In this document: positions 1 to 64,000 of the stretch, piece after piece | How positions within the stretch are numbered: position 1 is the first letter of the stretch | Layout: each line of letters begins with the position of its first letter | Source: an uncultured archaeon | GTDB lineage: Archaea > Aenigmatarchaeota > Aenigmatarchaeia > QMZP01 > JACQNV01 | Reading direction: 5' to 3' | Assembly (NCBI GenBank): GCA_964631205.1 | Contig: CAZVWU010000001.1 | Location: 28,346 to 92,345 of the forward strand | DNA length: 64,000 bases | Translations under genes and position numbers: made by a program | Notes under the pieces: model-generated | The model's database searches: none | What the model was told of the DNA's origin: nothing | The model's input: only the letters and a program-made list of their open reading frames with translations

Positions 1-667
1 TGACATAATGGGTTACCCTGTCCTGCTTTCTTACAAGCCTGAGCGATTTGATTTCCCTGACCGAAAACAAACGGTAGCCAAGCGCATTTATTGACCTGTA
101 TTCAGGGTAAAGGTTCGCCCAGAAATCCCCTTCACCCCTTTCTATAAAAATCCAGTCCTGGTAACCGTCTGCATTTTTTGAAATCTCCCTTAACTGGGCT
201 TCTCCCTGCTCCCTGGAAGTATAGCATACAGCAGGCCCAAGTTCAGGGTATGTGCTTACTATGCGCGAAAGATGTATAAAATTTCTCTCTTGATGGTCTT
301 GGGTATGGCCTGAGTGGATTGAACAGCTTCCGAGAATTAAAGGCGCCGCAACTGCAGCAATTGTCTGTCTCCGCATCCAAGTATATAGGAGAATAAAAAT
401 TTAAGCTAATTTTAATCAAATTATTCATCAAAATCAAGAGCGAAAACGTCACCTAGCACTTTCACTGTTTGTTCCCAGTTCATTTTGTCACCTCTATATA
501 TAGGAACCAGTGCAGCTTGAAAATTAGGCGGCAATTTTCTCAAAGCATCAATATTTTTTTCTATCCCAGGTGTCTCATTTGGAATTATCTTGCGAGAACA
601 ATCTTCTTTAAGGATCTACTTCTATTGTTTCAGGGAGGCTTGCAATGAAATCTTCCATAACCTCTTC

Positions 668-1621
668 CTAATTATTCTTCATCCTTCCATTGTTTTCTTC
701 CTCTTCCTTGACAAGCTCTTCGACTTTGTCTTTTATGCCGAGCTTTTCGATTATCTCCTTGTACCTGTTCCTGATTGTGACTTCTGTGACGCCGATTGCG
801 TCTGCGACTTCCCGCTGCGTTTTTTTCTCGCCTTCAAGCACAGCGGCTATGTAAAGCGCTGCTGATGCAACCCCGATCGGGCCCTTTCCAGAGGTGACAT
901 CGAATTCGCTTGCCTCGTCCAATATTTTCACGGCCTTTACCTGGACCCTTTCAGAAAGCCCAAGCAAAGAGCCGAACCTTGGGACATAATCCTGAGCTTT
1001 TGCAGGCAATATCCTGATCGCAAGCTTCCTCGAGATATACCTGTAAGTTTTTCCTATATCCCGCCTGCTTATACCTGAAGATTTTGAAATTTCGTCAAGT
1101 GTCCTTGGAGCCCCATGCTCCCTGCAGGTTGTATACAATAAAGCGGCTATAATGGATTCTGTTGACCTTCCCCTAACCAAGCTATCGTTTGCGGCCCGCT
1201 CATAAAGCTTTGCTACCTTTTCGTGGACTGCAGGCGACAACCCCAACTGTGAAACCAGCCTCTGGAGCTCAGAAAATGCAAAAGATAAATTTCTATCCCT
1301 TGACTTGATTAATCTCTTATGCCACTTGGCAAGCCTGTAATACTGGGCCCTTTTCTTTGAGCTAACCTTGAAAAGCTCGCCCTTTCCTTTGCCAATCTCA
1401 GTTGTAATGCCATGATCGTGTTTTGTAGGAGTCAGAGGCGCGCCTGTCCTCACCCTTTTAGACCGCTGGTTTTCATCAAAGGCACGCCATTCCTGTGTAA
1501 GGTCAATCATGCTCTCTTTCAGGACCAGCCCGCATGAGCCGCAAACGCTTTCGCCGCGTGAAGGGTCATAATTCACTTTTGCTGAGCCGCATTCCGGGCA
1601 TCCAGGTTTTTTTTGTTCCAT
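668..1621 (-). CDS. tfb: Transcription initiation factor IIB (TFB)
   Basis: 317 aa. N-terminal zinc ribbon CPECGS...CGSCG is followed by two cyclin-like repeats, which is the typical archaeal TFB architecture. Confidence 0.9.
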   Translation of the reverse strand: MEQKKPGCPECGSAKVNYDPSRGESVCGSCGLVLKESMIDLTQEWRAFDENQRSKRVRTGAPLTPTKHDHGITTEIGKGKGELFKVSSKKRAQYYRLAKWHKRLIKSRDRNLSFAFSELQRLVSQLGLSPAVHEKVAKLYERAANDSLVRGRSTESIIAALLYTTCREHGAPRTLDEISKSSGISRRDIGKTYRYISRKLAIRILPAKAQDYVPRFGSLLGLSERVQVKAVKILDEASEFDVTSGKGPIGVASAALYIAAVLEGEKKTQREVADAIGVTEVTIRNRYKEIIEKLGIKDKVEELVKEEEENNGRMKNN

Positions 1622-1740
1622 ATCTGATTTTCTAATTTACTCCCTTACGGTGAATATTAATAAAATTCATGATATAATTGCAAAGGTTATATATAAAGGT
1701 TTCGGCAGTTTATAAAGGAGACCGTCCGTTAATAAAGCCC

Positions 1741-3246
1741 TCATGGGTTGGCGTCGAATTCTAGAGTGTACCTTATGCCTTTAGGGACAGCCTTTCTCCC
1801 TGTATCTAGGAGTACGAAATTTTCTCCAACAAGATGGTTTATTTCTGGATCTGTTTTAACATTATTCACTTTTCCTCTCGCAGGAATTATTGGCTCCCTC
1901 TCCAAAGTGCAATCTGACTTAGTTTCCAGCAAGAATTTATAGTGCAAACTCCCATCCCTGTTTTTTCTTCTTATAGTATTTTGAACTAAGTCACGTACAA
2001 CTCCATTATCAGTATCTATCAACGACTCTACAGCAGGATCGCCATAAGCTATAAACCCGTCGCTTAGAAGCAGGTCAATTACTTCTTTTGATTTTATAGG
2101 CTCGCCTCTTGTATAGCCAAGCTTTCCAAGCATATACTGGGTGCTTATCTGGGATTTCCATAAAGATTCCATGAATGGGTTTCCTTCCCTGAATGCATAC
2201 CATTTCCAGCCCTGGCCTGCGTGGTTTGCTAATTCAGTAAGCCCGAAAACAGGCTGTATCCAGCCAAATATTTGGTCAGCTCCGCCGCTCCTTTGAAGAC
2301 CAAGGGCTATAGAATCTTTGCCATGGCCTATCCTTGCAAATTCGCAGTTTGTTGGGGCAGCATAAACCTTTGGGTTGTCAGACTTTAGTTCTTTCAACCT
2401 TTTCCCCTTCTCATCGTAAATATAGACTTTTCCATCAGAAGCATCGAATACAAGTTTCCAGTCTCTGTATCCAGGCTCGTCCTGTGTAGGAAAACCAAGG
2501 TCAACAGCATTGTGCGCTGCATGGCCTTCAAATCCTACAAAATCCGGATTGTTCTTAACAAAATAATCTGCAAATTCAGGCCCTGCTATTTCAACTCCAT
2601 CTTCAGCAAGTTTCTTTCCTAACTCCTTTCTCAGCCTTTTAACTTGCCTTTTGGCTTCTGAAGTTTTACGGTCTTTTGCTGTGCCAAACACAAGCCCCTG
2701 TTTTGCAAGCCTTATCGGCGGTTCCAGGCCTTTTCCAAGAACATTGCCAATTTTTCTTGCCTGTGATTTGGCAATTTTCAGAGCACCGGCAGGATCATAT
2801 CCAGTGATTATTCCGCCAACAGCGGTTGGGTAGCCTTTTTCATCTCTTAGTGCATCGTAAAATTTTACTGCAGATGATCCCCTCAAGATTCTGAAGAAGG
2901 ACTGCAAATTATCTGTTGGGAATGGTTGCGTTTCCAATCTTTCAGGCAGTTCTATATATGCAGCATGTGTTGCGCCTTCCAAATCCGCTTTTACATCTTC
3001 TACTCCATTTTTATATTTCAGAATTCTGGCTCCAGGATATTTCTCAGCCAATGTTCTGGCAACCGTTCCCCAGCCGTTATTTTCGAAAACATCTTTACCA
3101 ATAATAACAGCATGAACTGGCGTATCCTTTTTTGGCTCCCCTGAATAAGCAAAATTTTCAAGACTCCCGGCTGCATAGGTTGCTCCTGTAGCTACAGATA
3201 GCTTCAAAACTTCCCTTCTTGTGAAACCTTCATTTTGCATAGCCAT
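1741..3246 (-). CDS. Tat-signal secreted protein of unknown function
   Basis: 501 aa. The N-terminus has a twin-arginine motif, TRREVLKLSVATGATYAAG. I recognised no catalytic family. A TATA-like ttttatataa sits about 40 nt upstream on the minus strand. Confidence 0.5.
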   Translation of the reverse strand: MAMQNEGFTRREVLKLSVATGATYAAGSLENFAYSGEPKKDTPVHAVIIGKDVFENNGWGTVARTLAEKYPGARILKYKNGVEDVKADLEGATHAAYIELPERLETQPFPTDNLQSFFRILRGSSAVKFYDALRDEKGYPTAVGGIITGYDPAGALKIAKSQARKIGNVLGKGLEPPIRLAKQGLVFGTAKDRKTSEAKRQVKRLRKELGKKLAEDGVEIAGPEFADYFVKNNPDFVGFEGHAAHNAVDLGFPTQDEPGYRDWKLVFDASDGKVYIYDEKGKRLKELKSDNPKVYAAPTNCEFARIGHGKDSIALGLQRSGGADQIFGWIQPVFGLTELANHAGQGWKWYAFREGNPFMESLWKSQISTQYMLGKLGYTRGEPIKSKEVIDLLLSDGFIAYGDPAVESLIDTDNGVVRDLVQNTIRRKNRDGSLHYKFLLETKSDCTLEREPIIPARGKVNNVKTDPEINHLVGENFVLLDTGRKAVPKGIRYTLEFDANP

Positions 3247-3340
3247 AATTGCTTTCCTTCTATTAATAAATTAGAATATAACATTGTTATATAAAATGAG
3301 CCCGAAGGGGTATTCGTAACCTTCTAATTGTTTCTTTCTT

Positions 3341-3352
3341 GGGTTATAAGGC
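3341..3352. promoter_or_regulatory. Motif X (TTCTTTCTT-GGGTTATAAGGC), copy 1 of 4, inside intron 2 of tRNA-Arg(TCG)
   Basis: The 12-mer GGGTTATAAGGC is conserved in all four copies. The other three copies are at 9989-9999 (ends GGT), 20015-20026 and 20071-20082. On the reverse strand it reads as a TATA-like CCTTATAACCC followed by a purine-rich AAGAAAGAA. Confidence 0.4.
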
Positions 3353-3500
3353 TTCTTTCTTTTTTAAAGAAAGAAGGGTATATATCGAACCCTCAACCTC
3401 CCGGTCCGAAGCCGGGCGCTCTATCCAGATGCTCCCCCAAACCTTTATATCTTCACAAACTGCTACAGTTACCTTCTTTTAGGTAGGCTGTAGCCTTAAA

Positions 3501-3549
3501 GGGACGAAACTGATTGCCTATCCAATTGATCTACAATCAGTTTCAACCT
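3501..3549 (-). repeat. Palindromic element family H (GAAACYGAT...ATCRGTTTCGTCC), copy inside intron 1 of tRNA-Arg(TCG)
   Basis: Minus strand reads GAAACTGATT-[19 nt]-AATCAGTTTC-GTCCC-TTTAAGG. 10-bp perfect stem. Confidence 0.6.
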
Positions 3550-3634
3550 TCTTTTTAAAAGGCTCAGAATTGAGCTACGGGCCCATCTTAAGTATATGCT
3601 GAATTAGTTAAATAGGTAAATAAAAAGGTAGTCT

Positions 3635-4786
3635 ATGGAGCAGATATTGGCTTTCATCCTGGGCAAAAATCCTGAGCTTTCAACAGCTGAAATTTTATCC
3701 TACCTTTCTGCAAGAGGGATTGTATCCGAGGTTTTGGCCAAAGAAGAGCAGTTTTTTATTTTAAAAATATCAGACCAAAGTCTGGACATCAAAATAGAAG
3801 ATCTTGGAGGCACAATAAAAATTTGCAGAATATTTCAAGTCTCAGAATCCATAAAGGTTGAAATAGAAAATATTTTCGATTTGAACAAGGGAAAAATAAT
3901 TTTTGGTTTAAGTTTTTATAATATTAAAAACTGGCAAAGCCTTTATACAGAAATCGGCAAACAGCTCAAACAGAAGCTAAGAGAAAAAGGGATAAAATCA
4001 GGCTACTTCCACTTGCCTAAAGGCAGAAGCTATCTAAGCCATGTAGAGGTTATCAAGAAGAATTTAGTAGAAAATGGGGAGGTTGTATTCTGTTTCTCGG
4101 GGGGAAAATACTATATTGGAAAAACAATCCAAGTCCACAATCCCTTTGAATTCCAGAAGAGAGATATAGGCAGGCCTGAACAGAGAGCAATATTCTCAAT
4201 CCCTCCAAGGCTGGCAAAAATAATGGTAAATTTATTAGGTATAAAGTCAGGGATTATATTAGATCCATTCTGCGGTATCGGGACTATCCTGCAGGAAGCT
4301 GTTTTGATGGGGTTTGATGTAAGGGGGGTTGATATAGATAAAAATTGTGCAGTTTCAGCGAGAAAAAATCTTGATTGGTTGAAAAAAGAATATAGTTTAG
4401 AATTGAAAGAATTAGATAAGAAAATAATTTCAGGGGATTCCAGGAAACTCTCTAAATATTTTGGTAAAGAACCAATAGACGGAATAGCCACAGAACCTTA
4501 CCTCGGCCCACCTTTGAAAAAATATACAGAGAGGAAAAAAGCCGAAAAAATCCTTTCGGAGCTGGACGAATTGTATACAAAAGTTTTGTCTGAATGCCAT
4601 AAAATCCTGAAGTCAAGTGGGAGGGTTTGCATAATTTCCCCAAGGATAAAATTAGGCAATTCCACAATAAGCCTGAATATGCCAGAAATCTGTAAAAAAA
4701 CTAATTTCCAATTACTCCACACCTACACAGACTCCGAAGAAAGGCATCGCCTTATCAGGGAGATAAATGTGCTGGAGAAGGTCTAA
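3635..4786 (+). CDS. THUMP-domain tRNA (guanine-N2)-methyltransferase, Trm11/Trm14-like
   Basis: 383 aa. The C-terminal Rossmann domain has the SAM motif LDPFCGIGTILQEA. The N-terminal region resembles THUMP. Confidence 0.55.
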   Translation: MEQILAFILGKNPELSTAEILSYLSARGIVSEVLAKEEQFFILKISDQSLDIKIEDLGGTIKICRIFQVSESIKVEIENIFDLNKGKIIFGLSFYNIKNWQSLYTEIGKQLKQKLREKGIKSGYFHLPKGRSYLSHVEVIKKNLVENGEVVFCFSGGKYYIGKTIQVHNPFEFQKRDIGRPEQRAIFSIPPRLAKIMVNLLGIKSGIILDPFCGIGTILQEAVLMGFDVRGVDIDKNCAVSARKNLDWLKKEYSLELKELDKKIISGDSRKLSKYFGKEPIDGIATEPYLGPPLKKYTERKKAEKILSELDELYTKVLSECHKILKSSGRVCIISPRIKLGNSTISLNMPEICKKTNFQLLHTYTDSEERHRLIREINVLEKV

Positions 4787-6204
4787 TCTAAAGCTCTAAC
4801 CAACTTCTCCCTTATCTCTTTCGCATCCACCTGGCCTTTCGTCTCTTTCATTACCTGCCCAACCAAAAACTCGAGGGCCTTCTTTTCTCCGGATTGGTAA
4901 TCATTTACTGGTTTCTGGTTATTTTCTATTATTTTTTTAATTATATTTTCCAGATCAAGCTTTGTTTTCAGTAAATTGTATTTCTCCACAATCTCTTTTG
5001 CATCCCTTTTCTCCTCCACCATTTTCCTTATAGCGATCTCTGCATTCCTGTCTGTTATTTTTCCCTCTTCAAAAAGTTTCAATAAATTTATTATCCAGTC
5101 TTTTTCAAGGCCGGTCTGCTTAAACCTGAGGTTATTCCAGTTCAGCGTCTTCTTTAAATCGCCTGCAATAAAGCTTCCTGCAATTTTTGGGTCTATTTTT
5201 TTTGAGGCCTCCTCAAACAGTTCAGCAATATCGATTTCAGAAACAAGCGACTCTGCGACAGCTTCAGCCAATTTGTAATCTTTCATGAATCTCTTGTATT
5301 TCTGGTCAGGCAATTCAGGCAATTCCTTCTTCAGCGTCACTGCAAGCTGCTTCTGTACAGTAAATTTAGGCAGGTCAGGCTCCATTATATAACCGTATTC
5401 AGCCTCGGCTTCCTTTCCCCTCATTTCTTGGGTTGTCCCCAAATCAGGGTTCCAGCCCCTAGTCTGCATTTTAACCTGAACACCTCTTGTGAGCAAGCTG
5501 GCCTGCCTAATCATCTCATATTTCAAGGCATCCTCAACCTCTTTCTGGCCTGTAATATTTTTTATCTCAACCCTGTTGCCTGTTATCCCTTCACCATGCA
5601 TCGAAATATTTGCATCGCTTTTCATCACGGCCTGTGAAGTTGTGTCATAGATTCCAATATACTCCAGAATTGTTGTCAGCTTCTGCAAATACAGCCTCGC
5701 CTCCTGTGGGCTTTCAAATTCAGGCTCTGTTACTATTTCAATAAGAGGTATACCTGCCCTGTTGTAATCAACCAGAACATATTTCCCCCCAAGCCCGCCG
5801 ACATGAACTATCTTTGCAGGGTCCTCTTCTATATGTATCCTTCTTATTGTAATTTTCTTTTTCTTCCCATTCACATCTATTTCCAAAAACCCTCCAGAAG
5901 CAAGCGGGATTTCATATTGGGTTATTTGGTAATTCTTCGGCATGTCAGGATAAAAATAAGTTTTCCTTGAAAAATACATCTCATCCGCAATTCTGCAGTT
6001 CAGTGCAACGCCTACCTTTGTGGCCAGCTCGACAACTTTTTTGTTTAAGGCAGGCTTTGAGCCAGGCATCCCAAGGCATATCGGGCATGTAAGGCTGTTC
6101 GGCTCCGGCTCCTCTTTCAGATTCACCGGATTCCTGCAGCCGCAAAAAATCTTTGTAAGGCTGTTCAATTGGACATGGGTCTCAAGGCCTATCTTGACCT
6201 TCAT
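4783..6204 (-). CDS. gatB: Asp/Glu-tRNA amidotransferase subunit B (GatB)
   Basis: 473 aa. The N-terminus MKVKIGLETHVQLNSLTKIFCGC is the GatB/GatE hallmark. The length fits GatB rather than GatE. Confidence 0.8.
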   Translation of the reverse strand: MKVKIGLETHVQLNSLTKIFCGCRNPVNLKEEPEPNSLTCPICLGMPGSKPALNKKVVELATKVGVALNCRIADEMYFSRKTYFYPDMPKNYQITQYEIPLASGGFLEIDVNGKKKKITIRRIHIEEDPAKIVHVGGLGGKYVLVDYNRAGIPLIEIVTEPEFESPQEARLYLQKLTTILEYIGIYDTTSQAVMKSDANISMHGEGITGNRVEIKNITGQKEVEDALKYEMIRQASLLTRGVQVKMQTRGWNPDLGTTQEMRGKEAEAEYGYIMEPDLPKFTVQKQLAVTLKKELPELPDQKYKRFMKDYKLAEAVAESLVSEIDIAELFEEASKKIDPKIAGSFIAGDLKKTLNWNNLRFKQTGLEKDWIINLLKLFEEGKITDRNAEIAIRKMVEEKRDAKEIVEKYNLLKTKLDLENIIKKIIENNQKPVNDYQSGEKKALEFLVGQVMKETKGQVDAKEIREKLVRALD

Positions 6205-6317
6205 ATCAAGAAGTAGAATGTTTAGAAATATATAACTATTTCAGATACTTTACCATAATGATCTCATCAGCATACACTCCTTTTATTTTCCTGCCTTTCT
6301 TGATCCTCCCAATTTCT

Positions 6318-7496
6318 TTAAATCCTGATTTTGTGTAGAGTTTTTGGGCCCTTTTGTTGTTGCTGAAAACGCTTAGTTTTATGATCTCTATTATTAATTA
6401 AGATCCTATTGGTCGGTTTCTGCTTTCTTATTCTATAAATAATATAGAATAGCATTAAGTGCCTAATTATTACAAAGAAAAAGGTCAGGTAAAGAAGCTC
6501 TATGATCTCTTTATGGGCAAACCACCAGAATAGGACGAAGAAAAAGACAAGCATATTGGAGGCTTCTAGCGAATAGAAAACCCTCTTCCTGAAATCCAAT
6601 ATAACAAAGAAGACGAGGGTCCACAAAAGGAACTGCGGGGAGAAAACCTTATTGAAAAAAAGAAAAAGCATGATCGAGAGGGAGCAGAGTTCAAAAAAAT
6701 CGCTATTTCTCCTCAAGACAACTAAAAACATATAGAAAGCTCCAAACATGCCCAAAGAAATTATATTAATCATCGATGAGCTTAGAGAAGGAATAAAAAA
6801 TTGGATAACACCAAAAATAGAGTCGTAGTTTGCTGATCTTGTACTATGAAAATTATAGGTAAACAGCCACCCATTGAAATCGGCAAATATGAAATAGCTG
6901 TTCACAAGCAAAAAAGTTAATGCAAAAATAGCGAGGACCTTAAATCTATCTTCCTTTTTGGTTTTCATCAGGAGAGGGATCAAAAATACTACAGGAAATA
7001 TTTTGGAGCTTAAACCTAAAGACAAGGCTATAGAAGATTGTACAGGCTTATTTTTGATGAAAAAATAAAAAGACATCGAAACAAACATCGTGGCAATTAT
7101 ATCCCAGTTATAAATTACAAAGAAAAGGAATGTCGGGGTTAAAATCCAAAAATATAGCATTTTTTTCTTGTCAATTTTTAAGGCATCCACTATTTTATAT
7201 AAAAATATTGATGTTATTACAGCAAAAAGTGTGAGGAAAATCGAGCTCACAATATAATAATAGTTAGGCCCTGAAAATCCCATCACGTGTATAAATATCC
7301 CGGTTATTACAGGATATTCTATTTCCTTTTCGATGTATGGCAATCTAGAGTCTATGGCTTTTTGCTGAAAGACAGCCACATCGCTGTAGCCTATATAAGG
7401 AGGTATCAGACTGTTAAAGCCAGGATAGCTTACCAAAGAAGATAAAGTCGAGACTACAGAAGCTAGGATTATAAAATAAAGTAATTTATTTTCCAT
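6318..7496 (-). CDS. Polytopic membrane protein, probable GT-C-type glycosyltransferase (DUF2029-like)
   Basis: Very hydrophobic with about 10 predicted TM helices. The likely start is the internal Met, MENKLLYF. The gene is divergent from a GT39 gene and they share a TATATATAT promoter region (7497-7561). Confidence 0.4.
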   Translation of the reverse strand: MENKLLYFIILASVVSTLSSLVSYPGFNSLIPPYIGYSDVAVFQQKAIDSRLPYIEKEIEYPVITGIFIHVMGFSGPNYYYIVSSIFLTLFAVITSIFLYKIVDALKIDKKKMLYFWILTPTFLFFVIYNWDIIATMFVSMSFYFFIKNKPVQSSIALSLGLSSKIFPVVFLIPLLMKTKKEDRFKVLAIFALTFLLVNSYFIFADFNGWLFTYNFHSTRSANYDSIFGVIQFFIPSLSSSMINIISLGMFGAFYMFLVVLRRNSDFFELCSLSIMLFLFFNKVFSPQFLLWTLVFFVILDFRKRVFYSLEASNMLVFFFVLFWWFAHKEIIELLYLTFFFVIIRHLMLFYIIYRIRKQKPTNRILINNRDHKTKRFQQQQKGPKTLHKIRI

Positions 7497-7543
7497 ATTA
7501 CAGATTTTGCAGACTATTTGTATGAATATTATATATATTCTCT

Positions 7544-8959
7544 TTGCAACCAATAAATAACATGATAGAAAAAATACTGTGGAAAAATGCTATATTAATT
7601 CTTCTCATCCTCTCTTTTTTCCTGCATTTCTGGGGACTGGAAAACCCGAACGAAGTTGTTTTTGATGAGGTCCATTTCGGAAAGTTTGCGAGCAGTTACA
7701 TGAATAAGAGCTACCACTTTGATGTGCATCCGCCACTTGGCAAAATGATCATTGCTGCGGGGGGAGCACTCACTGGATTTAAACCAGGATTCAATTTCGA
7801 AACTATAGGGCTTAAGTACCCAAATCCCGCTTATTATGGACTAAGATTTTTCCCGGCTCTTGCAGGCGCACTCATACCCCTCTTAGTTTATCTGATATTA
7901 AGAAATCTCGGCGTCTCAAAAAAAATAGGCATACTCGGGATGTTGATCGTAATCTTCGAGAACTCTTTACTAACAGTATCGAGGTTTATTCTCATAGACA
8001 TCTTCCTTATTTTTTTCGGCCTGGCAGGATTGCTCTTTTATCTGATAAGCAGGAAGCAGAAAGATGGAAAGGGAAAGATTCTTGCGCTTTTGGTTTCTGG
8101 CCTTTTTCTAGGGGCCGCTTTCAGCATAAAATGGACAGGCTTAGTTTTCTGGTTTCTAGTGCTTTTAATGTCCTCGACTAATTTAATAAGGCATTTAATC
8201 AAAAAGCATCCAGAAAAAATCAAACCAATTATAATCTTCTCGGTATCAATAATTCTAGTGCCTTTGATTTTCTACACTTCTGTCTTCGCGCTCCATTTTC
8301 ACCTCCTTCCGTATTCTGGGCCTGGAGACCCTTTCATGACACCTCTATTCCAATCAACGCTTATAAACAATCCAAATTATAATCCAGATAACACAGTAGG
8401 CTTTTTCGAAAAATTTGCAGAGCTTAACCGTGTCATGCTCTCTGCAAATGCAGGCATAACAGTCACCCATCCCTATTCAATAAGCTGGTACTCCATGCCA
8501 ATTATGTACCGCTCCTTGTATTATTGGACGAAAACAGAAAATGGACTGCTGGTTTCTAGAATATATCTTTTAGGCAACCCATTTGTCTGGTGGAGCGTTC
8601 TAGTCTCAATAATATTATTTTGTTGCATGCTCGGACACTATGCAATTAAAAGAAAGTGGAGAAAGTTAAATGAAAAAGAGCTTCCAATCTTTTTATTAAT
8701 TGCATATCTCCTAAATGTATTTACATTTGCATTCATCTCGCGTGTACTATTCATCCACTACTACTTCCCATCTCTTGTCCTAGGAATAATTTTATTTTGC
8801 CTAACAACACAAAAACTTTTCGAAAGAAACCAAAAGCTTTTCTGGGGCTTCATAATTTTGATAATCGCCTCATTTATCTTTTTCAGCCCGCTGACTTATG
8901 GTATTCCACTTGATAATTTTTCTTATAACATAAGGAACTGGCTGCCTAGCTGGATTTAA
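7544..8959 (+). CDS. Dolichyl-phosphate-mannose protein mannosyltransferase family (GT39/PMT-like) glycosyltransferase
   Basis: 471 aa multi-TM protein. The motif FDEVHFGKFA...DVHPPLGKM is the GT39 N-terminal loop signature. The probable true start is at 7562 (MIEKILW). Confidence 0.75.
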   Translation: MQPINNMIEKILWKNAILILLILSFFLHFWGLENPNEVVFDEVHFGKFASSYMNKSYHFDVHPPLGKMIIAAGGALTGFKPGFNFETIGLKYPNPAYYGLRFFPALAGALIPLLVYLILRNLGVSKKIGILGMLIVIFENSLLTVSRFILIDIFLIFFGLAGLLFYLISRKQKDGKGKILALLVSGLFLGAAFSIKWTGLVFWFLVLLMSSTNLIRHLIKKHPEKIKPIIIFSVSIILVPLIFYTSVFALHFHLLPYSGPGDPFMTPLFQSTLINNPNYNPDNTVGFFEKFAELNRVMLSANAGITVTHPYSISWYSMPIMYRSLYYWTKTENGLLVSRIYLLGNPFVWWSVLVSIILFCCMLGHYAIKRKWRKLNEKELPIFLLIAYLLNVFTFAFISRVLFIHYYFPSLVLGIILFCLTTQKLFERNQKLFWGFIILIIASFIFFSPLTYGIPLDNFSYNIRNWLPSWI

Positions 8960-9351
8960 ACAATTATTTTTATATCTTGTGATTTTGTAGGTATGATTTC
9001 TAACGAACCCCTGTAAACTTCCACTATCCCAACAACATCAATCTTTATGCCTTCCTGGATTTTATCGAGTTCAAAGCCTTTCAATTTAAGCTCTTCGAGA
9101 AGGCTGTTCCATAATACAACCTTAACCTGCGTTGTGTTATCCTGCATTGTTAGGATTAAACCATTTTCTAATTTTTGTATTTTTGAAATATTGCCTGTCA
9201 CATCAACATATTTTCCTGCCATTCCTGGCTTAAGACTGGCTATAGGCAAAGCCTCTGATTGCATGTTTTGGGAAACTATGTAAAGGGAAGCAAGCCCGAT
9301 AAAAATGCCTGCAATAGAAATTCTGACCAAATTTTTCTCACTTAAAATCAT
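8956..9351 (-). CDS. Membrane-anchored OB-fold protein
   Basis: 131 aa with an N-terminal TM helix and a C-terminal beta-rich OB-like domain (VVGIVEVYRGSLEIIP). Confidence 0.35.
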   Translation of the reverse strand: MILSEKNLVRISIAGIFIGLASLYIVSQNMQSEALPIASLKPGMAGKYVDVTGNISKIQKLENGLILTMQDNTTQVKVVLWNSLLEELKLKGFELDKIQEGIKIDVVGIVEVYRGSLEIIPTKSQDIKIIV

Positions 9352-9375
9352 ATCAGCCTCATATCAGCCCCTCAG

Positions 9376-9416
9376 CTGGACATGGGTCTCTTGCCATCCA
9401 GATTTGTGTCATCCCT
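9376..9416. repeat. Palindromic element, P-variant (same termini, different core)
   Basis: CTGGACATGGGTCTCTTGCCATCCAG-ATTTG-TGTCATCCCTT. It overlaps the last codons of thpR and lies 25 nt upstream of the start of the 8956 gene. Confidence 0.5.
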
Positions 9417-9969
9417 TAAGGCTAAAACTTTCGATTTCTGTATAAATGGGCCCCTTCCCTGTTAGGGTACTTTTGAAAAGTTTTATCTCGCTGACCCCCA
9501 TCTCCCCGATAACGGATTTTTCAATGGATTTTATTTTTTCCAGGATTCTTCCCTTTTCTTTCACAAATCCAGCCCTTGCAATTGTAAGGTGCGGGTGCTG
9601 ATCATAATCTTCTTCCCTTACATCCCTCAACAAATTATTCAGCTCCTTTTCCATCTCAATTATAACTTCCCTCCCTTTCCCAACATCCAGAAAAATCACC
9701 CGAATAAATTTCGGCGGATTGAAAAAAGATAATTCTTCAAGTGAAAGTGTAAACTGTTTAAACTTCCCTGACACCAATTTTATCCTTTCTGCTATTTCTT
9801 TAACAGTGTTATCTGGAACTTCGCCCAAGAACTTCAGAGTCAGATGCAAATTTTCAGGCTCAACAAGCTTTATTTCTTTTCTGTTAGAGAATTCCTCAAA
9901 ATTTTTCTGCATACAGGCTATTTTTTCTTTTAAGCCTTCAGAAAGTTCTATTGCGACAAACAACCTCAT
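9409..9969 (-). CDS. thpR: RNA 2',3'-cyclic phosphodiesterase / 2'-5' RNA ligase (LigT/ThpR, 2H family)
   Basis: 186 aa with two H-x-T-x motifs, HLTLKFLG and HLTIAR. Confidence 0.8.
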   Translation of the reverse strand: MRLFVAIELSEGLKEKIACMQKNFEEFSNRKEIKLVEPENLHLTLKFLGEVPDNTVKEIAERIKLVSGKFKQFTLSLEELSFFNPPKFIRVIFLDVGKGREVIIEMEKELNNLLRDVREEDYDQHPHLTIARAGFVKEKGRILEKIKSIEKSVIGEMGVSEIKLFKSTLTGKGPIYTEIESFSLKG

Positions 9970-9988
9970 ACCTGATATTTTTTTCTTT

Positions 9989-9999
9989 GGGTTATAAGG
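9989..9999 (-). promoter_or_regulatory. Motif X copy positioned as a TATA box for thpR
   Basis: On the minus strand CCTTATAACCC is centred about 27 nt upstream of the thpR ATG at 9969. This is consistent with a leaderless promoter. Confidence 0.45.
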
Positions 10000-10152
10000 T
10001 TTTTCCTTGTAAATGTTTTCTTTTGGTTATACCTTCTTTTGTAAAAAAAAGGTATACCTTCACGCAACTTCACACCATCAAGATATATAAATCACCAGAC
10101 TATATCTTAGTTTATCACAAATGAACAAATAAGCTTTGCTTGGAGCCAACCT

Positions 10153-11223
10153 ATGAACAACTATTTTGATATCAATGCTGCTTATTTGAGCAATTTTGGT
10201 TGGAGGACGAACCCATTCTCTTTTAGGATAATCCCAGAGCTTTTCACTGGCTACGCCAACGAGATAAGCACAATTCTAAATGGAGTTAACGACGGCTCCA
10301 GGTTCTGCCTTGTTACGGGTCCCACTGGAACAGGAAAAACAACACTAATGAAGCATATAATACAAAAACTTGATCAAGACAAGACTTTGCTTTATATCCC
10401 AAAGCCGCCTGCTGACCCGAAAGATTTTGTTGAAATCTTTACTACAAACCTCAGGCTTAATTTTTTTGAAAAGAGCATAGCAAGAAGGGACATAAACCTG
10501 TACAGTATTGGCGATTTTGTAAACAGCAAAACAAAAGATTCAAAGGTCATATTATTTGTAGATGAATGCCACGAAGCGCCTGCTCAGACATTTGAATGGC
10601 TGCGCTCCCTATCCGACCAGATAGACAATATGTCTGTTGTCTTGGCAGGGCTGCCGGCATTCCAAACCATGCTGACAGCAAGCCTTGATACTTTGCTGAA
10701 GAGGATTAACATAAAAGTCGATATGGGAAACCTGAGCAAGTCAGAAACCCTTAACTTGATAAAAAAAAGGATAGAATTTGCAGGGGGGCAAGATATAAAG
10801 CCCTTTACTTTAGAGAGCGTGGAAGTTATCTACGACAAGACAGCAGGCTACCCAAGGGAAATTTTGAGACTATGTGAGGAAATAATGCAGAAAGCTGCGG
10901 CAAAGAATATCTCAATAGTCGATGCAGACTTCGTTGAGCTCGAACAGGGCTTTAAAGCAATGTCGGAATCTTCTGTGGATGACATGTCCCAAAGGCAAAA
11001 GAATATAATAGATATGCTCAGGATACACAAAACACTTACGCCCACGGAGATAGTGGAAAAAATAGAATGTAAAGAATATAAAACAAAGGACAACGCAATA
11101 AGATCAATCAATAATATCCTAAAAAGGCTCATGGATGAGGGCAAAATTTTAAGGAAGAAAAAAGACAAATCATTTGCATATGAGCTTTCTCCAAAATTGC
11201 AGTCCATGTTAATCAAGTCTTAA
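10153..11223 (+). CDS. AAA+ ATPase with C-terminal winged helix (Orc1/Cdc6-like or ExeA-like)
   Basis: Walker A is GPTGTGKTT and Walker B-like is FVDECHE. The C-terminal segment KILRKKKDKSFAYELSP looks wHTH-like. The family assignment is uncertain. Confidence 0.45.
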   Translation: MNNYFDINAAYLSNFGWRTNPFSFRIIPELFTGYANEISTILNGVNDGSRFCLVTGPTGTGKTTLMKHIIQKLDQDKTLLYIPKPPADPKDFVEIFTTNLRLNFFEKSIARRDINLYSIGDFVNSKTKDSKVILFVDECHEAPAQTFEWLRSLSDQIDNMSVVLAGLPAFQTMLTASLDTLLKRINIKVDMGNLSKSETLNLIKKRIEFAGGQDIKPFTLESVEVIYDKTAGYPREILRLCEEIMQKAAAKNISIVDADFVELEQGFKAMSESSVDDMSQRQKNIIDMLRIHKTLTPTEIVEKIECKEYKTKDNAIRSINNILKRLMDEGKILRKKKDKSFAYELSPKLQSMLIKS

Positions 11224-11304
11224 CCGATTCTGGAAAAGAAATGCTAGAAAGTTAGCTTTTTAAGTATATCTGATATTATATATACAGGAGAAGAATAAGG
11301 AGAT

Positions 11305-11565
11305 ATGGCGGAGAGATTAAGAAGCAGAGAATTAGTAGGCAAGGTGCTTATTTCTGACGAAAGTGGAAAGAAATTCGGGGTTGTGGGAGATCTGGATTAT
11401 ATAACAGAATCAGGTGAGCTGATAAACCTTGTCTTGGTACAGCCAACAAAGCATGCTACAGAACTAAGTCTGCAGCAGGATGATAAAGGAAGGATTCTAG
11501 TCCCCTTTTCAGCAGTAAAGTCAGTAGGGGATTTTGTAATCATTTCTGAGAAAGAGGTTCACTAG
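11305..11565 (+). CDS. PRC-barrel domain protein
   Basis: 86 aa. The pattern LVGKVLISDESGKKFGVVGDLDY...ILVPFSAV fits a PRC barrel. A TATA (tattatatatac) and a GGAG sit upstream. Confidence 0.5.
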   Translation: MAERLRSRELVGKVLISDESGKKFGVVGDLDYITESGELINLVLVQPTKHATELSLQQDDKGRILVPFSAVKSVGDFVIISEKEVH

Positions 11566-11665
11566 CACAAAATCAGTCTTTAATTGGTTATATAACGTTT
11601 TAGCTTTCTCTTTTCATTAAATAGATTCCATGGTTTAATTACATGACCAGAACTCCAAAAACAGC

Positions 11666-12697
11666 CTACTCCTCTGCTTCGTCCTCTTCTATAGAAACTG
11701 CAATCTTTTTCTTCCCGTCGGTTTTTTCCATGGTCTTCAGGAACTCCTCATCATCCCTTATCCCTTCCAAGCCGACCCTGAAAACAGCCTCGCCTTCCGG
11801 AAGGCATGGGGAGTCTATCATCCTTGCTATCCTTTTGTCGCCTTTGCTTTTCCTCAGGTAAATCCTATAAGTTGACTGGTGGCCTAGCACATGCCCGCCT
11901 ATTGGGACTGTGGGGTCTCCAAACATTATGTCAGGCCTTGACATGACCTGGTTTGTCACATATACGGCCAGATTATACACATCCGCAAGCCTTTGGATCT
12001 TGTGCAGATGCCTGTTTAATGTCTGCTGCCTGTCAGCCAGCTGGCCCCTTCCAGTGTAGTCTGACCTAAAATTTGCTGTAAGGGAATCGATAATAAGGAG
12101 CTTGACATTTTGGGCTTTTATCAGCTCCTCTGCCTTTTCTGCAAGCAGGATCTGGTGGTCTGAGTTGTATGCCCTTGCCACAAGGATATTTTCAAGGGTC
12201 TTCTTTGAGTCCAACCCCATATCAGCTGCCATGTCCTGTATCCTCTCTGGCCTGAAGGTCTGCTCAGTGTCTATAAACACAGCCTTTCCCTCCAAGCCGC
12301 CTTGCTGCTTTGGAAGCTGGACAATTACAGCAAGCTGGTGCGCAAGCTGGGATTTCCCTGAACCAAATGCCCCATAAGCCTCTGTTATTGCCTGCGTCTC
12401 TACGCCTCCTCCGAGCAAATTATCGAGGCACTTCGAGCCTGTGGAAATTTTTCCAATAGACTCCCTTCTTTTCAGGACTTCTGTCGCCACTTCAAAGCCC
12501 ATCTTCAGCTTTCCCCTCGCCGCATTGATTATTTTGTTCGCCGTCTCCTCCCCTAAACCGCACTTATCGTTAAGCTCGGCGGCAGAGGCTGCAGCCAAAG
12601 CCAGCATATCAGTATAACCAGCAGCACTAAGCTTCTCGGCAATCTTTTCGCCAACGCCCGGCAGATTTTCAATTTCTTCAGAAGACATAAGCAGCAA
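11666..12697 (-). CDS. radA: DNA repair and recombination protein RadA
   Basis: The N-terminus has an HhH ([12 protein letters not shown]). Walker A is [10 protein letters not shown]. The core is RecA-like. Confidence 0.9.
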
Positions 12698-12793
12698 AAA
12701 TAATTCTATTTCTTATTTAGTAATAAGCTTTAAATAGAAAACCAGGGAGTAGAATTCCGCTATCCCGTTAGAAGTAGATTAAAGAAATAGCTT

Positions 12794-13039
12794 TCAAAAT
12801 TTCCTGAACCCGTTGCTGTCGCCCACTACAAATTCGCCTGTGGTTGAGTTGTAGAAAAGTGGCAATTTAGAGCCCCTATCGTGCAAAAAACCATATGGCT
12901 TAATAAGTTCTGGTGCGCTATTATCTTTTAACGCATAAATCCTGCCGGTGCATTTTTCCCTGACTTGAAACAACATGCCATCTACATGCTTTTCATACAT
13001 CCCTGTTGCTTCCCTGAAATCTTTTATTTTAATTCCCAT
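12794..13039 (-). CDS. Hypothetical small protein
   Basis: The ORF-track start is a TTG; the internal ATG (MGIKIKDF) is more likely. A palindromic element lies about 20 nt upstream. Confidence 0.3.
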   Translation of the reverse strand: MGIKIKDFREATGMYEKHVDGMLFQVREKCTGRIYALKDNSAPELIKPYGFLHDRGSKLPLFYNSTTGEFVVGDSNGFRKF

Positions 13040-13057
13040 ATTTTTCCACCTCCCCAA

Positions 13058-13104
13058 CTGGACATAGGCCTTATCTTGTTGGTCAAGGCCTATGTCATCC
13101 CTTT
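13058..13104. repeat. Palindromic element family P (GACATAGGYCTT-N12-AAGRCCTATGTC, flanked by CTG...ATCCCTT)
   Basis: CTGGACATAGGCCTT-ATCTTGTTGGTC-AAGGCCTATGTCATCCCTT. 12-bp perfect inverted repeat. It lies about 20 nt upstream of the start of the 12794 gene. Confidence 0.6.
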
Positions 13105-13106
13105 GC

Positions 13107-13325
13107 TTAAAATTGCGTAACCGCTTCCAGATCTTGTGACAGGCCAGTTAGCTCTGGCGCAGCTATATCGTTTTGTACTGTATCTGCCGAAGATATGTCC
13201 TTATTCAAATCTTGGGTTGCAGCAGGATCGCCTGTGCTTGCTTGCTGCTCTTTCTGAGTGCAGCCGGCTACGGCAACAATTACAAGAATTGCCGCAACCA
13301 AGACGAAAATTTTTAATGATGGCAT
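13107..13325 (-). CDS. Small secreted lipoprotein (lipobox VAGC)
   Basis: 72 aa with a signal peptide MPSLKIFVLVAAILVIVAVAGC followed by a low-complexity acidic region. Confidence 0.35.
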   Translation of the reverse strand: MPSLKIFVLVAAILVIVAVAGCTQKEQQASTGDPAATQDLNKDISSADTVQNDIAAPELTGLSQDLEAVTQF

Positions 13326-13329
13326 AACG

Positions 13330-13551
13330 CTATCCTATATCTATAATGCAAATTCTCCCCCTTGTAGATATAATCCGGTTTCCCTCAGAGTCTGAGCCAA
13401 GATCTAGAGCTGAGAGTCTTCTATAGACGCCTCTTACACGTCTATAGAACCTTCGCTCTCCTCCAGATTCATAATAAATAGTTGTCCCATCAGACCCTGC
13501 CAATGGGACATATCCTTCTCCATTTCTGTCATTGAAGTTACTTATTCCCAT
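13330..13551 (-). CDS. Hypothetical small protein
   Basis: 73 aa, Gly- and Arg-rich. It lies in the same minus-strand cluster as the secreted proteins. Confidence 0.25.
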   Translation of the reverse strand: MGISNFNDRNGEGYVPLAGSDGTTIYYESGGERRFYRRVRGVYRRLSALDLGSDSEGNRIISTRGRICIIDIG

Positions 13552-13555
13552 ATTT

Positions 13556-15106
13556 TTACCCTCCAGATGTTTGGACTGCAGCCTCTGCAGTGGCTTCTGC
13601 CAAAACCTTTTCTTCGGTTTCCAAAACTGGATCAGCTTTGGTTTCCTCTAAGGCCTTTTCAGATCCCCTATTCTTCAAGCTCCTGACCACTTCTTTCAGC
13701 TGCTTTTGCAGTTCATTCAGCTTGTCTTTCAATTCCTTCAGTGATTTGTGCGCGTCCTTTACAAGCTGGTTCCTTTCTTCTCCTGTTTTGAGTGCTGCTT
13801 GCTTGAACTTTTGCTGCACAACTTCAACCCCATTCTTCACCTCATCTATTTGCTTGTTGAAGCTGTCAACAAAGGCTTCTGTTTCTGCTGTATCTCTTTT
13901 CTCCAGAGACATCTTTTCCAGGGCCCTGTTCAACTTCTCTGACAATTTTGCAGCTTTTACCACTATGCCGCCTATTTTGGATGCTGACACAAAGCCTGCA
14001 GAATGCTCAAGGTCAGTTTTCAATCCAGCAAGCTCCTTGGCTGTTTGTTTTGCCAGATCCTGTATAACGGCCTTATCTGTTTCCTCTGTTATTTCCCCCG
14101 CCTTTTGCTTAAGCTGCCTGATCTGTTCTATGTGCGCGTCTATCTTTTGGATTTCTGTTGCAGATTCAGTTTCTGTTATTGAAGCCTCAGCTTCTATTGC
14201 CAGCTTTGATTTTTCCAGCCTAGCTTCCAGGAAACCCAGCGAGTCCATTAAAAATGCCTTTGCAGACATTTTTATTTCAGTTTTTATTTTTTTGCATTCC
14301 TGGCTCTCTTCTTTGCAACCTTCTGATTTTACCTTTGTTTTTCCAAAACTCTCTTTTGAAGCCTGCATTTTAGTTTTTAATGCTTCAGTTTGGAGTTTTT
14401 CTGTCTTTTCTTTGATTGTTTTCAGCTTGTCTTCTGCGACTTCCCTTGCACCTACATCTGTCCGAGATCTTATTTTAAATTTCTTAAATTCCTCTGACCT
14501 GCCTATATCTTCTGCCTTTTTCCTTGCAGAATCAGTTTTCTGCTTCAGCTTCTTTAATTTCTCAAGCTGCTGGTCTGTCAAGCTGTCAACTTTTTTCTGG
14601 ATTTCCTTTATCTCTTTTTCGCATTCATCCCCTTCGTTTAGCTCTTTACATTTTTCCACAGCTATTTCCAGCTTTTCCTTTTCAAAAACTTTCAAATCAG
14701 CTGCATTCTTAATCAAAGCTTTTATCTCTCTCAACCCCTCAAGCCTTGCCTTATTTATTTCCTTTGTGATTTCAGAACGTTCCTGTGGAGTTGCATTCAA
14801 AAGCCTCTGTTTCAATCCTTCAAATAAGGCCCTTCTTTTTTCTATAGCTTCTTTGATTGTTGCAGATTTTTGTGACCTTATCTTATCCAGCTCTATTTTT
14901 ATCTCAGAACTTAGTTTAGTCTCTGTTTTAATTTCAGTTTCCCCACCACCAGTTGTTTTTACTTCTACTTTCGCCTTACCCTCTGCTCCAACTACATCGC
15001 TCTTTATATCTGTTTTGATATCAGCTGTTAATTCCTGTGCCTGTGCAACAGGTAATACAGAGATTAACAGTGCCATTATAACACCCATTAATATTTTTGT
15101 ATCCAT
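13556..15106 (-). CDS. Secreted K/E-rich coiled-coil protein
   Basis: About 517 aa from the internal Met. The signal peptide is MDTKILMGVIMALLISVLPVAQA, followed by several hundred residues of heptad-like K/E-rich sequence. The antisense ORF 13590..15191 is a low-complexity mirror artefact. Confidence 0.5.
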   Translation of the reverse strand: MDTKILMGVIMALLISVLPVAQAQELTADIKTDIKSDVVGAEGKAKVEVKTTGGGETEIKTETKLSSEIKIELDKIRSQKSATIKEAIEKRRALFEGLKQRLLNATPQERSEITKEINKARLEGLREIKALIKNAADLKVFEKEKLEIAVEKCKELNEGDECEKEIKEIQKKVDSLTDQQLEKLKKLKQKTDSARKKAEDIGRSEEFKKFKIRSRTDVGAREVAEDKLKTIKEKTEKLQTEALKTKMQASKESFGKTKVKSEGCKEESQECKKIKTEIKMSAKAFLMDSLGFLEARLEKSKLAIEAEASITETESATEIQKIDAHIEQIRQLKQKAGEITEETDKAVIQDLAKQTAKELAGLKTDLEHSAGFVSASKIGGIVVKAAKLSEKLNRALEKMSLEKRDTAETEAFVDSFNKQIDEVKNGVEVVQQKFKQAALKTGEERNQLVKDAHKSLKELKDKLNELQKQLKEVVRSLKNRGSEKALEETKADPVLETEEKVLAEATAEAAVQTSGG

Positions 15107-15283
15107 ATTAGACCTCCATGCGGATTCTAGCCCGCATTTTCTTGATCTGAAATGGACTTCCATGGTATATAAACACGCTTTCAGATTGTAAAAAATCTAA
15201 AGTTTATAATAACTCCTTAAACTTTAAATGACCCAAAAATAGCCCAGGAAGCTTTATAAAGCCTAAAATCGACTTTCTAGTAT

Positions 15284-16018
15284 ATGAGAACGGTCTTAAC
15301 ATTCTTGATAGTTTTGTATATCATTCCAATATTGGTAAGCGGGGCGGTTATAAGGGGATCTGTATATGACTTGTCTCTGGAAAAAATAAATGGAACTGTT
15401 GTCTATGTTGACAGCTCTCCAAAACAGCAGATAATTTCAAAAGATGGGTCGTATAACTTTACTCTGCAACAGGGAACATATACCATAACTGCCAACCAAC
15501 TAAAAGATGGCAAGCTGGTTTCAAATTCCTCGGAAAAAATAACAGTCAATCAGGAAGGCGAGTTTAATCTTGACATTATCTTGTTGCCTGTTTTTGAGGA
15601 CATAGGGGCTGGAGACATAGGTCTGAGCCCCAAAGATTTTGAACAACAAGATGGAATACCTATTTTTACTATAATTGGTTTTATTTTAGTCGGGATTATA
15701 TTTCTTATAGTGTTTGTAAAGCTAAGGCAGATAAGGAAAGAAAAGCCTAGAGAAGTTATAAGGGAGGTGCCAAAAATTGAAGTGATAAAAGAAGTTGTCA
15801 AAGAAGTAAGGGAGGTAAAAACAGAAAAACTCCCTGAAGACCTTGAAAAAGCCCTTGATATAATCAAAAGGAATTCAGGAAGGACAACCCAGAAAGAGAT
15901 AAGGAAGGAGATGAACCTCTCAGAAGCAAAAATTTCTTTGATGATGGACGACCTCGAATCCCGCGGCCTGATAAAGAAAATCAAGAAAGGCAGGGGAAAT
16001 TTGATTATTTTGAATTGA
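15284..16018 (+). CDS. Membrane-tethered transcriptional regulator (signal/TM, extracellular beta-sandwich, TM, cytoplasmic wHTH)
   Basis: 244 aa. It has an N-terminal signal or TM segment, a carboxypeptidase-regulatory-like beta domain (GSVYDL...TYTITANQ), a TM helix (IFTIIGFILVGIIFLIVFV), and a C-terminal wHTH (TQKEIRKEMNLSEAKISLMMDDLESRGLI). Confidence 0.5.
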   Translation: MRTVLTFLIVLYIIPILVSGAVIRGSVYDLSLEKINGTVVYVDSSPKQQIISKDGSYNFTLQQGTYTITANQLKDGKLVSNSSEKITVNQEGEFNLDIILLPVFEDIGAGDIGLSPKDFEQQDGIPIFTIIGFILVGIIFLIVFVKLRQIRKEKPREVIREVPKIEVIKEVVKEVREVKTEKLPEDLEKALDIIKRNSGRTTQKEIRKEMNLSEAKISLMMDDLESRGLIKKIKKGRGNLIILN

Positions 16019-16922
16019 TGCTCGGGCTTTTTTTCCAAGCAGCGACTTTAGCCTTGAGGTAATCTGGGAGTTCTATTGGAGCGTAAAAAGTATTAATTAT
16101 TCTCATATCAGCTGATATTACAGGATATACTCCTTGTTTAGTTTCTACCTCAGAATCTGCAAGCGATTTGGTAAAAAACATTTCCCTGAACTTTCTTAAT
16201 TTCGACTCGTCTTTAAGTCTGCCTTCTCTCGTAGGGTGTACGAGATCAGAATAATAATACCAATACATCTGCATCGACGATCTTTTTATTTCGTTGCTCA
16301 CAGATCTTTCTTTGGCTGCCTTTTCAATTTGTACTTTAAAAGCATGTAATTCATTTACATCTTTAAGTATTACTGGAATAATAATATCTGGACCATCTAC
16401 AGATAAGAAATCTTCATATAGAAAACCGCTTGCTCCGTAATGCCATGATTTGGCATGCCCTTCTATTTCATGATCAACAACTATATTGAGGAAATCATCC
16501 TCGCACTTCGAATCTGCAAAAGCATGATTGTAAATATCTATAGAATACTTTTTTCTCTTTCCTATATCATCCGCGTAAGCATTTCTTATTTCAGCTCTTA
16601 TTATATCGACTAGGTCAGTTTTAGGAGAAATCTGTCTATAGACTAATGGCTTTCCTCCTGAATAATTCATGCCCTCGACATAAGGCAGCTTATCCAACCC
16701 GAACCTTCTTACAACAGATTTTACATAAGCAGCTCTTTTAGTTTTGTCTTTCTTTGCCTCCTCAAAAGTTGGGTCTTTTTCCTGGAGCAGGTTATACCCT
16801 GTATATCCCAAAACTCCTGCGGCCGCCGCACCTAATCCTGCCTTTAGAAAATTTCGCCTGGTATAGGAATTTTCAGAAGCCTCGATTCGCCTTTTTCTTT
16901 CTTCCCTTCTTTTTTGGCTCAT
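16005..16922 (-). CDS. Tat-signal secreted protein, HExxH-like, paralog 1
   Basis: Tat motif YTRRNFLKAGLGAAAAGVLG. It has an HEIEGH motif. It shares blocks with 18008..18940 (DKLPYVE, YWYYYS/YWFYYS, FREMFF/FREFFF). Confidence 0.5.
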   Translation of the reverse strand: MSQKRREERKRRIEASENSYTRRNFLKAGLGAAAAGVLGYTGYNLLQEKDPTFEEAKKDKTKRAAYVKSVVRRFGLDKLPYVEGMNYSGGKPLVYRQISPKTDLVDIIRAEIRNAYADDIGKRKKYSIDIYNHAFADSKCEDDFLNIVVDHEIEGHAKSWHYGASGFLYEDFLSVDGPDIIIPVILKDVNELHAFKVQIEKAAKERSVSNEIKRSSMQMYWYYYSDLVHPTREGRLKDESKLRKFREMFFTKSLADSEVETKQGVYPVISADMRIINTFYAPIELPDYLKAKVAAWKKSPSINSK

Positions 16923-16971
16923 GTTACTAGAAATAATCCGCTTATTTATAAACCTTATCCAATCTCAGAAA

Positions 16972-18036
16972 TCAAAGGTTAAGCTCCTTCAGCAAAATCT
17001 GGCACTCCTGTTTCGGGTCTGCGGCTTCGATTTTATTTCCAAGCAGCTCGATCTCCCCGGAAAAATTATTTTTCTTCACGCGCCCACCTATAATAAACTC
17101 TTTGCCCAGAACACCAAGGCTGCCATAAAATTTATTTATGTCAGACAAATCCATATATTCAGCTTTCATTCCGTACAATTTCTCTGCAAGATCCCTGAAA
17201 AAAATAACCCTTACATTGGCTGTCCCATCATCCACAACCCCGGAGAAAATAAGGTTTTTCTGTGGCTGCGCAATAAGCCCGTGGGATTTACATGAGCTTG
17301 ATTTATCCAAAGAAGATCCGCACATAGGGCAAACCAGATAAACCGGATTCCTTCTGAAAATATGCACAAGGCAACCCCTGAATTCAGCATACATATTTTC
17401 CTGCAGGTCCTTTATTTCAACTCTGTTTTTTTGCTCTGCAAAATCAGCATAACCATTTTTATCTGCCTCAGGAATCGCCTCAATTTTCTGATAAACTTTC
17501 TCTATAAGGCCTCTTTTATTCAGGCTTATCTCAACATCCCTATAAATGCTGTTTGACTTTTTCGAATAAGCCTGCGAAACCCTCACAACATCACCTTCCT
17601 GCAGGCCTGCAGCTTTTTCAATATCCTCTCCCCACAAAACCAGCATTACGTTTCCAGTCTCATCGCCAAGCAGAATATTTTTGACAGAACCTTTTTTACC
17701 ATTCTTCTCAAAACTTCTCACATCAAAAATTCTCAAAACTTTTGCTGCCAAATCAATAAACCTCAAATCAGAAATAATGTTTTTGATCTTGAATTCCCGC
17801 CTTCCCTCTTTTATGAGATTTACCCCCAGCTCCCTGCCAACAATATAAGCAGCGCCCTCCTTCGAGACAAGGCCTGAAAGTTCCTCCTGTTTTTCAAGAA
17901 CCAATCTTTCTATTTCCTTTGTTTCATTCCCGGATTCCTTGCTGATTTTGGAAAGCAGCTCTTCAAAAGGCATCATATCTAAAATAATTGTTTCTGGATT
18001 TTTAAGCTTATTTTTTCTTATTTCTCCATTGTGCAA
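16972..18036 (-). CDS. rpa: Replication protein A-like ssDNA-binding protein (OB folds plus C4 zinc finger)
   Basis: There are two OB-fold blocks (LLGDETGNVMLVLWGEDI...GDVVRVSQAY and another) and a zinc finger, CPMCGSS...CKSHG. Confidence 0.65.
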   Translation of the reverse strand: MHNGEIRKNKLKNPETIILDMMPFEELLSKISKESGNETKEIERLVLEKQEELSGLVSKEGAAYIVGRELGVNLIKEGRREFKIKNIISDLRFIDLAAKVLRIFDVRSFEKNGKKGSVKNILLGDETGNVMLVLWGEDIEKAAGLQEGDVVRVSQAYSKKSNSIYRDVEISLNKRGLIEKVYQKIEAIPEADKNGYADFAEQKNRVEIKDLQENMYAEFRGCLVHIFRRNPVYLVCPMCGSSLDKSSSCKSHGLIAQPQKNLIFSGVVDDGTANVRVIFFRDLAEKLYGMKAEYMDLSDINKFYGSLGVLGKEFIIGGRVKKNNFSGEIELLGNKIEAADPKQECQILLKELNL

Positions 18037-18940
18037 CTTTTCCCTTCAGATAAATGGGGAGTTCCAGAGGGCCATTGTATGTCATCATCCTGTCATCGGG
18101 CATAATTACTGGCCCCTGATATCCAATTTCTTTATGGGTTATTTCCATGCGCAGGAAAAATGGTGCAAAGAAAAATTCCCTGAACCTTTTTATTGCTTCA
18201 GGGTTTTTCAAAAGATTATCCTCTTCGGATGGACAAATTAAATTAGAATAATAAAACCAATATGCTCTCAATGAACTCAGGAAATGTTCTCTGCTTACAT
18301 TCCTTTTGGGGGCTTCATTGATTTCGTTTCTATAAGCATATAATTCTGTAATAGAGTCGACTAAAATGCTGGCGAATTTTTCTTTATGATCTTTATGTGA
18401 AAAATCGTCTGTATTAAATTCAATATCATGGAAGCCCTCAGACTGCATTTTGGCATGAATAACTTCATGGTCTCCAAGCCCGTTTATAAAATCGTTCTCA
18501 TTCAAATAATTGGGAGCTTCGAATGCAGGGGAATAAACCAGGATTTTGAACTTCCCCCCATTCCCAATCTCTCTACTCCTGCTTTGAGTGGTCATCGCAA
18601 ACTTTGCATTGGGTCCATGTATCTCTTTTGGCGCAGTATAGGAGGCAATTTCTGCATACTCGATGCTTTCAACATAAGGCAGCTTATCGAGCTCAAACCT
18701 TCTTACTATATCGTTCACATACTGAGCCCTTTTCTCAGGCCTGTTTTTGGCGTCTTCGAAAGAAACATAATTTTCCCCAAAGATGCTTTTGGCTGCTTTT
18801 CTTATTCCGCCGAAAAAATATTCTTCTGCAGCTGCGAAAGCACCGGCCGCACCTAAAGCCAAAAATCCTCTTCTGGAAATGTATGGCTGCTTTGCTGCTT
18901 CCTCCAATCTCCTCTTTTCACGCCTTCTTTCCTGCGACAT
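18008..18940 (-). CDS. Tat-signal secreted protein, HExxH motif, paralog 2
   Basis: Tat motif ISRRGFLALGAAGAFAAA. It has a canonical HEVIH zinc-metalloprotease-like motif. It is paralogous to 16005..16922. Confidence 0.5.
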   Translation of the reverse strand: MSQERRREKRRLEEAAKQPYISRRGFLALGAAGAFAAAEEYFFGGIRKAAKSIFGENYVSFEDAKNRPEKRAQYVNDIVRRFELDKLPYVESIEYAEIASYTAPKEIHGPNAKFAMTTQSRSREIGNGGKFKILVYSPAFEAPNYLNENDFINGLGDHEVIHAKMQSEGFHDIEFNTDDFSHKDHKEKFASILVDSITELYAYRNEINEAPKRNVSREHFLSSLRAYWFYYSNLICPSEEDNLLKNPEAIKRFREFFFAPFFLRMEITHKEIGYQGPVIMPDDRMMTYNGPLELPIYLKGKVAQWRNKKK

Positions 18941-18999
18941 GAACTAAAAATAGGACTAAGATTTATAAACATTCTCTAGAAGAAAGTGCAGAAAATCAG

Positions 19000-19266
19000 C
19001 TAACCCCTGTTCCTGTTTTTAATGACTATGCTCCTGTGCCTTGCACAAGACGGGCATGCATAGATCTTGCTTGTTAGAAAGGGTAATTCGTTGCCTATCT
19101 CTTTCCTTAGGGCAGGGTCCCTTATGCTAAAGCCCCTTACAACAGGGAATGTCCTGAATTTCGGGACTATCCTTCCACAGAACCCGCAGTTCACATTTGT
19201 TTCGTGTCCCCTTCTTTTTGTATGGCTCCATCCTCTCTTGTAAAACTGCCTTCTTTTATCGCTCAT
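19000..19266 (-). CDS. rps26e: Ribosomal protein S26e (eS26)
   Basis: The zinc motifs CGFCGRIVPK...CPSCARHRSIV and the basic N-terminus are typical of eS26. Confidence 0.8.
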   Translation of the reverse strand: MSDKRRQFYKRGWSHTKRRGHETNVNCGFCGRIVPKFRTFPVVRGFSIRDPALRKEIGNELPFLTSKIYACPSCARHRSIVIKNRNRG

Positions 19267-19314
19267 AAACCAATTATACTTGGGCTTGCGGATTAAATAC
19301 TTTTACCAATAAAA

Positions 19315-19698
19315 TTAGCTTTTCAGGAGGATCCTGTTTCCGAACTTCCAATAGGTTATTTCAGCGCCGGGCTGAACCTTGGCTTTCATATCGTCCGGCA
19401 CAGCCGTCTCGAAAGTAGTGTAATCTGTAAGGTCCATTATCTGCGCAGAATTCCCGGAAACTGAGATTACTTGGCCGCCCCTTTTTTCTATTATTGGGAC
19501 AGAAACATCCGAATCTGCAGGCTTCATAAGGGTCCTTTTCCTGTCATCAAAGATGCCAACAGCCTCAACCCTTGCCTTTGCAGAACCATGCTTCCCTGGC
19601 TTTGAAAGCTCAACTTTCGTGACCTTGCATGGCTCGCCATCAACCATCAGATAGCCGCCTTCCTTTACTTCTTTCAGGCTTGCGGCTCTTTCCTCCAT
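19315..19698 (-). CDS. eif5a: Translation initiation factor 5A (aIF-5A)
   Basis: The hypusination loop SKPGKHGSAKA is present. 127 aa. Confidence 0.85.
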   Translation of the reverse strand: MEERAASLKEVKEGGYLMVDGEPCKVTKVELSKPGKHGSAKARVEAVGIFDDRKRTLMKPADSDVSVPIIEKRGGQVISVSGNSAQIMDLTDYTTFETAVPDDMKAKVQPGAEITYWKFGNRILLKS

Positions 19699-19703
19699 AA
19701 TAG

Positions 19704-19748
19704 TTGGAAATAGACTTCCGTGTTATCCAGTGTCTATTTCATCCCCTT
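19704..19748 (-). repeat. Hairpin element in the aIF5A 5' leader (related architecture)
   Basis: Minus strand reads AAGGGGATGAAATAGAC-[16 nt]-GTCTATTTCCAAC-TATT-ATG. 9-bp stem. Confidence 0.45.
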
Positions 19749-19801
19749 CAACTCCTTAAAAACAAATATAGTATATACTCTTATAATATTAAATAGCTTA
19801 A

Positions 19802-19938
19802 CGGGCCCGCAGAGATTCGAACTCTGATCACAACCTCCGCAAAGTTGCATCCTATCCATTATCTGTAAACTCTTTCTTTTCCCGATAAGGGCTTTTCTTT
19901 CTTTAGAAAGAAAAGGGCTTACATTAGACGACGGGTCC
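19802..19938 (-). tRNA. tRNA-Arg (anticodon GCG) with an intron of about 65 nt in the D-loop
   Basis: The 3' exon (19802-19856) is GATAGGATG-CAACT-TTGCGGA-GGTTG-TGAT-CAGAG-TTCGAAT-CTCTG-CGGGCCC-G. The 5' exon (19922-19938) is GGACCCGTCGTCTAATG. The acceptor stem has one A3:C70 mismatch. TAATG occurs at both junctions, so the exact boundary is ambiguous. A TATA (tttataaatat) lies about 27 nt upstream. Confidence 0.5.
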
Positions 19939-20096
19939 TTGCCGATTTATTGTATATTTATAAATATCTTATGTAAATAAGGTATACTTATGAAAAGTGT
20001 AAATCCCTTCTTCTGGGTTATAAGGCTTTTCAAGATTGAATCAACTGCAGAAAGAAAATGTTTTCTTTCTGGGTTATAAGGCTCTTTCGTCTTCAG

Positions 20097-20127
20097 CTGG
20101 AAACCGATTCGAAAATCGGTTTCGTCC
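20097..20127 (+). repeat. Palindromic element family H, minimal copy
   Basis: CTGGAAACCGATT-CGAA-AATCGGTTTC-GTCC, about 20 nt upstream of the zinc-ribbon/EF-1beta operon. Confidence 0.6.
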
Positions 20128-20131
20128 GTTT

Positions 20132-20150
20132 AAAGAAAGAGGGTATATAT
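20132..20150 (+). promoter_or_regulatory. Motif Y (AAAGAAAGARGGGTATATAT)
   Basis: There are two copies: 3366-3385 (inside tRNA intron 2) and 20132-20150 (overlapping the zinc-ribbon ATG). A purine-rich BRE-like run is followed by a TATA-like run. Confidence 0.35.
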
Positions 20151-20307
20151 GAAATGCACAAGCTGCGGGGTCAGCGTTGATGTTGACAAGATATGGGTGG
20201 AATTCCTCTGCCCTTCATGCGAGAAGGAGAAGATTGTCCGGTGCAGCAAATGCAAGAGGCTTGTGAACAAGTATAAATGCCCCGGATGCGGATTCAGCGG
20301 TCCATGA
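20149..20307 (+). CDS. Zinc-ribbon protein, the conserved partner of aEF-1beta (COG2888-like)
   Basis: 52 aa with four CxxC pairs (MKCTSCG...CPSC...CSKC...CPGCG). Its stop overlaps the start of the EF-1beta gene (ATGA). This gene is not in the ORF track because it is under 60 aa. Confidence 0.6.
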   Translation: MKCTSCGVSVDVDKIWVEFLCPSCEKEKIVRCSKCKRLVNKYKCPGCGFSGP

Positions 20308-20570
20308 GGTCATATATGGTTGGCGCAGTAATTGTTGTTTTTAAAATAATTCCAGATGGAATAGAGACCTTTGAATCTGTAAAAAAAGATGTGGAAAAAT
20401 TCGGCCCCAAAAGGGTTGAAGAAGAGGAAGTCGCTTTCGGATTAAAGGCAGTAAAAGCAACCTTCCTTGTCCCAGAGATAGATGGAAAAATGGACGAGCT
20501 GGAACAAAACCTTAATTCAATAGAACACGTCGGCGGGGTTGAAGTTGTCGCGATGTCACGGAGCTTGTGA
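20304..20570 (+). CDS. ef1b: Elongation factor 1-beta (aEF-1beta)
   Basis: MRSYMVGAVIVVFKIIPDG...VGGVEVVAMS is the typical aEF-1beta fold sequence. Confidence 0.8.
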   Translation: MRSYMVGAVIVVFKIIPDGIETFESVKKDVEKFGPKRVEEEEVAFGLKAVKATFLVPEIDGKMDELEQNLNSIEHVGGVEVVAMSRSL

Positions 20571-21074
20571 ATCTAAATTAACTTCTGGAATACTGCCTGA
20601 TAATATTCCTAACATAAGATTACCGCTATAGATTTCTCTATTGTACCTTATTGTCTTACCCAAAATATCATCTAATGTGCAATTTTTCATATATGGATCA
20701 GTGAGTTTTTTAAACTCTCTGAGAAACTTATTCCACTTATCTAGTGGAAAATCATCATTCATACCACCGCCTACCAGGCAGGTATAAGGGTCATCCCGAT
20801 CGAAAGCATATATTACGAAAGCTGCATCATCAGTGTTCCTATCATTAAAATCGCCCTCTTGCCCTTTTTCAAGGTCGTACTGGAAAAAAATTCCGTGACC
20901 TCTGGATTTCACTTCTTCATATCTCTGTAATACCGATGTTGAAAAAGCTTTAACAGAATATCCTTCACGTACTGCCCGAAAAACAGTCACCATACTTCTT
21001 GGCAATCTAAACGATACCTGGCCTCTCTGGTCATCGTCAAGATCATCACGAAGATCGTCAATGTGTATTCCCAT
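20556..21074 (-). CDS. Hypothetical protein
   Basis: 172 aa, acidic, with no recognisable motifs. Confidence 0.3.
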   Translation of the reverse strand: MGIHIDDLRDDLDDDQRGQVSFRLPRSMVTVFRAVREGYSVKAFSTSVLQRYEEVKSRGHGIFFQYDLEKGQEGDFNDRNTDDAAFVIYAFDRDDPYTCLVGGGMNDDFPLDKWNKFLREFKKLTDPYMKNCTLDDILGKTIRYNREIYSGNLMLGILSGSIPEVNLDSQAP

Positions 21075-21162
21075 ATCACAATTAATTAAGAAATTAAAGC
21101 TTATTTTTCTTCAGGCTCTTCAGGTATTCCCATATTAGAACTAGTCTGGAAAACTTTAAATA

Positions 21163-21696
21163 TTACTTTTTCTTCTCTTTGGATTCTTTTTTCTTTGCAG
21201 GTTCCAGTTTTTTTGTTTCAATTGTCATATCGCTTAGCGAAATTGGCTTTTTCTCCTTTTCCTGCTCAAGCAATTTCGCTTTTTCTGCAGCAAGGTCGCT
21301 TATTGTGACAGGCTTTTCTTTCTTCGGCTGCTCTTTTGGCTTTTCAGCTTCAGCCCTCTTTTTTATTTCATCTTTTTTATATGCCTTTTCAGTTTTCTGC
21401 TCATTCATCTTTTTTATCTCTTCATCTGACGGGATTTTCAATTTGAATTTCTCCAGAACTTCGGCTTCCTTTTTCAGGAGTTCGAGTATCTCCTCGTCCC
21501 CCGAATCAGCTTTTATTTTTATTTTTGCCTGAAGCGGTTCAAGGTGCTCTATATTGCATTTGCGTTTCCTTACTCCAGTCAGGATTTTCGGGCCTGTGAC
21601 AAAAACAAAATCTTTCCCAGATTTGTCCAGAACTACGCAAAGCTTCCCTGCTTCCCTGCCTGCTGTTTTCAAGCACAACCTTCCTGTTTCAAACAT
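21163..21696 (-). CDS. rpl14e: Ribosomal protein L14e (eL14) with a long K/E-rich C-terminal tail
   Basis: KOW-like N-terminus GRLCLKTAGREAGKLCVVLD. Confidence 0.65.
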   Translation of the reverse strand: MFETGRLCLKTAGREAGKLCVVLDKSGKDFVFVTGPKILTGVRKRKCNIEHLEPLQAKIKIKADSGDEEILELLKKEAEVLEKFKLKIPSDEEIKKMNEQKTEKAYKKDEIKKRAEAEKPKEQPKKEKPVTISDLAAEKAKLLEQEKEKKPISLSDMTIETKKLEPAKKKESKEKKK

Positions 21697-21763
21697 ATAG
21701 GTAACCTAAAGAAGAATGAAAATAGGTTCTCATTCAATTTTTTCAAGAACCTATTTCTATCCT

Positions 21764-22051
21764 CTAGTCCTCTAACCCTCCCTTAATTTTCAAGAACCTG
21801 CTTTTTACTTCAAGCCTCATGCAGGATGAGCACAAATTCCCGCCATAAGGCCTGTCAGGCCTGTATTTAGACCCTGCCAGCTTATGTAGCTTTGCCTGCC
21901 TTAGCCTCGGGATCCCAGACAGCTCTGATTTGCATGCAGCACAGCTGGCCTTCTCCGGCCTTCTCCTCTCATAGTGCACAACATTTTTCCCACTGGGCCT
22001 GACCCTTTTTATTTTTCTCAGCTTTGTTGACCTCAATGCTCTTCTTACCAT
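21764..22051 (-). CDS. rpl34e: Ribosomal protein L34e (eL34)
   Basis: C4 motif CAACKSEL...CSSCMRL, very basic. Confidence 0.8.
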   Translation of the reverse strand: MVRRALRSTKLRKIKRVRPSGKNVVHYERRRPEKASCAACKSELSGIPRLRQAKLHKLAGSKYRPDRPYGGNLCSSCMRLEVKSRFLKIKGGLED

Positions 22052-22064
22052 AGATCATATAATT

Positions 22065-22232
22065 CTATAATTTCCTTTCAGACAATTCATTCCTGCACTT
22101 GGGGCATTTGCTTGTGATTGTCACACCGCCAATTATAAATGCTGTCTCATTGTACCGTTGGCTGTTGGCATCCTTTGAGTCCCCAAACACCACATGCTTA
22201 CTGCAGGCATTGCAGTACATCAACGTCACCAT
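22065..22232 (-). CDS. Small zinc-ribbon protein sitting where cmk is in the usual cluster
   Basis: About 55 aa with CNACSKH...CPKCRNEL. It may be S27e-like, but this is uncertain. Confidence 0.3.
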   Translation of the reverse strand: MVTLMYCNACSKHVVFGDSKDANSQRYNETAFIIGGVTITSKCPKCRNELSERKL

Positions 22233-22262
22233 AATAATCTCCAAATACATTTTTTATGCAAA

Positions 22263-22919
22263 CTATTGCACATCCAATAATTTTCTGACTATTAATGTTG
22301 TTGGGATAGTTATAAATATATATAACCAAAACCATGTGAGGTTAGGGCCTGCAAAAGGCGCATTGAAAGGGGCCTTTGCAACTATAAGCTCCGCGGTTAT
22401 TTTGTTTGCTGAAGGCTCCCCAAATTTTAGGTAGCCCCCGTTGTAAGGCACAAGTTCTGCTTTGCTGTATTTTTCTGAATCTGCAATTACGCCATCTTTG
22501 TCTGAATCAAACCCTATTAAGGAACCTGCGCTGTAAACAACTAATTTTTGTTTCCCTTCCGCGAGATATCCTACCATATCAGCCTTTTCTCCACCTTCTC
22601 CATGGTCTATAGTTACAGAAAGCTGGCCGTACTGCGCCCCAAGCCAACCAAAGGCAACAACCACAACAAGCATTGAAACCATCATTGACCTTGTTGAATA
22701 TTTCATCTGGCCATAGCTTAATTTCAGCCTTTTATCGGTATACTGCTTTACAGCCTGCTCGTCCTTGTCTTTCTGCGCCTGCTTTATTTTTTGGCCGTAT
22801 TCTTCCATCTCTTTTTTTGTCTTTTTTATCTCTGTCTGCTTTGTCAGGAATTTCGAAAGCAACACCAGTAAAAAAGCCAGCGCCGATGAAAGCAAAACAA
22901 CTTCAATCAGGAGGGACAT
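22263..22919 (-). CDS. DUF106-family membrane protein (archaeal YidC/Oxa1/EMC3-like)
   Basis: It has an N-terminal TM, a coiled region, and C-terminal TM helices. Its position between adk and L34e matches the conserved archaeal cluster. Confidence 0.45.
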   Translation of the reverse strand: MSLLIEVVLLSSALAFLLVLLSKFLTKQTEIKKTKKEMEEYGQKIKQAQKDKDEQAVKQYTDKRLKLSYGQMKYSTRSMMVSMLVVVVAFGWLGAQYGQLSVTIDHGEGGEKADMVGYLAEGKQKLVVYSAGSLIGFDSDKDGVIADSEKYSKAELVPYNGGYLKFGEPSANKITAELIVAKAPFNAPFAGPNLTWFWLYIFITIPTTLIVRKLLDVQ

Positions 22920-22955
22920 ATCAATAAATGTTTGGCTGGTTTAAAAGCCTGAACC

Positions 22956-23498
22956 TTATGCCTTTGCAACAGAAGAAAGGTAGTCCTGCATTTCTTTTAC
23001 AGTCGCTTTTATTTCCGACTTATTGACTTTTATTATTTTCATTGGGATCCCAAACTCAGACGCGAATTTTATGCAATAGGCGCGGTTTATCTCCTGCTGC
23101 TCCTTTATTGTATGGAACTCCCTTGGTATGTCCTTGAAATCCTCCAGCCTGTTTTCAATCAGCATTATTACATCAGGCCTGAAAAGGCTAAGGAAACGGT
23201 CTGTTATCAATGGCACATATCCATAACCTTTATTTATTGTGAATGAAGCGTCGAGGACTATGTTGAATGCATTCCTTTTCGAGCTGCTGAAAACCCTTTC
23301 CAGATCCTCGTACATTGAAATATAAGAGTTCTTGACATCCGAGAGCCTTGCAAACCCGTTTTTGACAGAATTCATCCCGCTGAAATCTATATGGTAAAAA
23401 TCCTTGTAGCCTGTCCCATTGTTCAATGTGCTTATCGCCATTCCAAGAAGCTTGTTTTTGTCCGTCTGCTCAATCCCGCTGACTAGTATCAGTTTCAT
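22956..23498 (-). CDS. Archaeal-type adenylate kinase (AdkA)-like protein with a degenerate P-loop
   Basis: The core aligns with AdkA (NIVLDASFTINKGYGYVPL...DVIMLIEN). The P-loop position reads VSGIEQTDKNK instead of GxPGVGKTT. Confidence 0.5.
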   Translation of the reverse strand: MKLILVSGIEQTDKNKLLGMAISTLNNGTGYKDFYHIDFSGMNSVKNGFARLSDVKNSYISMYEDLERVFSSSKRNAFNIVLDASFTINKGYGYVPLITDRFLSLFRPDVIMLIENRLEDFKDIPREFHTIKEQQEINRAYCIKFASEFGIPMKIIKVNKSEIKATVKEMQDYLSSVAKA

Positions 23499-23646
23499 AT
23501 CAGCCCTTTTCCGCGCAAAATATAACTATTACCCCTGCGGAAGTTTATAAAGGTTTGGAAAGCCAACCAGATTCCGGCTGGTATTGCTCAACAGAAGCAT
23601 ATAAGGCCATGCTGGAGAAGCTGAAAGAGATTTAAAAAGCCGTTGC

Positions 23647-24276
23647 TTACAGAAGCAGCATTATCATCCCAAGCAAAGCCATCCCAAAATCCTCGGCAAG
23701 GGTTATTTTTGTCAATGGGACTTTTAGGAATGTCCCCAAGCAGACGCACTGGAACTTTTCTTTCTTTGCCAGTTTTATTCCAACGCCAAGTCCGCTAAAT
23801 GACATTACAAAAATTTCTGTGATTAGAAGCGGGCGGGATGCAGGAGCCAATATCATCGCTAATCCAAAAAATAGTTCTATGAACGGATAGATATATCCAT
23901 ATGCATAGGCCCTTTTCGCCAGAAGGTCGTAAGTGGAATAGCCTTCAGCAAATCCTTTCAGGTCGATGAGCTTGAGGCCAGAGAATGTAAGGAAGAACCC
24001 TATCATGAAGTAGGATATTGTTTTCTGGGCAGAATAATTGCCAAGCTGGTAATAATCCCTGAATGCCAGAACGCTTGTAGCAAGGAGTATCAATCCTATT
24101 ATCGTCGCCAAAGGCATGTAGCTTTTCCATGTCACTTTTCCAAGGCCCATGTCTTTATTTTGTCTTATGCTGGTTTCCAAAGAATTTACAGGCACGAGCT
24201 TCATCCCGCCGCACTTAGGGCATTTTCCAGGCTTTTTTTGTTTTATCTCAGGATGCATCGGGCATGTGTATTCCAT
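23647..24276 (-). CDS. Membrane protein with an N-terminal heavy-metal-binding domain (YTCPMHPE...CPKCGM) and a DoxX/MauE-like TM domain
   Basis: It has a CPxH-type HMBD motif and 4-5 TM helices. Confidence 0.45.
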   Translation of the reverse strand: MEYTCPMHPEIKQKKPGKCPKCGGMKLVPVNSLETSIRQNKDMGLGKVTWKSYMPLATIIGLILLATSVLAFRDYYQLGNYSAQKTISYFMIGFFLTFSGLKLIDLKGFAEGYSTYDLLAKRAYAYGYIYPFIELFFGLAMILAPASRPLLITEIFVMSFSGLGVGIKLAKKEKFQCVCLGTFLKVPLTKITLAEDFGMALLGMIMLLL

Positions 24277-24284
24277 ATTTTAAA

Positions 24285-25844
24285 TTACCCTTCCCCCATA
24301 AATTTCTTTATCCTTGGCGGTATATCATCCCCATGCTGGTTGACTATTTGCTCGTACATCTGGTGAGCAATCATTGTGGCCAGCAAGATGCCTGTGCCAG
24401 TCCCTATGGCAAAAGTGAAGTCTGCAAAAGCGGCAAGTGCGCCTATCGCCGCGCCCCCCAGAACAGTTAGGTGGGGTATATACCGGTTGAGAACGCCTTC
24501 TATTATCCTTGGATCCCTCCTATGGCCTGCCACATACATTCCAACAGAGTCAATCTGATCGGCCACAGATTTGGAATCCATGCCAGATGTTTGTACCCAG
24601 AAGATCGCGAAAACTACTGAGCCCCCTATAAGGAAAAGTGAATACGTGACCATCCTTGCAAGATCATCTATGGTTATTGCAGTTAAGGATGTCACCCCGG
24701 AGGAAACAGAGAGCCCATACCAGACTAGGATGCCAAGAACAGCGAATGCTCCAATGTATTTCAAACCCTGCTTTTTTGAAAAATGAAGGAATAATGCCCC
24801 GATTATTGCAAAGAGGCCTATGAAAACCATAAGGCTGGAAAGTGGAATTGATTGTGGAGGGAAAAGGTAGTAAATTATCCCGCCTGTGGGGTTCCCCTGG
24901 GTATCAAACGTCCCCAGTATGGAAGAGCCGCCCCTTTGGCCAAGCATCCTTGCAACAAGCTGGACGTTCGCCAGTAGAGCCGAGACTAATATCACAGGCA
25001 TGTTTGATGTGTAGAAAAATTTCAGCGGCCATCTCCTTCCAAAACCGCTAAGCGCGCCAAAAGCAAGAGGCACCTCGACCCTGATAAGCTGGGAATATAT
25101 TGCTATTACTATAACAAGCAACGTAGCTATCACCGGCAGGAACCCCTGCAATAAAGCCTCCACAGGGCTTGAGCCAAGGGCTAATATTCCGTAAGGCAGG
25201 CGCCCTGCTGGCGGGTTTGCCGCATCTGGAAGGCAGGTATCTATCTGGCCTGGAGTACAGCCAATTGTAAGCGGATTGAAAATGCCTATAATCATCCCCT
25301 TTGCAACGCCCGCTAGTATGAAAAGCCCTACTCCAGACCCAAAGCCCCATTTTGTGACAACCTCATCCATGAATAAAATAATTATCCCGCCTAAAGCGAG
25401 CTGCATCATTACTAAAGGAGCCTGGCCGGGAATACTGGGTACAGCCCCGAATCCGACAAATATGTAAGCCTCCAAAAATGAGAATGCTATTGCCAGTAAT
25501 TTTTGTGTCCCTTGGAATCGCTTTTTCCCTGTCTCTGATTTCAGGTCCCATGGAATTATTTTAGATCCTACCAAAAGCTGCAAGATTATTGATGCCGTAA
25601 CTATAGGACCTATACCTAATGTAACCAAACTCCCAAAACTGGAGCCGAGGACTATTTCCAAAAACTGCAGCCTTGGAACATTTGCCTTGTCAACCCCATA
25701 AACAACCACCTGTGTCATGAGCAGGTAGATGAACAGTATAAGTGATGTCCATTTCAGCTTTTCTGAGAACGAAAGTTTCTTGATAGGGCTAGCAACTCCT
25801 GGCAGCTTTTTTAAAATCCTGTCGTATTTTTCTGCAAATGCCAT
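24285..25844 (-). CDS. secY: Protein translocase subunit SecY
   Basis: 519 aa, 10 TM. It is the canonical gene downstream of L15. Confidence 0.9.
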   Translation of the reverse strand: MAFAEKYDRILKKLPGVASPIKKLSFSEKLKWTSLILFIYLLMTQVVVYGVDKANVPRLQFLEIVLGSSFGSLVTLGIGPIVTASIILQLLVGSKIIPWDLKSETGKKRFQGTQKLLAIAFSFLEAYIFVGFGAVPSIPGQAPLVMMQLALGGIIILFMDEVVTKWGFGSGVGLFILAGVAKGMIIGIFNPLTIGCTPGQIDTCLPDAANPPAGRLPYGILALGSSPVEALLQGFLPVIATLLVIVIAIYSQLIRVEVPLAFGALSGFGRRWPLKFFYTSNMPVILVSALLANVQLVARMLGQRGGSSILGTFDTQGNPTGGIIYYLFPPQSIPLSSLMVFIGLFAIIGALFLHFSKKQGLKYIGAFAVLGILVWYGLSVSSGVTSLTAITIDDLARMVTYSLFLIGGSVVFAIFWVQTSGMDSKSVADQIDSVGMYVAGHRRDPRIIEGVLNRYIPHLTVLGGAAIGALAAFADFTFAIGTGTGILLATMIAHQMYEQIVNQHGDDIPPRIKKFMGEG

Positions 25845-25898
25845 ACCAATCTAACAAATTAAAGTATTATAATTGTTCTGTTTAAATAAAGGGGTAGC

Positions 25899-26861
25899 TT
25901 ATTTTTCAACATCCCTGCAGTCATATTTTTCTGTCTCCAATATTTTTATCGGCGGATAAGTGTAAAGCTTTAGCCCGTTTGTGAGCCATTCAAATTGGTA
26001 GACTGCAACAGAGGGGTTTTCGAAGATCCCGAATATTGTTATTTGGTTTATATCTGGATCTGTCTTGAGCGCAGCAGGCAGGTTTGCAGATGCCAGGAGG
26101 TCTTGATTGCCATAATAATAAATCCTTGACTTGAGGTTTGCCTGCTGGCCTTGGGGGCCTATTGAAAGGACGACAGCAGAGTTTTTTACAAGCTCCCTTA
26201 TGTTAGAAGCGGTCTCGTCATTTATTTGTATAAGTATCGAATAGCCCCCCAACCCATTCGGGTCTGGAAAAACTTTTGTAAGTTCCGGGTCGTCTATTAC
26301 AGCAACAACATCCTTTCCCTCAAAGCCAAAAACCTGGAATATTGGGGAATTGTCCTTGAAATCATAATATTTTAAGTTTATGCCATCCAGATTTACGCTC
26401 TCGCTTATTTTCAAAGCCTTTCCTGCAACCTCCATATCATTAGCGCTGGTATATTTTACTGGGTATTTTTTATCTTTTATAGCCAGCACAGTATCCCCGT
26501 TTCCATCCTGCTCAGCATGGAGGCCTATGTATGCTTTGAAATCCACATTCCCGAAGATCTTCTTTTCTGTTGCGTTATCTGCATTAAGGGCATACAATTT
26601 GAATTTCTTGGATTCCTCTTCTATATCCAGATCGCATCTTGTGAATAAATTGCATTTTGAGTTGAGTGCCAGTGTCGCCTCAGCCTTTTGAAGAAGAGTC
26701 CCATCAAGGTCAACTGTGTAAGCCTTGGCTTCACCAGTGCCTTTGCATATTGAGGCAAGCGCACTGTTTACTCCTGGAGTTTTAACTGCTGTTTTTCCTC
26801 CTGACGTGCAGCCGCTGATTATGATTATTCCAATCAAAAAAACTGCCAGGAAAATTCTCAT
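25899..26861 (-). CDS. Secreted lipoprotein of unknown function (lipobox IISGC)
   Basis: 320 aa with signal peptide MRIFLAVFLIGIIIISGC. Its start overlaps the L15 stop (ATGA). Confidence 0.45.
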   Translation of the reverse strand: MRIFLAVFLIGIIIISGCTSGGKTAVKTPGVNSALASICKGTGEAKAYTVDLDGTLLQKAEATLALNSKCNLFTRCDLDIEEESKKFKLYALNADNATEKKIFGNVDFKAYIGLHAEQDGNGDTVLAIKDKKYPVKYTSANDMEVAGKALKISESVNLDGINLKYYDFKDNSPIFQVFGFEGKDVVAVIDDPELTKVFPDPNGLGGYSILIQINDETASNIRELVKNSAVVLSIGPQGQQANLKSRIYYYGNQDLLASANLPAALKTDPDINQITIFGIFENPSVAVYQFEWLTNGLKLYTYPPIKILETEKYDCRDVEK

Positions 26862-27292
26862 ACTTTTACTGCCTTTCCGCCTGACTTTGCTATCTTTTCT
26901 TCTGCCTTTTGCGAGAAATATTTTGCTTTTATTTCGATAGGCTTTTTCAGGTTTCCGGCTGAAAGGATTTTATCATACCCGTAACTAATAGCATCAAAAG
27001 CCCCCGCAACATTGTTTTTGTCGGCAAGCTTTTGTATGTCCCTCAAGTTTATTGCCATATAACTTGCTTTTATTTCCTTTTCCTTTAGGGACTTGAACCC
27101 CTTGGCCTTTCCCAGGTGCTCCCTGTCAAACCTGAAGAACCATGATTTTTTCTGCTTGAAAGAACCTGCATTGCCCTTGCCACCCTTGGAGCCTTTTCCC
27201 CTGTGCCTTGCTTTGTAGCCGTAGCCATGGCTGTTAGAGCCTCTCATCTTCACAACTTTTTTTGTTTTTCTGGAATTAAGCATATCATGCAC
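26858..27292 (-). CDS. rpl15: Ribosomal protein L15 (uL15)
   Basis: GRGxGSGxGK-like basic N-terminus (GKGSKGGKGNAGS). Confidence 0.85.
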   Translation of the reverse strand: MHDMLNSRKTKKVVKMRGSNSHGYGYKARHRGKGSKGGKGNAGSFKQKKSWFFRFDREHLGKAKGFKSLKEKEIKASYMAINLRDIQKLADKNNVAGAFDAISYGYDKILSAGNLKKPIEIKAKYFSQKAEEKIAKSGGKAVKV

Positions 27293-27333
27293 ACTTTGCT
27301 AAAATGGATTGACATAGATTCTTAGCCTGTTCA

Positions 27334-27771
27334 TTATATCATCCTATCTATCAATTCATTAATTTTCTCCTTCCTGTACCCGTAATCCCCTTTTGGATAA
27401 GCCTGTTTTACTGAGCTGTAGCCTTTTGAAGGCGGGGAAAGCCTTAGAGGCAGTTTTATTTCCAAATTTTTATGTGATTTCTCTTTTAGAAGTTTTTCTA
27501 ATTCCTCTTTCGCTTTCTTATCATCTAATTTTTTATTCCCAGCGAGCCTGCCCCGTTTTAACAATAAATCCAGAAGTGCCTTTTCACTAATTTCCCCCCA
27601 AGTTAGGTAAGTTCTTGCTTTTTTGAGCATCCCGCCTATAATAGGGTTTTTTGGGTACAACATGCAATTATTAACCTTTTTTAATTTCAGCATCTCCATT
27701 GTATCCTCTATTTCTTTTCTCGCATTCACGCTTCCCCTTATCCGGATAATTGCATAAAGATCTGTGCTCAT
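27334..27771 (-). CDS. rpl30: Ribosomal protein L30 (uL30)
   Basis: Starts YAIIRIRGSVN, the archaeal L30P form. Confidence 0.85.
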   Translation of the reverse strand: MSTDLYAIIRIRGSVNARKEIEDTMEMLKLKKVNNCMLYPKNPIIGGMLKKARTYLTWGEISEKALLDLLLKRGRLAGNKKLDDKKAKEELEKLLKEKSHKNLEIKLPLRLSPPSKGYSSVKQAYPKGDYGYRKEKINELIDRMI

Positions 27772-28580
27772 ATGTCCCCTTTAACTTTACTCAAATTTTT
27801 TAGCGCATTGAAAACAGCAAATGCAAGGTTGATTCTTGATGCTGTCTGGCCTTCTGAGTTTACCCATACGTCTGTTATGCCTGCGAGCTTAAGGATTTTT
27901 TTGGTCTCTTCGCTTGCAACTATCCCTATCCCTTTTGGCCCTGGATTTAAGGTCACTGTAACAGAACCGTGCTTTGCTGAAACTTTGAAAGGTATTGAGT
28001 GCGTTGTCCCGCAAAAGCATTCCCAGCTTCCACAACCCCTTTTGACTTTTATCACATTCAATTTTGCCTGGTTGACAGACTTCTCTATTGCCTGCCTATG
28101 CTCTTTTGAGGAGGCTTTCCCTATCCCCACAACACCATCCTGGTTACCTATAACAACAAGGGAAGATGAGTTATACCTTCTTCCAGACTTATGCATCCTT
28201 GCAGTTATTCTTGTCGCAGTCCTTTTTATTCCGCCGCCTTTTCCCGGAGTCCCGCCGATGTAAATTATTTCCTGCTTGACTGAAGGTATAAGATAATCTA
28301 TTATTTCCGGCTCGAGGATTAGACGCCCGCTGTCCAGAACCTGCATTATATCAGTATATTTTCCAGCAACTATGTCCTTGCCTAATTGCGTTTTTGGTAT
28401 CCACGTGGTTTCCTTGCCTTTTTCTGATTTTATAATGCCTTTTACACCTTCATCCTTCTTAATCTCCTCCACAGCTGCCGGTATTTCTGCTGCAACCTCC
28501 TCAACCACGTCAGCTGGACGCTGACCGTCGTCCCTTTCCTCATTTTCGAGTTTTTCGTCTGCCATAAAATATGATCGCAA
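27768..28580 (-). CDS. rps5: Ribosomal protein S5 (uS5)
   Basis: The C-terminal domain (KRGCGSWECFCG...GPKGIGIVA) is typical. The N-terminus has an acidic extension. Confidence 0.85.
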   Translation of the reverse strand: MRSYFMADEKLENEERDDGQRPADVVEEVAAEIPAAVEEIKKDEGVKGIIKSEKGKETTWIPKTQLGKDIVAGKYTDIMQVLDSGRLILEPEIIDYLIPSVKQEIIYIGGTPGKGGGIKRTATRITARMHKSGRRYNSSSLVVIGNQDGVVGIGKASSKEHRQAIEKSVNQAKLNVIKVKRGCGSWECFCGTTHSIPFKVSAKHGSVTVTLNPGPKGIGIVASEETKKILKLAGITDVWVNSEGQTASRINLAFAVFNALKNLSKVKGDI

Positions 28581-28670
28581 TTCTCAGTATTAGTATATGT
28601 AATATAAATATAAACCTATGGGGCAAAGGGGAAGAAAGTTTTCCTTTTAGTTTAACAATGATAGCTAAAA

Positions 28671-29279
28671 TCAACTATCAGTCTTATACCGCCTTCTTTT
28701 TGAAATCTCATCCAGCCTTTTCAACACTTCCGGGCTTTTTTCAAAATCTTTCTTATACCCATCAATAATATTTTTCCAGCAAACATCAAGAATTTTTGAA
28801 TGTGTTGAGTTCAATGCCTCATACAAAAGGTACAGGTCTGTTGCATAATCCTCAACTCTTTTTGTAAATTTTCCCAAGCCAAAATCTATAATATACAGCT
28901 GGTTTTCTTTAAGAATAAAATTGGAAGTTGTAAGGTCCCCGTGCATTATCCCGGCTGAATGGACATGGGCAATTATTTCTCCAATTTCTGTTGACAGGTT
29001 TACAAGCTCTTCTTTTTCCAGATCATTGAGAACATCTTTGAGTTTCTTCCCTTCTATATATTCCAGTTTTAAAATAGAGGCTTGTTGTTCTAAAACCAAA
29101 GGGACAGGCAGCCCCGTCCTTCTTGCCTTGTCAAACAAGCTGGCTTCTATTGAAGTCCTTTGTTTCCTTATCGAATTGTCTAGCTCAGGAATCCTGTAGG
29201 ATTTTTTAATCCGTTCTTTAATTACAGAATTTCCTTCAAGGCCGATCACTGCCTCCGCTCCCTTAGCAAGGATTTCCAT
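28671..29279 (-). CDS. bud32: KEOPS kinase Bud32 (RIO-type small Ser/Thr kinase)
   Basis: Contains HGDLTTSNF and IIDFGLG. About 200 aa. Confidence 0.75.
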   Translation of the reverse strand: MEILAKGAEAVIGLEGNSVIKERIKKSYRIPELDNSIRKQRTSIEASLFDKARRTGLPVPLVLEQQASILKLEYIEGKKLKDVLNDLEKEELVNLSTEIGEIIAHVHSAGIMHGDLTTSNFILKENQLYIIDFGLGKFTKRVEDYATDLYLLYEALNSTHSKILDVCWKNIIDGYKKDFEKSPEVLKRLDEISKRRRYKTDS

Positions 29280-29308
29280 AGACTCTATTTAAGAATCAGC
29301 TTAAAAAA

Positions 29309-29914
29309 CTAATACTCAACACCCCTTCTTCCCAAAACCTTGTTCCTTTTCTTATTGAAGGGGTGTTTTATTGAGACGATCTCATTCACATAATCAGCAG
29401 CATCCATTATCTCTTCAGGGCATCCCCTGCCTGTCAAAACAAGCTCAATATTTTTCGGCTTCCCCATCATCAGTTCCAAAACATCATCCACATCCAGATG
29501 CTTCATGCTAAGGACAACATTTATTTCATCGAGTATGACAAAATCAAATCTTCCTGAAGCCATCACCTTTTTTGCAAACTCCAGCCCCTTTTTGTAAAGC
29601 TCTTTCTCATCTTCAAACTCGTAAAAGATCGCTTTTGAAGGCTTTACAATCCCTTTTTTTATCTGGTCCGCATAAGGTGTTGATTGCCCGAACTCAAAAA
29701 ATTTCATCCTCCTCTTCAGGTATTTTTCAGCTGCAAGGATCTCCCCAAAATAATACCCGCCTTTCATGAACTGGATGACGCACACACGGAACCCCTGGCC
29801 GATTGCCCTAAAAGCAAGCCCAAGAGAAGCAGTTGTCTTGCCTTTTCCATTTCCTGTATAGACATGTATCAGGCCAAGCTCGTTTTTAAACTGGGCGTTT
29901 TCTTTTCTGGGCAT
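29309..29914 (-). CDS. cobO: Cob(I)alamin adenosyltransferase (CobA/CobO/BtuR family)
   Basis: P-loop YTGNGKGKTTA. The start is the internal Met MPRKENAQF. The upstream extension in the ORF track is the reverse complement of a palindromic element. Confidence 0.7.
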   Translation of the reverse strand: MPRKENAQFKNELGLIHVYTGNGKGKTTASLGLAFRAIGQGFRVCVIQFMKGGYYFGEILAAEKYLKRRMKFFEFGQSTPYADQIKKGIVKPSKAIFYEFEDEKELYKKGLEFAKKVMASGRFDFVILDEINVVLSMKHLDVDDVLELMMGKPKNIELVLTGRGCPEEIMDAADYVNEIVSIKHPFNKKRNKVLGRRGVEY

Positions 29915-29920
29915 AAACAG

Positions 29921-29966
29921 CTGGAAACCGATCTTATATGATTTGTTAAAGATCGGTTTCGTCCCT
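29921..29966 (+). repeat. Palindromic element family H
   Basis: CTGGAAACCGATC-[17 nt]-GATCGGTTTC-GTCCC. On the minus strand it ends TTTCCAG, 6 nt before the cobO ATG. Confidence 0.6.
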
Positions 29967-30024
29967 CTAAAAAACAAAATATATTTGTTTTCAGGCTAAA
30001 TAAAGATTTTCAAAAAAACCCGGC

Positions 30025-31155
30025 TCACCTTGTGATCTTCAGCCTTTCTATTTCTTCTTTCATTTTTTTTATCCTGGGCTTTTCAAAATGCTTCCTGGCA
30101 GGCTCAAGCAATTTTATTATTGATTCTGCGGCTGCCTTTTTCAGGTCCAGCGGATGCAGCTTCCCTTCTCGAAAAGATTTTTCCAGATCTGAAAAAGACC
30201 AGAAAGTTATGTCGCCGCCGAATTTGGGTGGCCTCTCGACCCTTAAAGAATATTTTTCCCTGGAAAACAAAAGATGCTTGCACCAGTCAAGAACAGGGTT
30301 GAAATCCGTCTCTTTTTCAGGGCAGAATGCGTTTTGCAGCTTTTGCCTGATCTCTTCTGGCGAATCGTGAATGAACACTGCCGATCCGGGAATGCTTTTG
30401 CTCATTTTCATTGATGTCCATATTTCTCGTATGCTTTCCTTTGGGATTGGCCAGACAGGAGGTTTTTGCAACCCCAGAATAAGGTGGTGGTGTATTGCGA
30501 CAGGCTTGTATCTCTCCCCTTCTTTAGCTAACGGGTTTATCTTTAATTTTTCTGCGACCTCCCTTGCAATAACATGGGCTTTCCTTTGGTCTGTCCCTGC
30601 ATGAGCAAGATTAATCCCCATTGCAAAAATGTCAGCGACCTGCATTGGCGGATAAATAAGCTTGGCGAAATCAATTGATTCCTCCTGCTTTCTGGCCATG
30701 ATATCTATGCTTCTGAGGTTTCTGTTAAGGGTGATATTTTTTGAGACATCTATGACGGTAGCCCAGTAGTCATCATTATTGTGGTACAAATCTGTGCCGA
30801 GAACAAATTTCACTTTCTCCTGATCCCCTCCCATAATTTCCAGGCTAATCTTCATGCCTTCCTTGAAGTAAGCCCCTGCTATATTTTTTATTACTTCCCT
30901 GTTCCCACCAAGTTTGTCATTTATCCAGGAATGCCAGTCCGCAAGGAAGATCCTTGCAGTGGCCCCTGCTTTTTGAAAATCAGCTATTTTTTTGCCATTC
31001 ATCAGGCCAGTCCCCAAATGTATCAGGCCAGATATCTCAAATCCTACATAATGCTCTAGTTTTATCGCTGTTTCAAGCATCCATTTGAGATCCTGCTCTG
31101 TTAAAACTTCTTCAGTATTTCTGATTATCAGGTCAAGCTTTTTCTCAGAATCCAT
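30025..31155 (-). CDS. tyrS: Tyrosyl-tRNA synthetase (archaeal type)
   Basis: Blocks match archaeal TyrRS: IRNTEEVLTEQDL, GFEISGLIHLG, YPPMQVADI, KMSKS, and RPPKFGGDITF...KLHPLDLK. The start is the internal Met MDSEKK. Confidence 0.85.
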   Translation of the reverse strand: MDSEKKLDLIIRNTEEVLTEQDLKWMLETAIKLEHYVGFEISGLIHLGTGLMNGKKIADFQKAGATARIFLADWHSWINDKLGGNREVIKNIAGAYFKEGMKISLEIMGGDQEKVKFVLGTDLYHNNDDYWATVIDVSKNITLNRNLRSIDIMARKQEESIDFAKLIYPPMQVADIFAMGINLAHAGTDQRKAHVIAREVAEKLKINPLAKEGERYKPVAIHHHLILGLQKPPVWPIPKESIREIWTSMKMSKSIPGSAVFIHDSPEEIRQKLQNAFCPEKETDFNPVLDWCKHLLFSREKYSLRVERPPKFGGDITFWSFSDLEKSFREGKLHPLDLKKAAAESIIKLLEPARKHFEKPRIKKMKEEIERLKITR

Positions 31156-31204
31156 ATATACTCTTTCTTTTAAGATATTAAAATACGCGTCCCGAATATT
31201 ACCA

Positions 31205-32452
31205 ATGATCGAAATCACAACATTAGGGGCTGGGCACGAAATAGGGCGTTCAGCTTTCTTTGTTGACACCGGAGTTGAGAAATTCCTTTTGGATTACGGG
31301 CTCAACAGCCAGACATTCCAAGCTCCATTACAACCTCCTTTAAATCTGGATGCTGTTTTTATTTCCCATGCGCACCTTGACCATTGCGGGATGGCGCCTC
31401 AGCTTTACAAACAAGGCTACCTGAAAAAAGTTTTTGCAACCAAAACAACCATCGAATTGTCTGGTTTATTGCTGAAGGATTCCTTAAAAATCCAGAACAG
31501 GAGAGGACTTGAGCCTTTTTATCTGGGGCATGATATTGAAAAGATGGGTCATAACTCCGAGCCTGTCGAATTTGATGAGCAGCTTTTGTTCAGCAAGACT
31601 TCTGTGACTTTCAAGGATGCCGGCCACATACCAGGGTCTGCTGCAATATTGATGGATTCTGGAAAAACAAGGCTCCTTTACACAGGCGACATAAAGTATA
31701 TAGAGACAGCCCTCATGAACGCGGCTTACAAAAATTATAAGGATGTGGATGCGATGATAGTTGAGTCTACATATTCCTACCAGAACCATCCTGATAGGGC
31801 CAAGCTGGTTGAAAACTTAAGGGAGAAGGTGAAGGAGACCGTTGAAAAGGACGGAATTGTGCTGCTTCCGAGTTTTGCGATTGGCAGGACCCAGGAGATG
31901 CTGCTGCTTTTGCATGATTTGAATATACCTATTTATCTGGATGGGATGGGGATAGATGCAACAAGGATAATTCTGGACAACCCAGATTCCATAAGGGAGC
32001 CGGAAAAATTAAAGAAAGCCTTCGGAAAAGCGCACAAAGTCGAGTCTTTCCGTGATAGGAAAAAAATACTGAATGAAAACTGCATAGTCATTGCTTCTGC
32101 AGGCATGCTTCAGGGCGGGCCTATGCATTATTACCTGAAAAAGCTTTACAAAAAGGAAAACTGCGTTTTGATTTTTAATGGCTTCCAGCCACAAGGGACT
32201 ACTGGAAGAAGCCTGCTAGAGAAGCACAGGATAATTTCTGATGGGTCGGAAGTTGAAGTGAAAATGGAGCTCCAGTTCATGGATTTTTCAGCGCATATAG
32301 GCCGCGACAATTTATTCAAATTCATAGAGCACGCAAATCCCAAAAAAGTCATTCCAGTTCATGGGGAATTTGTGCCTGAATTTGCCGCAGAGCTAAAGGA
32401 CAAAGGGTTTGATGCTGTAGGGCCGAAGAACGGGGACGTAATAAAGATTTAA
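31205..32452 (+). CDS. Metallo-beta-lactamase / beta-CASP ribonuclease (aCPSF2/RNase J-like)
   Basis: HxHxDH motif (SHAHLDHCG) with a beta-CASP region. It starts at MIEITTLGAGHEIGRS. Confidence 0.7.
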   Translation: MIEITTLGAGHEIGRSAFFVDTGVEKFLLDYGLNSQTFQAPLQPPLNLDAVFISHAHLDHCGMAPQLYKQGYLKKVFATKTTIELSGLLLKDSLKIQNRRGLEPFYLGHDIEKMGHNSEPVEFDEQLLFSKTSVTFKDAGHIPGSAAILMDSGKTRLLYTGDIKYIETALMNAAYKNYKDVDAMIVESTYSYQNHPDRAKLVENLREKVKETVEKDGIVLLPSFAIGRTQEMLLLLHDLNIPIYLDGMGIDATRIILDNPDSIREPEKLKKAFGKAHKVESFRDRKKILNENCIVIASAGMLQGGPMHYYLKKLYKKENCVLIFNGFQPQGTTGRSLLEKHRIISDGSEVEVKMELQFMDFSAHIGRDNLFKFIEHANPKKVIPVHGEFVPEFAAELKDKGFDAVGPKNGDVIKI

Positions 32453-32880
32453 TCCGATGATCTCAGTTTTTTAACAAGGTTTTCTATTTCTTCCTCTCCT
32501 ATCTGTTTCCTATCCGCTGAGTCTAATAATATTTTTTTGTAAAATTCCTTGTCATCAATATCATATTTTATTCGTGGTGAAACATGCAGATGCAAATGGC
32601 CAATACTCTGGCCGGCTTCTCTTCCGTCTTGAATAATCAAATTAAAGGCAGTTGACTTAAAGGCGTTTGTTAGAATATTGTACACGTTTTTCACAGAATT
32701 GAACATATCTACTATCTCTTCTTCTGTCAGCTCGACAAATTTCTCAACATGCCTTTTTGGAATGATTAAAACATGCCCTGGAACAACGGGCTTTATATCG
32801 ATCATAGCGATGCTCTTCTCATTTTGATAAAAAGATTCTTTCTTCCTGACGTCCGGATCGCAGAAAACACATGCTTTCAT
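32449..32880 (-). CDS. HIT-family hydrolase
   Basis: Histidine triad GHLHLHV. Confidence 0.75.
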   Translation of the reverse strand: MKACVFCDPDVRKKESFYQNEKSIAMIDIKPVVPGHVLIIPKRHVEKFVELTEEEIVDMFNSVKNVYNILTNAFKSTAFNLIIQDGREAGQSIGHLHLHVSPRIKYDIDDKEFYKKILLDSADRKQIGEEEIENLVKKLRSSD

Positions 32881-32907
32881 ATAGCTGATATTGTTTAATA
32901 CTTATTT

Positions 32908-33921
32908 ATGATCGAAATCGACGGTTCCCAAGGCGAAGGCGGCGGCCAGATTTTAAGGACGGCCATAGGGTTGTCTGCTGTAACAGGCAAGCATGTGAAA
33001 ATTTTCAACATCAGAAAAGGCAGGCCTAATCCAGGGCTCCAGGCACAGCATTTGGTTGGGATAAAGGCTGTTTCTGAAATCTGCGATGGAAAATTAAATG
33101 GAGCAGATCTCAGATCAACTGAAGTTGAGTTTACTCCGGGAAAAATTAAAGGCGGGGATTATAAATTTGATGTCGGGACAGCGGGTGCTGTTACTCTTGT
33201 TCTGCAGAGCCTCACTATTCCTGCAATCCATGCGGACAAAGAAATTAATTTTGAGATAATTGGAGGCACGCATGTGAGCTGGTCTCCTACTTTTGATTAT
33301 TTCCAGCATATTTTTTGCGGATGGCTTAAAACTTTAGGTATCCAGATAGAAGCGGGAATTTTAAAATATGGGTTTTATCCTAAAGGCGGTGGAAGAGTAA
33401 AAGTTTCTATTCAGCCAGCAGCACCAAAAAATTTACAGTTAACTGAAAGAGGAGATTATTTGAGAACTGATATTTTTTCAAATGCTTCAAGGGAACTTCA
33501 AAAAAATAAAGTTGTGGAGAGGCAGATAGAAGGGGCTGAAAAAATAATAAAAACAACTAATAAAATGGAAGCATATGTCGACTCTCTGTCAACTGGAACA
33601 GCTGTCCATATGCACTCACATTATAAAAATTGCCAATTAGGCTCTTCTGTAATTGGCGAAAGAAATAAATCCGCAGAAAAAGTTGGGGAGGAAGCAGCAG
33701 AGAAATTAAAAAAGCAGATGGATTCCGGAGCGACCATGGACGAATGGATGTCCGACCAAATCCTCCCTTTTCTGGCTCTTGCAAAAGGAAAGTCTGAATT
33801 TATAACCTCTGTGCTGACGAAGCACGCAGAAACAAATATCTGGGTAATAAAGAAATTTTTGGATGTGGAGTTCAACGTGGACTGCTTGGAGAAAGGGGTA
33901 AAGATAAGTTGTCGAAGTTAA
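32908..33921 (+). CDS. rtcA: RNA 3'-terminal phosphate cyclase (RtcA)
   Basis: N-terminus IDGSQGEGGGQILRTAIGLSAV, about 340 aa. Confidence 0.85.
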   Translation: MIEIDGSQGEGGGQILRTAIGLSAVTGKHVKIFNIRKGRPNPGLQAQHLVGIKAVSEICDGKLNGADLRSTEVEFTPGKIKGGDYKFDVGTAGAVTLVLQSLTIPAIHADKEINFEIIGGTHVSWSPTFDYFQHIFCGWLKTLGIQIEAGILKYGFYPKGGGRVKVSIQPAAPKNLQLTERGDYLRTDIFSNASRELQKNKVVERQIEGAEKIIKTTNKMEAYVDSLSTGTAVHMHSHYKNCQLGSSVIGERNKSAEKVGEEAAEKLKKQMDSGATMDEWMSDQILPFLALAKGKSEFITSVLTKHAETNIWVIKKFLDVEFNVDCLEKGVKISCRS

Positions 33922-33959
33922 AAAGATTAGCTTTATAAATAATATTGCGAATTAATTTT

Positions 33960-34481
33960 ATGGAACAAGTAATATTAGTTGACGAGAGAGATAATGAAAT
34001 CGGATTAGGCGAGAAGATGCAGACCCATAAGGAAGGAAAACTCCACAGGGCTTTTTCTGTATTTGTTTTCAATTCAAAGGGTGAGACACTGCTCCAGAAA
34101 AGGGCAGCCACTAAATATCATGGCGGTGGTCTTTGGTCTAACACTTGCTGCTCACATCCTAGAAAAGGCGAAACTCCAGAAGTAGCTGCAAAGAGGAGGC
34201 TTCAGGAAGAGATGGGCTTTGTTTGTGATTTAAAGACGCTTTATTGGTTTATTTACAAAACAGACGTGAGCAATGATCTGATAGAGCATGAATTAGATCA
34301 TGTAATTGTAGGCAAGTTTGATGAACAACCAAAAATAAATTCCGAAGAAGTAGCTGACTGGAAATGGGTTAGTTTAGAAGAGCTTAAAAAAGATATGGAA
34401 AATAAACCAGAACAATATACATTCTGGTTCAAAAAGGTCATGGAAAGGGTAGGATTTGATATTAAAAAGCTACAAGCCTAA
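33960..34481 (+). CDS. idi: Isopentenyl-diphosphate delta-isomerase, type 1 (Nudix)
   Basis: Motifs LHRAFSVFVFN...LLQKRA...WSNTCCSHP...EMGF. Confidence 0.7.
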   Translation: MEQVILVDERDNEIGLGEKMQTHKEGKLHRAFSVFVFNSKGETLLQKRAATKYHGGGLWSNTCCSHPRKGETPEVAAKRRLQEEMGFVCDLKTLYWFIYKTDVSNDLIEHELDHVIVGKFDEQPKINSEEVADWKWVSLEELKKDMENKPEQYTFWFKKVMERVGFDIKKLQA

Positions 34482-34889
34482 GTTATTTAAAACTTTTTCC
34501 TTCTCTTGGTCTGTCACCCACTTGAAAATATCTTTTTCAAAAACCTGCACTTTTTTATAGAGTTCGTCTTCCAGACCCCTTGGTAGCAAGTGTACATGCA
34601 GGTGGTTCACTTTCAAATCACTTTCCTCCAAAAATGACCTATGGTGTTGTTTTATATCGCAGCCTCGGGAAATTCTAGACAATATTTTTTCTTCAAACTC
34701 TATTATTGTATCGAACAATTCCTTTTTCTCGTCTTCTTTTAATTCAGACAATTTTTCAACATGCCGCCTTGGGATGACCAGCAAGTGGCCTGCCATTAAT
34801 CTGGGATTGCTGAGCATGACAAAAACTTTTTGTTTTTCCTTTAAAATTATATTCCTTTTAGGGTCAAGATTGCAAAAAGCACAACTCAT
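34470..34889 (-). CDS. HIT-family hydrolase (second paralog)
   Basis: HVHLLP triad. It is related to 32449..32880. Confidence 0.7.
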   Translation of the reverse strand: MSCAFCNLDPKRNIILKEKQKVFVMLSNPRLMAGHLLVIPRRHVEKLSELKEDEKKELFDTIIEFEEKILSRISRGCDIKQHHRSFLEESDLKVNHLHVHLLPRGLEDELYKKVQVFEKDIFKWVTDQEKEKVLNNLGL

Positions 34890-35989
34890 AAGTGTATTTC
34901 AACTATGTCCTTATCCTTTAATTTATAACCACTTCCCAAATTTTGGCCGGAAAACTTTGCAGAACCCCACACCCTTGCATACTTCAAATCCCCATCCCAG
35001 CCCCTGATGATTTTGTTGGCAACATCAGCCACTGTAGCTTCTTTCTTCATTATGAACGGCTGCTTTAAATCTGGCTCTTTGCCTATTTGTTTTGTGTAAA
35101 CCCTTATCAGGCCGAGTTTTTTCCAAATTTTTTCTTTCATTTCCTCTAAACCTGTTTTTTGCTGAGCTGATATTAAAACAGAATCTTTTATCGATTTTTT
35201 TATTTCTTCTAATCTTTTTTTATCAACAGTATCAGATTTTGTAATTACAGGGAGAGAAGGCACATAAACCCTGTTGGTTTTGATCGAGTCTATAAACCTG
35301 TCTATGTCAGGATCCTCTTTTAGAAGAACATCTGCATTAAGAATCTTGGACTCTTGAAGGATCGATTTGATAATATTTTCATTTATGTTTTTTAATTTGA
35401 CAGTTGAGCCTACACTTATCCCGCCAAAAGATTTTTTTGTTATTTTTATTTCCGGGGGCTCCTTGTCCAGCCTGAAATTTGAATCATATAATTCCTTTTT
35501 TATTATTTCCAATTCCTTCTCGGCTCTTGCTGCAGAGGCTACAAGAAGCACCAAGTCTGCGTTCCTTGCGACTGCCAAAACTTCTTTGCCCCTGCCGGCG
35601 CCGGAACTGGCGCCTTCTATTACCCCAGGAAGATCCAAAACCTGTATGTGCGCATTATTATATTCCAGCACTCCCGGGATGACAGTCAATGTTGTAAAAT
35701 CGTAAGCCGCAACCTTCGAATTCGCATTTGTTATGGAATTAAGAAGCGTGCTTTTGCCGACAGAAGGAAACCCAACCATAAGGACGGTTGAGTCGCCGGA
35801 TTTTTTCAGTCCATAACCATAGCCTTGTGCGCCACTGGAAGACTGCTGTTTCTCCCTTAGGGTTGCAAGCTTAGCTTTCAATTTCCCTATATGGCCCTGA
35901 GTATGCTTGTTGTATTTTGTTTTGGAAAGCTCTTCCTCAATTCTTTTGATTTCCGAAGCAGGACCACTAACCTTTTCTTCTACGGGCAT
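34886..35989 (-). CDS. Developmentally regulated GTP-binding protein (DRG/Rbg1-like, Obg family plus TGS)
   Basis: Contains GFPSVGKSTLLN and DLPG, with a C-terminal TGS domain. Confidence 0.8.
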   Translation of the reverse strand: MPVEEKVSGPASEIKRIEEELSKTKYNKHTQGHIGKLKAKLATLREKQQSSSGAQGYGYGLKKSGDSTVLMVGFPSVGKSTLLNSITNANSKVAAYDFTTLTVIPGVLEYNNAHIQVLDLPGVIEGASSGAGRGKEVLAVARNADLVLLVASAARAEKELEIIKKELYDSNFRLDKEPPEIKITKKSFGGISVGSTVKLKNINENIIKSILQESKILNADVLLKEDPDIDRFIDSIKTNRVYVPSLPVITKSDTVDKKRLEEIKKSIKDSVLISAQQKTGLEEMKEKIWKKLGLIRVYTKQIGKEPDLKQPFIMKKEATVADVANKIIRGWDGDLKYARVWGSAKFSGQNLGSGYKLKDKDIVEIHL

Positions 35990-36413
35990 ATTAGAAATTA
36001 GTTTTTTAAGTATTAATTAAAACAAAAAAGAAGCTTCAGGAAAAAATTTACCAAGTTTCTATATCCTCTTCCCCATCTTCCGATTCTCCTGTTTCAAAAT
36101 CCTCTTCTTCCTCAACTTCAGATCTTTTCTTTGGCATATCAACAATTTGTACCAAAACTTATAATCTTTCTTGGTTATTACTTCTCTTTTTAAGAAAAGT
36201 GTATGCTATTCTTCGCTCTCTTCTTCGTCGCCTTCCTCTTCGTTGTCCTCTGCCGTGTCATCCTCCTCTTCTTCAAACTTCAGGAATTCTTCTTGCATAT
36301 GCACCTCCAATTTTCAGCCAATTGGCTGCCATCAAAACTGTTTATTAGATAGAGTAACATCTTTAAATACTTTTCTATATCACCTTTTATTGTAAATAAA
36401 AAACCAAAGATTT

Positions 36414-37400
36414 ATGAAAAAAATATCCGCCGATGCTAAACAAAGCATTTTTAAAAAATCAGACGAAATTGCCGGGACAGAAATAAATGGGCATGATTTT
36501 AATGCCGGAACTGATTTGAAAAAAATTCTGGAAAGTTACAAAACATCCGGATTTCAGGCAACCCATTTGCATAAGGCAATCGGGATAATAAAAAAAATGA
36601 GAAAAGAAAATGTGCGGATTTTTCTTGGGTACACGTCAAATATGGTGAGCTCTGGTGTCAGGGAATCAATAAGATATTTGGTTGAGCACAAGCTTGTTGA
36701 TGTTCTGGTGACAACAGCTGGCGGAGTAGAAGAAGATATAATAAAGACTTTCAAGCCCTTTTTGCTTGGAGATTTTAGGGCAGACGGCGCCGAACTGAGG
36801 GAAAAAGGGATAAACAGGATAGGGAACATTTTTGTCCCTAATGACAGATACATCGAATTTGAAAAATTCTTCCAGCCTATTTTAAAGGAACTCCTACAAA
36901 AGCAAAAAAGAAGCGGTGAAATTATATCGCCTTCAGAAATTATAGATATTCTAGGAAGCAAGACAAGCGATAAAAATTCGATCTATTACTGGGCTCATCA
37001 AAAGAAAATCCCTGTTTTCTGTCCGGCATTAATGGACGGTGCTATAGGCGATAATGTTTATTTTTTCAACTTTGAAAAAAACCAGGAATTGAAAATTGAT
37101 ATGGCAAAAGATCACCATAAACTGATAGAATTGGTAATGGAAGCTGAGGATACCGGAATAATCATATTAGGTTCAGGCGTAGTAAAACATACGATCTGCA
37201 ATGCTAATATGTTCAGGGAGGGTGCAAAATACGCAGTTTATATTAACACAGCGCCTGAATATGACGGCTCAGATTCTGGTGCAGAACCAGACGAAGCTAA
37301 ATCCTGGGGAAAAATACAGGCAAGAGGGGAGACTGTAAAAGTTTTCGGCGACGCAACAATAATTTTCCCTCTTGTTGTTGCCGGTAGTTTTGTAGATTAA
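36414..37400 (+). CDS. dys: Deoxyhypusine synthase
   Basis: 328 aa with the DHS core (VDVLVTTAGGVEEDIIK, GSGVVKH). Confidence 0.85.
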   Translation: MKKISADAKQSIFKKSDEIAGTEINGHDFNAGTDLKKILESYKTSGFQATHLHKAIGIIKKMRKENVRIFLGYTSNMVSSGVRESIRYLVEHKLVDVLVTTAGGVEEDIIKTFKPFLLGDFRADGAELREKGINRIGNIFVPNDRYIEFEKFFQPILKELLQKQKRSGEIISPSEIIDILGSKTSDKNSIYYWAHQKKIPVFCPALMDGAIGDNVYFFNFEKNQELKIDMAKDHHKLIELVMEAEDTGIIILGSGVVKHTICNANMFREGAKYAVYINTAPEYDGSDSGAEPDEAKSWGKIQARGETVKVFGDATIIFPLVVAGSFVD

Positions 37401-37406
37401 ATTGAT

Positions 37407-37732
37407 ATGAATGATGTTATCATAAGAAAAGGAAAAATGTTCGGAAAAGGGTTTTTGCCGATAGGGATTTCCAAAAAGGCGAAATTGTGATAAAATATAA
37501 TCTCAAACCTTTGGCAAAAGAAGAATTTGATAATCTCCCTGAAAAAGAAAAGAATTTTACCCATACACATTGGGGTGTAATTTATCTTTATTCTTCTCCT
37601 GAAAGATATGTAAATCACTCTTCTAATCCAAATACAAAACAGGACTTAAAAAATAAATGTGATATTGCAATAAGAGATATAAAAAAAGCAGAAGAAATAA
37701 CAACAGATGCGACAAAAGATGACACCGCCTGA
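37407..37732 (+). pseudogene. SET-domain protein gene interrupted by a frameshift at a G3/T5 homopolymer run
   Basis: Frame A reads MNDVIIRKGKMFGKG and stops soon after. Frame B then continues VFADRDFQKGEIVIKYN...ERYVNHSSNPNT..., which carries the SET hallmarks (GxG, NHS.NPN). Frame B has no start codon upstream. Confidence 0.5.
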
Positions 37733-37778
37733 CTACAATCATTTGTTTAGAAATTCAAGAATTAAAAATAATTTTGAT

Positions 37779-39074
37779 ATGAAAATCGCAATTATCGGCG
37801 GGACTGGTTATGTAGGTCTGTGCACAGGGCTGGGATTTGCAGTAAAAGGGCACCATGTTATTTGCGTTGGAAGAAATAAAGAGAAAATAGAGAAACTTAA
37901 ATCAGGGAAATCAATTATCTATGAACCTTTGGTTGGCACATATCTGGCAACTGTTCTTGAAAAGAAAAATTTTGAGCCGACAACTGACATGGATTATGCT
38001 ATAAAGAATTCTGATGTGATTTTTATTTCTGTTGGCACGCCGAGCAAGGCAGACGGGAGCATAGACACAGGCGATATAGAAGCTGTTTCAATGGAGATAG
38101 GCAGGCTGATGGCCTCAAGGGACTCTTATTTTGTTGTGGTTGTCAAATCGACTGTTGTCCCGGAAACAACAGAAAAGGTTGTAATACCAGAACTTGAAAA
38201 ACTTTCTTCCAAAAAAGCCGGTGAGGGTTTTGGCGTTTGCATGAATCCTGAATTTCTTAGGGAGGGGAAGGCATTGGACGATTTTCTAAATCCAGACAGG
38301 ATTGTAATAGGCGAATTGGATAAAAAATCAGGCGATATTGTGCAGGACCTGTATAAAAACTTTGATTCCCCTATAATCAGGACAAACCTGAAAACAGCTG
38401 AGATGATAAAGTATGCATCAAACGCATTCCTGGCGACAAAAATTTCTTTTGCAAACGAGGTTGGGAACATCTGTAAGATTCTTGGAATAGACAGTTATGA
38501 AGTGATGAATGGAGTTGGTCTTGATAAAAGAATAGGGAGGCATTTTTTGGATTCTGGAATTGGGTGGGGCGGGAGCTGCTTCCCAAAAGATATAGCGGCA
38601 ATTATAGCCAAGGCAAAGGAAATGGCCTATAACCCTGAAATATTGGATACGATAACAAAAACAAATGACCAGCAGCCGCTGAAATTAGTTGAAATTCTGC
38701 AGGGAAGGCTTCATTATTTAAGAGGGAAAAGGATAGCTGTTCTTGGGCTCGCATTTAAAGCCGATACAGATGACATCAGGGACACCAAATCAGCTCCAGT
38801 CATCGAAAAACTCCTGGAACTCGGAGCGGAGGTTGTAGCCTATGATCCAAAGGCAATCCAAAATTTCAGGGTCATGTTCCCTAAAATAAACTATGCTGAA
38901 TCATGTAAGGCCGCATTGGAAGGCGCAGATGCCTGCCTGATACTTACAGATTGGCAGGAATTCAGGAAGCTTGAAAATAATGATTTTGATTTGATGAAAA
39001 ACAGAGTAATAGTGGAAGGGAGAAGGGTTCTGGATAAGAAAAATGTTTCGGGTTTCGAGGGGATATGCTGGTAA
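37779..39074 (+). CDS. ugd: UDP-glucose/GDP-mannose 6-dehydrogenase family
   Basis: N-terminal Rossmann IAIIGGTGYVGL and catalytic GGSCFPKD. Confidence 0.8.
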   Translation: MKIAIIGGTGYVGLCTGLGFAVKGHHVICVGRNKEKIEKLKSGKSIIYEPLVGTYLATVLEKKNFEPTTDMDYAIKNSDVIFISVGTPSKADGSIDTGDIEAVSMEIGRLMASRDSYFVVVVKSTVVPETTEKVVIPELEKLSSKKAGEGFGVCMNPEFLREGKALDDFLNPDRIVIGELDKKSGDIVQDLYKNFDSPIIRTNLKTAEMIKYASNAFLATKISFANEVGNICKILGIDSYEVMNGVGLDKRIGRHFLDSGIGWGGSCFPKDIAAIIAKAKEMAYNPEILDTITKTNDQQPLKLVEILQGRLHYLRGKRIAVLGLAFKADTDDIRDTKSAPVIEKLLELGAEVVAYDPKAIQNFRVMFPKINYAESCKAALEGADACLILTDWQEFRKLENNDFDLMKNRVIVEGRRVLDKKNVSGFEGICW

Positions 39075-39179
39075 TTTTTAGTGGCGGGTAGTTTAGATTT
39101 ATTGATGATGCATCAAAGTTTGTTTATAAATACTGATACACTATATATACTAAAATATTTGAAAGGGGAGTGAAAACTA

Positions 39180-39224
39180 GGATGAAATTGATCTCAAAAA
39201 TCAGATAAGAGATTAATTTCCAAC
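39180..39224 (+). repeat. Degenerate H-like hairpin in the psmA 5' leader
   Basis: GAAATTGATC...GATTAATTTCCAAC-CGATAT-ATG. The TTTCCAAC-N6-ATG tail is shared with the aIF5A leader. Confidence 0.4.
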
Positions 39225-39230
39225 CGATAT

Positions 39231-39932
39231 ATGCAACCAGTACCTCCAAGCTACATGGCTTACGACAGGGCAATAACTGTTTTTTCGCCTGACGGAAGGC
39301 TTTTGCAAGTAGAGTATGCAAGGCAGGCGGTGAAGAAAGGTCCCACATCTCTTGGCATAAGGGTTCAAGATGCAGTTATATTAGGCGCAATCAAAACCAG
39401 TGCGCCGCTTCTTGCAGAAGACTCTCACAAGAAAATATATGAGGTAGACGATCACATCGGCGTCGCGATGTCAGGCCTGATAGCGGATGCAAGGGACCTT
39501 GTTGAACTTGCAAGGGTGAAGTCCCAGATAAGCAAAATAACCTTCGGGACTCCAATATCAGTCAGCACACTCACGAAATACGTAGCAGACAGGAAGCATA
39601 TCGTCACCCAGTATGCAGGCGTGAGGCCCTTCGGGGTCGGCTTCCTGATAGGCGGCGTTGACGAGACAGGAGCCAAGCTTTTTGAGACAGACCCTTCTGG
39701 CACAGTCATAGAATGGGTTGCCCAAGCAATAGGCAGGGGAGCTGAAAAGGCAAAGAAGGCGCTTGAAAAAGATTACAAACCAAAGATGTCTGCTGAAGAT
39801 GCTGTAAAGCTTGCGTGGGATGCCCTGAAAACTGCAGAGAAAGAAGCAGGTGCGAAAGATTTGGAAATTGCAGTTATAAAAAACAATGAGTTCAAAAGAC
39901 TTTCAGACAGCGAGATGGCCAGAATGGTTTAA
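39231..39932 (+). CDS. psmA: Proteasome subunit alpha
   Basis: YDRAITVFSPDGRLLQVEYA, the classic alpha-subunit N-terminus. Confidence 0.9.
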   Translation: MQPVPPSYMAYDRAITVFSPDGRLLQVEYARQAVKKGPTSLGIRVQDAVILGAIKTSAPLLAEDSHKKIYEVDDHIGVAMSGLIADARDLVELARVKSQISKITFGTPISVSTLTKYVADRKHIVTQYAGVRPFGVGFLIGGVDETGAKLFETDPSGTVIEWVAQAIGRGAEKAKKALEKDYKPKMSAEDAVKLAWDALKTAEKEAGAKDLEIAVIKNNEFKRLSDSEMARMV

Positions 39933-39935
39933 GGG

Positions 39936-40040
39936 TTTAGGTTGCACTATGCAATATGGTTTCTGTTAACATTCGGACTGGATATCACCAGAAGGCAGGA
40001 ACTTGCTGTTTAGGTTGCACTATGCAATATGGTTTCTGTT
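39936..40040 (+). repeat. 32-bp perfect direct repeat (TTTAGGTTGCACTATGCAATATGGTTTCTGTT) x2 with a 41-nt spacer
   Basis: Copies are at 39936-39967 and 40009-40040. The second copy contains the sdo1 start codon (ATGGTTTCTGTT). Confidence 0.7.
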
Positions 40041-40733
40041 GACCAGGCCGTTATAGCAAGAATAGTAAAACAAGGCATTACTTTTGAAATACTAGTCGAC
40101 CCTGAAAAGGCTCTAGAGTTCAGGAAAGGAAAGCCTTATTCTATAGAGAATATCTTAGCAATCAACCAGGTTTTCAAGGATTCCAAAAAAGGCGAAAGAG
40201 TTTCAAACCAGGAGCTGAAAAAAGGTTTCGAGACAACTGACATATTAAAGGTTGCAGAAATTATTATCAAGGAAGGCGAAGTCCAGCTTACCACAGAGCA
40301 GAGAAGGAAGATGGTGGAGGAGAAGAGGATTGAAATAGCCGGCATAATCTCAAGGCAAGGCGTTGACCCGAAAACACATGCCCCCCACCCTCAGCAAAGG
40401 ATACTAAATGCGATGGAACAAGCCCATGTTGATATAGACCCTTTCAGGCAGGCAAAAGACCAGGTACCGCAAATTATTAATAGGTTGCAACCAATAATAC
40501 CCATAGCTTTTGAAAAGGTCACTCTGGCTATAAAAATCCCAGTCGAGAATGCCGGAAAAGCTGGTTATGCTATAAGGGAATTTGGCGAAGTAGAAAAAGA
40601 GGAATGGACTTCTGCTTCTTGGATTGCAATGCTCACAATCCCTGCAGGCATGCAGACAGCTTTGTACGATAAAATAAATGGCCTGACAGCAGGCAGGGCA
40701 GAGGTCAAAATTTTGAAGAGGGAGAGCGTGTGA
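40029..40733 (+). CDS. sdo1: Ribosome maturation protein SDO1/SBDS
   Basis: 234 aa. It is in the conserved position between psmA and rrp4. Confidence 0.8.
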   Translation: MVSVDQAVIARIVKQGITFEILVDPEKALEFRKGKPYSIENILAINQVFKDSKKGERVSNQELKKGFETTDILKVAEIIIKEGEVQLTTEQRRKMVEEKRIEIAGIISRQGVDPKTHAPHPQQRILNAMEQAHVDIDPFRQAKDQVPQIINRLQPIIPIAFEKVTLAIKIPVENAGKAGYAIREFGEVEKEEWTSASWIAMLTIPAGMQTALYDKINGLTAGRAEVKILKRESV

Positions 40734-40772
40734 AATTTTTATATATATGAGAAACTGAAGGAGGAAGATAAT

Positions 40773-41564
40773 ATGGCAGAAATAGAAGAAATTAAAGAGG
40801 AAACAAAAAATGGCTTGATAAAAGCCGAAAGGGAGTTTGTGGTTCCGGGAGACAAAATAGTGAGCTCGATGGAGTTTTTGCCTGGAAAAAATTGTTTTAG
40901 GGATGGCGAATCTATTTTTTCAAAAAGGCTTGGTGTGGTGCACCTTGAAAACCATGTGATATCTGTTGTCCCTCTTTCTGGGGGCTACATGCCTCAGATT
41001 GGAGACATGGTTATAGGAGAAATTGAGGATGTTCAGGCAAATGGATGGTTTGTAAGCCTTGAAGCGCCTTACAGCTCTTATCTGTCTCTATCCGGCGTAA
41101 GGGGATATATAAGGCAAGGAACAGACCTCACAAAAATTTACAATGTGGGCGACCTTATTTATGTAAAAATTGTTTCTGTAAGCAAGCAAGGAGTTGGCCT
41201 CTCAATGCAAGATGACCGTGCAAGGAAATTAAACGGAGGGAAGGTGATATTAGTTGAGCCTGTGAAGGTTCCGCGAGTTATAGGAAAACAGGGTTCGATG
41301 ATAAGCCTTATAAAAAGAAAGACAGGAAGCAACATAATAGTCGGCCAGAATGGCATTATTTGGCTCCAGGGAGGGGATGAAACACTTGCAACTACAGTAA
41401 TAAAAATGGTTGAAAGGGAATCGCACAAGGAAGGATTGACAGATACAATTGAAAAGTTCCTTAATGAAAATGCGCCAACAAACCTTGTGCAGCCAGCAAT
41501 AAGCAATGGCGTTGAGCCGAAAGCTGAAACTGAATACCAGACGAATATCGAACAGAAGGAGTGA
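40773..41564 (+). CDS. rrp4: Exosome subunit Rrp4 (S1 plus KH)
   Basis: S1 domain (GDMVIGEIEDVQANGWFV) and KH (VIGKQGSMISLI). A GGAGG lies 10 nt upstream. Confidence 0.85.
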   Translation: MAEIEEIKEETKNGLIKAEREFVVPGDKIVSSMEFLPGKNCFRDGESIFSKRLGVVHLENHVISVVPLSGGYMPQIGDMVIGEIEDVQANGWFVSLEAPYSSYLSLSGVRGYIRQGTDLTKIYNVGDLIYVKIVSVSKQGVGLSMQDDRARKLNGGKVILVEPVKVPRVIGKQGSMISLIKRKTGSNIIVGQNGIIWLQGGDETLATTVIKMVERESHKEGLTDTIEKFLNENAPTNLVQPAISNGVEPKAETEYQTNIEQKE

Positions 41565-41568
41565 TAAT

Positions 41569-42282
41569 ATGGCTATAAAAAGAATAGATGGAAGAAAGCA
41601 TGAAGATATAAGGCCCATTGTAATGCAGGCAGGGATTCTTGAAAGGGCGCCAGGATCTGGCTTTGTAAAAATGGGCAGGACAACAGCATTGGCAGCAGTC
41701 TATGGGCCAAAAAAGTTGTTTTCAAAGCATCAGCAGGACGCTAACAAAGCGGTTTTGGAATGCCAATACCTGATGGCCCCATTTTCAACAGACGAAAGGG
41801 TCAGGCCCGGCCCAAACAGAAGGAGCACAGAAATATCAAAGGTCATGAGACAGGCACTGGAACCGGCAATATATCTGGAAGAATTCCCGCGGGCAATAAT
41901 AGACATCCATGTAGTGATTTTGCAGGCAGAGGCAGGCACAAGGACAGCAGCAATAAATGCAGCTTCAATAGCTCTTGCAGATGCAGGGATTCCGATGAGG
42001 GATCTTGTTGCGAGCGTCTCTGCAGGGAAAATTGAAGGGCAATACGTGCTTGACCTTGTTGGAAAGGAGGAAGATATGACCGAATGCGATTTGCCAATAG
42101 CTTACATGCCAAGGGAAAAGAAATTCTCTCTATTGCAGATGGACGGCGATATGCCATTAAAGGATGTGAAGAATGTCATTAACCTTGCAACCAAAGGGTG
42201 TGAACTGCTTTATGAGAAGCAGAAAGAAGCGTTGAAGGAGAGATGGGTAGGGCCTGCGAAGGCAGTCTCACTTGTTGTTTGA
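41569..42282 (+). CDS. rrp41: Exosome subunit Rrp41 (RNase PH)
   Basis: Starts RIDGRKHEDIRPI. RNase PH fold. Confidence 0.85.
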   Translation: MAIKRIDGRKHEDIRPIVMQAGILERAPGSGFVKMGRTTALAAVYGPKKLFSKHQQDANKAVLECQYLMAPFSTDERVRPGPNRRSTEISKVMRQALEPAIYLEEFPRAIIDIHVVILQAEAGTRTAAINAASIALADAGIPMRDLVASVSAGKIEGQYVLDLVGKEEDMTECDLPIAYMPREKKFSLLQMDGDMPLKDVKNVINLATKGCELLYEKQKEALKERWVGPAKAVSLVV

Positions 42283-42293
42283 ATGGAGGGATT

Positions 42294-43058
42294 ATGGGTA
42301 AAACAGACTACTTGATTGATCTGGCAAAACTGTCTAGCCGAGTTGACGGCAGAAAACCTGATGAATTCAGGAAAATAGAAATCCAGAGAGGCGTCATAGA
42401 AAAAGCAGAAGGTTCTGCCCTTGTAAAACTTGGCTCTACGCAAGTAATTGCCGGCGTAAAAATGGAAGTTAAGGAACCCTTCTCCGACACACCGAATGAA
42501 GGCGTCCTTATGGTAGGCGCAGAGTTTTCGCCTATAGCATCCCCAGAGTTCAGCCCAGGCCCCCCAGGCGAGAATGCAATAGAATTGGCAAGGATAGTGG
42601 ACCGTGGAATAAGAGAAAGCCATGCGATTGATGTCGAGAAACTGTGCATTGTTGAAAAGGAAAAGGTCTGGATAGTAAACATAGATATCCACATATTAGA
42701 CGACAGCGGAAACCTTATAGACGCAAGCGCCGTTGCAGCGATATCAGCCTTGCTGGACACAAAGTTCCCTAAGTATCAGGAAGAGAAAGTCATATATGAG
42801 GAAAAGACCAAAAAACAGCTTCCCCTGACATGCAAGCCTATTGCAGTCACTCATGTGAAGATTGGAGAAAGCCTTTTTATAGACCCTATGGCAGACGAGG
42901 AATCGGCGTCAACTGCAAGGCTTACAGTAGGCACAAAAGACAATGGAAATATCTGTGCATTGCAAAAAGGGGGGGTTGAAGGGCTTACAATGAAACAGAT
43001 AGAAGAAATATTTGAAAAGTCCATAGAAGCAGGGAAACAGTTAAGAAAGCTGCTCTAA
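42294..43058 (+). CDS. rrp42: Exosome subunit Rrp42 (RNase PH-like, inactive)
   Basis: Starts RVDGRKPDEFRKIEI. It follows rrp41. Confidence 0.8.
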   Translation: MGKTDYLIDLAKLSSRVDGRKPDEFRKIEIQRGVIEKAEGSALVKLGSTQVIAGVKMEVKEPFSDTPNEGVLMVGAEFSPIASPEFSPGPPGENAIELARIVDRGIRESHAIDVEKLCIVEKEKVWIVNIDIHILDDSGNLIDASAVAAISALLDTKFPKYQEEKVIYEEKTKKQLPLTCKPIAVTHVKIGESLFIDPMADEESASTARLTVGTKDNGNICALQKGGVEGLTMKQIEEIFEKSIEAGKQLRKLL

Positions 43059-43115
43059 GCGGATGAAGTCATGGCATATGACCATTTATACCATTAGGAT
43101 AAGATAAAGAAGATT

Positions 43116-43331
43116 ATGGTAAAAACAAGAAAAGTTGGCTCGACAGGAAGGTTTGGGGTGAGGTATGGCCTGAAAATAAGGAAAAATATCCTTGCAATAG
43201 ACAACCTTAGAAAAAGCCAGAAAAAATGCCCTAGCTGCCTAAAGCTAACAGTGAAAAGGCAATCGCCGGGAATATGGAGTTGCAGATCATGCGGCTTGAA
43301 GGTCGCTGGGAGGGCTTACCAGATATCATAA
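43116..43331 (+). CDS. rpl37ae: Ribosomal protein L37Ae (eL43)
   Basis: Contains GRFGVRYG and the zinc ribbon CPSC...CRSCG. Confidence 0.9.
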   Translation: MVKTRKVGSTGRFGVRYGLKIRKNILAIDNLRKSQKKCPSCLKLTVKRQSPGIWSCRSCGLKVAGRAYQIS

Positions 43332-43352
43332 GTATAGCAAGTTTCGTATGTT

Positions 43353-43499
43353 ATGTTAGAGTACAAGTGCGTCGCCTGCGGAAAGATAATATCAATGGAC
43401 CTGAAAACAGCAAAAAAAGTTATCTGTCCGTATTGCGGCTATAGGATAATAGAAAAAGTCAGGGGGAAGGGGATTAAGAAGATTTCAACAGGAACCTAG
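43353..43499 (+). CDS. rpoP: DNA-directed RNA polymerase subunit P (Rpo12/RpoP)
   Basis: 48 aa, MLEYKCVACGKIISMD...CPYCGYRI. It is under 60 aa and so absent from the ORF track. Confidence 0.7.
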   Translation: MLEYKCVACGKIISMDLKTAKKVICPYCGYRIIEKVRGKGIKKISTGT

Positions 43500-43561
43500 A
43501 ATGCGCAGAATAGATTTTCTACCTATCAACTCTTTTAACCCACTTAATATTTGCACAGTTT

Positions 43562-43897
43562 ATGGCTACAGAAAATAAGCCTCAACAGGCCCAGCAGCTT
43601 TTGGAGCAGGCGCAGATGCATCAGCAGCAGCTTCAAAGCCTCGTTGCACAGAAAGAAGCCCTGAACATGCAGACAACAGAGATCCAGAAGGCGCTAACAG
43701 AGCTTAGCACAACAAAAGATGATGTCTACAAAGTTGCAGGCCCAATACTGATAAAAACTGATCTTGAGTCGGTGAAAAAAGAACTGGGCGATAAACTCGA
43801 TTTTATTAGCCTCAGGATTAAAACACTTGAAAAGAGTGAAAAAAGGCTGAAAGAGCAGTTTGAGGAAATAAGCCAAAAGCTCTCAAAAATGGCCTGA
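43562..43897 (+). CDS. pfdB: Prefoldin beta subunit
   Basis: Coiled-coil, beta-hairpin, coiled-coil, about 110 aa. It is in the conserved position after rpoP. Confidence 0.75.
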   Translation: MATENKPQQAQQLLEQAQMHQQQLQSLVAQKEALNMQTTEIQKALTELSTTKDDVYKVAGPILIKTDLESVKKELGDKLDFISLRIKTLEKSEKRLKEQFEEISQKLSKMA

Positions 43898-43969
43898 CGA
43901 TTTTTTAAACTATGGGCTAAAATATTTCAACAAGTATATAAACATCTTGCACTATTAATATAATCAAAG

Positions 43970-44329
43970 GTGTGGAGGAGTATAGTGTTACAAAAATTAT
44001 TCCCTAAAGCTGAAGCTGATTTGATTGCTCCAGACGACTATGTTGAAGTGGATGTCAGTGACACAGTTGCACCAAGTAGAATGGGTAAAGTCGGCATAAA
44101 AATTGACAAACTAACAGACTTCTCTGACACAGAAAGGATACTCAAAGACCTCAGAGATGGCTCTGTAGTTTTCCTAAAGATAAAGGCACTTAAAGACAAA
44201 GATATGGGAGAACTAAAGAGGTCAATAGAAAGGCTTAAGAGAACTGTCCTGGCGCAAAACGGAGACATAGTTGGAATAGAGCAGGACTGGCTAATACTTA
44301 CACCGGAATTTGCAATTGTCCACAAATAG
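43970..44329 (+). CDS. sepF: SepF-like cell-division protein
   Basis: 119 aa. The sequence GSVVFLKIKALKDKDMGELKRSIERLKRTVLAQNGDIVGIEQDWLILTP fits the SepF domain pattern. ftsZ is also in this window. Confidence 0.5.
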   Translation: MWRSIVLQKLFPKAEADLIAPDDYVEVDVSDTVAPSRMGKVGIKIDKLTDFSDTERILKDLRDGSVVFLKIKALKDKDMGELKRSIERLKRTVLAQNGDIVGIEQDWLILTPEFAIVHK

Positions 44330-44416
44330 TGCCAAATGCCGGTTGGAACTGATTGCAGATCAATTGGACAGGCAATCAGTTTGTGATCTCTTTAAGCCAA
44401 CAGCTTACTCTAATTT

Positions 44417-44617
44417 ATGACTTCAGCCAAACTTGTAGCAGTCTGGATATCAGGCGGCATCCTTTTTCTGTTAGGCTCTTGGATAATAAACAATTTAAAA
44501 TTAGGCCCAGGCGTTTCTGATATACAATATGCCTTTGCATTGCTCCTAGCACTTGCTTTTTACTTAGTCGGAGGCCTTGCATGGATTTCTGTGGCTGCAG
44601 CTGCAAGGCACGGGTAA
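44417..44617 (+). CDS. Small membrane protein (2 TM)
   Basis: 66 aa, hydrophobic. Confidence 0.3.
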   Translation: MTSAKLVAVWISGGILFLLGSWIINNLKLGPGVSDIQYAFALLLALAFYLVGGLAWISVAAAARHG

Positions 44618-44630
44618 TCTGTTAAACAAA

Positions 44631-45317
44631 TTAACTGATAGGGATTCCAGCAGTTTTCATTACCTCTATTTTTCCTATTTCCAAAAACCTGACAGGGTAA
44701 ATGCTGGACACATCTTTCTTCAATTTTTTTTGGTAGGTGCCTGCAACAATATTTTTAACAAACTCATCTATTGTTGATTTTGATGCCTCATTTTTCAAAA
44801 AATTAATCACAAAAGCCCTGGATTTTTTCTGGATGTTGGATTCCGATTTCCTGTTCAGAATCATGGATGTGGTGATCTGGAGCTTCCATCCGTCCTTTGT
44901 GTCAGCCATATCTATCGCCTCAAGCTTCTGCAGGCCACTCCTAACACTTCTCGCTATATATTCAGGGCTGCATTCAAGCCCCCAGAAATATGTAGAAACC
45001 ACCTTCTCTTTCACATCGTCCACTTTAAAAATAAGTTTTAGGTGGCTTTTTGTCTTATCATTTGTGAGTTGGGGCACTCTTACCTTGATTGTCCTGCCAA
45101 AAAGATGGGACTGGTCTGTTGCAGGTGTTTCGTATAGGAATGTCTCGCCGAACATCTTAGGAGACAAAATACTGAACCAATCCTTTCCCTTCCACTTTTT
45201 TAGAGACTCTGATTTTGTTACCTGTGGTTTCTCCACTTCCTTCTGCTGCTTTTCCTGATCCTGCTTCTGCCTGTCCTTGTCTTTCTGCTCCAATCTTTTC
45301 AGATCCTGCTTTGCCAT
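44631..45317 (-). CDS. rps3ae: Ribosomal protein S3Ae (eS1)
   Basis: KKWKGKDWFSILSPKMFGE block. The K/E-rich N-terminus overlaps the 3' end of the DHH-family gene. Confidence 0.8.
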   Translation of the reverse strand: MAKQDLKRLEQKDKDRQKQDQEKQQKEVEKPQVTKSESLKKWKGKDWFSILSPKMFGETFLYETPATDQSHLFGRTIKVRVPQLTNDKTKSHLKLIFKVDDVKEKVVSTYFWGLECSPEYIARSVRSGLQKLEAIDMADTKDGWKLQITTSMILNRKSESNIQKKSRAFVINFLKNEASKSTIDEFVKNIVAGTYQKKLKKDVSSIYPVRFLEIGKIEVMKTAGIPIS

Positions 45318-46794
45318 AATTATCAATCCTAACCTCTTTATTATCTGCCTTTATATTTATATTCTTAATAGAAGCCTCCTTCAACAAGGCATCTACCCTA
45401 TTTATAAAAATTTCAACAGCATCTGCAGGTATGGATGCTCCAGCTGCGCCAGCATGGCCGCCGCCTTCGCCGCCAACTTCTTTGGATGCTATCTCCATCA
45501 CCTCTTTCAGGTTTATACCATTTGATACTTCTTTGTCTGTTGCCCTTGCAGAGATTTTAAACCCCTCCTCTGACTGGGAAATTCCTATAAGCGGCTTGCT
45601 TATCCCATTGTTTTTATGCAGAATTGAAATCACATTTGAAATTATGTGCTCTGATATTCTGCTGCCGGCAAGGAGGTAAAGCCCGTTTTCGGTCTCCCTT
45701 TTTACTTTTTCCCTGTTCTGCTCAAGCCAGCTGAGTGCAGAACCTATTGTTCTTCTGTAATCATTAAGAATATTTTTTATTTTCTCTTCAGTTTTTTTAT
45801 CCCCAAGGCAAAGTTGCAGCCCTAAATGCGCATTACCCATTTTCCCGCATGCATTTATCATTGTCGCAAATTCTGCAGCATCCCTGAGGTCTTCTGGTCT
45901 GTCGACAAGATCATACACATCCCCGAAAATCCACTCAGGGTTTTCATGGTTCGCATGTACCCTCTGGATTATTATTCCAGAGGCAAGCTTCCTCTGCTCC
46001 TCAACCGAAAGGTCAGAAAGCGTCCTCCATGAGCCGTCCTCCCTTTTCATCTCTATCCCAATCTGCTGCAGAAAAGCAACAGCCCCCATCTGGGACCCAG
46101 AAACTCCAGGTATGAACGGGTTAATTGAATATTCAAGGGCCTTGTAGATTGGTCTTGTTGTCCTTCCCCAGACCCTCAACCCTTTTCTTGAGCTGACTTT
46201 ATTAGCATCTATAGCATCTTTCAAAATAATTTTATTGATCCCGTCCAGGCCCCAGCCGTCGCCTGAGGAGTCTGCCTGAGAATCTCCTATTGCGCCGATT
46301 ATTGCCAGCTCGGCCATATCCATATTCGAATTGTCAACAGCCTTCGAAACCAGATAGCTTGTCCCTGAGCTCGAGATGCTGCCCATAATTCTAAAATCTA
46401 TTGGGTTCACCTGAATGATATGACTTTCGGGGATTCCCTGCGGCTGGTGGTGGTCAATTATGATTATTTTTTTGTCCTTCATGGAATTCAAAAATCCCAG
46501 CTGGCCTGACCCAAAATCCAAAAAAACAAGAAGCCCTTCCTTGCTCTCCCCTACTTTCAACTGGTTTGCCCTTGTCAGCTGTTTGTAAATGCTCACATGG
46601 AAAGGCTTTCCCTCCCTCAGCAAAGTTTTCACAAAAATTGAAGTCGCGGTTATTCCGTCGGCATCATACTGACCGAAAACCCTTATAGTATCGGAATAAG
46701 ATTTCACAAGCCCCGCTGCTTTTTTTGCCTGGCTGACCAAAGAATCCAGACCTTCAATCATAGAATACTTATATAAGAAGAAGTTTATATTCAA
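45157..46794 (-). CDS. DHH-family phosphoesterase (archaeal RecJ/Cdc45/GAN-like)
   Basis: Contains DADGITATSI, DHH (IIIDHHQP) and a DHHA1-like GGGH region. The C-terminal tail is Gly/Ala/Glu-rich. Confidence 0.7.
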   Translation of the reverse strand: MNINFFLYKYSMIEGLDSLVSQAKKAAGLVKSYSDTIRVFGQYDADGITATSIFVKTLLREGKPFHVSIYKQLTRANQLKVGESKEGLLVFLDFGSGQLGFLNSMKDKKIIIIDHHQPQGIPESHIIQVNPIDFRIMGSISSSGTSYLVSKAVDNSNMDMAELAIIGAIGDSQADSSGDGWGLDGINKIILKDAIDANKVSSRKGLRVWGRTTRPIYKALEYSINPFIPGVSGSQMGAVAFLQQIGIEMKREDGSWRTLSDLSVEEQRKLASGIIIQRVHANHENPEWIFGDVYDLVDRPEDLRDAAEFATMINACGKMGNAHLGLQLCLGDKKTEEKIKNILNDYRRTIGSALSWLEQNREKVKRETENGLYLLAGSRISEHIISNVISILHKNNGISKPLIGISQSEEGFKISARATDKEVSNGINLKEVMEIASKEVGGEGGGHAGAAGASIPADAVEIFINRVDALLKEASIKNINIKADNKEVRIDNYGKAGSEKIGAERQGQAEAGSGKAAEGSGETTGNKIRVSKKVEGKGLVQYFVS

Positions 46795-46816
46795 ATTCTG
46801 AAAATAATTTGGAAAT

Positions 46817-47269
46817 TTATTTCACTAACAGCACAGCCCTTTCCGGATCGTACTTCCAGCCTGATGGAAGGGTTTTTGTCCTAATGTAGTATTTTGCGAG
46901 CCTCCTGATTTTTGATTCTGTCAGCTCCAAACCCCTGTATGAGGTGTAATCCTTCTTGTTTTTTTGGAGATGGAATCGAAGGTTGACTGCCTTTTTCAGA
47001 AGATTAATCATGTCTTCAGGAAGTTCTGGGTAGGTTTTGTTATCCTTCAGTATTGTTGTGACAGGCTTGGATTTTACAGCCTTTACTGAAGGGACTCCGT
47101 ACTGGTCCCTTAAAACCAAGCCTATCTTTGCCGACTGCATGCCCTGCCTTGAAAGTTTCAAAACAATCTCCTCAACTTCCTTTGGCGAATATGTGACCCA
47201 AGGGGCTATTTTTTGTAGCGGCTTTTTGCTTCCATGCTTCCCCTTTTTCCTTGAATGCATCCGTGCCAT
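46817..47269 (-). CDS. rps15: Ribosomal protein S15 (uS15, S13e type)
   Basis: 150 aa, starts MARMHSRKKGKHGS. Confidence 0.85.
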   Translation of the reverse strand: MARMHSRKKGKHGSKKPLQKIAPWVTYSPKEVEEIVLKLSRQGMQSAKIGLVLRDQYGVPSVKAVKSKPVTTILKDNKTYPELPEDMINLLKKAVNLRFHLQKNKKDYTSYRGLELTESKIRRLAKYYIRTKTLPSGWKYDPERAVLLVK

Positions 47270-47313
47270 AAGTTAAAATATAGTTATATAATAATCAGCT
47301 ATTTAAATGATGC

Positions 47314-49182
47314 TTAAGATTCTTCTTCCCTATCCCCGTCTTCTTCCCCTAAATCCTCCTCTTCAAATTCTTCATTCCCAAATATGTCCTCCTCCTTTTC
47401 CGGCTCTTTTTTCTTTTTAATTTTGAGGAAATAGAATGCAGCCCCGCCTGCAATAACGAGAATAATTAAAAATATTGTCAGGATGCCAGGCCCGCCGCCT
47501 TCATCAGTTTTGGATTTTTCCGAGGTTGTTTCTTGATCATCAATTAACGTCACTCCATTCCCCGACTCTGGGCTTGTTTCAACAACTTGCGCACATCCCC
47601 TGCCCTCCTTATACTTGCAGCGAGCAGTATTGTTGCATGCCCTTGTCTGGAACTCATCGGAAGCGCAGTTTTCAGGCCTCCATTGACCGCAGTCAGCAGA
47701 CTCATCACATGTGATAGCGGAGGAGCTGACCCTGAATGACTGGTTCTTGGACGCAAATGCTGTTATCCCATTATATTGGGCCTCGCAATTCCATTTGTAA
47801 TCTCCGTCAGCAACATACTCTTCCTTAAAATTCACCCTATAAGGAGATTTGGAGCCTTTCACAGAAATAGAGGCCGTGGGCTTCCATTCGCCTGATGTAT
47901 CAGTATAAAGGCTTAGGATACCAGGTTTTTTGCCTGCTGCTTCGCAGACGAAATTCACGTATTTCGTTTTAACAGTTGCAGCAGGCTCCAATAAAACAAC
48001 GTTAAAAAATTCAAAGATTATTTCAGCTTCCCTTGTCTGCTGCTGTTGCGGGTATTGCACATGGCTGCAGGAAACAGTGTATGAAACTTTTGCCGGTTCT
48101 TCGAATTTTCTTGAATATTCATATCCAATATCCTGCACAAATGCCATAGGGTGGAAAGACTGGCTGTCGCTGAAGGAAATTTTGCATGTCCCATCGTTAA
48201 TAAGCTTTAAAAGGCCTGTAGAATTCTGGGAATATGCAGCAAAAAATTTGACAGTCTTGTTGTCAGCAGTTTCAGGCGCATGCCAAATCTCTATGAAATT
48301 AGAGGTTTGGGATTGCTGGGTTGGGGTAGGAGTTGGTGAAGCTGATGTTGTGGGTGATGGGGATCCAGAAGCTGAAGGGCTGGGTGTAGCAGTCTGGGTT
48401 GGTGTAGGAGTTGTTGGTGGAGCAGTAGGTATCAATGAATTTATATCAGCAGCAGAAAGCGCAGTATTGTAAAACCTTACATCATCTATTATTCCCCTAA
48501 ATGCAGTTGATGATGGGTTTTCAGCGCCTATATAGAGATCCCCTGTGTTTGTAGTGGTTGTCCCAGGAGGGTAACATGTATTTTTCAATTGGCCATTAAC
48601 ATAAATTTGAACTGTTGGACCATCATAGGTTACTGCTGCATGGTACCATGTATTTGGAGAAATTGTAACCCCAGAATCACAAGTGACTCCATTAGCCGTG
48701 CTTATGCTATACTTTAAAGTGCTTTGGACATACAGAGATAATTGCACAGGATTTCCTTGCGCATCTAACACATTGTCTCTTTTACTCATTAATGTTTGCG
48801 ATCCAGTAGAAGTCTGTTTAAACCATATACCCATTGTGAAGCTGTTGAGGTTGTTTATCCTTGCTGAATTTTGGACTTTTATATGATAGAATTTAGTTGA
48901 AAGATCCAACCCGCCCCGAATCCTTCCATTGGCAGTCCATGGGGCATCTGTCACTGGATTTCCGGCATCATTGTTCACTTTGCCTATATCATCACCGCCT
49001 GCTGAATCAGATGCTGTTGGCAAGGTTGTTTCATCAAGGGTCCAGTGGGCTACAAGGGATTGTGCGACCTGGTTGCCAGACAATTGCAAATTCGCAAAAT
49101 TAGCCACTGCAACAACAGCGACAACCACTGCGAGAATCCCTGCAGCTACACCTGCCTGACCTTTCAGCCCTTTTTTAAGCAT
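47314..49182 (-). CDS. Cell-surface protein with a pilin-like class III signal peptide, LamG/ConA-like domain, Pro/Thr-rich linker, Cys-rich domains, C-terminal TM and an acidic tail
   Basis: N-terminus MLKKGLKG-QAGVAAGILAVVVAVVAV. LamG motifs (GIWFKQ..., GIIDDVRFYNTALSAADINSL). PT-rich linker. C-terminal TM ILTIFLIILVIAGGAAFYFL followed by an E/D tail. Confidence 0.55.
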   Translation of the reverse strand: MLKKGLKGQAGVAAGILAVVVAVVAVANFANLQLSGNQVAQSLVAHWTLDETTLPTASDSAGGDDIGKVNNDAGNPVTDAPWTANGRIRGGLDLSTKFYHIKVQNSARINNLNSFTMGIWFKQTSTGSQTLMSKRDNVLDAQGNPVQLSLYVQSTLKYSISTANGVTCDSGVTISPNTWYHAAVTYDGPTVQIYVNGQLKNTCYPPGTTTTNTGDLYIGAENPSSTAFRGIIDDVRFYNTALSAADINSLIPTAPPTTPTPTQTATPSPSASGSPSPTTSASPTPTPTQQSQTSNFIEIWHAPETADNKTVKFFAAYSQNSTGLLKLINDGTCKISFSDSQSFHPMAFVQDIGYEYSRKFEEPAKVSYTVSCSHVQYPQQQQTREAEIIFEFFNVVLLEPAATVKTKYVNFVCEAAGKKPGILSLYTDTSGEWKPTASISVKGSKSPYRVNFKEEYVADGDYKWNCEAQYNGITAFASKNQSFRVSSSAITCDESADCGQWRPENCASDEFQTRACNNTARCKYKEGRGCAQVVETSPESGNGVTLIDDQETTSEKSKTDEGGGPGILTIFLIILVIAGGAAFYFLKIKKKKEPEKEEDIFGNEEFEEEDLGEEDGDREEES

Positions 49183-49200
49183 TAATAGTATTAGATTGAC

Positions 49201-49232
49201 TTCAATAAAAAACAAAAAGGGGGTTTATCCCC
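49201..49232 (-). terminator. GC hairpin plus T-tract downstream of ftsZ
   Basis: The minus strand reads GGGGGATAAACCCCC followed by TTTTTGTTTTTTATT. Confidence 0.45.
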
Positions 49233-49236
49233 CGGA

Positions 49237-49283
49237 AAAGGGATGACATAGGTCTTCTTCAATTGGTCAAGACCTATGTCCGC
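49237..49283. repeat. Palindromic element family P
   Basis: AAGGGATGACATAGGTCTT-CTTCAATTGGTC-AAGACCTATGTCCGCC. It lies between the ftsZ stop and the terminator hairpin. Confidence 0.6.
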
Positions 49284-49292
49284 CTGAATCGG

Positions 49293-50420
49293 CTACCCCT
49301 CAACAAAAACTTTTATTCCAAATTCCTCAGACAGGTTATGGGTCGTGGCCTCGGTTTTGATCTTTGCCTGCTTTTGGCCAAATGGGCCGATTATGTAAGG
49401 CGAGTTCACACCTGTTATTATTGTTATAACCCTTACTTTGCCGCCAAAATTCGGGTCTATTCTTGATCCCCAGATAACCTGCGCATCTGGGTCAAGCTGC
49501 TTTGAGACGTATTCGCCGATCAGGTTAACTTCCTCAAGTTTTAGGTCTGGCCCACCTGTTATGTGAAGTAAAGCTCCTGACCCTCCTGTATAGTCAACAT
49601 CAAGCAACGGATTTGTTAAAGCCTTAACAACAGCATCCTCTGCCCGGTTGTCTGTATCAGATTCCCCAAATCCAACTGTGGCAACCCCTCCTGAATGCAT
49701 GATTGTTTTCACATCTGCATAATCCAGGTTTACAAGAGACGGCATTGAAATCGTTTCTGTGACCCCCTTTATCATCGTGGCGATAATATTGTCAGAAACT
49801 GCAAAAGCCTGTTCAATCGGCAGGTCTCCTGCAACTCTTAGCAGCCTGTCGTTTTCGATCACAATTGCAGTGTCACAGTATTGCCTTAATTGGAACAACC
49901 CATCTTCTGCCTTTGCCATCCTTGCGCCTTCTATTTTGAAGGGCATTGTCACAGCTCCGATAACTATAGAGCCGAGCTCCTTTGCAATCCTTGCAACTTC
50001 AGGAGCTGAACCTGTTCCTGTACCGCCGCCCAAGCCTGCAACAACATAAACCATGTCGGCATCTGCTAAAACTTTTTTTATGTCCTTTTCATTTTCAAGC
50101 GCAGCCTTTTTGCCAACTTCCGGATACCCTCCTGCGCCAAGCCCCCTTGTAAGCTCTTTTCCGATCAAAATTTTATTGTGCGCGTTTGTCCTTGTCAGGT
50201 GCTTGACATCTGTGTTTAAGGCAAGCGTCTTTGCGCCTTCGACACCCATTGTTGTCAGCCTGTTTATTGTATTTGAGCCGCCGCCTCCGCAGCCGGCAAC
50301 AACTATCCTTGCATCCTTCAAATCTATCCCAAACTGCTCCTGGATGGATTTCCTCTGCAGTTCACGGTCCATAGGCTCCTTGAATGTATTGTCAAAGACC
50401 TTTTCGACTATTGAATTCAT
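49293..50420 (-). CDS. ftsZ: Cell division GTPase FtsZ
   Basis: GGGTGTG-type motifs ([14 protein letters not shown]). The start is the internal Met MNSIVEK. Confidence 0.9.
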
Positions 50421-50440
50421 ATTACCTCCCTTACTAGGAT

Positions 50441-50520
50441 GGAAACTGATCAACAAATGGTTGACATCGATCTTATCCAATTGTTTAGGATCGCGTCTCG
50501 CAGAGTATATGATCAGTTTC
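50441..50520 (+). repeat. Palindromic element family H, long-loop copy upstream of ftsZ
   Basis: GGAAACTGATC-[59 nt]-GATCAGTTTC-GGCTCC. Its loop shares ATCCAATTG with the copy at 3501..3549. Confidence 0.5.
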
Positions 50521-50851
50521 GGCTCCCTATTTTATTAGCATCAATACACGCGAACATGTATGTCCGAGTATACAAACACTTTTTAAACCTACATCTAATC
50601 TTTATACATTAGAGTAAGTAGACCAGACAATCCCCAATTGTCTGCTTCAATTTTCCAAACTGGATTACCAATCGAAAACAACTTTCCCCAAAGTTGTTCA
50701 AACTCGATTAAACTTAAATCGTTCCCAAAACGATTTCTGGCTTCTTATTTTGTTATACGTGAGTTCAAACCAAAAAAATCACTAGTGTATATTTCGATCC
50801 AGGATTTATAAAGATTACAGTGTTATATTTGTAAGATGCCATATTATACCT

Positions 50852-51550
50852 ATGTTACTTGAAAGAGAGATTATCCTCGGCTCTAAAGAGAATCCCCTGA
50901 TGGTTTTGGAAAAGCATAAAATAAAACCCAATTCTTTCAAGTTTGAAAAAGCCTATAAGGAGCTTCTCCAGCACGAGCAGAAAAGGTCTGAGACAAAATC
51001 CCAGTGGGGCTATTTCCCTGGTTTTGAAAAGGAAGAGGAAAAGTTGTACCCTAATTGTATACAACTGTCCAAGCACCTACAGAAAAAAATTATTTCAAAG
51101 TTGCAGCATCATGTAGATAGAAAGTTAAAACTGGCTTTTATCAAGATGTCCAGCAAAGAAATTTCAGATGCCTTCGGTGGCCTGCACATCGATGTTGATT
51201 CAGGAATAAAAATAGTAAAAGATGCGCCCGATACCCATGGGATAGAAATTCTCAGGCTCCTGCTGAATCCACACAAAAATCCCAGAAAAATAAAATACTC
51301 GCTTCTAGACAGGCACAGGCTAAGGGAATTGGGCATTGAAATTTCAGAGGAGCAGTACAAGCCGATAAATTTGCCAGAGACTATTCCGACAGAGACAGTT
51401 GACATCCCTTCAATAGAAAAGGATGCAATCTATGGATTGAAGTTCTGGTCCAGCCTTATTCCACATGTCGGGGTCACAGACAGCAAAGGCCACTTCCTGA
51501 TTTCTTACGGGGCTTATGTTAACAGGAAGGATGTGAATTACAAGCTTTAA
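50852..51550 (+). CDS. Hypothetical protein
   Basis: 232 aa with no recognised motif. Confidence 0.3.
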   Translation: MLLEREIILGSKENPLMVLEKHKIKPNSFKFEKAYKELLQHEQKRSETKSQWGYFPGFEKEEEKLYPNCIQLSKHLQKKIISKLQHHVDRKLKLAFIKMSSKEISDAFGGLHIDVDSGIKIVKDAPDTHGIEILRLLLNPHKNPRKIKYSLLDRHRLRELGIEISEEQYKPINLPETIPTETVDIPSIEKDAIYGLKFWSSLIPHVGVTDSKGHFLISYGAYVNRKDVNYKL

Positions 51551-51573
51551 AACCATCCTGACAATATAGGAAT

Positions 51574-51990
51574 ATGCAATCCTACGAACAAATGCTGGAT
51601 AATCTGTACGAGAAGGCGCCAAAGAAGACCGACACAGGCGAGAGGTTTGTGATGCCGAAATCGCAGACGCAGCCTGACGGACTGAAAACAATAATTGTAA
51701 ACTTCTCTGAGATGGCTGCGGCTTTGCACAGGCCTGAATCCCATATGCTGAAATTTCTTTTAAAAGAGCTTGCAACTTCAGGCAGGATAAATAACAAGCG
51801 CGCAACAGTCCTTGGGAGGTTCAACAACATAGCAGTGGATAAGAAATTGGAGTTATATGTTGGCCAGTTTGTTATCTGCAAAGAATGCGGCAGGCCTGAC
51901 ACGCAATTTGTGAAAGAAGGTAGGATGAATTTTGTCAAATGCGATGCCTGCGGCGCAAAGTATTTTGTGAAGGCTATACAGGAGAGCTGA
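51574..51990 (+). CDS. eif2b: Translation initiation factor 2 subunit beta (aIF2-beta)
   Basis: C-terminal C2-C2 zinc ribbon CKECG...CDACG, with the preceding conserved core. Confidence 0.85.
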   Translation: MQSYEQMLDNLYEKAPKKTDTGERFVMPKSQTQPDGLKTIIVNFSEMAAALHRPESHMLKFLLKELATSGRINNKRATVLGRFNNIAVDKKLELYVGQFVICKECGRPDTQFVKEGRMNFVKCDACGAKYFVKAIQES

Positions 51991-52028
51991 TTTCTAGTGC
52001 AGGTCTTTTGCATCGGTAAAAGAAGTGC

Positions 52029-53324
52029 CTATACAGGAGAGCTGAAATTTTTTAAGGTTTTAATTATTTCTTCCAGGCCGCTTACCTTCTCCTCCCCGCA
52101 GACCATATCCCTTAATTTGAATTTTTTATCTTTCAATTCCTTTTCGCCCACAAACAAAACAAAAGGGATCGAGCAGGAGTTTGCATATTTTAATTGGGCT
52201 GACAAATTTTTTCCTGTCAAATCAAAATCTGCGGATATACCTTCGCGCCTGAATCTTTGGCATATTTTCAAAGCGTCTGGCCTGACATTATCGCTAACAG
52301 AAACAACAAAAAGCTTTACAGGGGCCTCCAGTTTAAACATTTTATTGTCTTCCATCGCATCAACTATCCTTTCAAAACCCAATCCTATGCCAACAGCAGG
52401 AATATCTTTTCCGCCAAACTGTTTTATCATATTGTCATATCTGCCACCACCTGCCAGACTTAATTTCCCGCCAACACCGACCTCAAAAACAGCCCCTGTG
52501 TAATATTCCAAACCCCTAACTAAACTGAAATCTATTTTCACACTTTTCTCATAACCAAAAGCTTTCACAAATCCTATTATATCCCTCAATTCTGTTATTG
52601 CATTTTTCCCAAGTTGGTTATCTACTAATTTCCCAGCCTTATCCAAAATCTCCGAGCCACCTTTTATTTTAATAAATTCAAGAATCTTCCCAATCTTCCT
52701 ATCGTCGTTTAATTTTTCCTTGAGTTCTTTTCGTACACCTTCTTCACCTATCTTATCCAATTTATCTATTGATCTGAAAACGCCAACAACATCTTTTATT
52801 CCAACAAAATCAACGAAAGCCTCTATCAGTTTTCTATTGTTCAGCCTTATGATAAAATCCTCAAAGCCAAGGGCATCAAAAATATCGCAAGTTGCTGCAA
52901 CTATCTCAGCGTCTGCTTCTGGCTTGCCTGAACCAAAAATGTCCAGATCAAACTGCTGGAACTCTCTATACCTGCCAGCTTGCGGATTGTCATACCTCCA
53001 AACTTTTCCAGTTGCGTATCTTTTGAAAGGCAAGGGAAGGTCAAGTTTAGAGGCAACAAGCCTTGCAGTAGGGACAGTCAAGTCAAATCTTAACCCAAGT
53101 TCCCTATTTCCCTGATCCTTAAAATAATAAATTTCTTTCTTGATTTCCTCGCCTCCGCCGCCTTTTGCAGCCAGTAACCCAAAGCTTTCCAGAGCAGGCG
53201 TATCTGTAGGCAAGAACCCCCAGCGCTGCGCAACATCAGACATGATCTGCTGGACAAACTGCCTCCTGAGCATTTCAGCTGGCCAAAAGTCGCGCATGCC
53301 TTTGACGACTTGGAATTTGTTCAT
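52029..53324 (-). CDS. hisS: Histidyl-tRNA synthetase
   Basis: Motif 1 region VKGMRDFWP and a class II core. The start is at MNKFQ. Confidence 0.85.
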   Translation of the reverse strand: MNKFQVVKGMRDFWPAEMLRRQFVQQIMSDVAQRWGFLPTDTPALESFGLLAAKGGGGEEIKKEIYYFKDQGNRELGLRFDLTVPTARLVASKLDLPLPFKRYATGKVWRYDNPQAGRYREFQQFDLDIFGSGKPEADAEIVAATCDIFDALGFEDFIIRLNNRKLIEAFVDFVGIKDVVGVFRSIDKLDKIGEEGVRKELKEKLNDDRKIGKILEFIKIKGGSEILDKAGKLVDNQLGKNAITELRDIIGFVKAFGYEKSVKIDFSLVRGLEYYTGAVFEVGVGGKLSLAGGGRYDNMIKQFGGKDIPAVGIGLGFERIVDAMEDNKMFKLEAPVKLFVVSVSDNVRPDALKICQRFRREGISADFDLTGKNLSAQLKYANSCSIPFVLFVGEKELKDKKFKLRDMVCGEEKVSGLEEIIKTLKNFSSPV

Positions 53325-53531
53325 GATCATATATTGGCTACAATCTTCTTTAATAACTGCACAAAATCTTCTGCTACTGTTTCCAGCATCGCTATCTCCC
53401 TGCATATTTCTCTATATCCAAATTTTAGATCCCCATACATTCCCCTCCCCTGATAATAGTCTCCCATGTTTGTTCTATTTCTTTGTCCAACTCATACAGC
53501 CTTCTCTGATAAAAGTCCAGCTTTTCCAAAT

Positions 53532-53735
53532 TCATAAAACCACCTCCGTTTTTGCCCCTATGAGGAGGAAGTTTTTCTTCAGATCAAAAAACAAAGTAAC
53601 AGAATCCCCTTTTTTTAAATCAAAATTCTTCCTCAAGAAAGCTGGTATAGAAATGCGACCTTTACTATCGACTTTTACAAAAACAGACTTTACACTAGGC
53701 TTATCCCTCTCGCTTCCTTGTGTGAAGATACTCAC
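53532..53735 (-). CDS. AbrB/SpoVT-family DNA-binding protein (possibly antitoxin-like)
   Basis: Swapped-hairpin motif VKVDSKGRISIPAFLRKNFDLKKGDSVTL. Confidence 0.5.
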   Translation of the reverse strand: MSIFTQGSERDKPSVKSVFVKVDSKGRISIPAFLRKNFDLKKGDSVTLFFDLKKNFLLIGAKTEVVL

Positions 53736-53819
53736 CTAGTTTTGACATATTAGCACTTTTCACCAATAAGTAGTTAGTTTAACTAATATATAAAGCTTTT
53801 GTGGGACAGCGCGCGCCTT

Positions 53820-54953
53820 TTATTTAGAAGTTTCAAACAATTGCTTATAAACACCATGTCCATATTTGGCAAAATTTTCAAAATATCCAGTATACCATTG
53901 ATTGAGTGAAATCCCTGCTCTTTCTGAATCTTGAATATCGTCCCAAGTTTCAATTCCGCCAGTTCTTTTAACATGAAATTCCTGTTGTGGAGGTCCAGCT
54001 CTTAAATATTCAACTGCACGGCCAGAAAGTTCTAAAGAAGATTCTCTAAGTGGTCCCCCGCTTACACTGCCTCCAAATGTTTGGGTGTAGAAATCAAAAA
54101 GTTTTCTTTCGTTTGGCTCAATTTTCTCTCTTCTTCTATCATAAGCAGTTGAAGTATTACCAAGATTCACACCATCATAGCCTAACTCAAAGAGTATATC
54201 CAAAAGAGCTGACAATTGTTCAGCTTCAGTATCATTAGAGAATTTCACAACAACAGGGAGTCTTCTTGTTCTTTGATCTAAGAAATGCTCTTTCACATAT
54301 TTCAACCTGTTAGCCATATCATCATCTTGCGGTCTACAATGATTTGTATTTGGACAAGATTCATTAATTTCTAAGAAATCAACTCCTGCCTGCTCATATA
54401 ATTTCATTCCCTCAATAAGATATCTTAATTTTTCTTCCCCCTGAAAATCTGGGGATCCCATGATGCTCCAGCCAACAGGAGTATCTGCGATTCTTCCAAG
54501 CTGTTTAGCTCTTTGAGAATTTACTTCGTCGCCGTCGTTTGGCAAACCTAACCAATTGGAAGCTGAGTGTGATTTTGGATAAGGCACAAATGGCAAATAA
54601 ATCCCAGCTTTTTCATTTCCTTTTCTTGGATTCCATGTCCCTGTTCCGCCAAGATAAGCTCCCGTGCCCTGACGTGCAACCATTTCATAACATTCTCCGT
54701 TTTTGAACATCCCAGCAGAATTCATTACTGGGGCGCGGAATCTGATACCCCAAAGTTCTCTTGATAAATCTTCTGGGGGAACATAAGTTTCAGAAGGAAC
54801 TTCTTCTTTTAATTTTGCCAAAAAATCCAATCGTCCAGAAGAATATATTGAAACTACAGTTTGAGGAGGTAATTGTGTTACAAGAGGACGAAGTTTACTT
54901 TCCCAGTTTGCTAAAGTTGTTGCTTTCATACTATCATATAGTATATTCAACAA
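53820..54953 (-). CDS. pyrD: Dihydroorotate dehydrogenase-like flavoprotein (PyrD family, class 2-like)
   Basis: Blocks align to class-2 DHODH: PVMNSAG, LEINESCPNT, GGSVSGGPL, RTGGIETWDD, LNQWYTGYF. Confidence 0.6.
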   Translation of the reverse strand: MLNILYDSMKATTLANWESKLRPLVTQLPPQTVVSIYSSGRLDFLAKLKEEVPSETYVPPEDLSRELWGIRFRAPVMNSAGMFKNGECYEMVARQGTGAYLGGTGTWNPRKGNEKAGIYLPFVPYPKSHSASNWLGLPNDGDEVNSQRAKQLGRIADTPVGWSIMGSPDFQGEEKLRYLIEGMKLYEQAGVDFLEINESCPNTNHCRPQDDDMANRLKYVKEHFLDQRTRRLPVVVKFSNDTEAEQLSALLDILFELGYDGVNLGNTSTAYDRRREKIEPNERKLFDFYTQTFGGSVSGGPLRESSLELSGRAVEYLRAGPPQQEFHVKRTGGIETWDDIQDSERAGISLNQWYTGYFENFAKYGHGVYKQLFETSK

Positions 54954-54985
54954 TCCTTATATATCTCTGAAATACTATTTATCAC

Positions 54986-55291
54986 ATGGCAATTCTTAGA
55001 GCTAAAGAGATCAGGAAAACAGAGGGGCCTGAGCTGGACAAAAGGCTGAATGAACTAAGGCTCGAGCTTGCAAAGGAACGTGGGAACATCCATATAGGCG
55101 GGACAGTTACTTCTCCAGGAAGGATCAGGGAGATCAGGAAGACTATTGCAAGGATCCATACGATTAGAGGCGAAAAAGCTAGGGGGATGAAACAGGCTTT
55201 GCCTGTTTCCGCCAGAAACTCTGCTTTAAATACAACTAAAACAAAAATAAATTATCCAACATCGGCAGAGGAGGAAAAGCTAAAAAAATAA
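54986..55291 (+). CDS. rpl29: Ribosomal protein L29 (uL29) with a C-terminal extension
   Basis: Contains LRAKEIRKTEGPELDKRLNELRLELAKER...IRKTIARI. Confidence 0.6.
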   Translation: MAILRAKEIRKTEGPELDKRLNELRLELAKERGNIHIGGTVTSPGRIREIRKTIARIHTIRGEKARGMKQALPVSARNSALNTTKTKINYPTSAEEEKLKK

Positions 55292-55597
55292 ATGGCAGAA
55301 GTTTGCCCTAATTGCGGTTTGCCAAAAGACATCTGCGTCTGCGAAACAATAGCAATGGAGGAGCAGAAAATAAAAGTTTCGACAGTAGCAAAAAGGTATG
55401 GAAAGTTAGTTACAATAATAAAAGGCCTCAGCAAAGATGTTGATTCTAAAAATATTTTGAAGGAAATGAAAACCCGCCTAGCCTGCGGCGGCACAATCAA
55501 AGACAGTGAGATAGAATTGCAGGGAAACCATAAAGAAAGGGTTTTGCAAATACTTGTGAAACTCGGCTTCAAGAAAGAGCAGATTGAGGTTGGCTAG
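55292..55597 (+). CDS. sui1: Translation factor SUI1 (aIF1)
   Basis: 101 aa, CPNCGLPKDICVC...GKLVTIIKG...CGGT. Confidence 0.8.
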   Translation: MAEVCPNCGLPKDICVCETIAMEEQKIKVSTVAKRYGKLVTIIKGLSKDVDSKNILKEMKTRLACGGTIKDSEIELQGNHKERVLQILVKLGFKKEQIEVG

Positions 55598-55619
55598 TCT
55601 ACCTTTTTGAGAAGTAATT

Positions 55620-56078
55620 TCAAGCCTCAGCTTTTGCCGCAGCTTTTTGCGTGCTCGCAAGAAAAAGCTGCCTCCCAGAAACAACCTGGGAGATTCTGCC
55701 TAAAGTTGTGAATTTGAAATCCAGGTTATTTTCAGCCTCTTTAATTTTTTCGAATTTCTTGCCTTTAAATTCTCCTGGAACAGAGAGAAAGACTTTCAGC
55801 CTTTTCAGGGCTTCCCTTCCCCTTGGATTTTTTGGAAGCATGCCCCTTACAGACCTTTTGAGCACCCTGTCAGGCACATTTGGATAGAAAGGCCCGTTGT
55901 AAGGGTCACCCCTGCTTATCTTCTGCCTAAAGGCTTCGAATATAGCCTGCTGTCTGCCGCTGACAACAGCCTTCTCAGCATTCACTATAAAAACTGTGTC
56001 TCCTTTCAGTAGCCTTTTCGCTATGACTGAACACATCCTTCCTACAATCTGGTCATCTGCATCTAAATAAATTTCCAT
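55620..56078 (-). CDS. rpl13: Ribosomal protein L13 (uL13)
   Basis: Contains GRMCSVIAKRLLKGDTVFIVNAEK. Confidence 0.85.
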   Translation of the reverse strand: MEIYLDADDQIVGRMCSVIAKRLLKGDTVFIVNAEKAVVSGRQQAIFEAFRQKISRGDPYNGPFYPNVPDRVLKRSVRGMLPKNPRGREALKRLKVFLSVPGEFKGKKFEKIKEAENNLDFKFTTLGRISQVVSGRQLFLASTQKAAAKAEA

Positions 56079-56079
56079 A

Positions 56080-56439
56080 TCAGGCCAATATTCTAATTCC
56101 TTTTCCGTCTGGATTTTCTTTTAACAGACGATCAAGTTCCCAGCATTTTCCGCCAGCCTTTTCTATTTTTTGTTTTGCTGATCCTGAAAATTTTAGGGCG
56201 GCAACATTAAGTTTTTTTGTGACTTCTCCAGTCCCCAAAACAATCCCTGGGACAACAACAGTTTCCTTTCCTCCAGCAATTTTATCCAGCCTGTAGAGGT
56301 TTATCTTGTGGCCAACCCTTTTTGGCCTGTTCAAGCCTTTTGCAATTGCCTTCCACACAGGTTTTTCCCTGCTTTCCAGCTCAATTATCAGGTGCTGCAG
56401 TTGCTGGTGCTTGCTCCTAAGTTTTAATGCCATAACCAA
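56080..56439 (-). CDS. rpl18e: Ribosomal protein L18e (eL18)
   Basis: 119 aa. It has the archaeal L18e pattern and the conserved position next to L13. Confidence 0.8.
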   Translation of the reverse strand: MVMALKLRSKHQQLQHLIIELESREKPVWKAIAKGLNRPKRVGHKINLYRLDKIAGGKETVVVPGIVLGTGEVTKKLNVAALKFSGSAKQKIEKAGGKCWELDRLLKENPDGKGIRILA

Positions 56440-56489
56440 ATTCTTATACTAATAAGTACCTTATATTTATAAATAGTCGCAGGAGAGCT

Positions 56490-56942
56490 ATGCTCAAAGA
56501 AGGGGATAAAGCGCCTGATTTCGAACTGGCGGATTCTGAAGGAAAGGCCCATAAACTTTCTGATTACGTCGGCAAAAAAATTGTTCTGTATTTTTATCCA
56601 AGGGACAATACTCCTGGATGCACAAAAGAAGCATGCAGCTTCCGCGATAATTATAATTTGCTCCAGAATAGCGGGCTTGTTATCATCGGGATAAGCACAG
56701 ATTCCGAAGAATCGCACAAAAGATTCCAGCAAAAATACAAACTGCCTTTCATCTTGCTTGCAGACAAGGAAAAGGAAGTTGTGAAAAAATACAGGGTCTG
56801 GCAGGAAAAGAATTTCATGGGCAGGAAATTTATGGGGACAGTAAGGACAACATTTATTATAGACCAGAAAGGTAACATATCCAAAATCTTCTCAAGAGTA
56901 AAGCCTGACAAGCACGCAGAAGAGGTTTTGGCCTCCCCCTAA
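56490..56942 (+). CDS. bcp: Peroxiredoxin Bcp (AhpC/TSA family)
   Basis: Contains DNTPGCTKEAC. Confidence 0.85.
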   Translation: MLKEGDKAPDFELADSEGKAHKLSDYVGKKIVLYFYPRDNTPGCTKEACSFRDNYNLLQNSGLVIIGISTDSEESHKRFQQKYKLPFILLADKEKEVVKKYRVWQEKNFMGRKFMGTVRTTFIIDQKGNISKIFSRVKPDKHAEEVLASP

Positions 56943-57200
56943 TCTTTAATGCAAACAGTCAGCCTATCACAATTTTTAAGGTAAAGGGAAATATCCATTT
57001 TATGCTTTCTATCGCCTCCCCCCCCTTTCGATATAAAAATCTCCGTCTTCCTCTATTAACCTGCCGACAAGATATAACCCAAAATATTCGCTGCCACCTG
57101 AAATTTCAACAATTCGCCCAATGTGGCCTTTTAATGTTTGGGTTTTAGAATCAAGATGATCCACAAGTTCCATAGAATAATTTGAACCCAGAATTTAAAA

Positions 57201-58391
57201 ATGCGGGAGATGGGCAAAGGCTCTTCGCAATTGGTCTCAGGTTTTGAGTTCAGGGTGTTGAGTGGTGTCTACAGGAAGGCCTTAATTGGTATCTTGAATA
57301 ATGTATCGGAAGAGAATAAAAGCATTATCTACAGGTTTCTGGAAGAGGAATGCGTTAAAAAAGGCTTGACTGAAAGACGGAGGGAAAAGTATATACGGAT
57401 TATATCAAAAGTTGTATCCTCAATTGGAACCAGAATTTTAAATGAAATAAACAAACCGGACATAGACAACTTCTTTTTCTATCTGAAATCAAGCAACCTC
57501 AGTGACCCGACAAAGGAAGACTACTGGAATATGTTCAGGATATTTTCTGAATACTTGAACCCAAATCTCGGAGTCAGGACTTACAGGCTCAAAACCAAGA
57601 AGAAGCATAAACTGCCAGAAGAAATCTTCAAAGAGGATGAGATCAAAATGGTGATAGAAGCCGCTTATTCTATTCGGGACAAAGCTCTCCTCAGCCTTCT
57701 ATATCACGGAGCTTTGAGGCCTTTGGAACTTACAAGCGCCAGAATAATGGATTTAACCTTTGACCAGTATGGGGCTGTCCTGATGGTGAGGGAGATCAAC
57801 AAGACAGGCTCCAGAAGGTTAAGATTGATAGAACCTGTCCCTTTGCTAGCCCAGTATTTACAAGAGCACAGATACAGGGAAGATCCGCATGCGCCTTTAT
57901 TTTACAGGCAGGACAGATATACAAAGACACATCTTAACCCTCAGCAATTAAGCAGACTTGTAAAGGAATGCTCAAAGCGGGCAGGAATAAACAAAGGAAG
58001 GATGTACGCATATCTGTTCAGGCACAGCAGACTCACACACCTATCAAAACATCTCACAAGCCAAGAGGTAATGGTTTTCGCTGGCCACACTCAATTAGCA
58101 ACAACACAGATCTATGTGCATCTGTCGGGCACAGATGTTGAGAACAAATTGCTAAAGATAAACGGGATTGTAAAGCAGGAGGAAAATACTGCTGTTTTAA
58201 AAACACAGATTTGTGTAAGGTGCAATACGCAAGCAGACGCCTCTTCCAAATACTGCCCAAAATGTGGGATGGTTCTTGATCAAAAAGAGGCTTTTTATTT
58301 GAAAGACAAAACTGAAAATGATTTCCAACAGTTTATGATGGAGATGTTCAGGAAGTGGAAAAATAGTACAGAACATGAAAGAAAGCTTTAA
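57201..58391 (+). CDS. Tyrosine recombinase / integrase (phage-integrase family) with a C-terminal zinc ribbon
   Basis: Catalytic residues in RPLEL, LFRHSRLTHL and GHTQLATTQIYVHL. C-terminal CVRCN...CPKCG. Confidence 0.8.
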   Translation: MREMGKGSSQLVSGFEFRVLSGVYRKALIGILNNVSEENKSIIYRFLEEECVKKGLTERRREKYIRIISKVVSSIGTRILNEINKPDIDNFFFYLKSSNLSDPTKEDYWNMFRIFSEYLNPNLGVRTYRLKTKKKHKLPEEIFKEDEIKMVIEAAYSIRDKALLSLLYHGALRPLELTSARIMDLTFDQYGAVLMVREINKTGSRRLRLIEPVPLLAQYLQEHRYREDPHAPLFYRQDRYTKTHLNPQQLSRLVKECSKRAGINKGRMYAYLFRHSRLTHLSKHLTSQEVMVFAGHTQLATTQIYVHLSGTDVENKLLKINGIVKQEENTAVLKTQICVRCNTQADASSKYCPKCGMVLDQKEAFYLKDKTENDFQQFMMEMFRKWKNSTEHERKL

Positions 58392-58417
58392 ATATCCAAG
58401 TATTCTATATTACACTA

Positions 58418-58813
58418 TTGCATTATTGCAATATGAGGATATTTATGGCGAAAGCAAATATCGATACTAAATCTGGCACAAAAATTACAATAGAAGGCAC
58501 AAGCGAAGAAATATCAGAAATTATATCAGTTGTTCAACGAAGGGAAGAAAGTGGTAGAATCAGAGCTCAATCAACAAAAGAAATCACAAAAAACAAAGGG
58601 ACTAAACTTTCTGATCTCCTACTGGAAATGCGAGAGGAGGGCTATTTTGATAAGCCACAGGGATTAGTTGAGGTGAAAAAAATACTAGAAGAAAAGGGGC
58701 ATATATATCCAGTAACAACCCTCTCAGGAGTTCTATTGGCGGCCGTCAAAAAAAGAACACTTCGTAGGCTACCAGAAGGTAAACGCTGGGTATATGTCAA
58801 AGGAAGCATATGA
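58418..58813 (+). CDS. Hypothetical protein
   Basis: 131 aa. Its stop is 6 nt from the GNAT start. Confidence 0.3.
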   Translation: MHYCNMRIFMAKANIDTKSGTKITIEGTSEEISEIISVVQRREESGRIRAQSTKEITKNKGTKLSDLLLEMREEGYFDKPQGLVEVKKILEEKGHIYPVTTLSGVLLAAVKKRTLRRLPEGKRWVYVKGSI

Positions 58814-58819
58814 TTTCTT

Positions 58820-59374
58820 ATGGGAGAAAAAGTAAAATCAGAAGACATCAGAACAGAGAAACTGGAAGAAAGACATGCAAAGCTTCTGGCTACCTTTTCA
58901 ACGGAAAATAAGGAACTGAAAGCCTTTCTTGTTGAAGATGCCCTCAAAAACCAACAGCTTTCAATATCAACAACATATCTCTGGTTTTACAACCCAACAA
59001 GCGAACTGGTTGCCTACATATCCTTGTTAAACGACTCCCTAAGGATAAGGGAAACAGAGCTGGAAAAACTGTTTGTTGAAAAAGGCATTTTGTACAAAAG
59101 TTTGCCTGCGCTAAAAATAGGAAGGCTTTGTGTGGACAATAGGTTTGCAGGAAGAGGTATAGGCACATTCCTCACTAAATTTGCAATGATAAAAGCCTCA
59201 AAAATAGGCGAAGATGTTGGATGCAGGTTTCTTGTTTTGGATTCCAAGAAAGAGGCTGTCGAATTTTACAAGAAAATGGGCTTCTGGGTTTTAAGGGAGA
59301 ACGAGAAAGAAACATTTCCAATGTACTACGATTTATTGAATGTGGCTCCCATGTACAAAGAAACTAAGCATTAA
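58820..59374 (+). CDS. GNAT-family N-acetyltransferase
   Basis: Motif A RFAGRGIGTFL and an acetyl-CoA site. Confidence 0.75.
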   Translation: MGEKVKSEDIRTEKLEERHAKLLATFSTENKELKAFLVEDALKNQQLSISTTYLWFYNPTSELVAYISLLNDSLRIRETELEKLFVEKGILYKSLPALKIGRLCVDNRFAGRGIGTFLTKFAMIKASKIGEDVGCRFLVLDSKKEAVEFYKKMGFWVLRENEKETFPMYYDLLNVAPMYKETKH

Positions 59375-59559
59375 AAACCTTTGCTAATTTCTGCAGTTCT
59401 TTGGCTAGCTCAATCTCTTTCTGTGTAGGAGGAGAGTTTTGCTTTTCTATCATCCTCTGAACAAATCTCCTTGCATCTTCACCTCTCAATTCAGGTGTTG
59501 GTTCTATTGGCTTTGCCATATAATTATAGTCAATTTCAGGGCTTATAAACGCCTTTCCT

Positions 59560-59916
59560 CTAATCTTCCCTGCCTTTCACAGAATCCCTCAGGTTGAACA
59601 ACATCTTCCTAATCTCTACCAATCTGTTAAGGAGTTTCTCCGCTTTAGCTTTGTCTATAAGTTCCAAGTCTTTGCATATGTTGAGCCAGTATTCTGCTTC
59701 AAAAGCTTCACCAATGCAAACCCTCAGTTTTTCAGATTGTTGAGCTGGTTTATTCATCGAACAAAACTCCATAAGGTTTGCTGGTATGCTCGTTATTGCA
59801 CCAAGAAGCTGTTCTTGCAGTCTGTATTTTCCTTTGAAGTTTTCAATTTCCTTTATCACATCTTTTGACAGCTCATAAGCTATCTTGTAGACTTCAAGAT
59901 TATATGGATTGTTCAT
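59560..59916 (-). CDS. Four-helix-bundle protein (23S rRNA intervening-sequence protein family)
   Basis: 118 aa, helical, with the family-typical EAEYWL block. Confidence 0.55.
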   Translation of the reverse strand: MNNPYNLEVYKIAYELSKDVIKEIENFKGKYRLQEQLLGAITSIPANLMEFCSMNKPAQQSEKLRVCIGEAFEAEYWLNICKDLELIDKAKAEKLLNRLVEIRKMLFNLRDSVKGRED

Positions 59917-59942
59917 ATTTTCACACTCCTTACTATTTGGAT

Positions 59943-60149
59943 TTACTCATCTAAAAACTCCCTTGCTATCCAGATTTCACGGTCTGTGAGTTCCTCTTCA
60001 TCCTCGAATTCGAGAACATGTTTAACCCTTTTTATTTCGCTTGATGTTGGCTTTTGAATTTCCATAAATTCCTCCCTTGAGCAGTCGGCAACACTCAAAA
60101 CCCTGAACTCAGAACTTTGGTTGCCCGCCCTATGTTTTTGAGATACCAT
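59943..60149 (-). CDS. Hypothetical small acidic protein
   Basis: 68 aa, possibly shorter if it starts at MEIQK. A GC-rich structured region lies immediately 5' of it. Confidence 0.25.
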   Translation of the reverse strand: MVSQKHRAGNQSSEFRVLSVADCSREEFMEIQKPTSSEIKRVKHVLEFEDEEELTDREIWIAREFLDE

Positions 60150-60154
60150 TTTTC

Positions 60155-60250
60155 TTAGGGGCTACAGGGGACGAGTAAGCGGGAGCTACCGTGTCCCCCT
60201 CCCAAGTGGAAGCGGAGGTTGAGCTGACCAACCAGAAAAAGCGAAACCCA
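60155..60250. ncRNA. GC-rich structured element, candidate ncRNA or att-like remnant
   Basis: About 60% GC in a 35% GC background. It has three consecutive hairpins: GGGGAC...GTCCCC, CCTCC...GGAGG, and GGTTG-AGCTGAC-CAACC. Confidence 0.3.
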
Positions 60251-60329
60251 AAACCATTAAATGCCTAGCTGAGTGAAAACGAAGCGGCTTTTATGGTTTT
60301 GATACGAGAACAAGTAAAATCGGCTAAAG

Positions 60330-61121
60330 TTAAACAATTATCGTACTTTTCTGATAAAGCAAAGGGAGACAATCTTGTCTTAATCTAAATTTCGTTCCAT
60401 GATTATGTCCTGTGCGAGCATCGAAATCTATCAATATTTTTCCAGAGTCTATTGCTTTCAAAAAACCTTCAAAATTAAATTTTTCCAACATCATAACTTT
60501 TGAATATTTGTAGAATTCTAGGTTACCTTCCTTTTTGACTTCTGCTTGAACATAAAAACAGTTTAGAAGCTTGGTACCAGCTTTATGTTCTAGATCATCG
60601 AAACCCCAATAAGGTTGCGGTTCTAATTCTTTCAAACCTACGCGTTCTTTAACAGATTTAAGCCAGTTCGTGTGTCGTACATCAACTGCCTTATAATCAA
60701 AAGATATAATTATCTTCCTTTCTTTTCTATTGATTATAACCATGAAACCGCGATCACTTCTTGATAAACCATGAATAGTCTGTCTAAAACTCATTTCATC
60801 TTTTGGGTAGTCTAATCCAGCCTCTTCGTGAGGCCAACCATACTTTGGCAAAAGTATTTGTGGTACAAATCGGAAGGCTCTTGGTGATGGCTCAATGTGA
60901 AATAATGTTGTTAAAGATGAGGAATTAAGACGCTGTGCTTTCAATTCCCATTCAGCGGCATTAGGTATTGGTAAATTATTTTCTTTTATACCAAGTAAAT
61001 CCTCAAGAGTATTACCAATTCCACCATGATTACCACTACGACTATTGAGTATCCAGCCTTTCTCTGATATCTCTTTCAACTTTTCAATCAATATTTGTTT
61101 TGTATAAATTATCGTTCCCAT
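60330..61121 (-). CDS. Type II restriction endonuclease, MvaI/BcnI family
   Basis: The N-terminal block SGNHGGIGNTLEDLLGIKENNLPIP is the MvaI/BcnI hallmark. The start is the internal Met MGTIIY. Confidence 0.65.
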   Translation of the reverse strand: MGTIIYTKQILIEKLKEISEKGWILNSRSGNHGGIGNTLEDLLGIKENNLPIPNAAEWELKAQRLNSSSLTTLFHIEPSPRAFRFVPQILLPKYGWPHEEAGLDYPKDEMSFRQTIHGLSRSDRGFMVIINRKERKIIISFDYKAVDVRHTNWLKSVKERVGLKELEPQPYWGFDDLEHKAGTKLLNCFYVQAEVKKEGNLEFYKYSKVMMLEKFNFEGFLKAIDSGKILIDFDARTGHNHGTKFRLRQDCLPLLYQKSTIIV

Positions 61122-61122
61122 A

Positions 61123-61869
61123 TTATAGCAATTTAGATTGAGATAATTGTTTTTTAATTCGCTCTTGGGCCATTTTACAATATTCTGGCGAAATATCAAT
61201 ACCTATATAGTTTCTTTTGAAATTAATAGCCGATATCGCAGTTGTTCCAGATCCCATGAATGGATCAAGTATAATTTTTGAACAGGTTGATGAAACAACC
61301 CTGTCAATTAAATTAACTGGAAATGCGGCAGGATGATCATTTTTCATCTCTTGGGTAAATTCCCAAACATCGCCATGGGAATTTGCTTTTGGTGCAAGCT
61401 TAAAATTCTTTTTTGCTATTAAATAGATTACTTCATATGTTGGAAGAAAATATCCAGGGTTAAAATTAAGTCCACCTTTTCTTTTCCAAATTATAATTTG
61501 CCTAACAGGAAATCCAATAAGTATATCTTGCCTATCTTGTAGAACTCCATCCTGAACACGCCATTTGTGATTGTAAAAAATTGCACCATTATCAGAAACT
61601 AGCCTCATCATTTCTGTAAGACAGTCTCTCTGCCACTTAACATATTTTTCATGCGGCATACAATCATCATGATTTGTATAGCCGTTTTGCAAGGCTGCGT
61701 TTGCCCATTTACCACCTCGCCCATCTTTCATACCGTTACCAGTGGAGTTTTTTAGGTTGTATGGGGGAGAAGTAATAATCAAGTCTATGGTTTCGTTGGG
61801 TATTTTTTTCATTACCTCTATAGCATCTCCACAAATGATCTTATTTAGGAAATCTTCTGGGAATTTCAT
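61123..61869 (-). CDS. DNA methyltransferase (N4-cytosine/N6-adenine, beta class), cognate of the MvaI/BcnI-like restriction endonuclease
   Basis: Motif IV IITSPPYN comes first and motif I DPFMGSGTT follows. Its stop abuts the endonuclease start. Confidence 0.8.
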   Translation of the reverse strand: MKFPEDFLNKIICGDAIEVMKKIPNETIDLIITSPPYNLKNSTGNGMKDGRGGKWANAALQNGYTNHDDCMPHEKYVKWQRDCLTEMMRLVSDNGAIFYNHKWRVQDGVLQDRQDILIGFPVRQIIIWKRKGGLNFNPGYFLPTYEVIYLIAKKNFKLAPKANSHGDVWEFTQEMKNDHPAAFPVNLIDRVVSSTCSKIILDPFMGSGTTAISAINFKRNYIGIDISPEYCKMAQERIKKQLSQSKLL

Positions 61870-61884
61870 AATTTACTAATCGAA

Positions 61885-62805
61885 TTATACTTCCTTTGAC
61901 ATCTTAATTAATTCTAAAATCTCAGGCAGATTAGAACCCTCTTCCACCTGCACCTCAAAACAATGTCCATTATAAAACCTTTGGACACCATCAGATAAAG
62001 GGCTTATTTTGTTATATTTGACCATTTGTTCCCCTTTTTCGTATGGTAACATAATAACTATTTTCATCTTCGACTTGCTAAAACTGATGAAGGCAAAATT
62101 GCGATCTTTCCTCAGAGAAACATAGTATTTTTGTGGATTAAAAATTATTTTGTCATCAACGGACAATATCTCTTGTTTGATTTTATTGTATATTTCTCTG
62201 ATAGAGTCACCAACTCTTTCTAAATGATCTTCTTCTGTATAAACCTTGACCTCTCTGCTCACTTCTTCAACAACTTTGCTTTTCTTACTTATCGTTTTTA
62301 TAGACTCTGAAGAATCTGGGGTTTCCAATTTCAAATATTGGACTAGATCACTGGTGTATTTTGAAACTTGCCATAGCTCTATTGGAAGGTCTCTAAAGTT
62401 AATGGCTTGCTGCTGATATTTTGAAAATTGTGGTGATACAAAAATAACTTTTGATTGTGTCCAATCGATATCCTCCTTTTTGATATTTTTATTGCCACAT
62501 TGATTGTATTCTAAAATAAATTCGGCTTTATTATTTAACATTAAAGACAAATATGCAAAACCCTGATCTATTACACTAAAGCTTCTATCATTTTTAAATT
62601 CTATGATTACAAAACTCTTTGACCGTTCATCGTAGGCTAAAGTGTCTATTCTGAGATTGTTCAGCGAAAATTCAGATTTTATAAATTTGAGATTAAAAAC
62701 AGCTTCTAAATTTTCTTCTGTTAATGTTTGGATATCCCTCTCTAATCCAAAATCCACTTCCTTCACCATTTGTAGCTTTTTAGCCTTTATAGAAAATAAT
62801 GGCAT
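61885..62805 (-). CDS. PD-(D/E)xK nuclease-superfamily protein (NucS/DUF91-like core) with a C-terminal domain of unknown function
   Basis: Contains RIDTLAYDERSKSFVIIEFKNDRSF...QGFAYLS. The start is probably MPLFSIK. Confidence 0.45.
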   Translation of the reverse strand: MPLFSIKAKKLQMVKEVDFGLERDIQTLTEENLEAVFNLKFIKSEFSLNNLRIDTLAYDERSKSFVIIEFKNDRSFSVIDQGFAYLSLMLNNKAEFILEYNQCGNKNIKKEDIDWTQSKVIFVSPQFSKYQQQAINFRDLPIELWQVSKYTSDLVQYLKLETPDSSESIKTISKKSKVVEEVSREVKVYTEEDHLERVGDSIREIYNKIKQEILSVDDKIIFNPQKYYVSLRKDRNFAFISFSKSKMKIVIMLPYEKGEQMVKYNKISPLSDGVQRFYNGHCFEVQVEEGSNLPEILELIKMSKEV

Positions 62806-62863
62806 AACTATACTTGTTTTTATTATATAAACGATATATATCTTTCCGTTCCAAATACCTCTA

Positions 62864-64000
62864 TGCAATCATTAGACCAAGAGAAGCTGGACATAATAAA
62901 CTCACCGGAAAATATCATTGTTGTCTCCAATCCGGGCACAGGAAAGACGACAACTTTAGCCCACAAGGTTCTTCATCTTTTGAAAAACGGCGCAAAACCA
63001 GAAGATATACTCTGTATTACTTTCACTGAAAAGGCCAAAAAGGAGATGTTTGATAAAATATGGGAAATTTCAGATGGAAGCATTAACGGCTCAGAATTGA
63101 TGAAGCTGAACATACACACCTTCCACAGCTTCGCTTTAGAGTACCTTACTGACAGAGGCTTGACAACAGGCGAAATAGCAGGAAACAATTTTCTAAGGTT
63201 TTCAATATTGAAGAGCTTTGAAAACAACAAAGCTTTCAATTACATAAAGGCCTACATCCTTTCGGAAATGGTTCCAAAGACAGAAAATGCAATAAGGTAC
63301 ATAAAGAGTTTTGGGATAACTCCTGAGAAAATAGACCTGCCAAAAACAGAAAAAGAAATTGAAAAGCTCTACGCAATAGCTAAAAAGTCAACTTACACTT
63401 TAGACGAGCTGAAAACATTTCTCAAATATTTTATAGAGGCATACAAAGAATACGAACTTTCCAAGAAGGATACAATAGATTATTCTGACATGCTGTTAAG
63501 GTTCCTTGAAAAGTTTGACGGGGTAAAATACAATTATGTGCTGGTTGACGAAATGCAGGACATGAATGAAATAGAGGCTGAGATTGTCCAAAAAGTAGGG
63601 AAAACCCTTTTTCTTGTAGGGGATTCCAAACAGGCAATATTCGGCTTCCAAGGTGGATCAATTAAAAACTTTGAGAAGTTCATGACAACCTGCAAACCCT
63701 TTCTCCTCGGCAAAAATAGAAGGAGCTGCCAGCAGGTTCTTGACTATTCAAAGACCCACTTTCTCAGCAAGACTTTGAAGAAGGAAATTTTCATCAAAGA
63801 ACTCGAATGCCTTCAGTCTGAAATAAGCGGGCCGAAGCCGAAAATAATATCGGCAAAATCGCCGTTCAAGAGGATTGTCGATATAATCAATTCCAACCCG
63901 GAAAAAAGCATAGGGATAATCACCAGAACGAACAAACAGCTTATAGAGATTTCTCAACACCTGCAGAAATGCAATATACCGTTTTCTTCAACGTCTTCCC
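62864..64000 (+). CDS. UvrD/Rep-like superfamily-1 DNA helicase (5' part, continues past the window end)
   Basis: Walker A SNPGTGKTTTLAHK, motif Ia CITFTEKA, motif II YVLVDEMQD, motif III FLVGDSKQAIFGFQGG. The frame is open to the window end. Confidence 0.75.

Follow-up and report, generated by a model that had tools for sequence, protein, structure and literature searches.

The minus strand of the window, by which we mean the whole 64,000-nt stretch of archaeal DNA that was analysed, carries three short exons that join into a tRNA-Arg(TCG) (Table 1). An earlier note on this DNA had proposed three such exons of 14 + 46 + 15 nt, 75 nt in all. ARAGORN calls tRNA-Arg(TCG) from that joining and from the 74-nt joining (15 + 45 + 14) to which the geometry of the intron junctions leads, so that the exons and the identity of the tRNA stand while the lengths are revised. 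That the gene is interrupted by two non-canonical introns, one each in the D-loop and the T-loop, is likewise borne out, with an acceptable BHB motif at each junction.

Exon 1 supplies the acceptor 5' strand, U8 A9, the D-stem 5' strand and A14 A15. Exon 2 contributes the remaining D-arm, the anticodon arm (TCG), the variable loop, the T-stem 5' strand and the T-loop as far as T59, and exon 3 contributes C60, the T-stem 3' strand, the acceptor 3' strand and the discriminator A73. CCA is not encoded at the end of exon 3, which is directly followed by a T-rich trailer, TTTTATA (3296-3290). The mature tRNA has A20, C35, G36, G37 and A73, and the T-loop TTCGATC; after the BHB correction its D-loop is AACTGGATA, at 9 nt the same length as in the intron-less orthologue L011. 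A candidate TATA box upstream of exon 1 is presumed to be the promoter of a single precursor. Another T/A-rich box is found at 3615-3629, and the orthologues have TATA-like boxes at comparable distances.

In the uninterrupted DNA no tRNA is called by ARAGORN, and none by Rfam at the gathering score. Rfam does give a pseudo-tRNA at 3366-3438, which at 22.5 bits falls short of the cut-off of 29 and in which GGGGGAG is taken as a false acceptor arm. With the intron option and a lowered threshold, ARAGORN made extra calls at 49606-49700 and 53227-53412; both are within coding sequence and without a T-arm, and were rejected. The window has just one further tRNA gene, tRNA-Arg(GCG), which is also interrupted. 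Its 65-nt intron, at D-loop position 15/16, has the BHB GTCT[AA|T]GTAAG...TTTAC AGAT[AA|T].

Table 1. Positions of the tRNA genes, introns and repeat copies in the window
Feature	Position	Strand	Description
Candidate TATA box	3604..3615	-	CTATTTAACTAA; about 24-31 nt upstream of exon 1; read from sequence
tRNA-Arg(TCG) exon 1	3584-3570	-	GGGCCCGTAGCTCAA; tRNA positions 1-15
Intron 1	3569-3429	-	141 nt; D-loop, position 15/16; BHB scan and folds
H hairpin in intron 1	3494..3555	-	stem GAAACTGATTG/CAATCAGTTTC, flanks GGTTG...GTCCCTTTAAG; cmsearch
tRNA-Arg(TCG) exon 2	3428-3384	-	45 nt; positions 16-59; ARAGORN and BHB scan
Intron 2	3383-3311	-	73 nt; T-loop, position 59/60; BHB scan and folds
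X-hairpin-Y cassette core, intron 2	3341..3382	-	X, 11-bp hairpin, Y, then AAGAAAGAAA
tRNA-Arg(TCG) exon 3	3310-3297	-	CCCCTTCGGGCTCA; positions 60-73
Cassette-like copy, intergenic	9970..10062	-	Y box 9989-10000; a LigT-like gene (9409-9969, -) has its ATG about 20 nt downstream
tRNA-Arg(GCG)	19802..19938	-	exon 1 19938-19924; intron 19923-19859; exon 2 19858-19802
Cassette copies, intergenic	20015..20150	-	between a Zn-ribbon ORF (20149-20307, +) and tRNA-Arg(GCG)
H copy, intergenic	29913..29972	+	directly upstream of a minus-strand CobA/BtuR-like gene
H copy, intergenic	44335..44397	+	between convergent genes; about 75 nt similar to intron 1

Intron junctions and predicted splicing

For each intron, 81 junction offsets were tried under the BHB rule of a 4-bp helix between two 3-nt bulges, with cleavage after the second base of the bulge. 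The canonical introns of L005, L003 and L013 served to validate the rule. For both window introns the offset that restores the tRNA has all four central pairs and two 3-nt bulges, and is the best of the 81; the rule also holds for seven further introns of the window and relatives. The earlier note had proposed folding the junctions in search of BHB-like motifs, and such motifs are found at both, that of intron 2 a full hBHBh' and that of intron 1 relaxed. The junctions first proposed (A14|A and GC|A; GA|T and AT|A) are each off by one base and put the cuts outside the bulge geometry.

At intron 1, GCTC[AA|T] (3575-3569) faces GAGC[AT|C] (3434-3428) with 4/4 central pairs. The inner helix, TCTGAGCCTTT (3568-3558) with AAAGGTTTGGGG (3446-3435), is 11 bp with one bulged G, and the intron folds with z = -4.9. 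With no more than 2-3 bp, offset by U8 A9, the outer helix is weak and the motif accordingly a relaxed, HBh'-like one. A mirrored BHB, with the D-stem as outer helix and TCTG/TGGA as central helix, gives the same cuts but has two G·U pairs and a 2-nt gap, and GCTC/GAGC is preferred. Lacking a proper outer helix, intron 1 would need an endonuclease of relaxed specificity, and the motif predicts a broadened EndA substrate range in this lineage. At intron 2, TTCG[AT|A] (3389-3383) faces CGAA[TA|C] (3316-3310), again with 4/4 central pairs, and the outer helix is the 5-bp T-stem GAGGG/CCCTT. The inner helix, TATACCCTTC/GAAGGTTA, has 2 contiguous bp, or 8 bp if two single-base bulges are allowed; in some relatives, too, the inner helix is short when strictly contiguous pairs are counted, with 0-1 bp in the L003 introns. 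The D-loop central helix covaries, the intron strand changing with the host D-stem: GAGC goes with GCTC, and AGAT or GGAC with GTCT. When the whole precursor is constrained to both BHBs and the cloverleaf helices, the fold lies 4.2 kcal/mol above the unconstrained minimum.

How might such a precursor be processed? A single precursor of about 290-300 nt, begun from the TATA box upstream of exon 1, would form the two BHBs seen in the sequence and in the folds. In the first, the partner of the D-stem 5' strand GCUC is GAGC, from the 3' end of intron 1; in the second, UUCG of the T-loop is matched by CGAA, from the 3' end of intron 2, and this helix stacks on the T-stem. By the established archaeal pathway, EndA would then cut after the second base of each 3-nt bulge, an RtcB-type ligase would join the exons, and CCA would be added later, the expected product being the 74-nt tRNA-Arg(UCG). 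Among the 44 window ORFs scanned against Pfam, there was no match to EndA (tRNA_int_endo) or RtcB. An RtcA cyclase is encoded at 32908-33921. The inserts are ruled out as self-splicing group I or group II introns, as no Rfam intron family matched at E-values up to 10 and lengths of 141 and 73 nt are too short. Over the introns, a permissive E-value in Rfam brought up nothing but miRNA and snoRNA matches that carry no meaning.

Repeat modules and their copies

The introns contain two kinds of repeat module, H and X-hairpin-Y. The presence of an H palindromic element in intron 1, claimed in the earlier note, is confirmed by a covariance model (78.7 bits). Three of the nine pairs of the H stem change on both sides among the four copies, with every cell still pairing, and H folds with z = -5.3. 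No C/D or H/ACA boxes were seen in it. In intron 2, X is TATACCCTTCTTTC (3382-3369), followed by the 11-bp hairpin CTTCTTTCTTT/AAAGAAAGAAG (3376-3352) that had been reported there, and by Y, GCCTTATAACCC (3352-3341). Of the two promoter-like motifs put forward, Y holds up, with 4 matches against 0.3 expected, whereas X alone does not, with 2 matches against about 1 expected in the window. A scan of viral contigs for Y gave one chance match, within a coding region.

The view that dispersed repeat modules lie inside the introns of this tRNA-Arg(TCG) gene is well founded, H and X-hairpin-Y copies being present in a second tRNA gene and in intergenic DNA. The X-hairpin-Y module makes up the Arg-GCG intron of the window and recurs in two introns of L003 (1 and 3), in that of L035 and in that of the L013 tRNA-Gly. 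The cassettes are composite, with H nested in the X-hairpin-Y loop in either orientation. The intergenic copies at 20015..20150, for example, have the order X, reversed H (20089-20135), Y (20071-20082) and a second Y (20015-20026). Adaptation to the host exon is confined to the final 6-25 nt of each intron. Set against MITE-like dispersed repeats, the cassettes have intergenic copies and terminal inverted repeats of only 4-6 nt (TGTA.A ... T.TACA); short of a systematic search, no target-site duplication was recognised.

Relatives and the status of the gene

Orthologues of the gene, from related metagenomic archaea, adjoin the same Trm11-like methyltransferase gene and have 0, 1, 2 or 3 introns at identical sites. 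L011 has none, and the mature window tRNA is 93% identical to it; L005 has the canonical 37/38 intron only; L035 and L036 have a D-loop intron at the site of window intron 1; and L003 has D-loop, canonical and T-loop introns, the first and last at the sites of the window introns. The exon 1 sequence is the same in L003, L005, L011 and L035. The neighbouring methyltransferase protein is about 60% identical, and its named homologues are all from Aenigmarchaeota. A strain variant, L002, has 0 differences in the 65 nt of promoter and exon 1, and 8 in the first 21 nt of the intron. A 35-base exon 2 pattern had no match in genome contigs. Matches of a 20-base pattern in genome contigs and metagenomes were mostly bacterial tRNAs and chance matches, L011/L029, L013 and L027 alone being relevant. 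Contig L041, with just 36 nt upstream of the gene there, adds nothing on the tRNA.

Taken together, the results indicate, with a probability that we put at roughly 0.8, that the locus is a real and functional tRNA-Arg(UCG) gene, of single-copy type, in an uncultivated DPANN archaeon, and that its product is made from a two-intron precursor predicted to be spliced in cis.

Is a single precursor needed? The earlier note raised the possibility of separate transcription of the pieces, as in a split tRNA. On such a scheme X-hairpin-Y would serve as terminator and promoter, exon 3 would be transcribed apart and joined in trans at the same BHB, and exon 2 would be treated likewise in relatives with a Y box in the D-loop intron. 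Y is a TATA-like palindrome between purine tracts, and at 9989-10000 it is at promoter distance (about 20 nt) from a gene start. Its copy in intron 2 is 33 nt upstream of exon 3, and transcription begun about 24 nt downstream of it would yield a leader still holding the CGAA strand. In the Arg-GCG cassette, however, the Y box is degenerate (CTTATCGG) and only 24 nt from the exon, so that there is no room for a leader with the BHB strand, and the Y-to-exon distance varies from 24 to 51 nt among copies. Intron 1 has no Y box; the TATA-like motif noticed earlier in that intron is indeed present, at 3442-3452, as the sole such box, but is too near exon 2 (about 14 nt). In favour of the scheme, X is pyrimidine- and T-rich and in this resembles the 3' trailers that these tRNA genes naturally have, all of them lacking a long T run. 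Against it, cassette copies with H reversed, and others lying outside tRNA genes, suggest that Y belongs to a repeat rather than being a tRNA-specific promoter.

The helix that would hold separate transcripts together, TATACCCTTC/GAAGGTTA, amounts to about 8 A/U-rich pairs with two bulges, and there is no other beyond the tRNA helices. Split tRNAs of Nanoarchaeum, described by Randau and colleagues in 2005, are reportedly held by 12-14-nt G+C-rich duplexes. The orthologues, moreover, fit ordinary intron gain and loss at fixed sites. With the split and tri-split tRNA genes of Nanoarchaeum equitans and Caldivirga maquilingensis (PMC4033280) the present gene shares three coding pieces at BHB-forming sites and a promoter-like box before the 3' piece; here, however, the pieces are adjacent, ordered and collinear on one strand within 288 nt, and no long G+C-rich complementary leader or trailer was seen. 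Separate transcription is therefore not borne out and appears improbable, and cis-splicing of one precursor is, from the sequence, by far the likeliest mechanism.

It is still more improbable that an ancestral tRNA-Arg gene was inactivated by two dispersed repeat insertions, another copy being the functional one. In its favour, the inserts are made of repeats also found in intergenic DNA, and standard tRNA finders fail at the locus, but exact BHB geometry flanks both inserts and restores a perfect cloverleaf, and the tail of the intron fits each host D-stem. The mature tRNA is 88-93% identical to its orthologues while positionally homologous introns are only 51-54% identical; conservation of the exons as the introns diverge argues that the gene is not a pseudogene. 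Moreover, both insertion sites are occupied in L003, where the flanking protein is only 62% identical, and the Arg-GCG gene is interrupted in the same way. Finally, although the contig is metagenome-derived, the idea of unrelated tRNA-like fragments lying near each other by chance, or of a chimeric contig, is effectively refuted: L001, assembled independently from a different sequencing run, shows no difference across its 2,159 nt (which include exon 1, intron 1 and the beginning of exon 2), interrupted orthologues are found in independent assemblies, and three ordered pieces that give a complete tRNA with conserved identity positions go far beyond chance.

Origin of the introns

Interrupted tRNA genes with two introns are a known type. 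Multiple non-canonical BHB introns have been described in Thermoproteales (Pyrobaculum, Thermofilum, Caldivirga), Nanoarchaeum, Korarchaeum and ARMAN-1/2 (PMC4033280, PMC4090602). The present gene resembles these in the 4-bp helix with two 3-nt bulges, in having more than one intron, at sites outside 37/38, in combining a strict hBHBh' with a relaxed motif, and in being missed by standard tRNA finders. Position 59/60 is a listed non-canonical site (PMC4090602); 15/16 is absent from the sites named there, in a list that ends with 'etc.'. At 141 nt the D-loop intron is long, introns in the review of multiple-intron genes being mostly shorter than 100 nt. What distinguishes the present gene, unlike multiple-intron tRNA genes as reviewed, is that its introns are built from repeats with copies elsewhere in the genome, outside tRNA genes. 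We found no description in the literature of such genes in Aenigmarchaeota-related DPANN.

How did these introns arise? Occurrence of the same modules in other tRNA introns and in intergenic DNA points to recent spread of repeat cassettes into tRNA genes as the most likely origin. Intron 1 is mostly H, and intron 2 is an X-hairpin-Y cassette whose ends form the inner BHB helix. Such spread would be a process of the same type as the transposition of tRNA introns in Thermoproteales (2010, cited in PMC4033280 and PMC4090602). As that process is portrayed in the citing papers, the two are alike in that near-identical introns occur in tRNAs of different specificity in one genome: L003 Arg-TCG intron 1 and the L013 Gly-TCC D-loop intron, from one genome, are about 97% identical over 100 nt. 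They are also alike, on the same accounts, in that related cassettes occupy different positions, here the T-loop (Arg-TCG intron 2 of the window) and the D-loop (the Arg-GCG intron). Set beside the transposition described in those papers, the present cassettes have intergenic copies, a composite build and tailoring of the 3' tail only. A further comparison is with Caldiarchaeum subterraneum, where tRNA intron gain came about via a 1.8-kb mobile element that encodes a recombinase, and a tRNA fragment is scattered (PMC3293823). There, as here, the intron number of one tRNA gene differs among related genomes and is tied to repeated or mobile DNA; here, however, we are dealing with non-coding repeats of 60-110 nt, and the gene remains intact and collinear.

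A bolder proposal, which we think possible though on balance doubtful, is that X-hairpin-Y and H are small mobile cassettes with an inner BHB helix of their own (TGTA.A ... T.TACA) and are actively colonising intergenic DNA and tRNA D- and T-loops in this DPANN lineage. In a stronger version the T-rich X would be a terminator and the TATA-like Y a promoter, and cassette introns would be intermediates toward split tRNA genes. If the proposal is right, the cassettes would make up a system in which tRNA introns are still being gained, one orthologous gene having from 0 to 3 of them among close relatives.

Disruption of tRNA genes is reported to be increased in DPANN lineages, and incomplete tRNA sets have been noted in DPANN (PMC5829648). 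Standard annotation misses the tRNA-Arg(TCG) gene here, and probably many other tRNAs in this genome and in related DPANN ones; missing interrupted tRNAs in this way may make DPANN genomes appear to lack tRNAs. The mechanism of gain and loss of BHB introns is still called unknown in the literature (PMC4090602). With introns at fixed sites in varying number, and near-identical cassettes in different tRNAs and in intergenic DNA, these genes offer a compact comparative system for its study.

Pieces and junctions of the tRNA-Arg(TCG) gene

The earlier note described three exon-like pieces that join into a tRNA-Arg(TCG), and the pieces are indeed there. Read from the sequence, the minus strand from 3584 to 3297 holds GGGCCCGTAGCTCA, a 46-nt block and ACCCCTTCGGGCTCA, the block comprising the 3' half of the D-arm, the full anticodon arm (CCCGG CT TCG GA CCGGG) and the 5' half of the T-arm. 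ARAGORN calls the note's 75-nt join tRNA-Arg(TCG); the join has 65% G+C, against 40% for the window. Run on the uninterrupted DNA, ARAGORN finds no tRNA in the whole 64 kb, and Rfam gives no match for the interrupted gene at its gathering score. Rfam's best is a sub-threshold pseudo-tRNA at 3366-3438 (22.5 bits, cut-off 29) in which GGGGGAG is mistaken for an acceptor arm. That the pieces are invisible to both programs is why annotation pipelines would miss the gene. CCA is not encoded at the 3' end.

In the archaeal bulge-helix-bulge (BHB) motif, a 4-nt exon strand is followed by one 3-nt bulge and the complementary 4-nt intron strand by another; the 5' cut falls after the second base of the first bulge, and the 3' cut after the second base of the other. 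This rule reproduces exactly the canonical 37/38 introns of relatives, for example CTTC[GG|C] ... GAAG[AC|A] in L005, a locus of another assembly. In a scan of 81 offset combinations per intron, the best solutions were GCTC[AA|T] ... GAGC[AT|C] for intron 1 and TTCG[AT|A] ... CGAA[TA|C] for intron 2, each with 4/4 central pairs. The proposal of one intron in the D-loop and one in the T-loop therefore stands, with BHB motifs at both, while the BHB geometry shifts each of its exact junctions by one base. The refined mature tRNA is 74 nt, with T-loop TTCGATC and a 9-nt D-loop (AACTGGATA) of the same length as that of the intron-less orthologue L011 (AATTGGATA). Intron 2 forms a complete hBHBh', that is, a BHB with outer and inner helices, the outer being the 5-bp T-stem and the inner TATACCCTTC/GAAGGTTA. 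In intron 1 the inner helix comprises 11 bp and a single bulged G, but the outer one, offset by U8 A9, reaches just 2-3 bp; this motif is accordingly a relaxed one. When both BHBs and the cloverleaf helices are enforced, the whole 288-nt precursor folds at 4.2 kcal/mol above the unconstrained minimum.

Features of the window and of related loci
Feature	Position	Strand	Remark
Exon 1	3584-3570	-	15 nt, tRNA positions 1-15
Intron 1	3569-3429	-	141 nt, position 15/16
Exon 2	3428-3384	-	45 nt, positions 16-59
Intron 2	3383-3311	-	73 nt, position 59/60
Exon 3	3310-3297	-	14 nt, positions 60-73
tRNA-Arg(GCG)	19938-19802	-	second interrupted tRNA; 65-nt D-loop intron at 15/16
tRNA-Gly(TCC)	L013 1030-1290 (contig CAYYYJ010000003.1, GCA_964476045.1)	-	143-nt D-loop intron and canonical intron of ~52 nt
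TFIIB	668-1621		neighbour of tRNA gene
501-aa ORF	1741-3246	-	
Trm11-like tRNA methyltransferase	3635-4786		neighbour of tRNA gene
GatB	4783-6204		neighbour of tRNA gene
LigT-like	9409-9969	-	
RtcA	32908-33921	+	
H copies	29913-29972, 20089-20135	+	before start codons
H copy	44335-44397		
Weaker H copy	19696-19752	+	before start codon
Weaker H copy	49233-49291		
Cassette-like copies	20015-20150, 9970-10062		divergent intergenic regions
36-nt repeat	39935-39970, 40008-40043	+	
Rfam RT-3	56307-56465		sub-threshold
Phage-integrase-family gene	57201-58391	+	
MvaI/BcnI-type restriction endonuclease	60330-61199	-	
Contig ends	L035 1-160, L036 1-110		

Repeat cassettes in the introns and elsewhere

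The hairpin with X and Y motifs noted earlier in intron 2 proves to be an X-hairpin-Y cassette, laid out as TATACCCTTCTTTCTTT - loop - AAGAAAGAAG - CCTTATAACCC - AAGAAAGAAA - (A)TTTACA-like end. The D-loop intron of tRNA-Arg(GCG) consists entirely of this module, which also forms the T-loop intron of L003 and the intron of L035, both loci of other assemblies; the D-loop intron of L003 is an X-hairpin-Y whose loop encloses an H hairpin. Cassette-like copies also lie in two intergenic regions of the window. At its ends the cassette has short inverted repeats, TGTA.A ... T.TACA, and these pair as the inner BHB helix, most clearly in Arg-GCG: GTCT[AA|T]GTAAG ... TTTAC AGAT[AA|T]. In the genome that contains both L003 and L013, the D-loop introns of tRNA-Arg(TCG) and tRNA-Gly(TCC) are ~97% identical over 100 nt and differ in their exon-pairing tails, the mark of an intron cassette that spread recently from one tRNA gene to another. 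Intron spread between tRNA genes has been described in Thermoproteales (Fujishima et al. 2010, as related in PMC4033280 and PMC4090602); the likeness lies in these near-identical introns in different tRNA genes. Both tRNA genes of the window are interrupted, as are the two seen in the L003/L013 genome, which points to a lineage whose tRNA genes are heavily disrupted.

The tRNA-Arg(GCG) acceptor stem has an A3·C70 mismatch, and ARAGORN reports this gene only with a lowered threshold, wrongly as 'tRNA-Ile with intron'. The contigs of L035 and L036 both end inside the orthologous tRNA-Arg(TCG) D-loop intron. Repeat cassettes probably break metagenome assemblies at interrupted tRNA genes, which would further hide such genes from annotation.

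The palindromic element H, also claimed for intron 1, is borne out by a covariance model built from four H hairpins (alignment A1), which scores the intron at 78.7 bits. All cells of the alignment pair, and three of the nine stem pairs change on both sides. With the model, further and weaker copies are found in the window, and others in L003 and L013. Convergent genes flank the 44.3-kb copy, which is similar to intron 1 along ~75 nt. In either orientation, H hairpins tend to come just before start codons (...GGTTTCCAGCTGTTT-ATG, ...TTTCCAACTATT-ATG), and so would be in 5' UTRs or at transcription starts. The H hairpin is possibly a regulatory hairpin or a MITE-like palindrome.

How much of this is new? 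The gene type itself is expected and already known. Several non-canonical BHB introns in one tRNA gene are a familiar finding in Thermoproteales, Nanoarchaeum, Korarchaeum and ARMAN (PMC4033280), a pattern that the window gene shares with its two such introns, and 59/60 is a listed intron position (PMC4090602). Increased tRNA disruption has been noted in DPANN archaea, with some tRNAs still unidentified (PMC5829648). Our incomplete coverage of the literature turned up no paper on such multi-intron tRNA genes in Aenigmarchaeota, and no tRNA introns described as dispersed repeats also found outside tRNA genes. The cassette biology could prove to be the new part. A comparative series of zero to three introns, with mobile-looking cassettes, is a useful system for studies of tRNA intron gain.

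One precursor or several transcripts

What we observe in tRNA-Arg(TCG) are its exons, junctions that both have BHB geometry, conservation with covariation, and the repeat nature of the introns. We favor cis-splicing of a single precursor (probability about 0.8). By the established archaeal pathway, the precursor would be transcribed from a candidate TATA box at ~3604-3615 and cleaved by the splicing endonuclease EndA, the exons would be joined by the ligase RtcB, CCA would be added post-transcriptionally, and the introns would be released, probably as circles. Given the relaxed motif in intron 1, the EndA of this archaeon is predicted to have a widened specificity, of the kind reported for the DPANN alpha4 enzyme with an L3 loop, ARMAN epsilon2 and crenarchaeal (alpha-beta)2 (PMC5829648). 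Neither EndA nor RtcB is among the 44 window ORFs scanned.

Might internal promoters contribute, so that the pieces are transcribed separately, as the earlier note suggested? The Y motif is palindromic and TATA-like. Its copy at 9989-10000 precedes the start of the LigT-like gene by ~20 nt, making a promoter role plausible, and the one in intron 2 precedes exon 3 by 33 nt. The T-rich X arm could act as a weak terminator, since the trailers found naturally 3' of these tRNA genes are themselves without long T runs. Against this, the pieces are collinear and span only 288 nt. The window gene's intron 1 lacks a Y box, and the TATA-like box it does have (3442-3452) stands too near exon 2; in the Arg-GCG cassette, Y is degenerate (CTTATCGG) and just 24 nt away from the exon. 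Counted from the sequences, Y-to-exon spacing differs among copies from 24 to 51 nt, and the only extra complementarity of the putative transcripts is an interrupted A/U-rich helix of ~8 bp. A split tRNA is thus unsupported, and any contribution of internal promoters seems very improbable.

The comparison with orthologues bears on a second alternative, a decaying pseudogene. Orthologues were sought with the Trm11-like gene as synteny anchor; the non-syntenic L011 and L029 were found via DNA pattern, and are intron-less. L005 (methyltransferase identity 59%) has one canonical 25-nt intron, and L003 (62%) has three, of 141 nt in the D-loop, 59 nt at the canonical site and 82 nt in the T-loop, the first and last at the same sites as in the window gene. 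The same D-loop intron begins in L035/L036 (61%), whose contigs end within it. L042 (80%) departs from the tRNA right after GCTC, with an intron start, AGCCTTTTC, common to the window's. Mature tRNA-Arg(TCG) sequences are 88-93% identical to the window's, versus 51-54% for positionally homologous introns. L002, a variant at strain level, shows eight differences within the initial 21 nt of intron 1 and none over 65 nt of promoter and exon 1. On its intron side, the D-loop central helix varies with the D-stem of the host: the Arg-TCG genes have GAGC paired to GCTC, and AGAT (window Arg-GCG) and GGAC (L013 Gly-TCC) pair with GTCT. Conserved exons, diverged introns and an intron strand that follows the D-stem speak against a decaying pseudogene; they fit a functional tRNA-Arg(TCG) gene whose introns are spliced. 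A chimeric contig is ruled out by L001, which was assembled independently from a different sequencing run and whose 2,159 nt match the window without a difference; this stretch covers exon 1, intron 1 and the first part of exon 2.

Host and neighborhood

The window is ordinary archaeal chromosome, with TFIIB, the Trm11-like methyltransferase and GatB beside the tRNA gene, and ribosomal proteins, proteasome alpha, SBDS, exosome subunits, RadA and FtsZ farther along. All named homologues of the methyltransferase are from Candidatus Aenigmarchaeota/Aenigmatarchaeota (~40-47% identity), and the source is therefore an Aenigmarchaeota-related DPANN archaeon. The 501-aa ORF directly downstream of tRNA-Arg(TCG) has no Pfam match, and its N-terminus resembles a twin-arginine signal (MAMQNEGFTRREVLKLSVATGA).

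Two genes of RNA-end chemistry lie in the window, LigT-like (2',5'-RNA ligase/cyclic phosphodiesterase) and RtcA (RNA 3'-phosphate cyclase); the apparent promoter region of the former consists of a Y box and a cassette-like repeat. The integrase and restriction endonuclease genes, close together at the right end, may mark an integrated element, and a weak RT-3 match (23.7 bits, cut-off 40.5) lies near the integrase region. Between proteasome alpha and SBDS there is a 36-nt direct repeat, GTTTAGGTTGCACTATGCAATATGGTTTCTGTTAAC, in two copies 97% identical whose starts are 73 nt apart, the second overlapping the predicted SBDS start; the pair may have arisen by local duplication or be a CRISPR-like remnant with two repeats.

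Follow-up and report, generated by a model that had tools for sequence, protein, structure and literature searches.

Several short hairpins with matching arms and dissimilar loops recur in the window, by which we mean the whole 64-kb stretch of DNA analysed here from an Aenigmarchaeota (DPANN) genome, and they raise the question of whether such palindromes are mobile DNA or structures that serve the genes around them. A preliminary description had recognised four of these hairpins, termed family H, and each is indeed present as a perfect 10-bp inverted repeat. The family consensus consists of a 5' tag YTG, the arm GAAACNGATY, a loop, the arm RATCNGTTTC and a tail GTCCCTTT.

Architecture and distribution of the hairpin family

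The family H copies in the window are as follows.

Copy 1: 3496..3552 (hairpin 3506-3544), minus strand; stem GAAACTGATT/AATCAGTTTC, 19-nt loop with CAATTGG, tail GTCCCTTT when the minus strand is read; covariance model 56.2 bits, E 3e-20
Copy 2: 20092..20133 (hairpin 20100-20123), plus strand; CAGCTG, stem GAAACCGATT/AATCGGTTTC around the loop CGAA, then GTCCGTTT; model 53 bits
Copy 3: 29916..29970 (hairpin 29924-29960), plus strand; 17-nt loop; model 63.6 bits, E 2.5e-23
Copy 4, nested: 50441..50520 (hairpin 50442-50520), strand unassigned; outer stem GAAACTGATC/GATCAGTTTC, 59-nt loop
Inner unit of family H in copy 4: 50453-50505, minus strand; ATGGTTGACATCGATC…; model 22.2 bits

Eight of the nine exact GAAACYGAT words in the window make up the four hairpin pairs, and the paired pattern GAAACYGATN{4,34}ATCRGTTTC, whose spacer range covers three of the four copies, is matched three times where 100 shuffles predict 0.00. 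At the two variable stem sites all four compensated combinations occur (TT/AA, CT/AG, CC/GG, TC/GA). A loop sequence said to be common to two copies is TATCCAATTG, carried by copies 1 and 4. The proposed 3' flank GTCC(C/G)T(T/C)T holds for three copies and fails for the fourth, which has GGCTCCCT on the plus strand and CATCCTAG on the other. The degenerate fifth copy placed in the psmA leader was recovered by the covariance model at 39184-39220, 10 nt before the ATG at 39231 (21.4 bits, E 7e-6).

At least 11 copies in the 64-kb window belong to a wider superfamily, in which TG precedes a stem that opens with GA and closes with TC, followed by RTCCC; its best-conserved branch is family H. A sixth close copy (44334-44400) and at least five further members with other stem sequences had been overlooked at first reading.

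psmA unit, 54 nt: 39177..39230, minus strand; ATATCGGTTG, stem GAAATTAATC…GATCAATTTC, then ATCCTAG, directly 5' of the psmA ATG; model 21.4 bits
Copy 6, decaying: 44334..44400, plus strand; begins 5 nt past the sepF stop, 88% identical to copy 1 over ~70 nt including the loop, mismatched stem ends; model 19.6 bits
Superfamily member: 49235..49288, minus strand; between the ftsZ stop and the next gene, stem GACATAGGTCTT/AAGACCTATGTC, loop with CCAATTG, tail ATCCCTTT; model 39.9 bits
Superfamily member: 13053..13106, plus strand; GACATAGGCCTT…AAGGCCTATGTC, then ATCCCTTT, directly 5' of the Shine-Dalgarno-like GGGGAGGTG of a minus-strand gene; model 20 bits
Superfamily member: 19699..19750, plus strand; TTG, GAAATAGAC…GTCTATTTC, then ATCCCC, ending 8 nt before the aIF5A ATG (19698, minus strand); model 25.4 bits
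Superfamily member: 21711..21767, plus strand; GAAAATAGGTTCT…AGAACCTATTTC, then TATCCTCTAG, upstream of the ATG at 21696 (minus strand); covariance model match
rpl29 unit, ~33 nt: 55179..55217, minus strand; GGCG, stem GAAACAGGC and GCCTGTTTC around the loop aaa, then ATCCCCCTAG, in frame in rpl29; model 18.8 bits
Weak decayed candidate: 9371..9420, plus strand; CAGCTG, GACATGGGTCT…AGATTTGTGTC, then ATCCCTTA; model 12.7 bits, E 0.03

Each unit opens with a short 5' tag (…YTG) that stays unpaired; a stem of 9-12 bp follows, with GA at its start and TC at its end, and beyond the stem and the loop it encloses comes a 3' tag RTCCC, mostly followed by T's. The loop may be only a tetraloop, may extend around a centre of CCAATTGG in either orientation, or may consist of an entire nested unit. 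At three loci complete inner units with their own tags lie inside the loops of outer units. Across copies the half-sites are 0 to 61 nt apart, the shortest unit being a 16-bp palindrome, and when 40 copies were folded with their flanks the result was a simple hairpin, or one with an outer helix of 5 bp set off by a symmetric 3x3 internal loop. Among 35 copies the 10-bp stem is 98.6% paired, with five pairs changed on both sides and one-sided change almost nil, and a single G-U pair occurs among ~350 stem pairs; five stem pairs and both tags are invariant in sequence. A search of the window against Rfam 15 returned no match at the gathering threshold, and at copy 1 only spurious sub-threshold matches.

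The family H element recurs in three related MAGs and 15 metagenome contigs. A scan of a genome collection gave 21 matches in the three archaeal MAGs (13, 6 and 2); ~60 other loci were matched in unrelated genomes, nearly always once per genome. The free position N…N is complementary in 20 of 21 archaeal matches compared with 24 of 67 others. The metagenome scan added 15 further loci of 36-43% GC. In 292 kb of related sequence the scanner gave 80 matches, a density biased upward because the loci were picked for containing matches. Stems and tags are conserved across genomes whose genes are only ~70% identical.

Presence and absence between related genomes

Whole units are present in one genome and absent from another at orthologous sites in psmA, rpl29, the ftsZ and rps15 leaders and two other spacers. 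The closest relative available is L100, whose FtsZ is 93% identical and whose 17.3 kb of syntenic DNA contains no model match compared with five in the window. In psmA the difference is a clean 54-nt indel, absent in L100, and in rpl29 (54986-55291, plus strand) it is a 33-nt in-frame indel, absent in L100 and L060, which adds ~11 residues (ARGMKQALPVS) and is the single in-frame coding insertion found here. No target-site duplication of at least 2-3 nt was found at the psmA junction (GTGAAAA before the unit, ATG after it) or at the rpl29 junction. In the ftsZ leader the window has a unit and L056 a simpler copy, L100 has none, and L101 and L103 retain decayed hairpins. At the site of 49235..49288, L100 has only a one-armed relic; the copy at 44334..44400 is not alignable or is absent in L100 and L095; and a ~60-nt block at 21711..21767 is absent in L088. 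At the position of copy 2, in the Zn-ribbon leader, L088 carries a hairpin with another stem (GACATAGAT…ATCTATGTC, followed by ATTCCCTTT). Elements of L056 or L088 are missing at the orthologous sites of the window, and the reverse is also seen.

These alignments show that units come and go as whole blocks from one related genome to another and leave no target-site duplication, in a comparison where the closest non-identical relative has only ~76-83% DNA identity, so that insertion and precise deletion look alike. Near-identical copies at unrelated loci, such as L023 7743 and L044 3724 at different loci of one MAG (51 of 54 positions identical) and window copies 1 and 6 (88%), point to recent copying. 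Together with the in-frame unit, the nesting and the empty L100, these comparisons lend support to the earlier suggestion of a mobile, MITE-like element. The superfamily, with family H as its best-conserved subfamily, probably consists of short (~30-100 bp), non-autonomous REP/RPE/MITE-like mobile DNA palindromes in one Aenigmarchaeota (DPANN) lineage.

By analogy with IS200/IS605 TnpA or RAYT, the hairpin in single-stranded DNA and its tags would be recognised in trans by a nuclease or transposase. Stem pairing would then be kept by compensatory change because the hairpin is needed for mobilisation, and the compact fold may also make insertion harmless in transcripts (5' leaders, pre-tRNA). 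A shallow search with two Y1 queries of approximate sequence found no transposase or nuclease gene adjoining any copy or elsewhere in ~315 kb, and no insertion sequence sharing the terminal inverted repeats was found in the same ~315 kb. The ORFs between clustered copies are housekeeping genes, and a Pfam scan of 30 window ORFs gave no transposase other than a single tyrosine recombinase (57201-58391). Some observations weigh against the mobile reading. Distant relatives too have occupied sites in the ftsZ leader and in the tRNA-Met and 23S insertions, and such shared sites, with the different-stem hairpins before the Zn-ribbon gene, might reflect selection for a hairpin there; the conservation of stems and tags at ~70% gene identity would not be expected of purely neutral junk.

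Genomic placement and alternative readings

Copy 2 lies 25 nt upstream of the ATG of the Zn-ribbon/EF-1beta operon at 20149, copy 3 in the spacer that separates the stop codon of an aminoacyl-tRNA synthetase gene from the cobO ATG (29914, minus strand), and copy 4 in the ftsZ leader, with 20 nt between its end and the ATG at 50420; the range of start-codon distances given previously was correct, the values being 6 nt for cobO, 20 nt for ftsZ and 10 nt for psmA. Many copies end 3-60 nt before a start codon, at no fixed distance (0-60 nt), and both orientations relative to the host transcript occur. Spacer copies number 16 in tandem, 10 in divergent and 1 in convergent spacers, which provide 20.5, 7.4 and 2.7 kb respectively. 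Intergenic placement is thus roughly proportional to the available non-coding DNA, and the association with start codons follows largely from where non-coding DNA exists in a compact genome.

This pattern bears on the reading of the element as an RNA hairpin with a cis-regulatory or processing role in the host, transcribed within 5' leaders, introns and rRNA spacers and either protein-bound or acting as a 5' stabiliser or translation modulator, with the tail and its purine-rich complement (AAAGGGAC, GGAGGAT) as anti-Shine-Dalgarno and Shine-Dalgarno mimics. The strong covariation, the proximity to start codons, the hairpin kept upstream of ftsZ in the window and L056 (with decayed ones still present in L101 and L103) and the differing stems at one Zn-ribbon upstream position in the window and L088 would all suit such a role. 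We nevertheless consider it unlikely, as copies occur in both orientations, at start-codon distances that vary and gene-relative positions that spacer length predicts, and once in a coding region; G-U pairs are essentially missing from the stems, and L100 has the same genes (psmA, ftsZ, rpl29, sepF) free of elements. Neither the fixed orientation and position nor the tolerance of G-U pairs that mark cis-regulatory RNAs was found.

In several relatives the hairpin stands exactly between two outward-facing BRE/TATA-like motifs (…TATACCC-CTTTCTT-hairpin-AAGAAAG-GCCTTATAACCC), an arrangement that, with the invariance of five stem pairs and both tags, would agree with a palindromic DNA site for a host protein. 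The protein might be a transcription factor bound between the divergent promoters; a nucleoid or topoisomerase site, a function put forward for certain REPs, would be another case. We regard a protein site as very unlikely, since a single dimeric binder does not suit half-sites 0 to 61 nt apart, recognition of half-sites does not call for the covariation seen between the arms at the variable stem positions, and copies occur also in tRNA and rRNA insertions and in a coding region.

The statement that copy 1 lies in a tRNA intron holds in substance. ARAGORN calls a tRNA-Arg(TCG) once three minus-strand pieces (~3584-3297) are joined in silico, and copy 1 is inside the first, ~130-nt insertion of this three-piece gene; the second insertion is free of the hairpin. 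The uninterrupted locus gave no ARAGORN call and scored 22.5 bits, below the Rfam threshold of 29 bits. The archaeal bulge-helix-bulge intron motif (two 3-nt bulges, 4-bp helix) was sought and not found, the best fold having a 3x3 internal loop or none. Copies occur inside insertions of tRNA-His, tRNA-Met, tRNA-Arg and 16S rRNA, and one probably inside (at or near) a 23S rRNA insertion. In at least five different tRNA genes the D-loop is interrupted by an insertion whose hairpin lies ~25 nt from the 5' junction, and 12 of 24 T-loop motifs, used as tRNA proxies, have a copy within 350 nt; ~85% of copies are away from tRNA and rRNA genes. That the element is a structural module of long tRNA/rRNA insertions (introns), spread by intron transposition with the protein-gene copies secondary, would accord with these tRNA proxies, the recurrent D-loop position and the rRNA copies, but seems the least credible of the three alternatives given the large majority of copies elsewhere, the lack of a bulge-helix-bulge motif in the element, its two orientations in introns and the second tRNA-Arg insertion that has none.

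All three alternatives are weaker than the mobile palindrome. The mapped sites show units settling wherever the DNA tolerates them: in spacers, in the stretch from promoter or Shine-Dalgarno-like motif to start codon, in tRNA and rRNA insertions, in the loops of other units and once in an in-frame coding tail. A bolder extension, which we offer as speculative and rather doubtful, is that the hairpins are the agent of an undescribed DPANN transposition system that targets hairpin loops in single-stranded DNA, repeatedly invading tRNA and rRNA loops (D-loop, anticodon loop, T-loop) as well as those of its own copies; with the outward-facing promoter motifs carried along (GCCTTATAACCC) it would generate this lineage's tRNA genes, multiply interrupted and possibly transcribed piecewise. 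If that link to tRNA-gene disruption is true, the origin of split and multi-intron archaeal tRNA genes becomes testable, with a live model for their rise. More immediately, standard detectors miss this lineage's tRNA genes, annotation can err in protein lengths and 5' ends, and the repeats are ready markers for strain typing and for finding the enzyme that moves them.

Comparison with known repeats

Small palindromic mobile repeats are well known in bacteria and poorly documented in archaea, and our literature search found no report of such repeats for DPANN or Aenigmarchaeota. The present family is one whose pairing is maintained by compensatory change across genomes and which is tolerated before start codons, in tRNA and rRNA insertions and in a ribosomal protein. 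A 2024 review of MITEs (PMC10969869) names, among archaea, only Sulfolobus, Halobacterium, Haloquadratum, Desulfurococcus and a few others. Like MITEs, the units described here are intergenic, multicopy and non-autonomous, have a variable interior bounded by terminal inverted repeats and are present in some relatives and absent in others. They depart from MITEs in that two clean junctions have no target-site duplication, no related insertion sequence was found in ~315 kb and many units are far shorter, so that the mobile miniature element of the preliminary description stands and a strict MITE does not. REP/RPE-like is the better label for these same reasons, many units being only 30-55 bp.

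Rickettsia palindromic elements (RPEs) are ~100-150 bp long, encode a conserved peptide and have dozens of intragenic copies (reviewed in PMC10969869). Both families are palindromic repeats of a reduced genome found in frame in protein genes and in RNA genes without destroying them, but the present units are 30-80 bp, with one in-frame case and no peptide-coding unit of ~100-150 bp found. Bacterial REPs and REPINs are GTAG- or CGTC-tagged palindromes that, according to reports, lie chiefly downstream of genes, in spacers where the ORFs are unidirectional or convergent, and CGTC REPs have no identified transposase (Di Nocera et al. 2013, PMC3733652). The likeness is close: both are short palindromes whose tag and tail are conserved and unpaired, with 8-13-bp stems, variable loops and several stem variants per genome, and both number tens to hundreds of copies, most of them extragenic and an occasional one intragenic; as with REPs, which are repeats of 20-40 bp, there are many copies per genome (at least 11 in 64 kb, 13 exact-pattern copies in one MAG). 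However, the present units carry a 5' tag …YTG and a 3' tag (G/A)TCCC in place of GTAG or CGTC at one end, CGTC arising only where the last stem base overlaps GTC. Copies are single or nested, with no head-to-head dimers or regular inverted pairs (REPIN/BIME) seen; they follow the available spacer, often just before start codons; and they are archaeal, with no RAYT found in ~315 kb by approximate Y1 queries.

IS200/IS605 elements and their miniature derivatives (PATEs) use hairpins in single-stranded DNA and short flanking recognition and cleavage sequences, insert without duplication and excise precisely. Their two ends (LE, RE) are unlike each other and insertion takes place beside a fixed tetra- or pentanucleotide, in contrast to the single hairpin per unit seen here, for which no target is consistent apart from a possible run of T's following the 3' tag. 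By analogy, this mode of transposition would fit the clean indels, the conserved tags and the insertion into hairpin loops.

Family H and its wider superfamily

The four family H hairpins lie exactly where the preliminary description had placed them, and the degenerate copy that it reported in the psmA leader is borne out. An extra copy was also found in the window.

3506-3544, minus strand: copy 1, in a tRNA-Arg insertion
20100-20123: copy 2, in a Zn-ribbon leader
29924-29960: copy 3, near cobO
50442-50520: copy 4, in the ftsZ leader
39184-39220: degenerate copy in the psmA leader
44334-44400: extra copy downstream of sepF, with 88% identity to copy 1 over ~70 nt, loop included

As described previously, all four hairpins contain the perfect 10-bp inverted repeat GAAAC[CT]GAT[CT]…[AG]ATC[AG]GTTTC around loops of very different length (19, 4, 17, and 59 nt in copies 1-4). 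Both variable stem positions are compensated in each. The 3' flank GTCC(C/G)T(T/C)T, once thought common to all, is present in three; the ftsZ copy reads GGCTCCCT. Eight of the nine exact GAAACYGAT words in the window make up the four pairs. With a gap of 4-34 nt allowed, the paired pattern occurs three times, the shuffle expectation being 0.00.

The suggested genome-wide search was run on one genome per species with the pattern GAAACNGATN{4,34}ATCNGTTTCGTCC and returned at least 80 loci. Among the matches listed, 21 fall in three archaeal MAGs (13 in CAYYYJ01, six in JACQNV01, labelled Aenigmatarchaeota, and two in DATDTO01), while the other listed loci come from unrelated genomes with almost always one match each; complementarity at the unconstrained N…N pair holds for 20 of these 21 archaeal matches versus 24 of the 67 others. 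A stricter pattern gave 15 metagenome loci, all with a GC content of 36-43%. Viral contigs were rejected as carriers, as they gave three lone matches and further copies were absent. Within one MAG, copies at loci unrelated to each other reach 51 identical nucleotides of 54, a near-identity that indicates recent copying.

Family H is one branch of a superfamily, since members with other stems are found both by a scan for 'GA-stem…stem-TC then RTYC' (10 window matches versus 1.4 in shuffles) and by a covariance model built from 35 copies and run without filters. The model gives 11-12 distinct window loci at E<1e-3, and the superfamily has a density in the window of about one copy per 5-6 kb; densities at the related loci are biased upward because these were chosen for containing the motif.

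Superfamily stems found in the window by the covariance model
13053 and 49235: GACATAGG
19699: GAAATAGAC
21711: GAAAATAGG
55179: GAAACAGGC

A minimal look-alike at 28509-28539, CAGCTG|GACG ctgac CGTC|GTCCCTTT, scores 17 bits (E 5e-4) with the covariance model. It falls within the ribosomal protein S5 gene (27768-28580, minus strand), in the 5' portion, and may be either another intragenic relic or a chance match.

The ~40 copies gathered from the window and from loci in the MAGs have in common a 5' tag, tCAGCTG or aAGGYTG, the stem, and a 3' tag, GTCCCTTT, and the units can be sorted by size into three classes. In short units the loops are tetraloop-like, one unit being a 16-bp palindrome with no loop (GAAACCGATCGGTTTC); medium units have the loop centre CCAATTGG in either orientation; and in long units of 77-81 nt (window 50442, L056 1506, and L060 6574, the last two in related genomes) the loop encloses a second, complete unit that has tags of its own. 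Alignment of 35 copies shows 98.6% pairing in the 10-bp stem, partly by construction as copies were preselected at ≥8/9 arm complementarity. This selection does not affect the lack of G-U pairs or how often double changes occur relative to single ones: five stem pairs are invariant and five have changed on both sides, one-sided changes are almost absent, and there is one G-U in ~350 cells. Because the pairing is Watson-Crick on both strands and both orientations are used, the pattern points to a constraint acting on DNA or, alternatively, to a hairpin that is needed whichever strand is read.

Gain, loss, and placement of units

Comparison of presence and absence among relatives, also suggested in the preliminary description, reveals units that differ at orthologous sites. 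The related locus L100 (93% identity in FtsZ, ~76-83% in DNA) is collinear with window 39.2-56.4 kb, a stretch in which the covariance model finds five matches in the window versus none in L100. At psmA a clean block of 54 nt separates GTGAAAA from ATG in the window, and at rpl29 an in-frame 33-nt unit, absent in L100 and L060, adds ARGMKQALPVS to the C-terminal tail. The ftsZ leader has a nested unit in the window and a simple unit in L056, both with the same rare GAAACTGAT stem, is empty in L100, and retains decayed hairpins in L101 and L103. The window lacks the elements that lie 5' of rps15 in L056 and between a pair of ribosomal-type genes in L088; conversely, the window unit at 21711 is absent from L088, and the 44334 copy is without counterpart in L095 and L100. 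In the Zn-ribbon leader, the family H hairpin of the window stands against a GACATAG-type hairpin in L088.

Neither of the two clean junctions (psmA and rpl29) shows a target-site duplication. Both inserted units end …ATCC(CCC)TAG followed by a T-run, which hints at a T-rich insertion target. At 76-83% DNA identity the polarity, insertion or deletion, would be assigned without certainty, and the compared loci included no pairs of 85%-100% identity for strain-level indels.

Two further features were noted near these copies. Upstream of ftsZ, a ~100-nt non-coding block (~50535-50640, minus strand) that includes the hairpin CAGACAATTGGGGATTGTCTG and GGTTTAAAAAGTGTTTGTATAC is conserved above the adjoining coding DNA across L056, L100, L101, and L103, and is probably the ftsZ promoter together with the first part of a long leader, or else a small RNA. 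The decayed copy at 44334 is directly followed by a 63-residue hydrophobic, membrane-like ORF (44427-44618, plus strand), which is conserved in L100, where it is called as a 66-residue gene.

With one exception, copies avoid coding sequence. Using simple ORF calls, we find 16 in tandem, 10 in divergent, and one in convergent spacers, where the spacer DNA on offer amounts to 20.5, 7.4, and 2.7 kb, respectively. As copies track the amount of spacer DNA, their association with start codons mostly reflects where a compact genome has room, and an association with promoters disappears after allowing for spacer lengths. This mixed setting, in which orientation relative to the downstream gene varies and spacing is variable, counts against reading the element as a regulatory RNA hairpin, as do the lack of G-U pairs and the occurrence of the same genes in L100 without the hairpin. 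A binding site for a protein recognizing duplex DNA is weakened by half-site spacings of 0-61 nt and by covariation between the arms.

Several specific candidates were rejected: an intrinsic terminator (the tail is only TTT and many copies are in divergent spacers), a TATA box in the 3' tail (bases past GTCCCTT are too variable), and a K-turn or L7Ae site (the consensus, on inspection, has no tandem G·A pairs in the flanks). Integron attC sites, origin recognition boxes, parS, and hammerhead cores bear only a superficial likeness, and the copy distribution or conserved positions do not fit them. Separately, a GC-rich hairpin with a T-run 3' of ftsZ (~49200-49240, minus strand; CCGGGGGATAAACCCCCTTTTTGTTTTTT, kept in L100 as GGGGGCATGAAAACCCCCTTCTTTTTT) adjoins a family copy and differs from the copies in appearance; it looks like an intrinsic terminator, unusual in an archaeon.

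Insertions in tRNA and rRNA genes

Copy 1 lies in the first of two insertions in a tRNA-Arg(TCG) gene (window 3297-3584, minus strand), which is in three pieces separated by ~130 nt in the D-loop and ~65 nt in the T-loop. The gene is recognized only with the three pieces joined and is missed by ARAGORN and by Rfam at the gathering threshold, which detect no tRNA in the whole 64 kb. Direct repeats border both insertions, a short TCTG(A/G) and a T-arm duplication of ~22 nt, GARGGTT(A)CGAWATACCCYTTC; the short direct repeats at the junctions make the splice boundaries of the interrupted tRNAs ambiguous. Copies are similarly placed in RNA genes at related loci.

Copies in or beside RNA genes of related genomes
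tRNA-His (L076): 131-nt insertion with a copy
tRNA-Met (L008; orthologues L048 and L097): ~190-nt insertion with two copies
16S rRNA (L050): ~480-nt insertion with a copy
23S rRNA: copy 24 nt past the 23S 3' end

In L037, where the 23S is alignable over its last 250 nt only, a copy is probably inside the gene. Of 24 T-loop motifs in 292 kb, 12 have a copy within 350 nt, in loci chosen for the motif. The reading as a module specific to introns is weakened, as most copies are not near RNA genes and the element does not form the bulge-helix-bulge splice motif.

Other observations concern these genes. A second interrupted tRNA-like gene at ~19790-19940 (minus strand; 5' part GGACCCGTCGTCTAATG, 3' T-arm CAGAGTTCGAATCTCTG, acceptor CGGGCCC) has the palindrome CTTTTCTTTCTAAAGAAAGAAAAG in its insertion. 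The L050 16S (407-1512, MAG CAYYYJ01) also has a 48-nt insertion relative to the archaeal SSU model, the first ~700 positions of which are absent from the locus. In the tRNA-His insertion (L076 3230-3370), the hairpin is surrounded by AUGAUGA and CUGA boxes whose order is permuted; were the excised piece to circularize, it might be an RNA of the C/D-box type. The motif TTCTGGGTTATAAGGCTTTT (complement GCCTTATAACCC) is repeated at window 3337-3356, 9985-10004, 20011-20030, and 20067-20086, and one copy falls within the second tRNA-Arg insertion, directly 5' of the final piece of the tRNA. The motif probably represents a BRE/TATA promoter, with its TATA ~26 nt ahead of the ATG at 9969. Relatives have pairs of these motifs pointing outward on either side of a family H hairpin, and L088 has a ~140-nt composite at a site where the window has none.

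Possible mobilization and known systems

The units are gained and lost block-wise, are tolerated in many kinds of sequence, nest within one another, and conserve a hairpin with single-stranded tags. Mobilization by a trans-acting enzyme that uses a single-strand DNA hairpin, like IS200/IS605 TnpA or RAYT, would explain the lack of duplications, the precise-looking losses, and the tags, as well as insertion into hairpin loops elsewhere, among them the D-, anticodon, and T-loops of tRNAs. We offer this step as a hypothesis because no such enzyme was found: approximate query sequences for a Y1 transposase or RAYT gave nothing significant in the ~315 kb searched, and ORFs between two flanking copies are housekeeping genes only. 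The window does contain a tyrosine recombinase gene (57201-58391, Phage_integrase), with one arm of a 32-nt inverted repeat (57241-57272/60084-60115; 84% complementary, arms 2.8 kb apart) at its 5' end; together these may represent an integrated element or a segment capable of inversion.

A second force may be selection on transcripts, in which a tight hairpin would render an insertion harmless, both between a promoter or Shine-Dalgarno-like sequence and the start codon (psmA, aIF5A, and gene 21696) and within a pre-tRNA. Such selection would explain compensatory change in situ and the retention of some orthologous copies.

No Rfam family is matched by the elements, and they depart from REPs, RPEs, and MITEs in defining features (PMC3733652 and PMC10969869). 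They differ from REPs in having no GTAG/CGTC tag, no dimers, and no RAYT found (~315 kb, approximate queries), from RPEs in size, and from MITEs in size and in showing no target-site duplication at two clean junctions. In the way they work, the elements are nonetheless like REPs, RPEs, or small MITEs.

Follow-up and report, generated by a model that had tools for sequence, protein, structure and literature searches.

Two genes on either side of an RPA-like gene, in a window of 64 kb (the whole stretch of archaeal DNA analysed here), raised the question of whether they encode exported metallopeptidases and, if so, of which class and by which route they would leave the cell. A first-pass annotation of the same DNA had described both products (here A and B) as paralogous HExxH-like proteins with twin-arginine N-termini, and its coordinates, strand and quoted motif strings for the two all matched our ORF check. 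The features concerned are the following:

16005-16922, minus strand: paralogue A, 305 aa, with a basic N-terminal tail, an RR signal and a predicted zincin-like domain carrying HExxGH.
16455-16472, minus strand: HEIEGH of A (residues 151-156; H151, E152 and H156), one residue longer than HExxH and presumed to bind the metal and carry out catalysis.
16338-16352, minus strand: ELHAF of A; its E191, carried by the long helix that follows, is the presumed third ligand of the metal (from family conservation and the model).
18008-18940, minus strand: paralogue B, 310 aa, with a basic tail, SRRGFLA, a short h-region ending in AAA-EE and a predicted zincin-like domain carrying HEVIH.
18455-18469, minus strand: HEVIH of B (residues 158-162), aligning with HEIEGH of A.
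18332-18346, minus strand: ELYAY of B, whose Glu is the counterpart of E191 of A in the alignment.
16972-17976 (or to 18036), minus strand: RPA-like OB-fold gene separating the two paralogues, taken as a neighbour outside the system (Pfam; 334-aa gene call).

A and B shared 35% identity over 281 aa (BLASTP, E 4e-37), far above chance, and are true paralogues, as had been proposed. A protein identical to A (P0001) is recorded on a 192,737-bp NCBI contig.

An exhaustive profile search of 1.84 billion proteins recovered only 289 representatives of the family (clusters at 50% identity) at E <= 1e-3, with A and B matching the family profile at E 4.5e-63 and 4.3e-67, respectively. With the large alignment, a word-indexed search gave just 7 proteins; a profile search of genome contigs with a 6-sequence alignment gave a single Nanoarchaeia contig. 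Conservation was assessed on 146 of the 289 representatives, with residues numbered as in A. E152 was invariant, H151, H156, E191, A56, R63, Y87 and F135 were each conserved in at least 90% of the sequences, and position 191 was Glu in 144 of the 146. The motif had the 5-residue form HExxH in 119 representatives and the 6-residue form HExxGH in 27. The HExxH-like motif reported in both proteins is thus real, being conserved across the family and followed by a Glu further downstream, and as judged from sequence the conserved residues are an HExxH(+E) signature of the gluzincin type. The domains of A and B matched no Pfam or NCBIfam domain and no PHROG, PADLOC or PDB sequence profile, and PDB profile searches with alignments of 6 and 146 sequences were equally negative. 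PHROGs and PADLOC both being empty, a phage or defence-system origin is without support. Among the 146 members, the only match to a curated family was a weak one to the Pfam SprT-like model (E 9.5e-4), which matched neither A nor B. The initial impression of an unrecognised family therefore held, since profile searches found no curated family for it, including no well-known non-secreted one. A and B belong to a rare and uncatalogued zinc-protease-like family, of a known enzyme class and not a new type of system.

Structure prediction, a check proposed with the original annotation, pointed to a zincin-like fold. The AF2 model of residues 48-305 of A, built from a 141-sequence alignment (pLDDT 92, pTM 0.89), placed a beta-sheet before the motif helix (model helix 94-115) and the Glu helix (model helix 136-157), the latter carrying E191, 35 residues past H156; a Foldseek search against the PDB gave no match. 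In the corresponding mechanism, which would follow the usual zincin scheme, the metal would be bound by both His residues of HExx(G)H together with the Glu located 35-40 residues further on, and water would be activated by the Glu of the motif. The explanation that we favour, and consider reasonably probable as a whole with export through the tail and RR signal included, is that A and B are small (about 200-250 aa) gluzincin-type metallohydrolases, most likely zinc endopeptidases, as suggested by the conserved site and the predicted fold.

The N-termini bear on where these putative enzymes would act. The strings TRRNFLKAGLGAAAAG (residues 21-36 of A) and SRRGFLALGAAGAFAAA (residues 22-38 of B) follow strongly basic tails, and a third RR-bearing protein, starting with MAMQNEGFTRREVLK, is encoded elsewhere in the window:

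16842-16862, minus strand: TRRNFLK, the twin-arginine consensus of A (residues 21-27; Pfam TAT_signal and TIGR01409 matches).
16794-16841, minus strand: h-region of A, the Gly/Ala-rich AGLGAAAAGVLGYTGY (residues 28-43; from hydropathy).
18857-18877, minus strand: SRRGFLA of B (residues 22-28; motif by eye, Tat models silent).
1741-3246, minus strand: protein of 501 aa, the third with RR and a candidate cysteine peptidase of the clan-CD/C25-like type.
3202-3222, minus strand: TRREVLK of the third protein (motif by eye).
2512-2529, minus strand: His242 of the third protein within EGHAAH, invariant in homologues.
2338-2352, minus strand: Cys301 of the third protein within TNCEF, invariant in homologues.

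The motifs of A and B had been called textbook twin-arginine motifs. Both strings are present, and A passed two curated Tat models (26.2 bits with PF10518, cut-off 22.7; 17.7 bits with TIGR01409, cut-off 16.7), but B failed them: neither B nor the third protein gave any match to the Pfam and NCBIfam Tat models at E <= 1, despite motifs visible by eye. The alternative of transmembrane anchors was also considered. With a threshold of 1.6 for a transmembrane segment, the best 19-aa Kyte-Doolittle means of A and B were 1.03 and 1.15, respectively, compared with 1.95 for the RR-less relative P0003, and the short, Gly/Ala-rich stretches of A and B resemble export signals. The stretch of B spans about 14 residues from RR to EE and ends in FAAA-EE; no clear small-x-small site could be seen by eye after the h-region of A. 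An N-terminal hydrophobic segment was found in 110 of the 146 representatives and was absent from 36, suggesting that the domain can work in the cytoplasm too. In 30 representatives (about 30/107 of those bearing a signal) the segment was directly preceded by xRRx-hydrophobic-hydrophobic, four combined RR with a lipobox-like LFGAC, and the h-regions of strict-RR members were less hydrophobic than those of RR-less members (1.74 versus 1.90, one-sided p = 0.012). The recurrence of RR before a weakly hydrophobic segment suggests that Tat targeting recurs within the family. Very basic N-terminal tails such as these raise the chance frequency of RR dipeptides.

A and B thus probably act outside the cell, as their export-type N-termini suggest. 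The strongly basic tail, some 20 residues long, would stay in the cytoplasm, while the RR motif and the short Gly/Ala-rich segment would carry a folded, perhaps metal-loaded, domain through the membrane. The catalytic domain would begin about 5-20 residues past the hydrophobic segment, and this layout of tail, signal and closely spaced domain points to action at or close to the outer face of the membrane. Tethering by an uncleaved signal seems more likely for A, and B, with its AAA-EE site, may be released after cleavage; membrane-proximal surface or secreted proteins and peptides would be the natural guess for the substrate. The earlier description of A and B as secreted putative metallopeptidases is consistent with the predicted zincin-like fold, the conserved site and the export-type N-termini, but the Tat models were passed by A only. 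The part in host interaction or at the cell wall that was suggested for them is speculative.

The third protein, correctly set apart before as unrelated to A and B, belongs to a cysteine-peptidase-like family. It has 38 distant homologues, most with Sec-type signals, and its H242 and C301 were invariant in 34 sequences, two of which (but not the window protein) weakly matched Peptidase_C25 (PF01364). The protein itself had no Pfam match and its family profile found no PDB chain, yet the invariant pair makes it a candidate cysteine peptidase of the clan-CD/C25-like type. It was also found on a 2.6-kb Logan contig. The Tat motif attributed to it is present as TRREVLK, albeit without the Tat HMM match noted above.

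The same enzymes might instead be exported independently of Tat, by a signal peptide or anchor inserted through Sec/YidC, with the Arg pairs forming part of a positive-inside basic tail; we give this reading an appreciable but clearly minor chance. The multi-TM ORFs of the window comprise GT87, PMT, SecY, an HMBD+MauE protein and an EMC3/YidC-like protein, so that SecY and a candidate insertase are at hand, and this survey bore out the statement that no TatA- or TatC-like gene lies within the 64 kb. The closest relatives (P0003, P0004/P0009, P0005, P0013 and P0014) lack RR and have KRK or KKK ahead of more hydrophobic segments, many members carry long Lys/Arg-rich tails in which RR would be frequent, neither B nor the third protein passes the Tat HMMs, and literature searches on Tat in DPANN/Nanoarchaeia yielded nanohaloarchaeal and general papers, with no report for Nanoarchaeia-type DPANN among them. 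Against this, A fits the full S/T-R-R-x-F-L-K consensus in addition to passing both curated models, RR falls exactly at the n/h boundary in the 30 representatives and is coupled there to lower h-region hydrophobicity, the stretch of B would be short for a Sec signal as well, and the unrelated third protein has exchanged the Sec signal of its family for TRREVLK.

Whichever route is used, the HExxH scaffold could serve a non-peptidase role, as another metal-dependent hydrolase or oxygenase or as a non-catalytic binding or sensor domain. The conserved N-terminal FEEAK..R..Y module (with A56 and R63), which has no verifiable counterpart in the peptidases compared below, would agree with such a role. 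We nevertheless consider it unlikely, given that the majority of matches are peptidases, that H-E-H-E, with the Glu of the motif invariant, is an arrangement classical for peptidases, and that an extracytoplasmic site with lipoprotein or Tat signals is typical of secreted hydrolases.

The gene between A and B is RPA-like, as indicated by an OB-fold tRNA_anti-codon match (E 3.5e-9) and a Rep_fac-A_C match (E 5e-5, below the Pfam cut-off), and the ORFs and Pfam matches agree with its having been described as an RPA-like gene flanked by the paralogues on the same strand. B, the RPA-like gene and A are co-directional, with gaps of 31 and 49 nt, and RadA lies 3.3 kb off. Each paralogue has its own promoter-like box:

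16944-16953, minus strand: TATA-like GTTTATAAAT box, located 31 nt before the ATG of A.
18961-18970, minus strand: the same GTTTATAAAT box, located 30 nt before the ATG of B.

Only three exact copies of GTTTATAAAT occur in the window, and A and B are probably transcribed independently, to judge from these boxes. Elsewhere in the family, an RPA-like gene and RadA flank P0003, and P0023 directly adjoins RadA, but both genes were absent near P0002, P0005, P0013 and P0022. RPA and RadA were thus missing from four of the seven foreign neighbourhoods that were examined. The bracketing of RPA is a synteny limited to the lineage, not a functional link under conservation, and an operon or functional link with the two genes was dropped as the main reading. 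A pairing of the ImmA/IrrE type with the neighbouring wHTH protein was dropped as well, having no profile support. SprT/Wss1 families use a third His as the ligand after HExxH. That A and B are cytoplasmic or membrane-associated SprT/Wss1/ArdC-type proteases, acting with RPA and RadA on DNA-protein crosslinks or ssDNA, is very improbable: the tight co-directional arrangement, the surroundings of P0003 and P0023, the single weak SprT-like match and the 36 signal-less members speak for it, but the export-type N-termini of A and B, the foreign contexts lacking both genes, the separate promoter-like boxes, a Glu at the third ligand position and domains devoid of consistent positive charge speak against it.

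Should the prediction of exported gluzincins hold, it would define a structurally divergent zincin family that is absent from Pfam and is found in some bacteria as well as in archaea with small genomes, frequently within flexible regions beside toxin-antitoxin genes. The candidate surface proteases would join a very short list of proteins by which DPANN-type archaea may influence a host or their surroundings, the three candidate Tat substrates form a concrete set for asking if Tat operates in this lineage, and the HExxH/HExxGH pair within one genome offers a test system for the one-residue expansion of zincin metal sites. Nothing here overturns present understanding. A speculative joint reading, which we regard as doubtful, would have a Nanoarchaeia-type (DPANN) archaeon keep a working Tat system mainly for pre-folded hydrolases (the two zincins and the C25-like peptidase). 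On the same, equally doubtful, reading these hydrolases would be accessory, fast-evolving surface factors that process envelope proteins of a host or of the cell itself, and the repeated switching between HExxH and HExxGH would mark a metal site or specificity retuned between paralogues, an idea we hold just as tentatively.

In their N-termini, A and B share S/T-RR-x-F-L-K and a weakly hydrophobic h-region with the Tat-exported hydrolases and Tat lipoproteins of haloarchaea and bacteria, and a lipobox after the RR signal, as in Tat lipoproteins, also occurs in some members of this family. They differ in coming from an organism that is no haloarchaeon and in an unusually long and highly charged n-region, and their Tat route is predicted. 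The family of the third protein shares the invariant pair of His (TSGHA-like) and Cys (GNC) with gingipain-type clan-CD peptidases (Peptidase_C25), whereas the window protein and its family profile match neither Pfam nor a PDB chain. For the zincin-like domain, the nearest known systems include the zincin-like proteins of unassigned function TTHA0227, Acel_2062 and the 3cmn-type 'putative hydrolase' of Chloroflexus aurantiacus, together with M48/M56-type gluzincins and minigluzincins (BepA, HtpX-like M48, BlaR1, projannalysin, proabylysin and selecase). The present family differs from Peptidase_M48 and Peptidase_M56 in lacking a sequence-profile match to either or to any PDB chain, from these and the minigluzincins in its own conserved N-terminal FEEAK..R..Y helices and C-terminal ELPDYLK..W module, and from the M48/M56 type in a single N-terminal signal where those have polytopic anchors. 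In A, HExxGH is expanded by one residue in the manner of DPP III, but M49 DPP III are large two-lobe cytosolic enzymes with EExR(K)AE(D) as second motif, whereas the second motif of this family is EL[YH]A[YF] (ELHAF in A) and the domain of A has about 250 aa. HExxGH arose within an otherwise HExxH family, and B lies inside the HExxGH clade yet keeps the canonical spacing, so the resemblance to DPP III is convergent.

The first-pass annotation had set two paralogous twin-arginine (RR) proteins, here A and B, on either side of an RPA-like gene; both were recovered as minus-strand ORFs at the positions claimed, with all quoted motifs present.

16005-16922, minus strand: ORF A, 305 aa, with TRRNFLK at residues 21-27 and HEIEGH at residues 151-156
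16972-17976 (public gene call), minus strand: RPA-like gene between B and A, with OB-fold and Rep_fac-A_C matches
18008-18940, minus strand: ORF B, 310 aa, with SRRGFLA at residues 22-28 and HEVIH at residues 158-162
16944-16953, minus strand: TATA-like decamer GTTTATAAAT upstream of A
18961-18970, minus strand: TATA-like decamer GTTTATAAAT upstream of B
1741-3246, minus strand: third RR-bearing protein, 501 aa, N-terminus MAMQNEGFTRREVLK

BLASTP aligned A and B at 35% identity across 281 residues (E 4e-37), so the two are genuine paralogues. The matches of the middle gene agree with its RPA-like assignment, and the same-strand B-RPA-A cluster is tight, with gaps of 31 and 49 nt. G+C is 40%, and the archaeal neighbours include aIF5A, S26e, RadA and SecY.

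In an alignment of 146 family representatives, E152 of the motif (numbering of A) was the sole invariant column; H151, H156, E191, A56, R63, Y87 and F135 were conserved at 90% or more, position 191 being Glu in 144 of the 146. As read from this alignment, the conserved site is an HExxH with a downstream Glu, the gluzincin-type zincin arrangement. The five-residue HExxH occurred in 119 representatives and the six-residue HExxGH, mostly HE[IV][ED]GH, in 27, and the difference between HEVIH in one paralogue and HEIEGH in the other was confirmed. Neighbour-joining of the 31 nearest sequences put B inside a clade whose other members, including A and the homologues P0002 and P0012, carry HExxGH; from this position B seems to have regained the canonical spacing through loss of one residue.

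That the family had not been recognised from sequence was borne out by profile searches (Pfam-A, NCBIfam, PHROGs, PADLOC and PDB): A and B had no Pfam-A or NCBIfam domain match, Tat-signal models on A excepted, the family had none in PHROGs or PADLOC, and its sequence profiles matched no PDB chain. Only four other members, none with a name, turned up among 5.8 billion proteins in a word-indexed search. An exhaustive profile search over 1.84 billion cluster representatives yielded 289 matches at E <= 1e-3 (77 at <= 1e-10, 18 at <= 1e-30), of which the 20 inspected were nameless singletons or tiny clusters. Family genes lie in archaeal contigs, and at least one contig with a member is clearly bacterial, carrying UvrC, SecG and SBP_bac_5. 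The sole relative in the species-representative genome collection was on a Candidatus Nanoarchaeia archaeon contig. Paralogue pairs recur in the lineage, since a Candidatus Nanoarchaeia contig, L007, has two tandem copies at 1069-2037 and 2254-2946, both with HEIEGH.

Residues 48-305 of A, modelled with a 141-sequence alignment, gave a model of high confidence (pLDDT 92, pTM 0.89). Two helices precede a beta-sheet (model strands 35-40, 48-50, 63-66 and 79-83), HEIEGH lies on the long model helix 94-115 and E191 on the next long one, 136-157, followed by more helices, a pair of small hairpins and a C-terminal helix. The structure list for the model comprised 3cmn (7.1), BepA (6.6), Spartan (6.2), ArdC (6.0), TTHA0227 (6.0), the ChlH HExxH domain (5.9), an M48 peptidase (5.5) and DPP III (5.5), with M32, MATCAP, projannalysin, YbeY, BlaR1, selecase, botulinum light chains, Wss1, ERAP1 and proabylysin further down; Foldseek gave no match at E < 2. 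We conclude from the model that the domain is probably zincin-like, without a close solved relative.

The Tat signals proposed for all three proteins held best for A, whose TRRNFLK is the full Tat consensus and which passes two curated models, Pfam PF10518 (26.2 bits, cut-off 22.7) and TIGR01409 (17.7 bits, cut-off 16.7); in B and the third protein the RR motif is visible by eye, yet neither had a Tat HMM match at E <= 1. The hydrophobic stretches of A and B are short and Gly/Ala-rich (best 19-residue Kyte-Doolittle means 1.03 and 1.15), and a TM scan at 1.6 that detected SecY and other membrane proteins missed both N-termini. The stretch of B, of about 14 residues, closes with AAA-EE, where cleavage is plausible; a clear site was not seen in A, which may stay tethered. 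An N-terminal hydrophobic segment was found in 110 of the 146 representatives and was absent from 36. Under a stricter test, 30 of 107 signal-bearing sequences had xRRx plus two hydrophobic residues at the n/h boundary, many as S/T/N-RR-x-F-L/I, and their h-regions were less hydrophobic than those of 53 without RR there (1.74 vs 1.90; one-sided Mann-Whitney, p = 0.012). RR and a lipobox-like LFGAC occurred together in four members. Real Tat signals would be expected to show just such RR placement with weaker h-regions. Against this, KRK/KKK in the nearest RR-less relatives goes with segments that are more hydrophobic, and chance can produce RR in the very basic N-terminal tails that many members carry. 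As first noted, neither TatA nor TatC was found in the 64-kb window, while SecY and an EMC3/YidC-like gene are encoded there, and the literature searched gave no report of Tat in Nanoarchaeia-type DPANN. Taken together, export or a surface location is well supported by these predicted signals and Tat is a plausible route.

The identical GTTTATAAAT box lies 30-31 nt 5' of the ATG of both A and B and has only three exact copies in the window (the third at 39122-39131, plus strand), pointing to a separate archaeal promoter for each gene and to leaderless transcripts. Among homologues on other contigs, P0003 is flanked by an RPA-like gene and RadA and P0023 immediately adjoins RadA; P0002 neighbours a DEAD helicase, P0005 and P0013 a primase, and P0022 M16 peptidases and an integrase (L012 7050-8288). 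Given these differing neighbours, the DNA-repair adjacency reads as lineage-limited synteny. Scanned singly against Pfam, the 146 representatives returned no family and a single weak SprT-like match; that A and B are SprT-like DNA-protein-crosslink proteases we consider very improbable. Of eight foreign contexts, six had toxin-antitoxin genes (MazE/PIN, PIN/VapB, ParE, AbiEii) beside the family gene (L002 7260-7926; L005 9005-9623; L013 4840-5437; L010 2136-3010; P0003 and P0023 contigs). With the tandem Nanoarchaeia copies, they fit what seems an accessory, duplicating gene of flexible genome regions.

The third protein is, as supposed, unrelated to A and B. The window copy had no Pfam or PDB match; it has 38 distant homologues, mostly 450-500 aa and mostly with classical Sec signals. 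His242 and Cys301 are invariant in the family, and 2 of 34 members gave weak Peptidase_C25 matches. The best reading is a candidate cysteine peptidase of clan-CD-like type, with a signal that turned RR-type in the window copy. Some homologues are fused to transglutaminase or HEAT-repeat domains.

Other genes also drew attention. The plus-strand gene 15284-16018, convergent with A (3' ends overlapping by 14 nt), looks like a membrane-tethered transcription regulator, given its signal peptide, TM helix and C-terminal winged-helix DUF7343 (TrmB/MarR-like); it also has a CarboxypepD_reg-like domain, and a similar-sized TrmB-family gene lies near the family gene on the P0023 contig. The 535-aa Lys/Glu-rich protein at 13556-15163 (minus) has a Sec-type signal and matched no family; it is probably a coiled-coil protein that is secreted or on the surface, and its composition probably gives rise to the long antisense ORF 13590-15191 (plus) as an artefact. 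The gene at 23647-24276 (minus), immediately downstream of SecY (24285-25844), fuses a heavy-metal-binding domain (HMBD) to a MauE-like four-TM domain. A candidate surface adhesin of 633 aa is encoded at 47314-49215 (minus); it combines an N-terminal hydrophobic segment and a Laminin_G_3/ConA-like lectin domain with a CD1107-like TM segment at the C-terminus.

Of the original description of A and B as secreted putative metallopeptidases, conservation and the predicted fold support an unrecognised family of HExxH metalloenzymes that are exported; peptidase activity, the Tat route and any host-interaction role are inferences. Its neat features are the HExxH/HExxGH toggle between paralogues, the recurrent RR signals and the lack of a close solved structure, in what is a new family inside a very well-known enzyme kind, with little to surprise a specialist. 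Elsewhere HExxGH is the hallmark of DPP III (M49); this family, however, has neither the second motif of M49 nor its architecture, and the likeness is convergent.

Follow-up and report, generated by a model that had tools for sequence, protein, structure and literature searches.

The 64,000-nucleotide stretch of DNA analyzed here (the window) comes from a DPANN archaeon of groundwater and contains a gene for a small SET-domain (lysine methyltransferase-like) protein (37407 to 37732, + strand) that is one base short, and we consider it probable that this is a real and recent 1-bp deletion, which has produced either a pseudogene or a polymorphic null allele. The first 15 codons (MNDVIIRKGKMFGKG, 37407 to 37451, +) lie in one reading frame, frame A, and contain motif I of the SET domain (G13-K14-G15). 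Codons 16 to 108 lie in another, frame B (37451 to 37732, +), reading VFADRDF...ERYVNHSSNPN...EEITTDATKDDTA as far as a TGA stop codon at 37730 to 37732. An earlier reading made from the sequence alone (the sequence-only reading) had proposed a SET gene with a one-base frameshift at ggaaaagggtttttgcc, and this was borne out by Pfam, by a profile of the protein family, by the predicted fold, and by the DNA of intact orthologs.

The break falls at aaaa ggg ttttt (37445 to 37456, +), where the window alone has a gap, one column wide, in an alignment of ortholog DNA (A2). Frame A had been thought to terminate right after GKG, but it continues out of register for 12 further codons (FLPIGISKKAKL, 37452 to 37490, +), which are unlike any family member, to a TGA at 37488 to 37490, for a total product of 27 aa. 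Frame B is open from 37415 to its stop and from 37451 reads VFADRDFQKGEIVIKYNLKPL; it carries VFADRDFQKGEIVIKYN and ERYVNHSSNPNT, followed by the C-terminal TKDDTA. The continuation is not in the +1 frame, as had been stated, but in the −1 (equivalently +2) frame relative to frame A: the DNA is one base short, and following the SET gene would therefore take a ribosomal −1 shift, not a +1 shift. The description of frame B as having no start codon holds for ATG, which is absent, but a start is possible at the first start-type codon, the internal GTG 37487, which forms GTGA together with the frame A stop that it overlaps. It is from this GTG that the public gene call (P0053) takes an 81-aa ORF (37487 to 37732, +), without about the first 27 residues of the protein, so that it has neither motif I nor the two N-terminal β-strands of the model.

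Adding one base after 37451 restores a 108-aa protein; the absent base is the third, or wobble, position of the codon for Gly15 (codon 15). The suggestion that an extra G would restore GKGVFADRDF was correct in that one added base does so; the identity of that base as G is the parsimonious choice, because the junction in orthologous loci L002, L012, and L064 reads AAAGGGGTTTTTGC (GGAAAAGGGGTTTTTGC), differing from the window by one added G. The closest cluster mate of the window protein, P0121 (locus L002), belongs to another species and another gene context, and its junction reads GGAAAAGGGGTTTTTGCC. Since Gly15 is GGA, GGT, or GGC in most orthologs, the deletion did not necessarily occur inside the G run.

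The Pfam SET profile (PF00856) matched the restored 108-aa protein at 50 bits (E = 4e-13) over positions 1 to 103 of 105, spanning the junction, and the similarity to SET claimed earlier thus stands up in an HMM search. The 81-aa ORF alone scored 29.9 bits over profile positions 62 to 103, against a curated cutoff of 22.4 bits. Against a family profile built from 121 homologs with the window left out, the first 15 residues of frame A scored 15.2 bits (positions 2 to 16), the full 27-aa frame A peptide no higher than those 15 residues, the open frame B 184 bits (positions 9 to 108), and the restored protein 210 bits (positions 2 to 108). By these scores and positions, the two pieces are collinear, adjacent parts of one family member, and a chance resemblance to SET is ruled out by the Pfam and family-profile scores together. 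The frame A start agrees with the family consensus MNDVxIxKGNLFGKG. Motif I (GxG) directly precedes the break in frame A, leaving the rest of the domain in another frame, and conservation among the 121 homologs is at least 90% for its K14 and G15 and likewise for R67, Y68, N70, H71, S72, P75, and N76 of motif III (ERYVNHSSNPN). In a search of 5.8 billion proteins, 455 homologs at 70 to 80% identity were found, most often 108 aa long; all that carry a source name come from Woesearchaeota or Nanoarchaeota, and family members range from 107 to 110 aa. NCBIfam gave no match. An AlphaFold2 model of the restored protein (pLDDT 82.5, pTM 0.69) drew 324 Foldseek matches in the PDB at E ≤ 0.001, of which the best 50 of 324 are all SET-domain proteins, headed by vSET (3kma_A; TM 0.75/0.77 over 105 columns) and then the SET domains of MLL, SUV420H, and EZH2. 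Profile, motifs I and III, and predicted fold support placing the subfamily within the SET superfamily, with a putative methyltransferase activity.

Comparison with orthologs, which the sequence-only reading had looked to, shows the ortholog DNA to be the window sequence plus one base at the break. Among GTDB species representatives, 77 of 81 loci are intact, the gene being one ORF of 100 aa or more; of the other four, three are uninformative (contig edges or masked bases) and one (L036) is disrupted differently. A further 19 loci came from JGI metagenomes; among the informative ones, the sole exception to an intact gene is L095, whose sequence is the same as that of L036. A break at the window's site is absent from all of these approximately 100 orthologous loci, which come from DPANN archaea and CPR bacteria. 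L036 (1 to 420) and L095 (1 to 400), from a Nanoarchaeia MAG (SMAG_U8103), have unalignable, stop-containing sequence in place of the first ~25 codons and no in-frame start; the rest of the SET gene shares 79% identity with the window protein. Each contig ends ~130 nt upstream, and an assembly-edge effect is possible. Owing to this unalignable, start-less 5′ end and a different gene context, the L036 disruption is regarded as an event separate from that in the window.

The best-surviving alternative to a real deletion is a consensus or assembly error, in which the gene is intact (GGA AAA GGN GTT TTT) and one base was dropped during assembly. The window strain is represented in the searched collection by two contigs, the public contig of 192,737 bp and a Logan contig of 3,254 bp (L001), which is identical to window 36711 to 39964, frameshift included. 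L001 derives from run SRR8863434 (PRJNA512237), an Illumina HiSeq 2500 data set from groundwater in Ohio whose original assembly was made with idba_ud. On this instrument, indel errors are rare in runs of 3 to 5 bases. A real mutation is favored over an error because two assemblies of Illumina data agree, base for base over all 3,254 bp. The two assemblies probably share one read set, however, and a read-level error at low coverage could be common to both. It also suits an error that the break lies at short homopolymers (G3 then T5), that the frameshift stands alone in a contig assembled from a metagenome, and that the strain is known from one sample. Exact look-ups of the 81-aa ORF and of the neighboring dehydrogenase returned only the 192,737-bp contig and SRR8863434, and an exact-protein look-up of the neighboring deoxyhypusine synthase returned no record. 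In JGI metagenomes, the junction DNA pattern had no match, and a protein-guided scan found relatives at ≤79% identity only.

The remainder of the window argues against a generally error-prone assembly, as each of the 30 additional ORFs examined with Pfam is unsplit and spans its profile from end to end. Two apparent splits (30032/30371 and 54986/55292) were examined and set aside: one consists of shadow ORFs opposite a tyrosyl-tRNA synthetase, assigned by eye from its translation, and the other of uL29 and SUI1, which are distinct genes. A codon-usage scan of the window found a single high-scoring coding segment that has no ATG, the SET frame, which also had the highest coding score upstream of its first start codon. 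Within the SET gene itself there is no sign of secondary decay, whether as extra stops or as excess loss of conserved residues. Of 47 columns conserved at 90% or more, the window deviates at two (K23Q, G95A), which is also the family median, and its mean identity to the family is 0.73, slightly above the median of the other members (0.70). A real deletion must be recent, since no other part of the gene shows decay. An undecayed gene fits an artifact equally well, and for this reason we retain assembly error as a minority explanation, unlikely on the whole but deserving real weight.

We infer that the deletion is carried by the organism's own reads and that the product is non-functional. In such a course of events, the SET gene in a groundwater population would have lost the third base of codon 15, probably by a change from GGGG to GGG. 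Translation from the ATG at 37407 would then leave the SET frame after Gly15 and end 12 codons on, yielding the 27-aa peptide. The remaining 93 codons would be without an ATG and could at best be reached by reinitiation at GTG 37487, giving an 81-aa fragment that would be missing the GxG SAM-binding motif and the first two β-strands. Because the SET frame is lost after Gly15 and the fragment is without the GxG motif and two strands, the gene, as judged from sequence and model, is most likely a null allele with a non-functional product. The event would be an ordinary one of a known kind, inactivating a small accessory gene and sharing with other prokaryotic frameshift pseudogenes and null alleles a 1-base deletion in a conserved gene, intact orthologs, and no recoding signals. 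It matters little beyond annotation: the public 81-aa "SET" call from GTG 37487 is only the 3′ portion of a 108-aa gene with a frameshift, and a pseudogene or frameshift label should be attached to it. A real deletion would mean that at least one DPANN population in groundwater can do without the small SET protein, and the independent disruption in L036 and L095 also points to its dispensability.

Programmed frameshifting, one of the options in the sequence-only reading, fares poorly and appears very unlikely. It would require a −1 slip at A_AAA_GGG (37445 to 37451), or polymerase stuttering, to produce some full-length GKGVFADRDF and so regulate SET dosage. The direction is right, as −1 is what is needed. 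The consensus GKGVFA would result exactly from either a tandem slip on A_AAA_GGG or a slip of the P-site tRNA-Gly, and the gene has no other sign of decay. The frame A site, however, reads GGA AAA GGG TTT, and A_AAA_GGG is not an X_XXY_YYZ heptamer; a perfect heptamer, G_GGT_TTT, exists in the third frame, where a slip would enter frame A, not frame B. A stimulatory RNA structure would be looked for 5 to 9 nt downstream; the only candidate, a small hairpin with a 5-bp stem (37455 to 37482, −8.2 kcal/mol), begins 3 nt past the G run. Its z score is −1.6, 12 of 200 shuffles are as good, and it is not kept in the intact ortholog L002; folds of 76 to 126 nt gave z scores from −0.9 to +0.15. A frameshift at this site occurs in none of the ~100 orthologous loci, and the break is thus unconserved, besides having no in-frame X_XXY_YYZ heptamer and no downstream fold that reached significance. 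The runs known to support transcriptional slippage are far longer than 3 to 5 bases, which tells against polymerase stuttering at this junction. Phase variation of the G tract was likewise rejected, because on general knowledge a run of 3 to 4 bases is too short for it.

Programmed −1 frameshifting is known in archaea, for instance from fucA1 of Saccharolobus solfataricus, where the slippery site is A_AAA_AAT. The window shares with that system the −1 direction and an A-rich site before the shift; unlike it, the window has no in-frame canonical heptamer, no supported stimulatory structure, and no conservation among orthologs. We regard as the most improbable of the readings a variant in which the G3 allele is real and a low, regulated −1 slip on A_AAA_GGG is aided by the 37455 to 37482 hairpin and a rare GGG codon. 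Were it true, recoding would let a DPANN archaeon adjust how much it makes of a SET protein that acts on chromatin or on a host.

A two-piece product is about as improbable as programmed recoding. Here the stop at 37488 to 37490 would be coupled to reinitiation at GTG 37487, and the 81-aa protein would retain some function. The overlap of stop and start as GTGA would permit such coupling, and the 81-aa ORF does exceed the Pfam SET threshold (29.9 versus 22.4 bits), but the match is confined to positions 62 to 103 of the 105-position profile. Motif I and model strands E4-7 and E15-18 are absent, and with them go K14, G15, A18, F22, K24, G25, and E26, each at least 90% conserved; it is these missing N-terminal residues that lead us to weigh a functional fragment no higher than recoding. 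No homolog of 81-aa length was found beyond the same locus.

Returning to the gene as a probable null allele, a further departure from canonical SET domains lies at motif IV, which reads EEITTDA and is without their invariant C-terminal tyrosine. A102 of the restored protein aligns with the last tyrosine of YDY in KMT2D and, by extension of the alignment, with Y105 of vSET. Among the 121 homologs this position is alanine in 107, serine in 10, and Asp, Asn, or Thr in the other 4, with tyrosine in none. The C-terminus of the subfamily is a nearly invariant EEITTDATKDD with no post-SET region (alignment A1; P0001 to P0120). Judged from this alignment, the missing tyrosine is a trait of the subfamily, not damage specific to the window. 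A second frameshift at motif IV, with DY in an overlapping frame, was considered and rejected because EEITTDATKDD is the family consensus. More distant relatives at genome loci L069 and L081 retain TTDY and NHSC. The replacement of the motif IV tyrosine by alanine casts doubt on methyltransferase activity in the subfamily.

In its working and predicted fold, the restored protein may be likened to minimal SET proteins such as vSET (A612L of PBCV-1; PDB 1n3j and 3kma), a viral histone H3K27 methyltransferase of 119 aa and the best structural match of the model. Both are single-domain proteins of ~110 aa without pre- or post-SET regions, both have the GxG and NHS...PN motifs, and their sequences match at E = 8e-4. 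They differ in that identity is only ~25%, Y105 of vSET stands against A102 here, and the window copy is frameshifted. A second point of reference, likened by description, is the stand-alone archaeal SET-domain protein Go1-SET of Methanosarcina mazei, which methylates MC1-α in vitro (Manzur and Zhou 2005, as relayed in PMC3980110). According to PMC3980110, Go1-SET is the one archaeal SET protein to have been characterized and the only one with a known chromatin substrate. The window subfamily differs from it in occurring also in CPR bacteria and in its EEITTDATKDD C-terminus. The sequence-only reading held that loss of the gene would be notable because archaeal SET proteins methylate chromatin proteins; with Go1-SET as the one precedent on which it is based, the motif IV tyrosine missing, and the subfamily also present in CPR bacteria, this argument is weak.

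The subfamily is of greater interest than the frameshift, being short, without the motif IV tyrosine, and common to DPANN archaea and CPR bacteria. Its members at loci L003 to L082, with 55 to 75% identity, occur in DPANN archaeal MAGs of Woesearchaeota, Pacearchaeota, Nanoarchaeota, and Aenigmatarchaeota, and also in many CPR MAGs, including Parcubacteria, Kaiserbacteria, Jorgensenbacteria, Peribacteria, Peregrinibacteria, and others, as well as in Candidatus Megaera venefica and one Chlamydiia MAG. Examples from this cross-domain set are L011, L017, L023, L024, L028, and L071. The GC content of the SET loci ranges from 31 to 52%, and gene contexts differ among the seven loci for which ORFs were listed; neighbors at L023 include HlyD and PGA_cap, consistent with a bacterial contig. 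This distribution suggests horizontal spread across domains among small-celled symbionts. Nothing specific on SET proteins from DPANN or CPR organisms emerged from literature searches.

The SET gene lies between two genes on the same strand. Upstream is an intact deoxyhypusine synthase (36414 to 37400, +; Pfam DS, 394.6 bits, profile positions 2 to 286 of 288), and downstream is a UDP-glucose/GDP-mannose dehydrogenase (37779 to 39074, +) with the Pfam domains UDPG_MGDP_dh_N, UDPG_MGDP_dh, and UDPG_MGDP_dh_C. The public gene call for the dehydrogenase begins at ATG 37719 and overlaps the SET stop; we infer that its start is instead MKIAIIGGTGYVG at 37779. Just downstream of this locus is a classical archaeal exosome neighborhood (39231 to 43894, +) encoding proteasome α, Rrp4, Rrp41, Rrp42, an RpoP-like zinc ribbon (43338 to 43496), and prefoldin β. 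Its Pfam-tested members cover their profiles, with the S1 domain of Rrp4 matched only at positions 2 to 40 of 73. No tRNA or Rfam family was found in the 64-kb window.

Several other features of the window may be recorded. The genes for uL15 and SecY are usually adjacent; in the ribosomal-protein cluster of the window, an ORF of ~320 to 356 aa (25902 to 26969, −) sits between uL15 (26861 to 27298) and SecY (24288 to 25850), with a good coding score and no Pfam match at E ≤ 0.01. At 44634 to 45350 and 45160 to 46821 (−), a DHH/DHHA1 (RecJ/GAN-like) ORF extends ~70 residues beyond its last Pfam domain and overlaps the first possible starts of the downstream eS1 (S3Ae) by up to ~160 nt. At 53330 to 53735 (−), three short ORFs overlap end to start at ATGA-type junctions. 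The first encodes an AbrB/MazE-like domain protein (53535 to 53735), and the short ORFs beginning MNLEKLDFYQRRL and MYGDLKFGYREI, which have no Pfam match, meet at a GGGGAGGGGAATG stretch and may be two halves of a single frameshifted gene. Finally, a type II restriction-modification pair occupies 60330 to 61872 (−), comprising an N4/N6 DNA methylase (61126 to 61872, −; Pfam N6_N4_Mtase, positions 1 to 221 of 221) followed by an MvaI/BcnI-family endonuclease (60330 to 61199, −; profile positions 1 to 227 of 227), whose open frames overlap by 74 nt.
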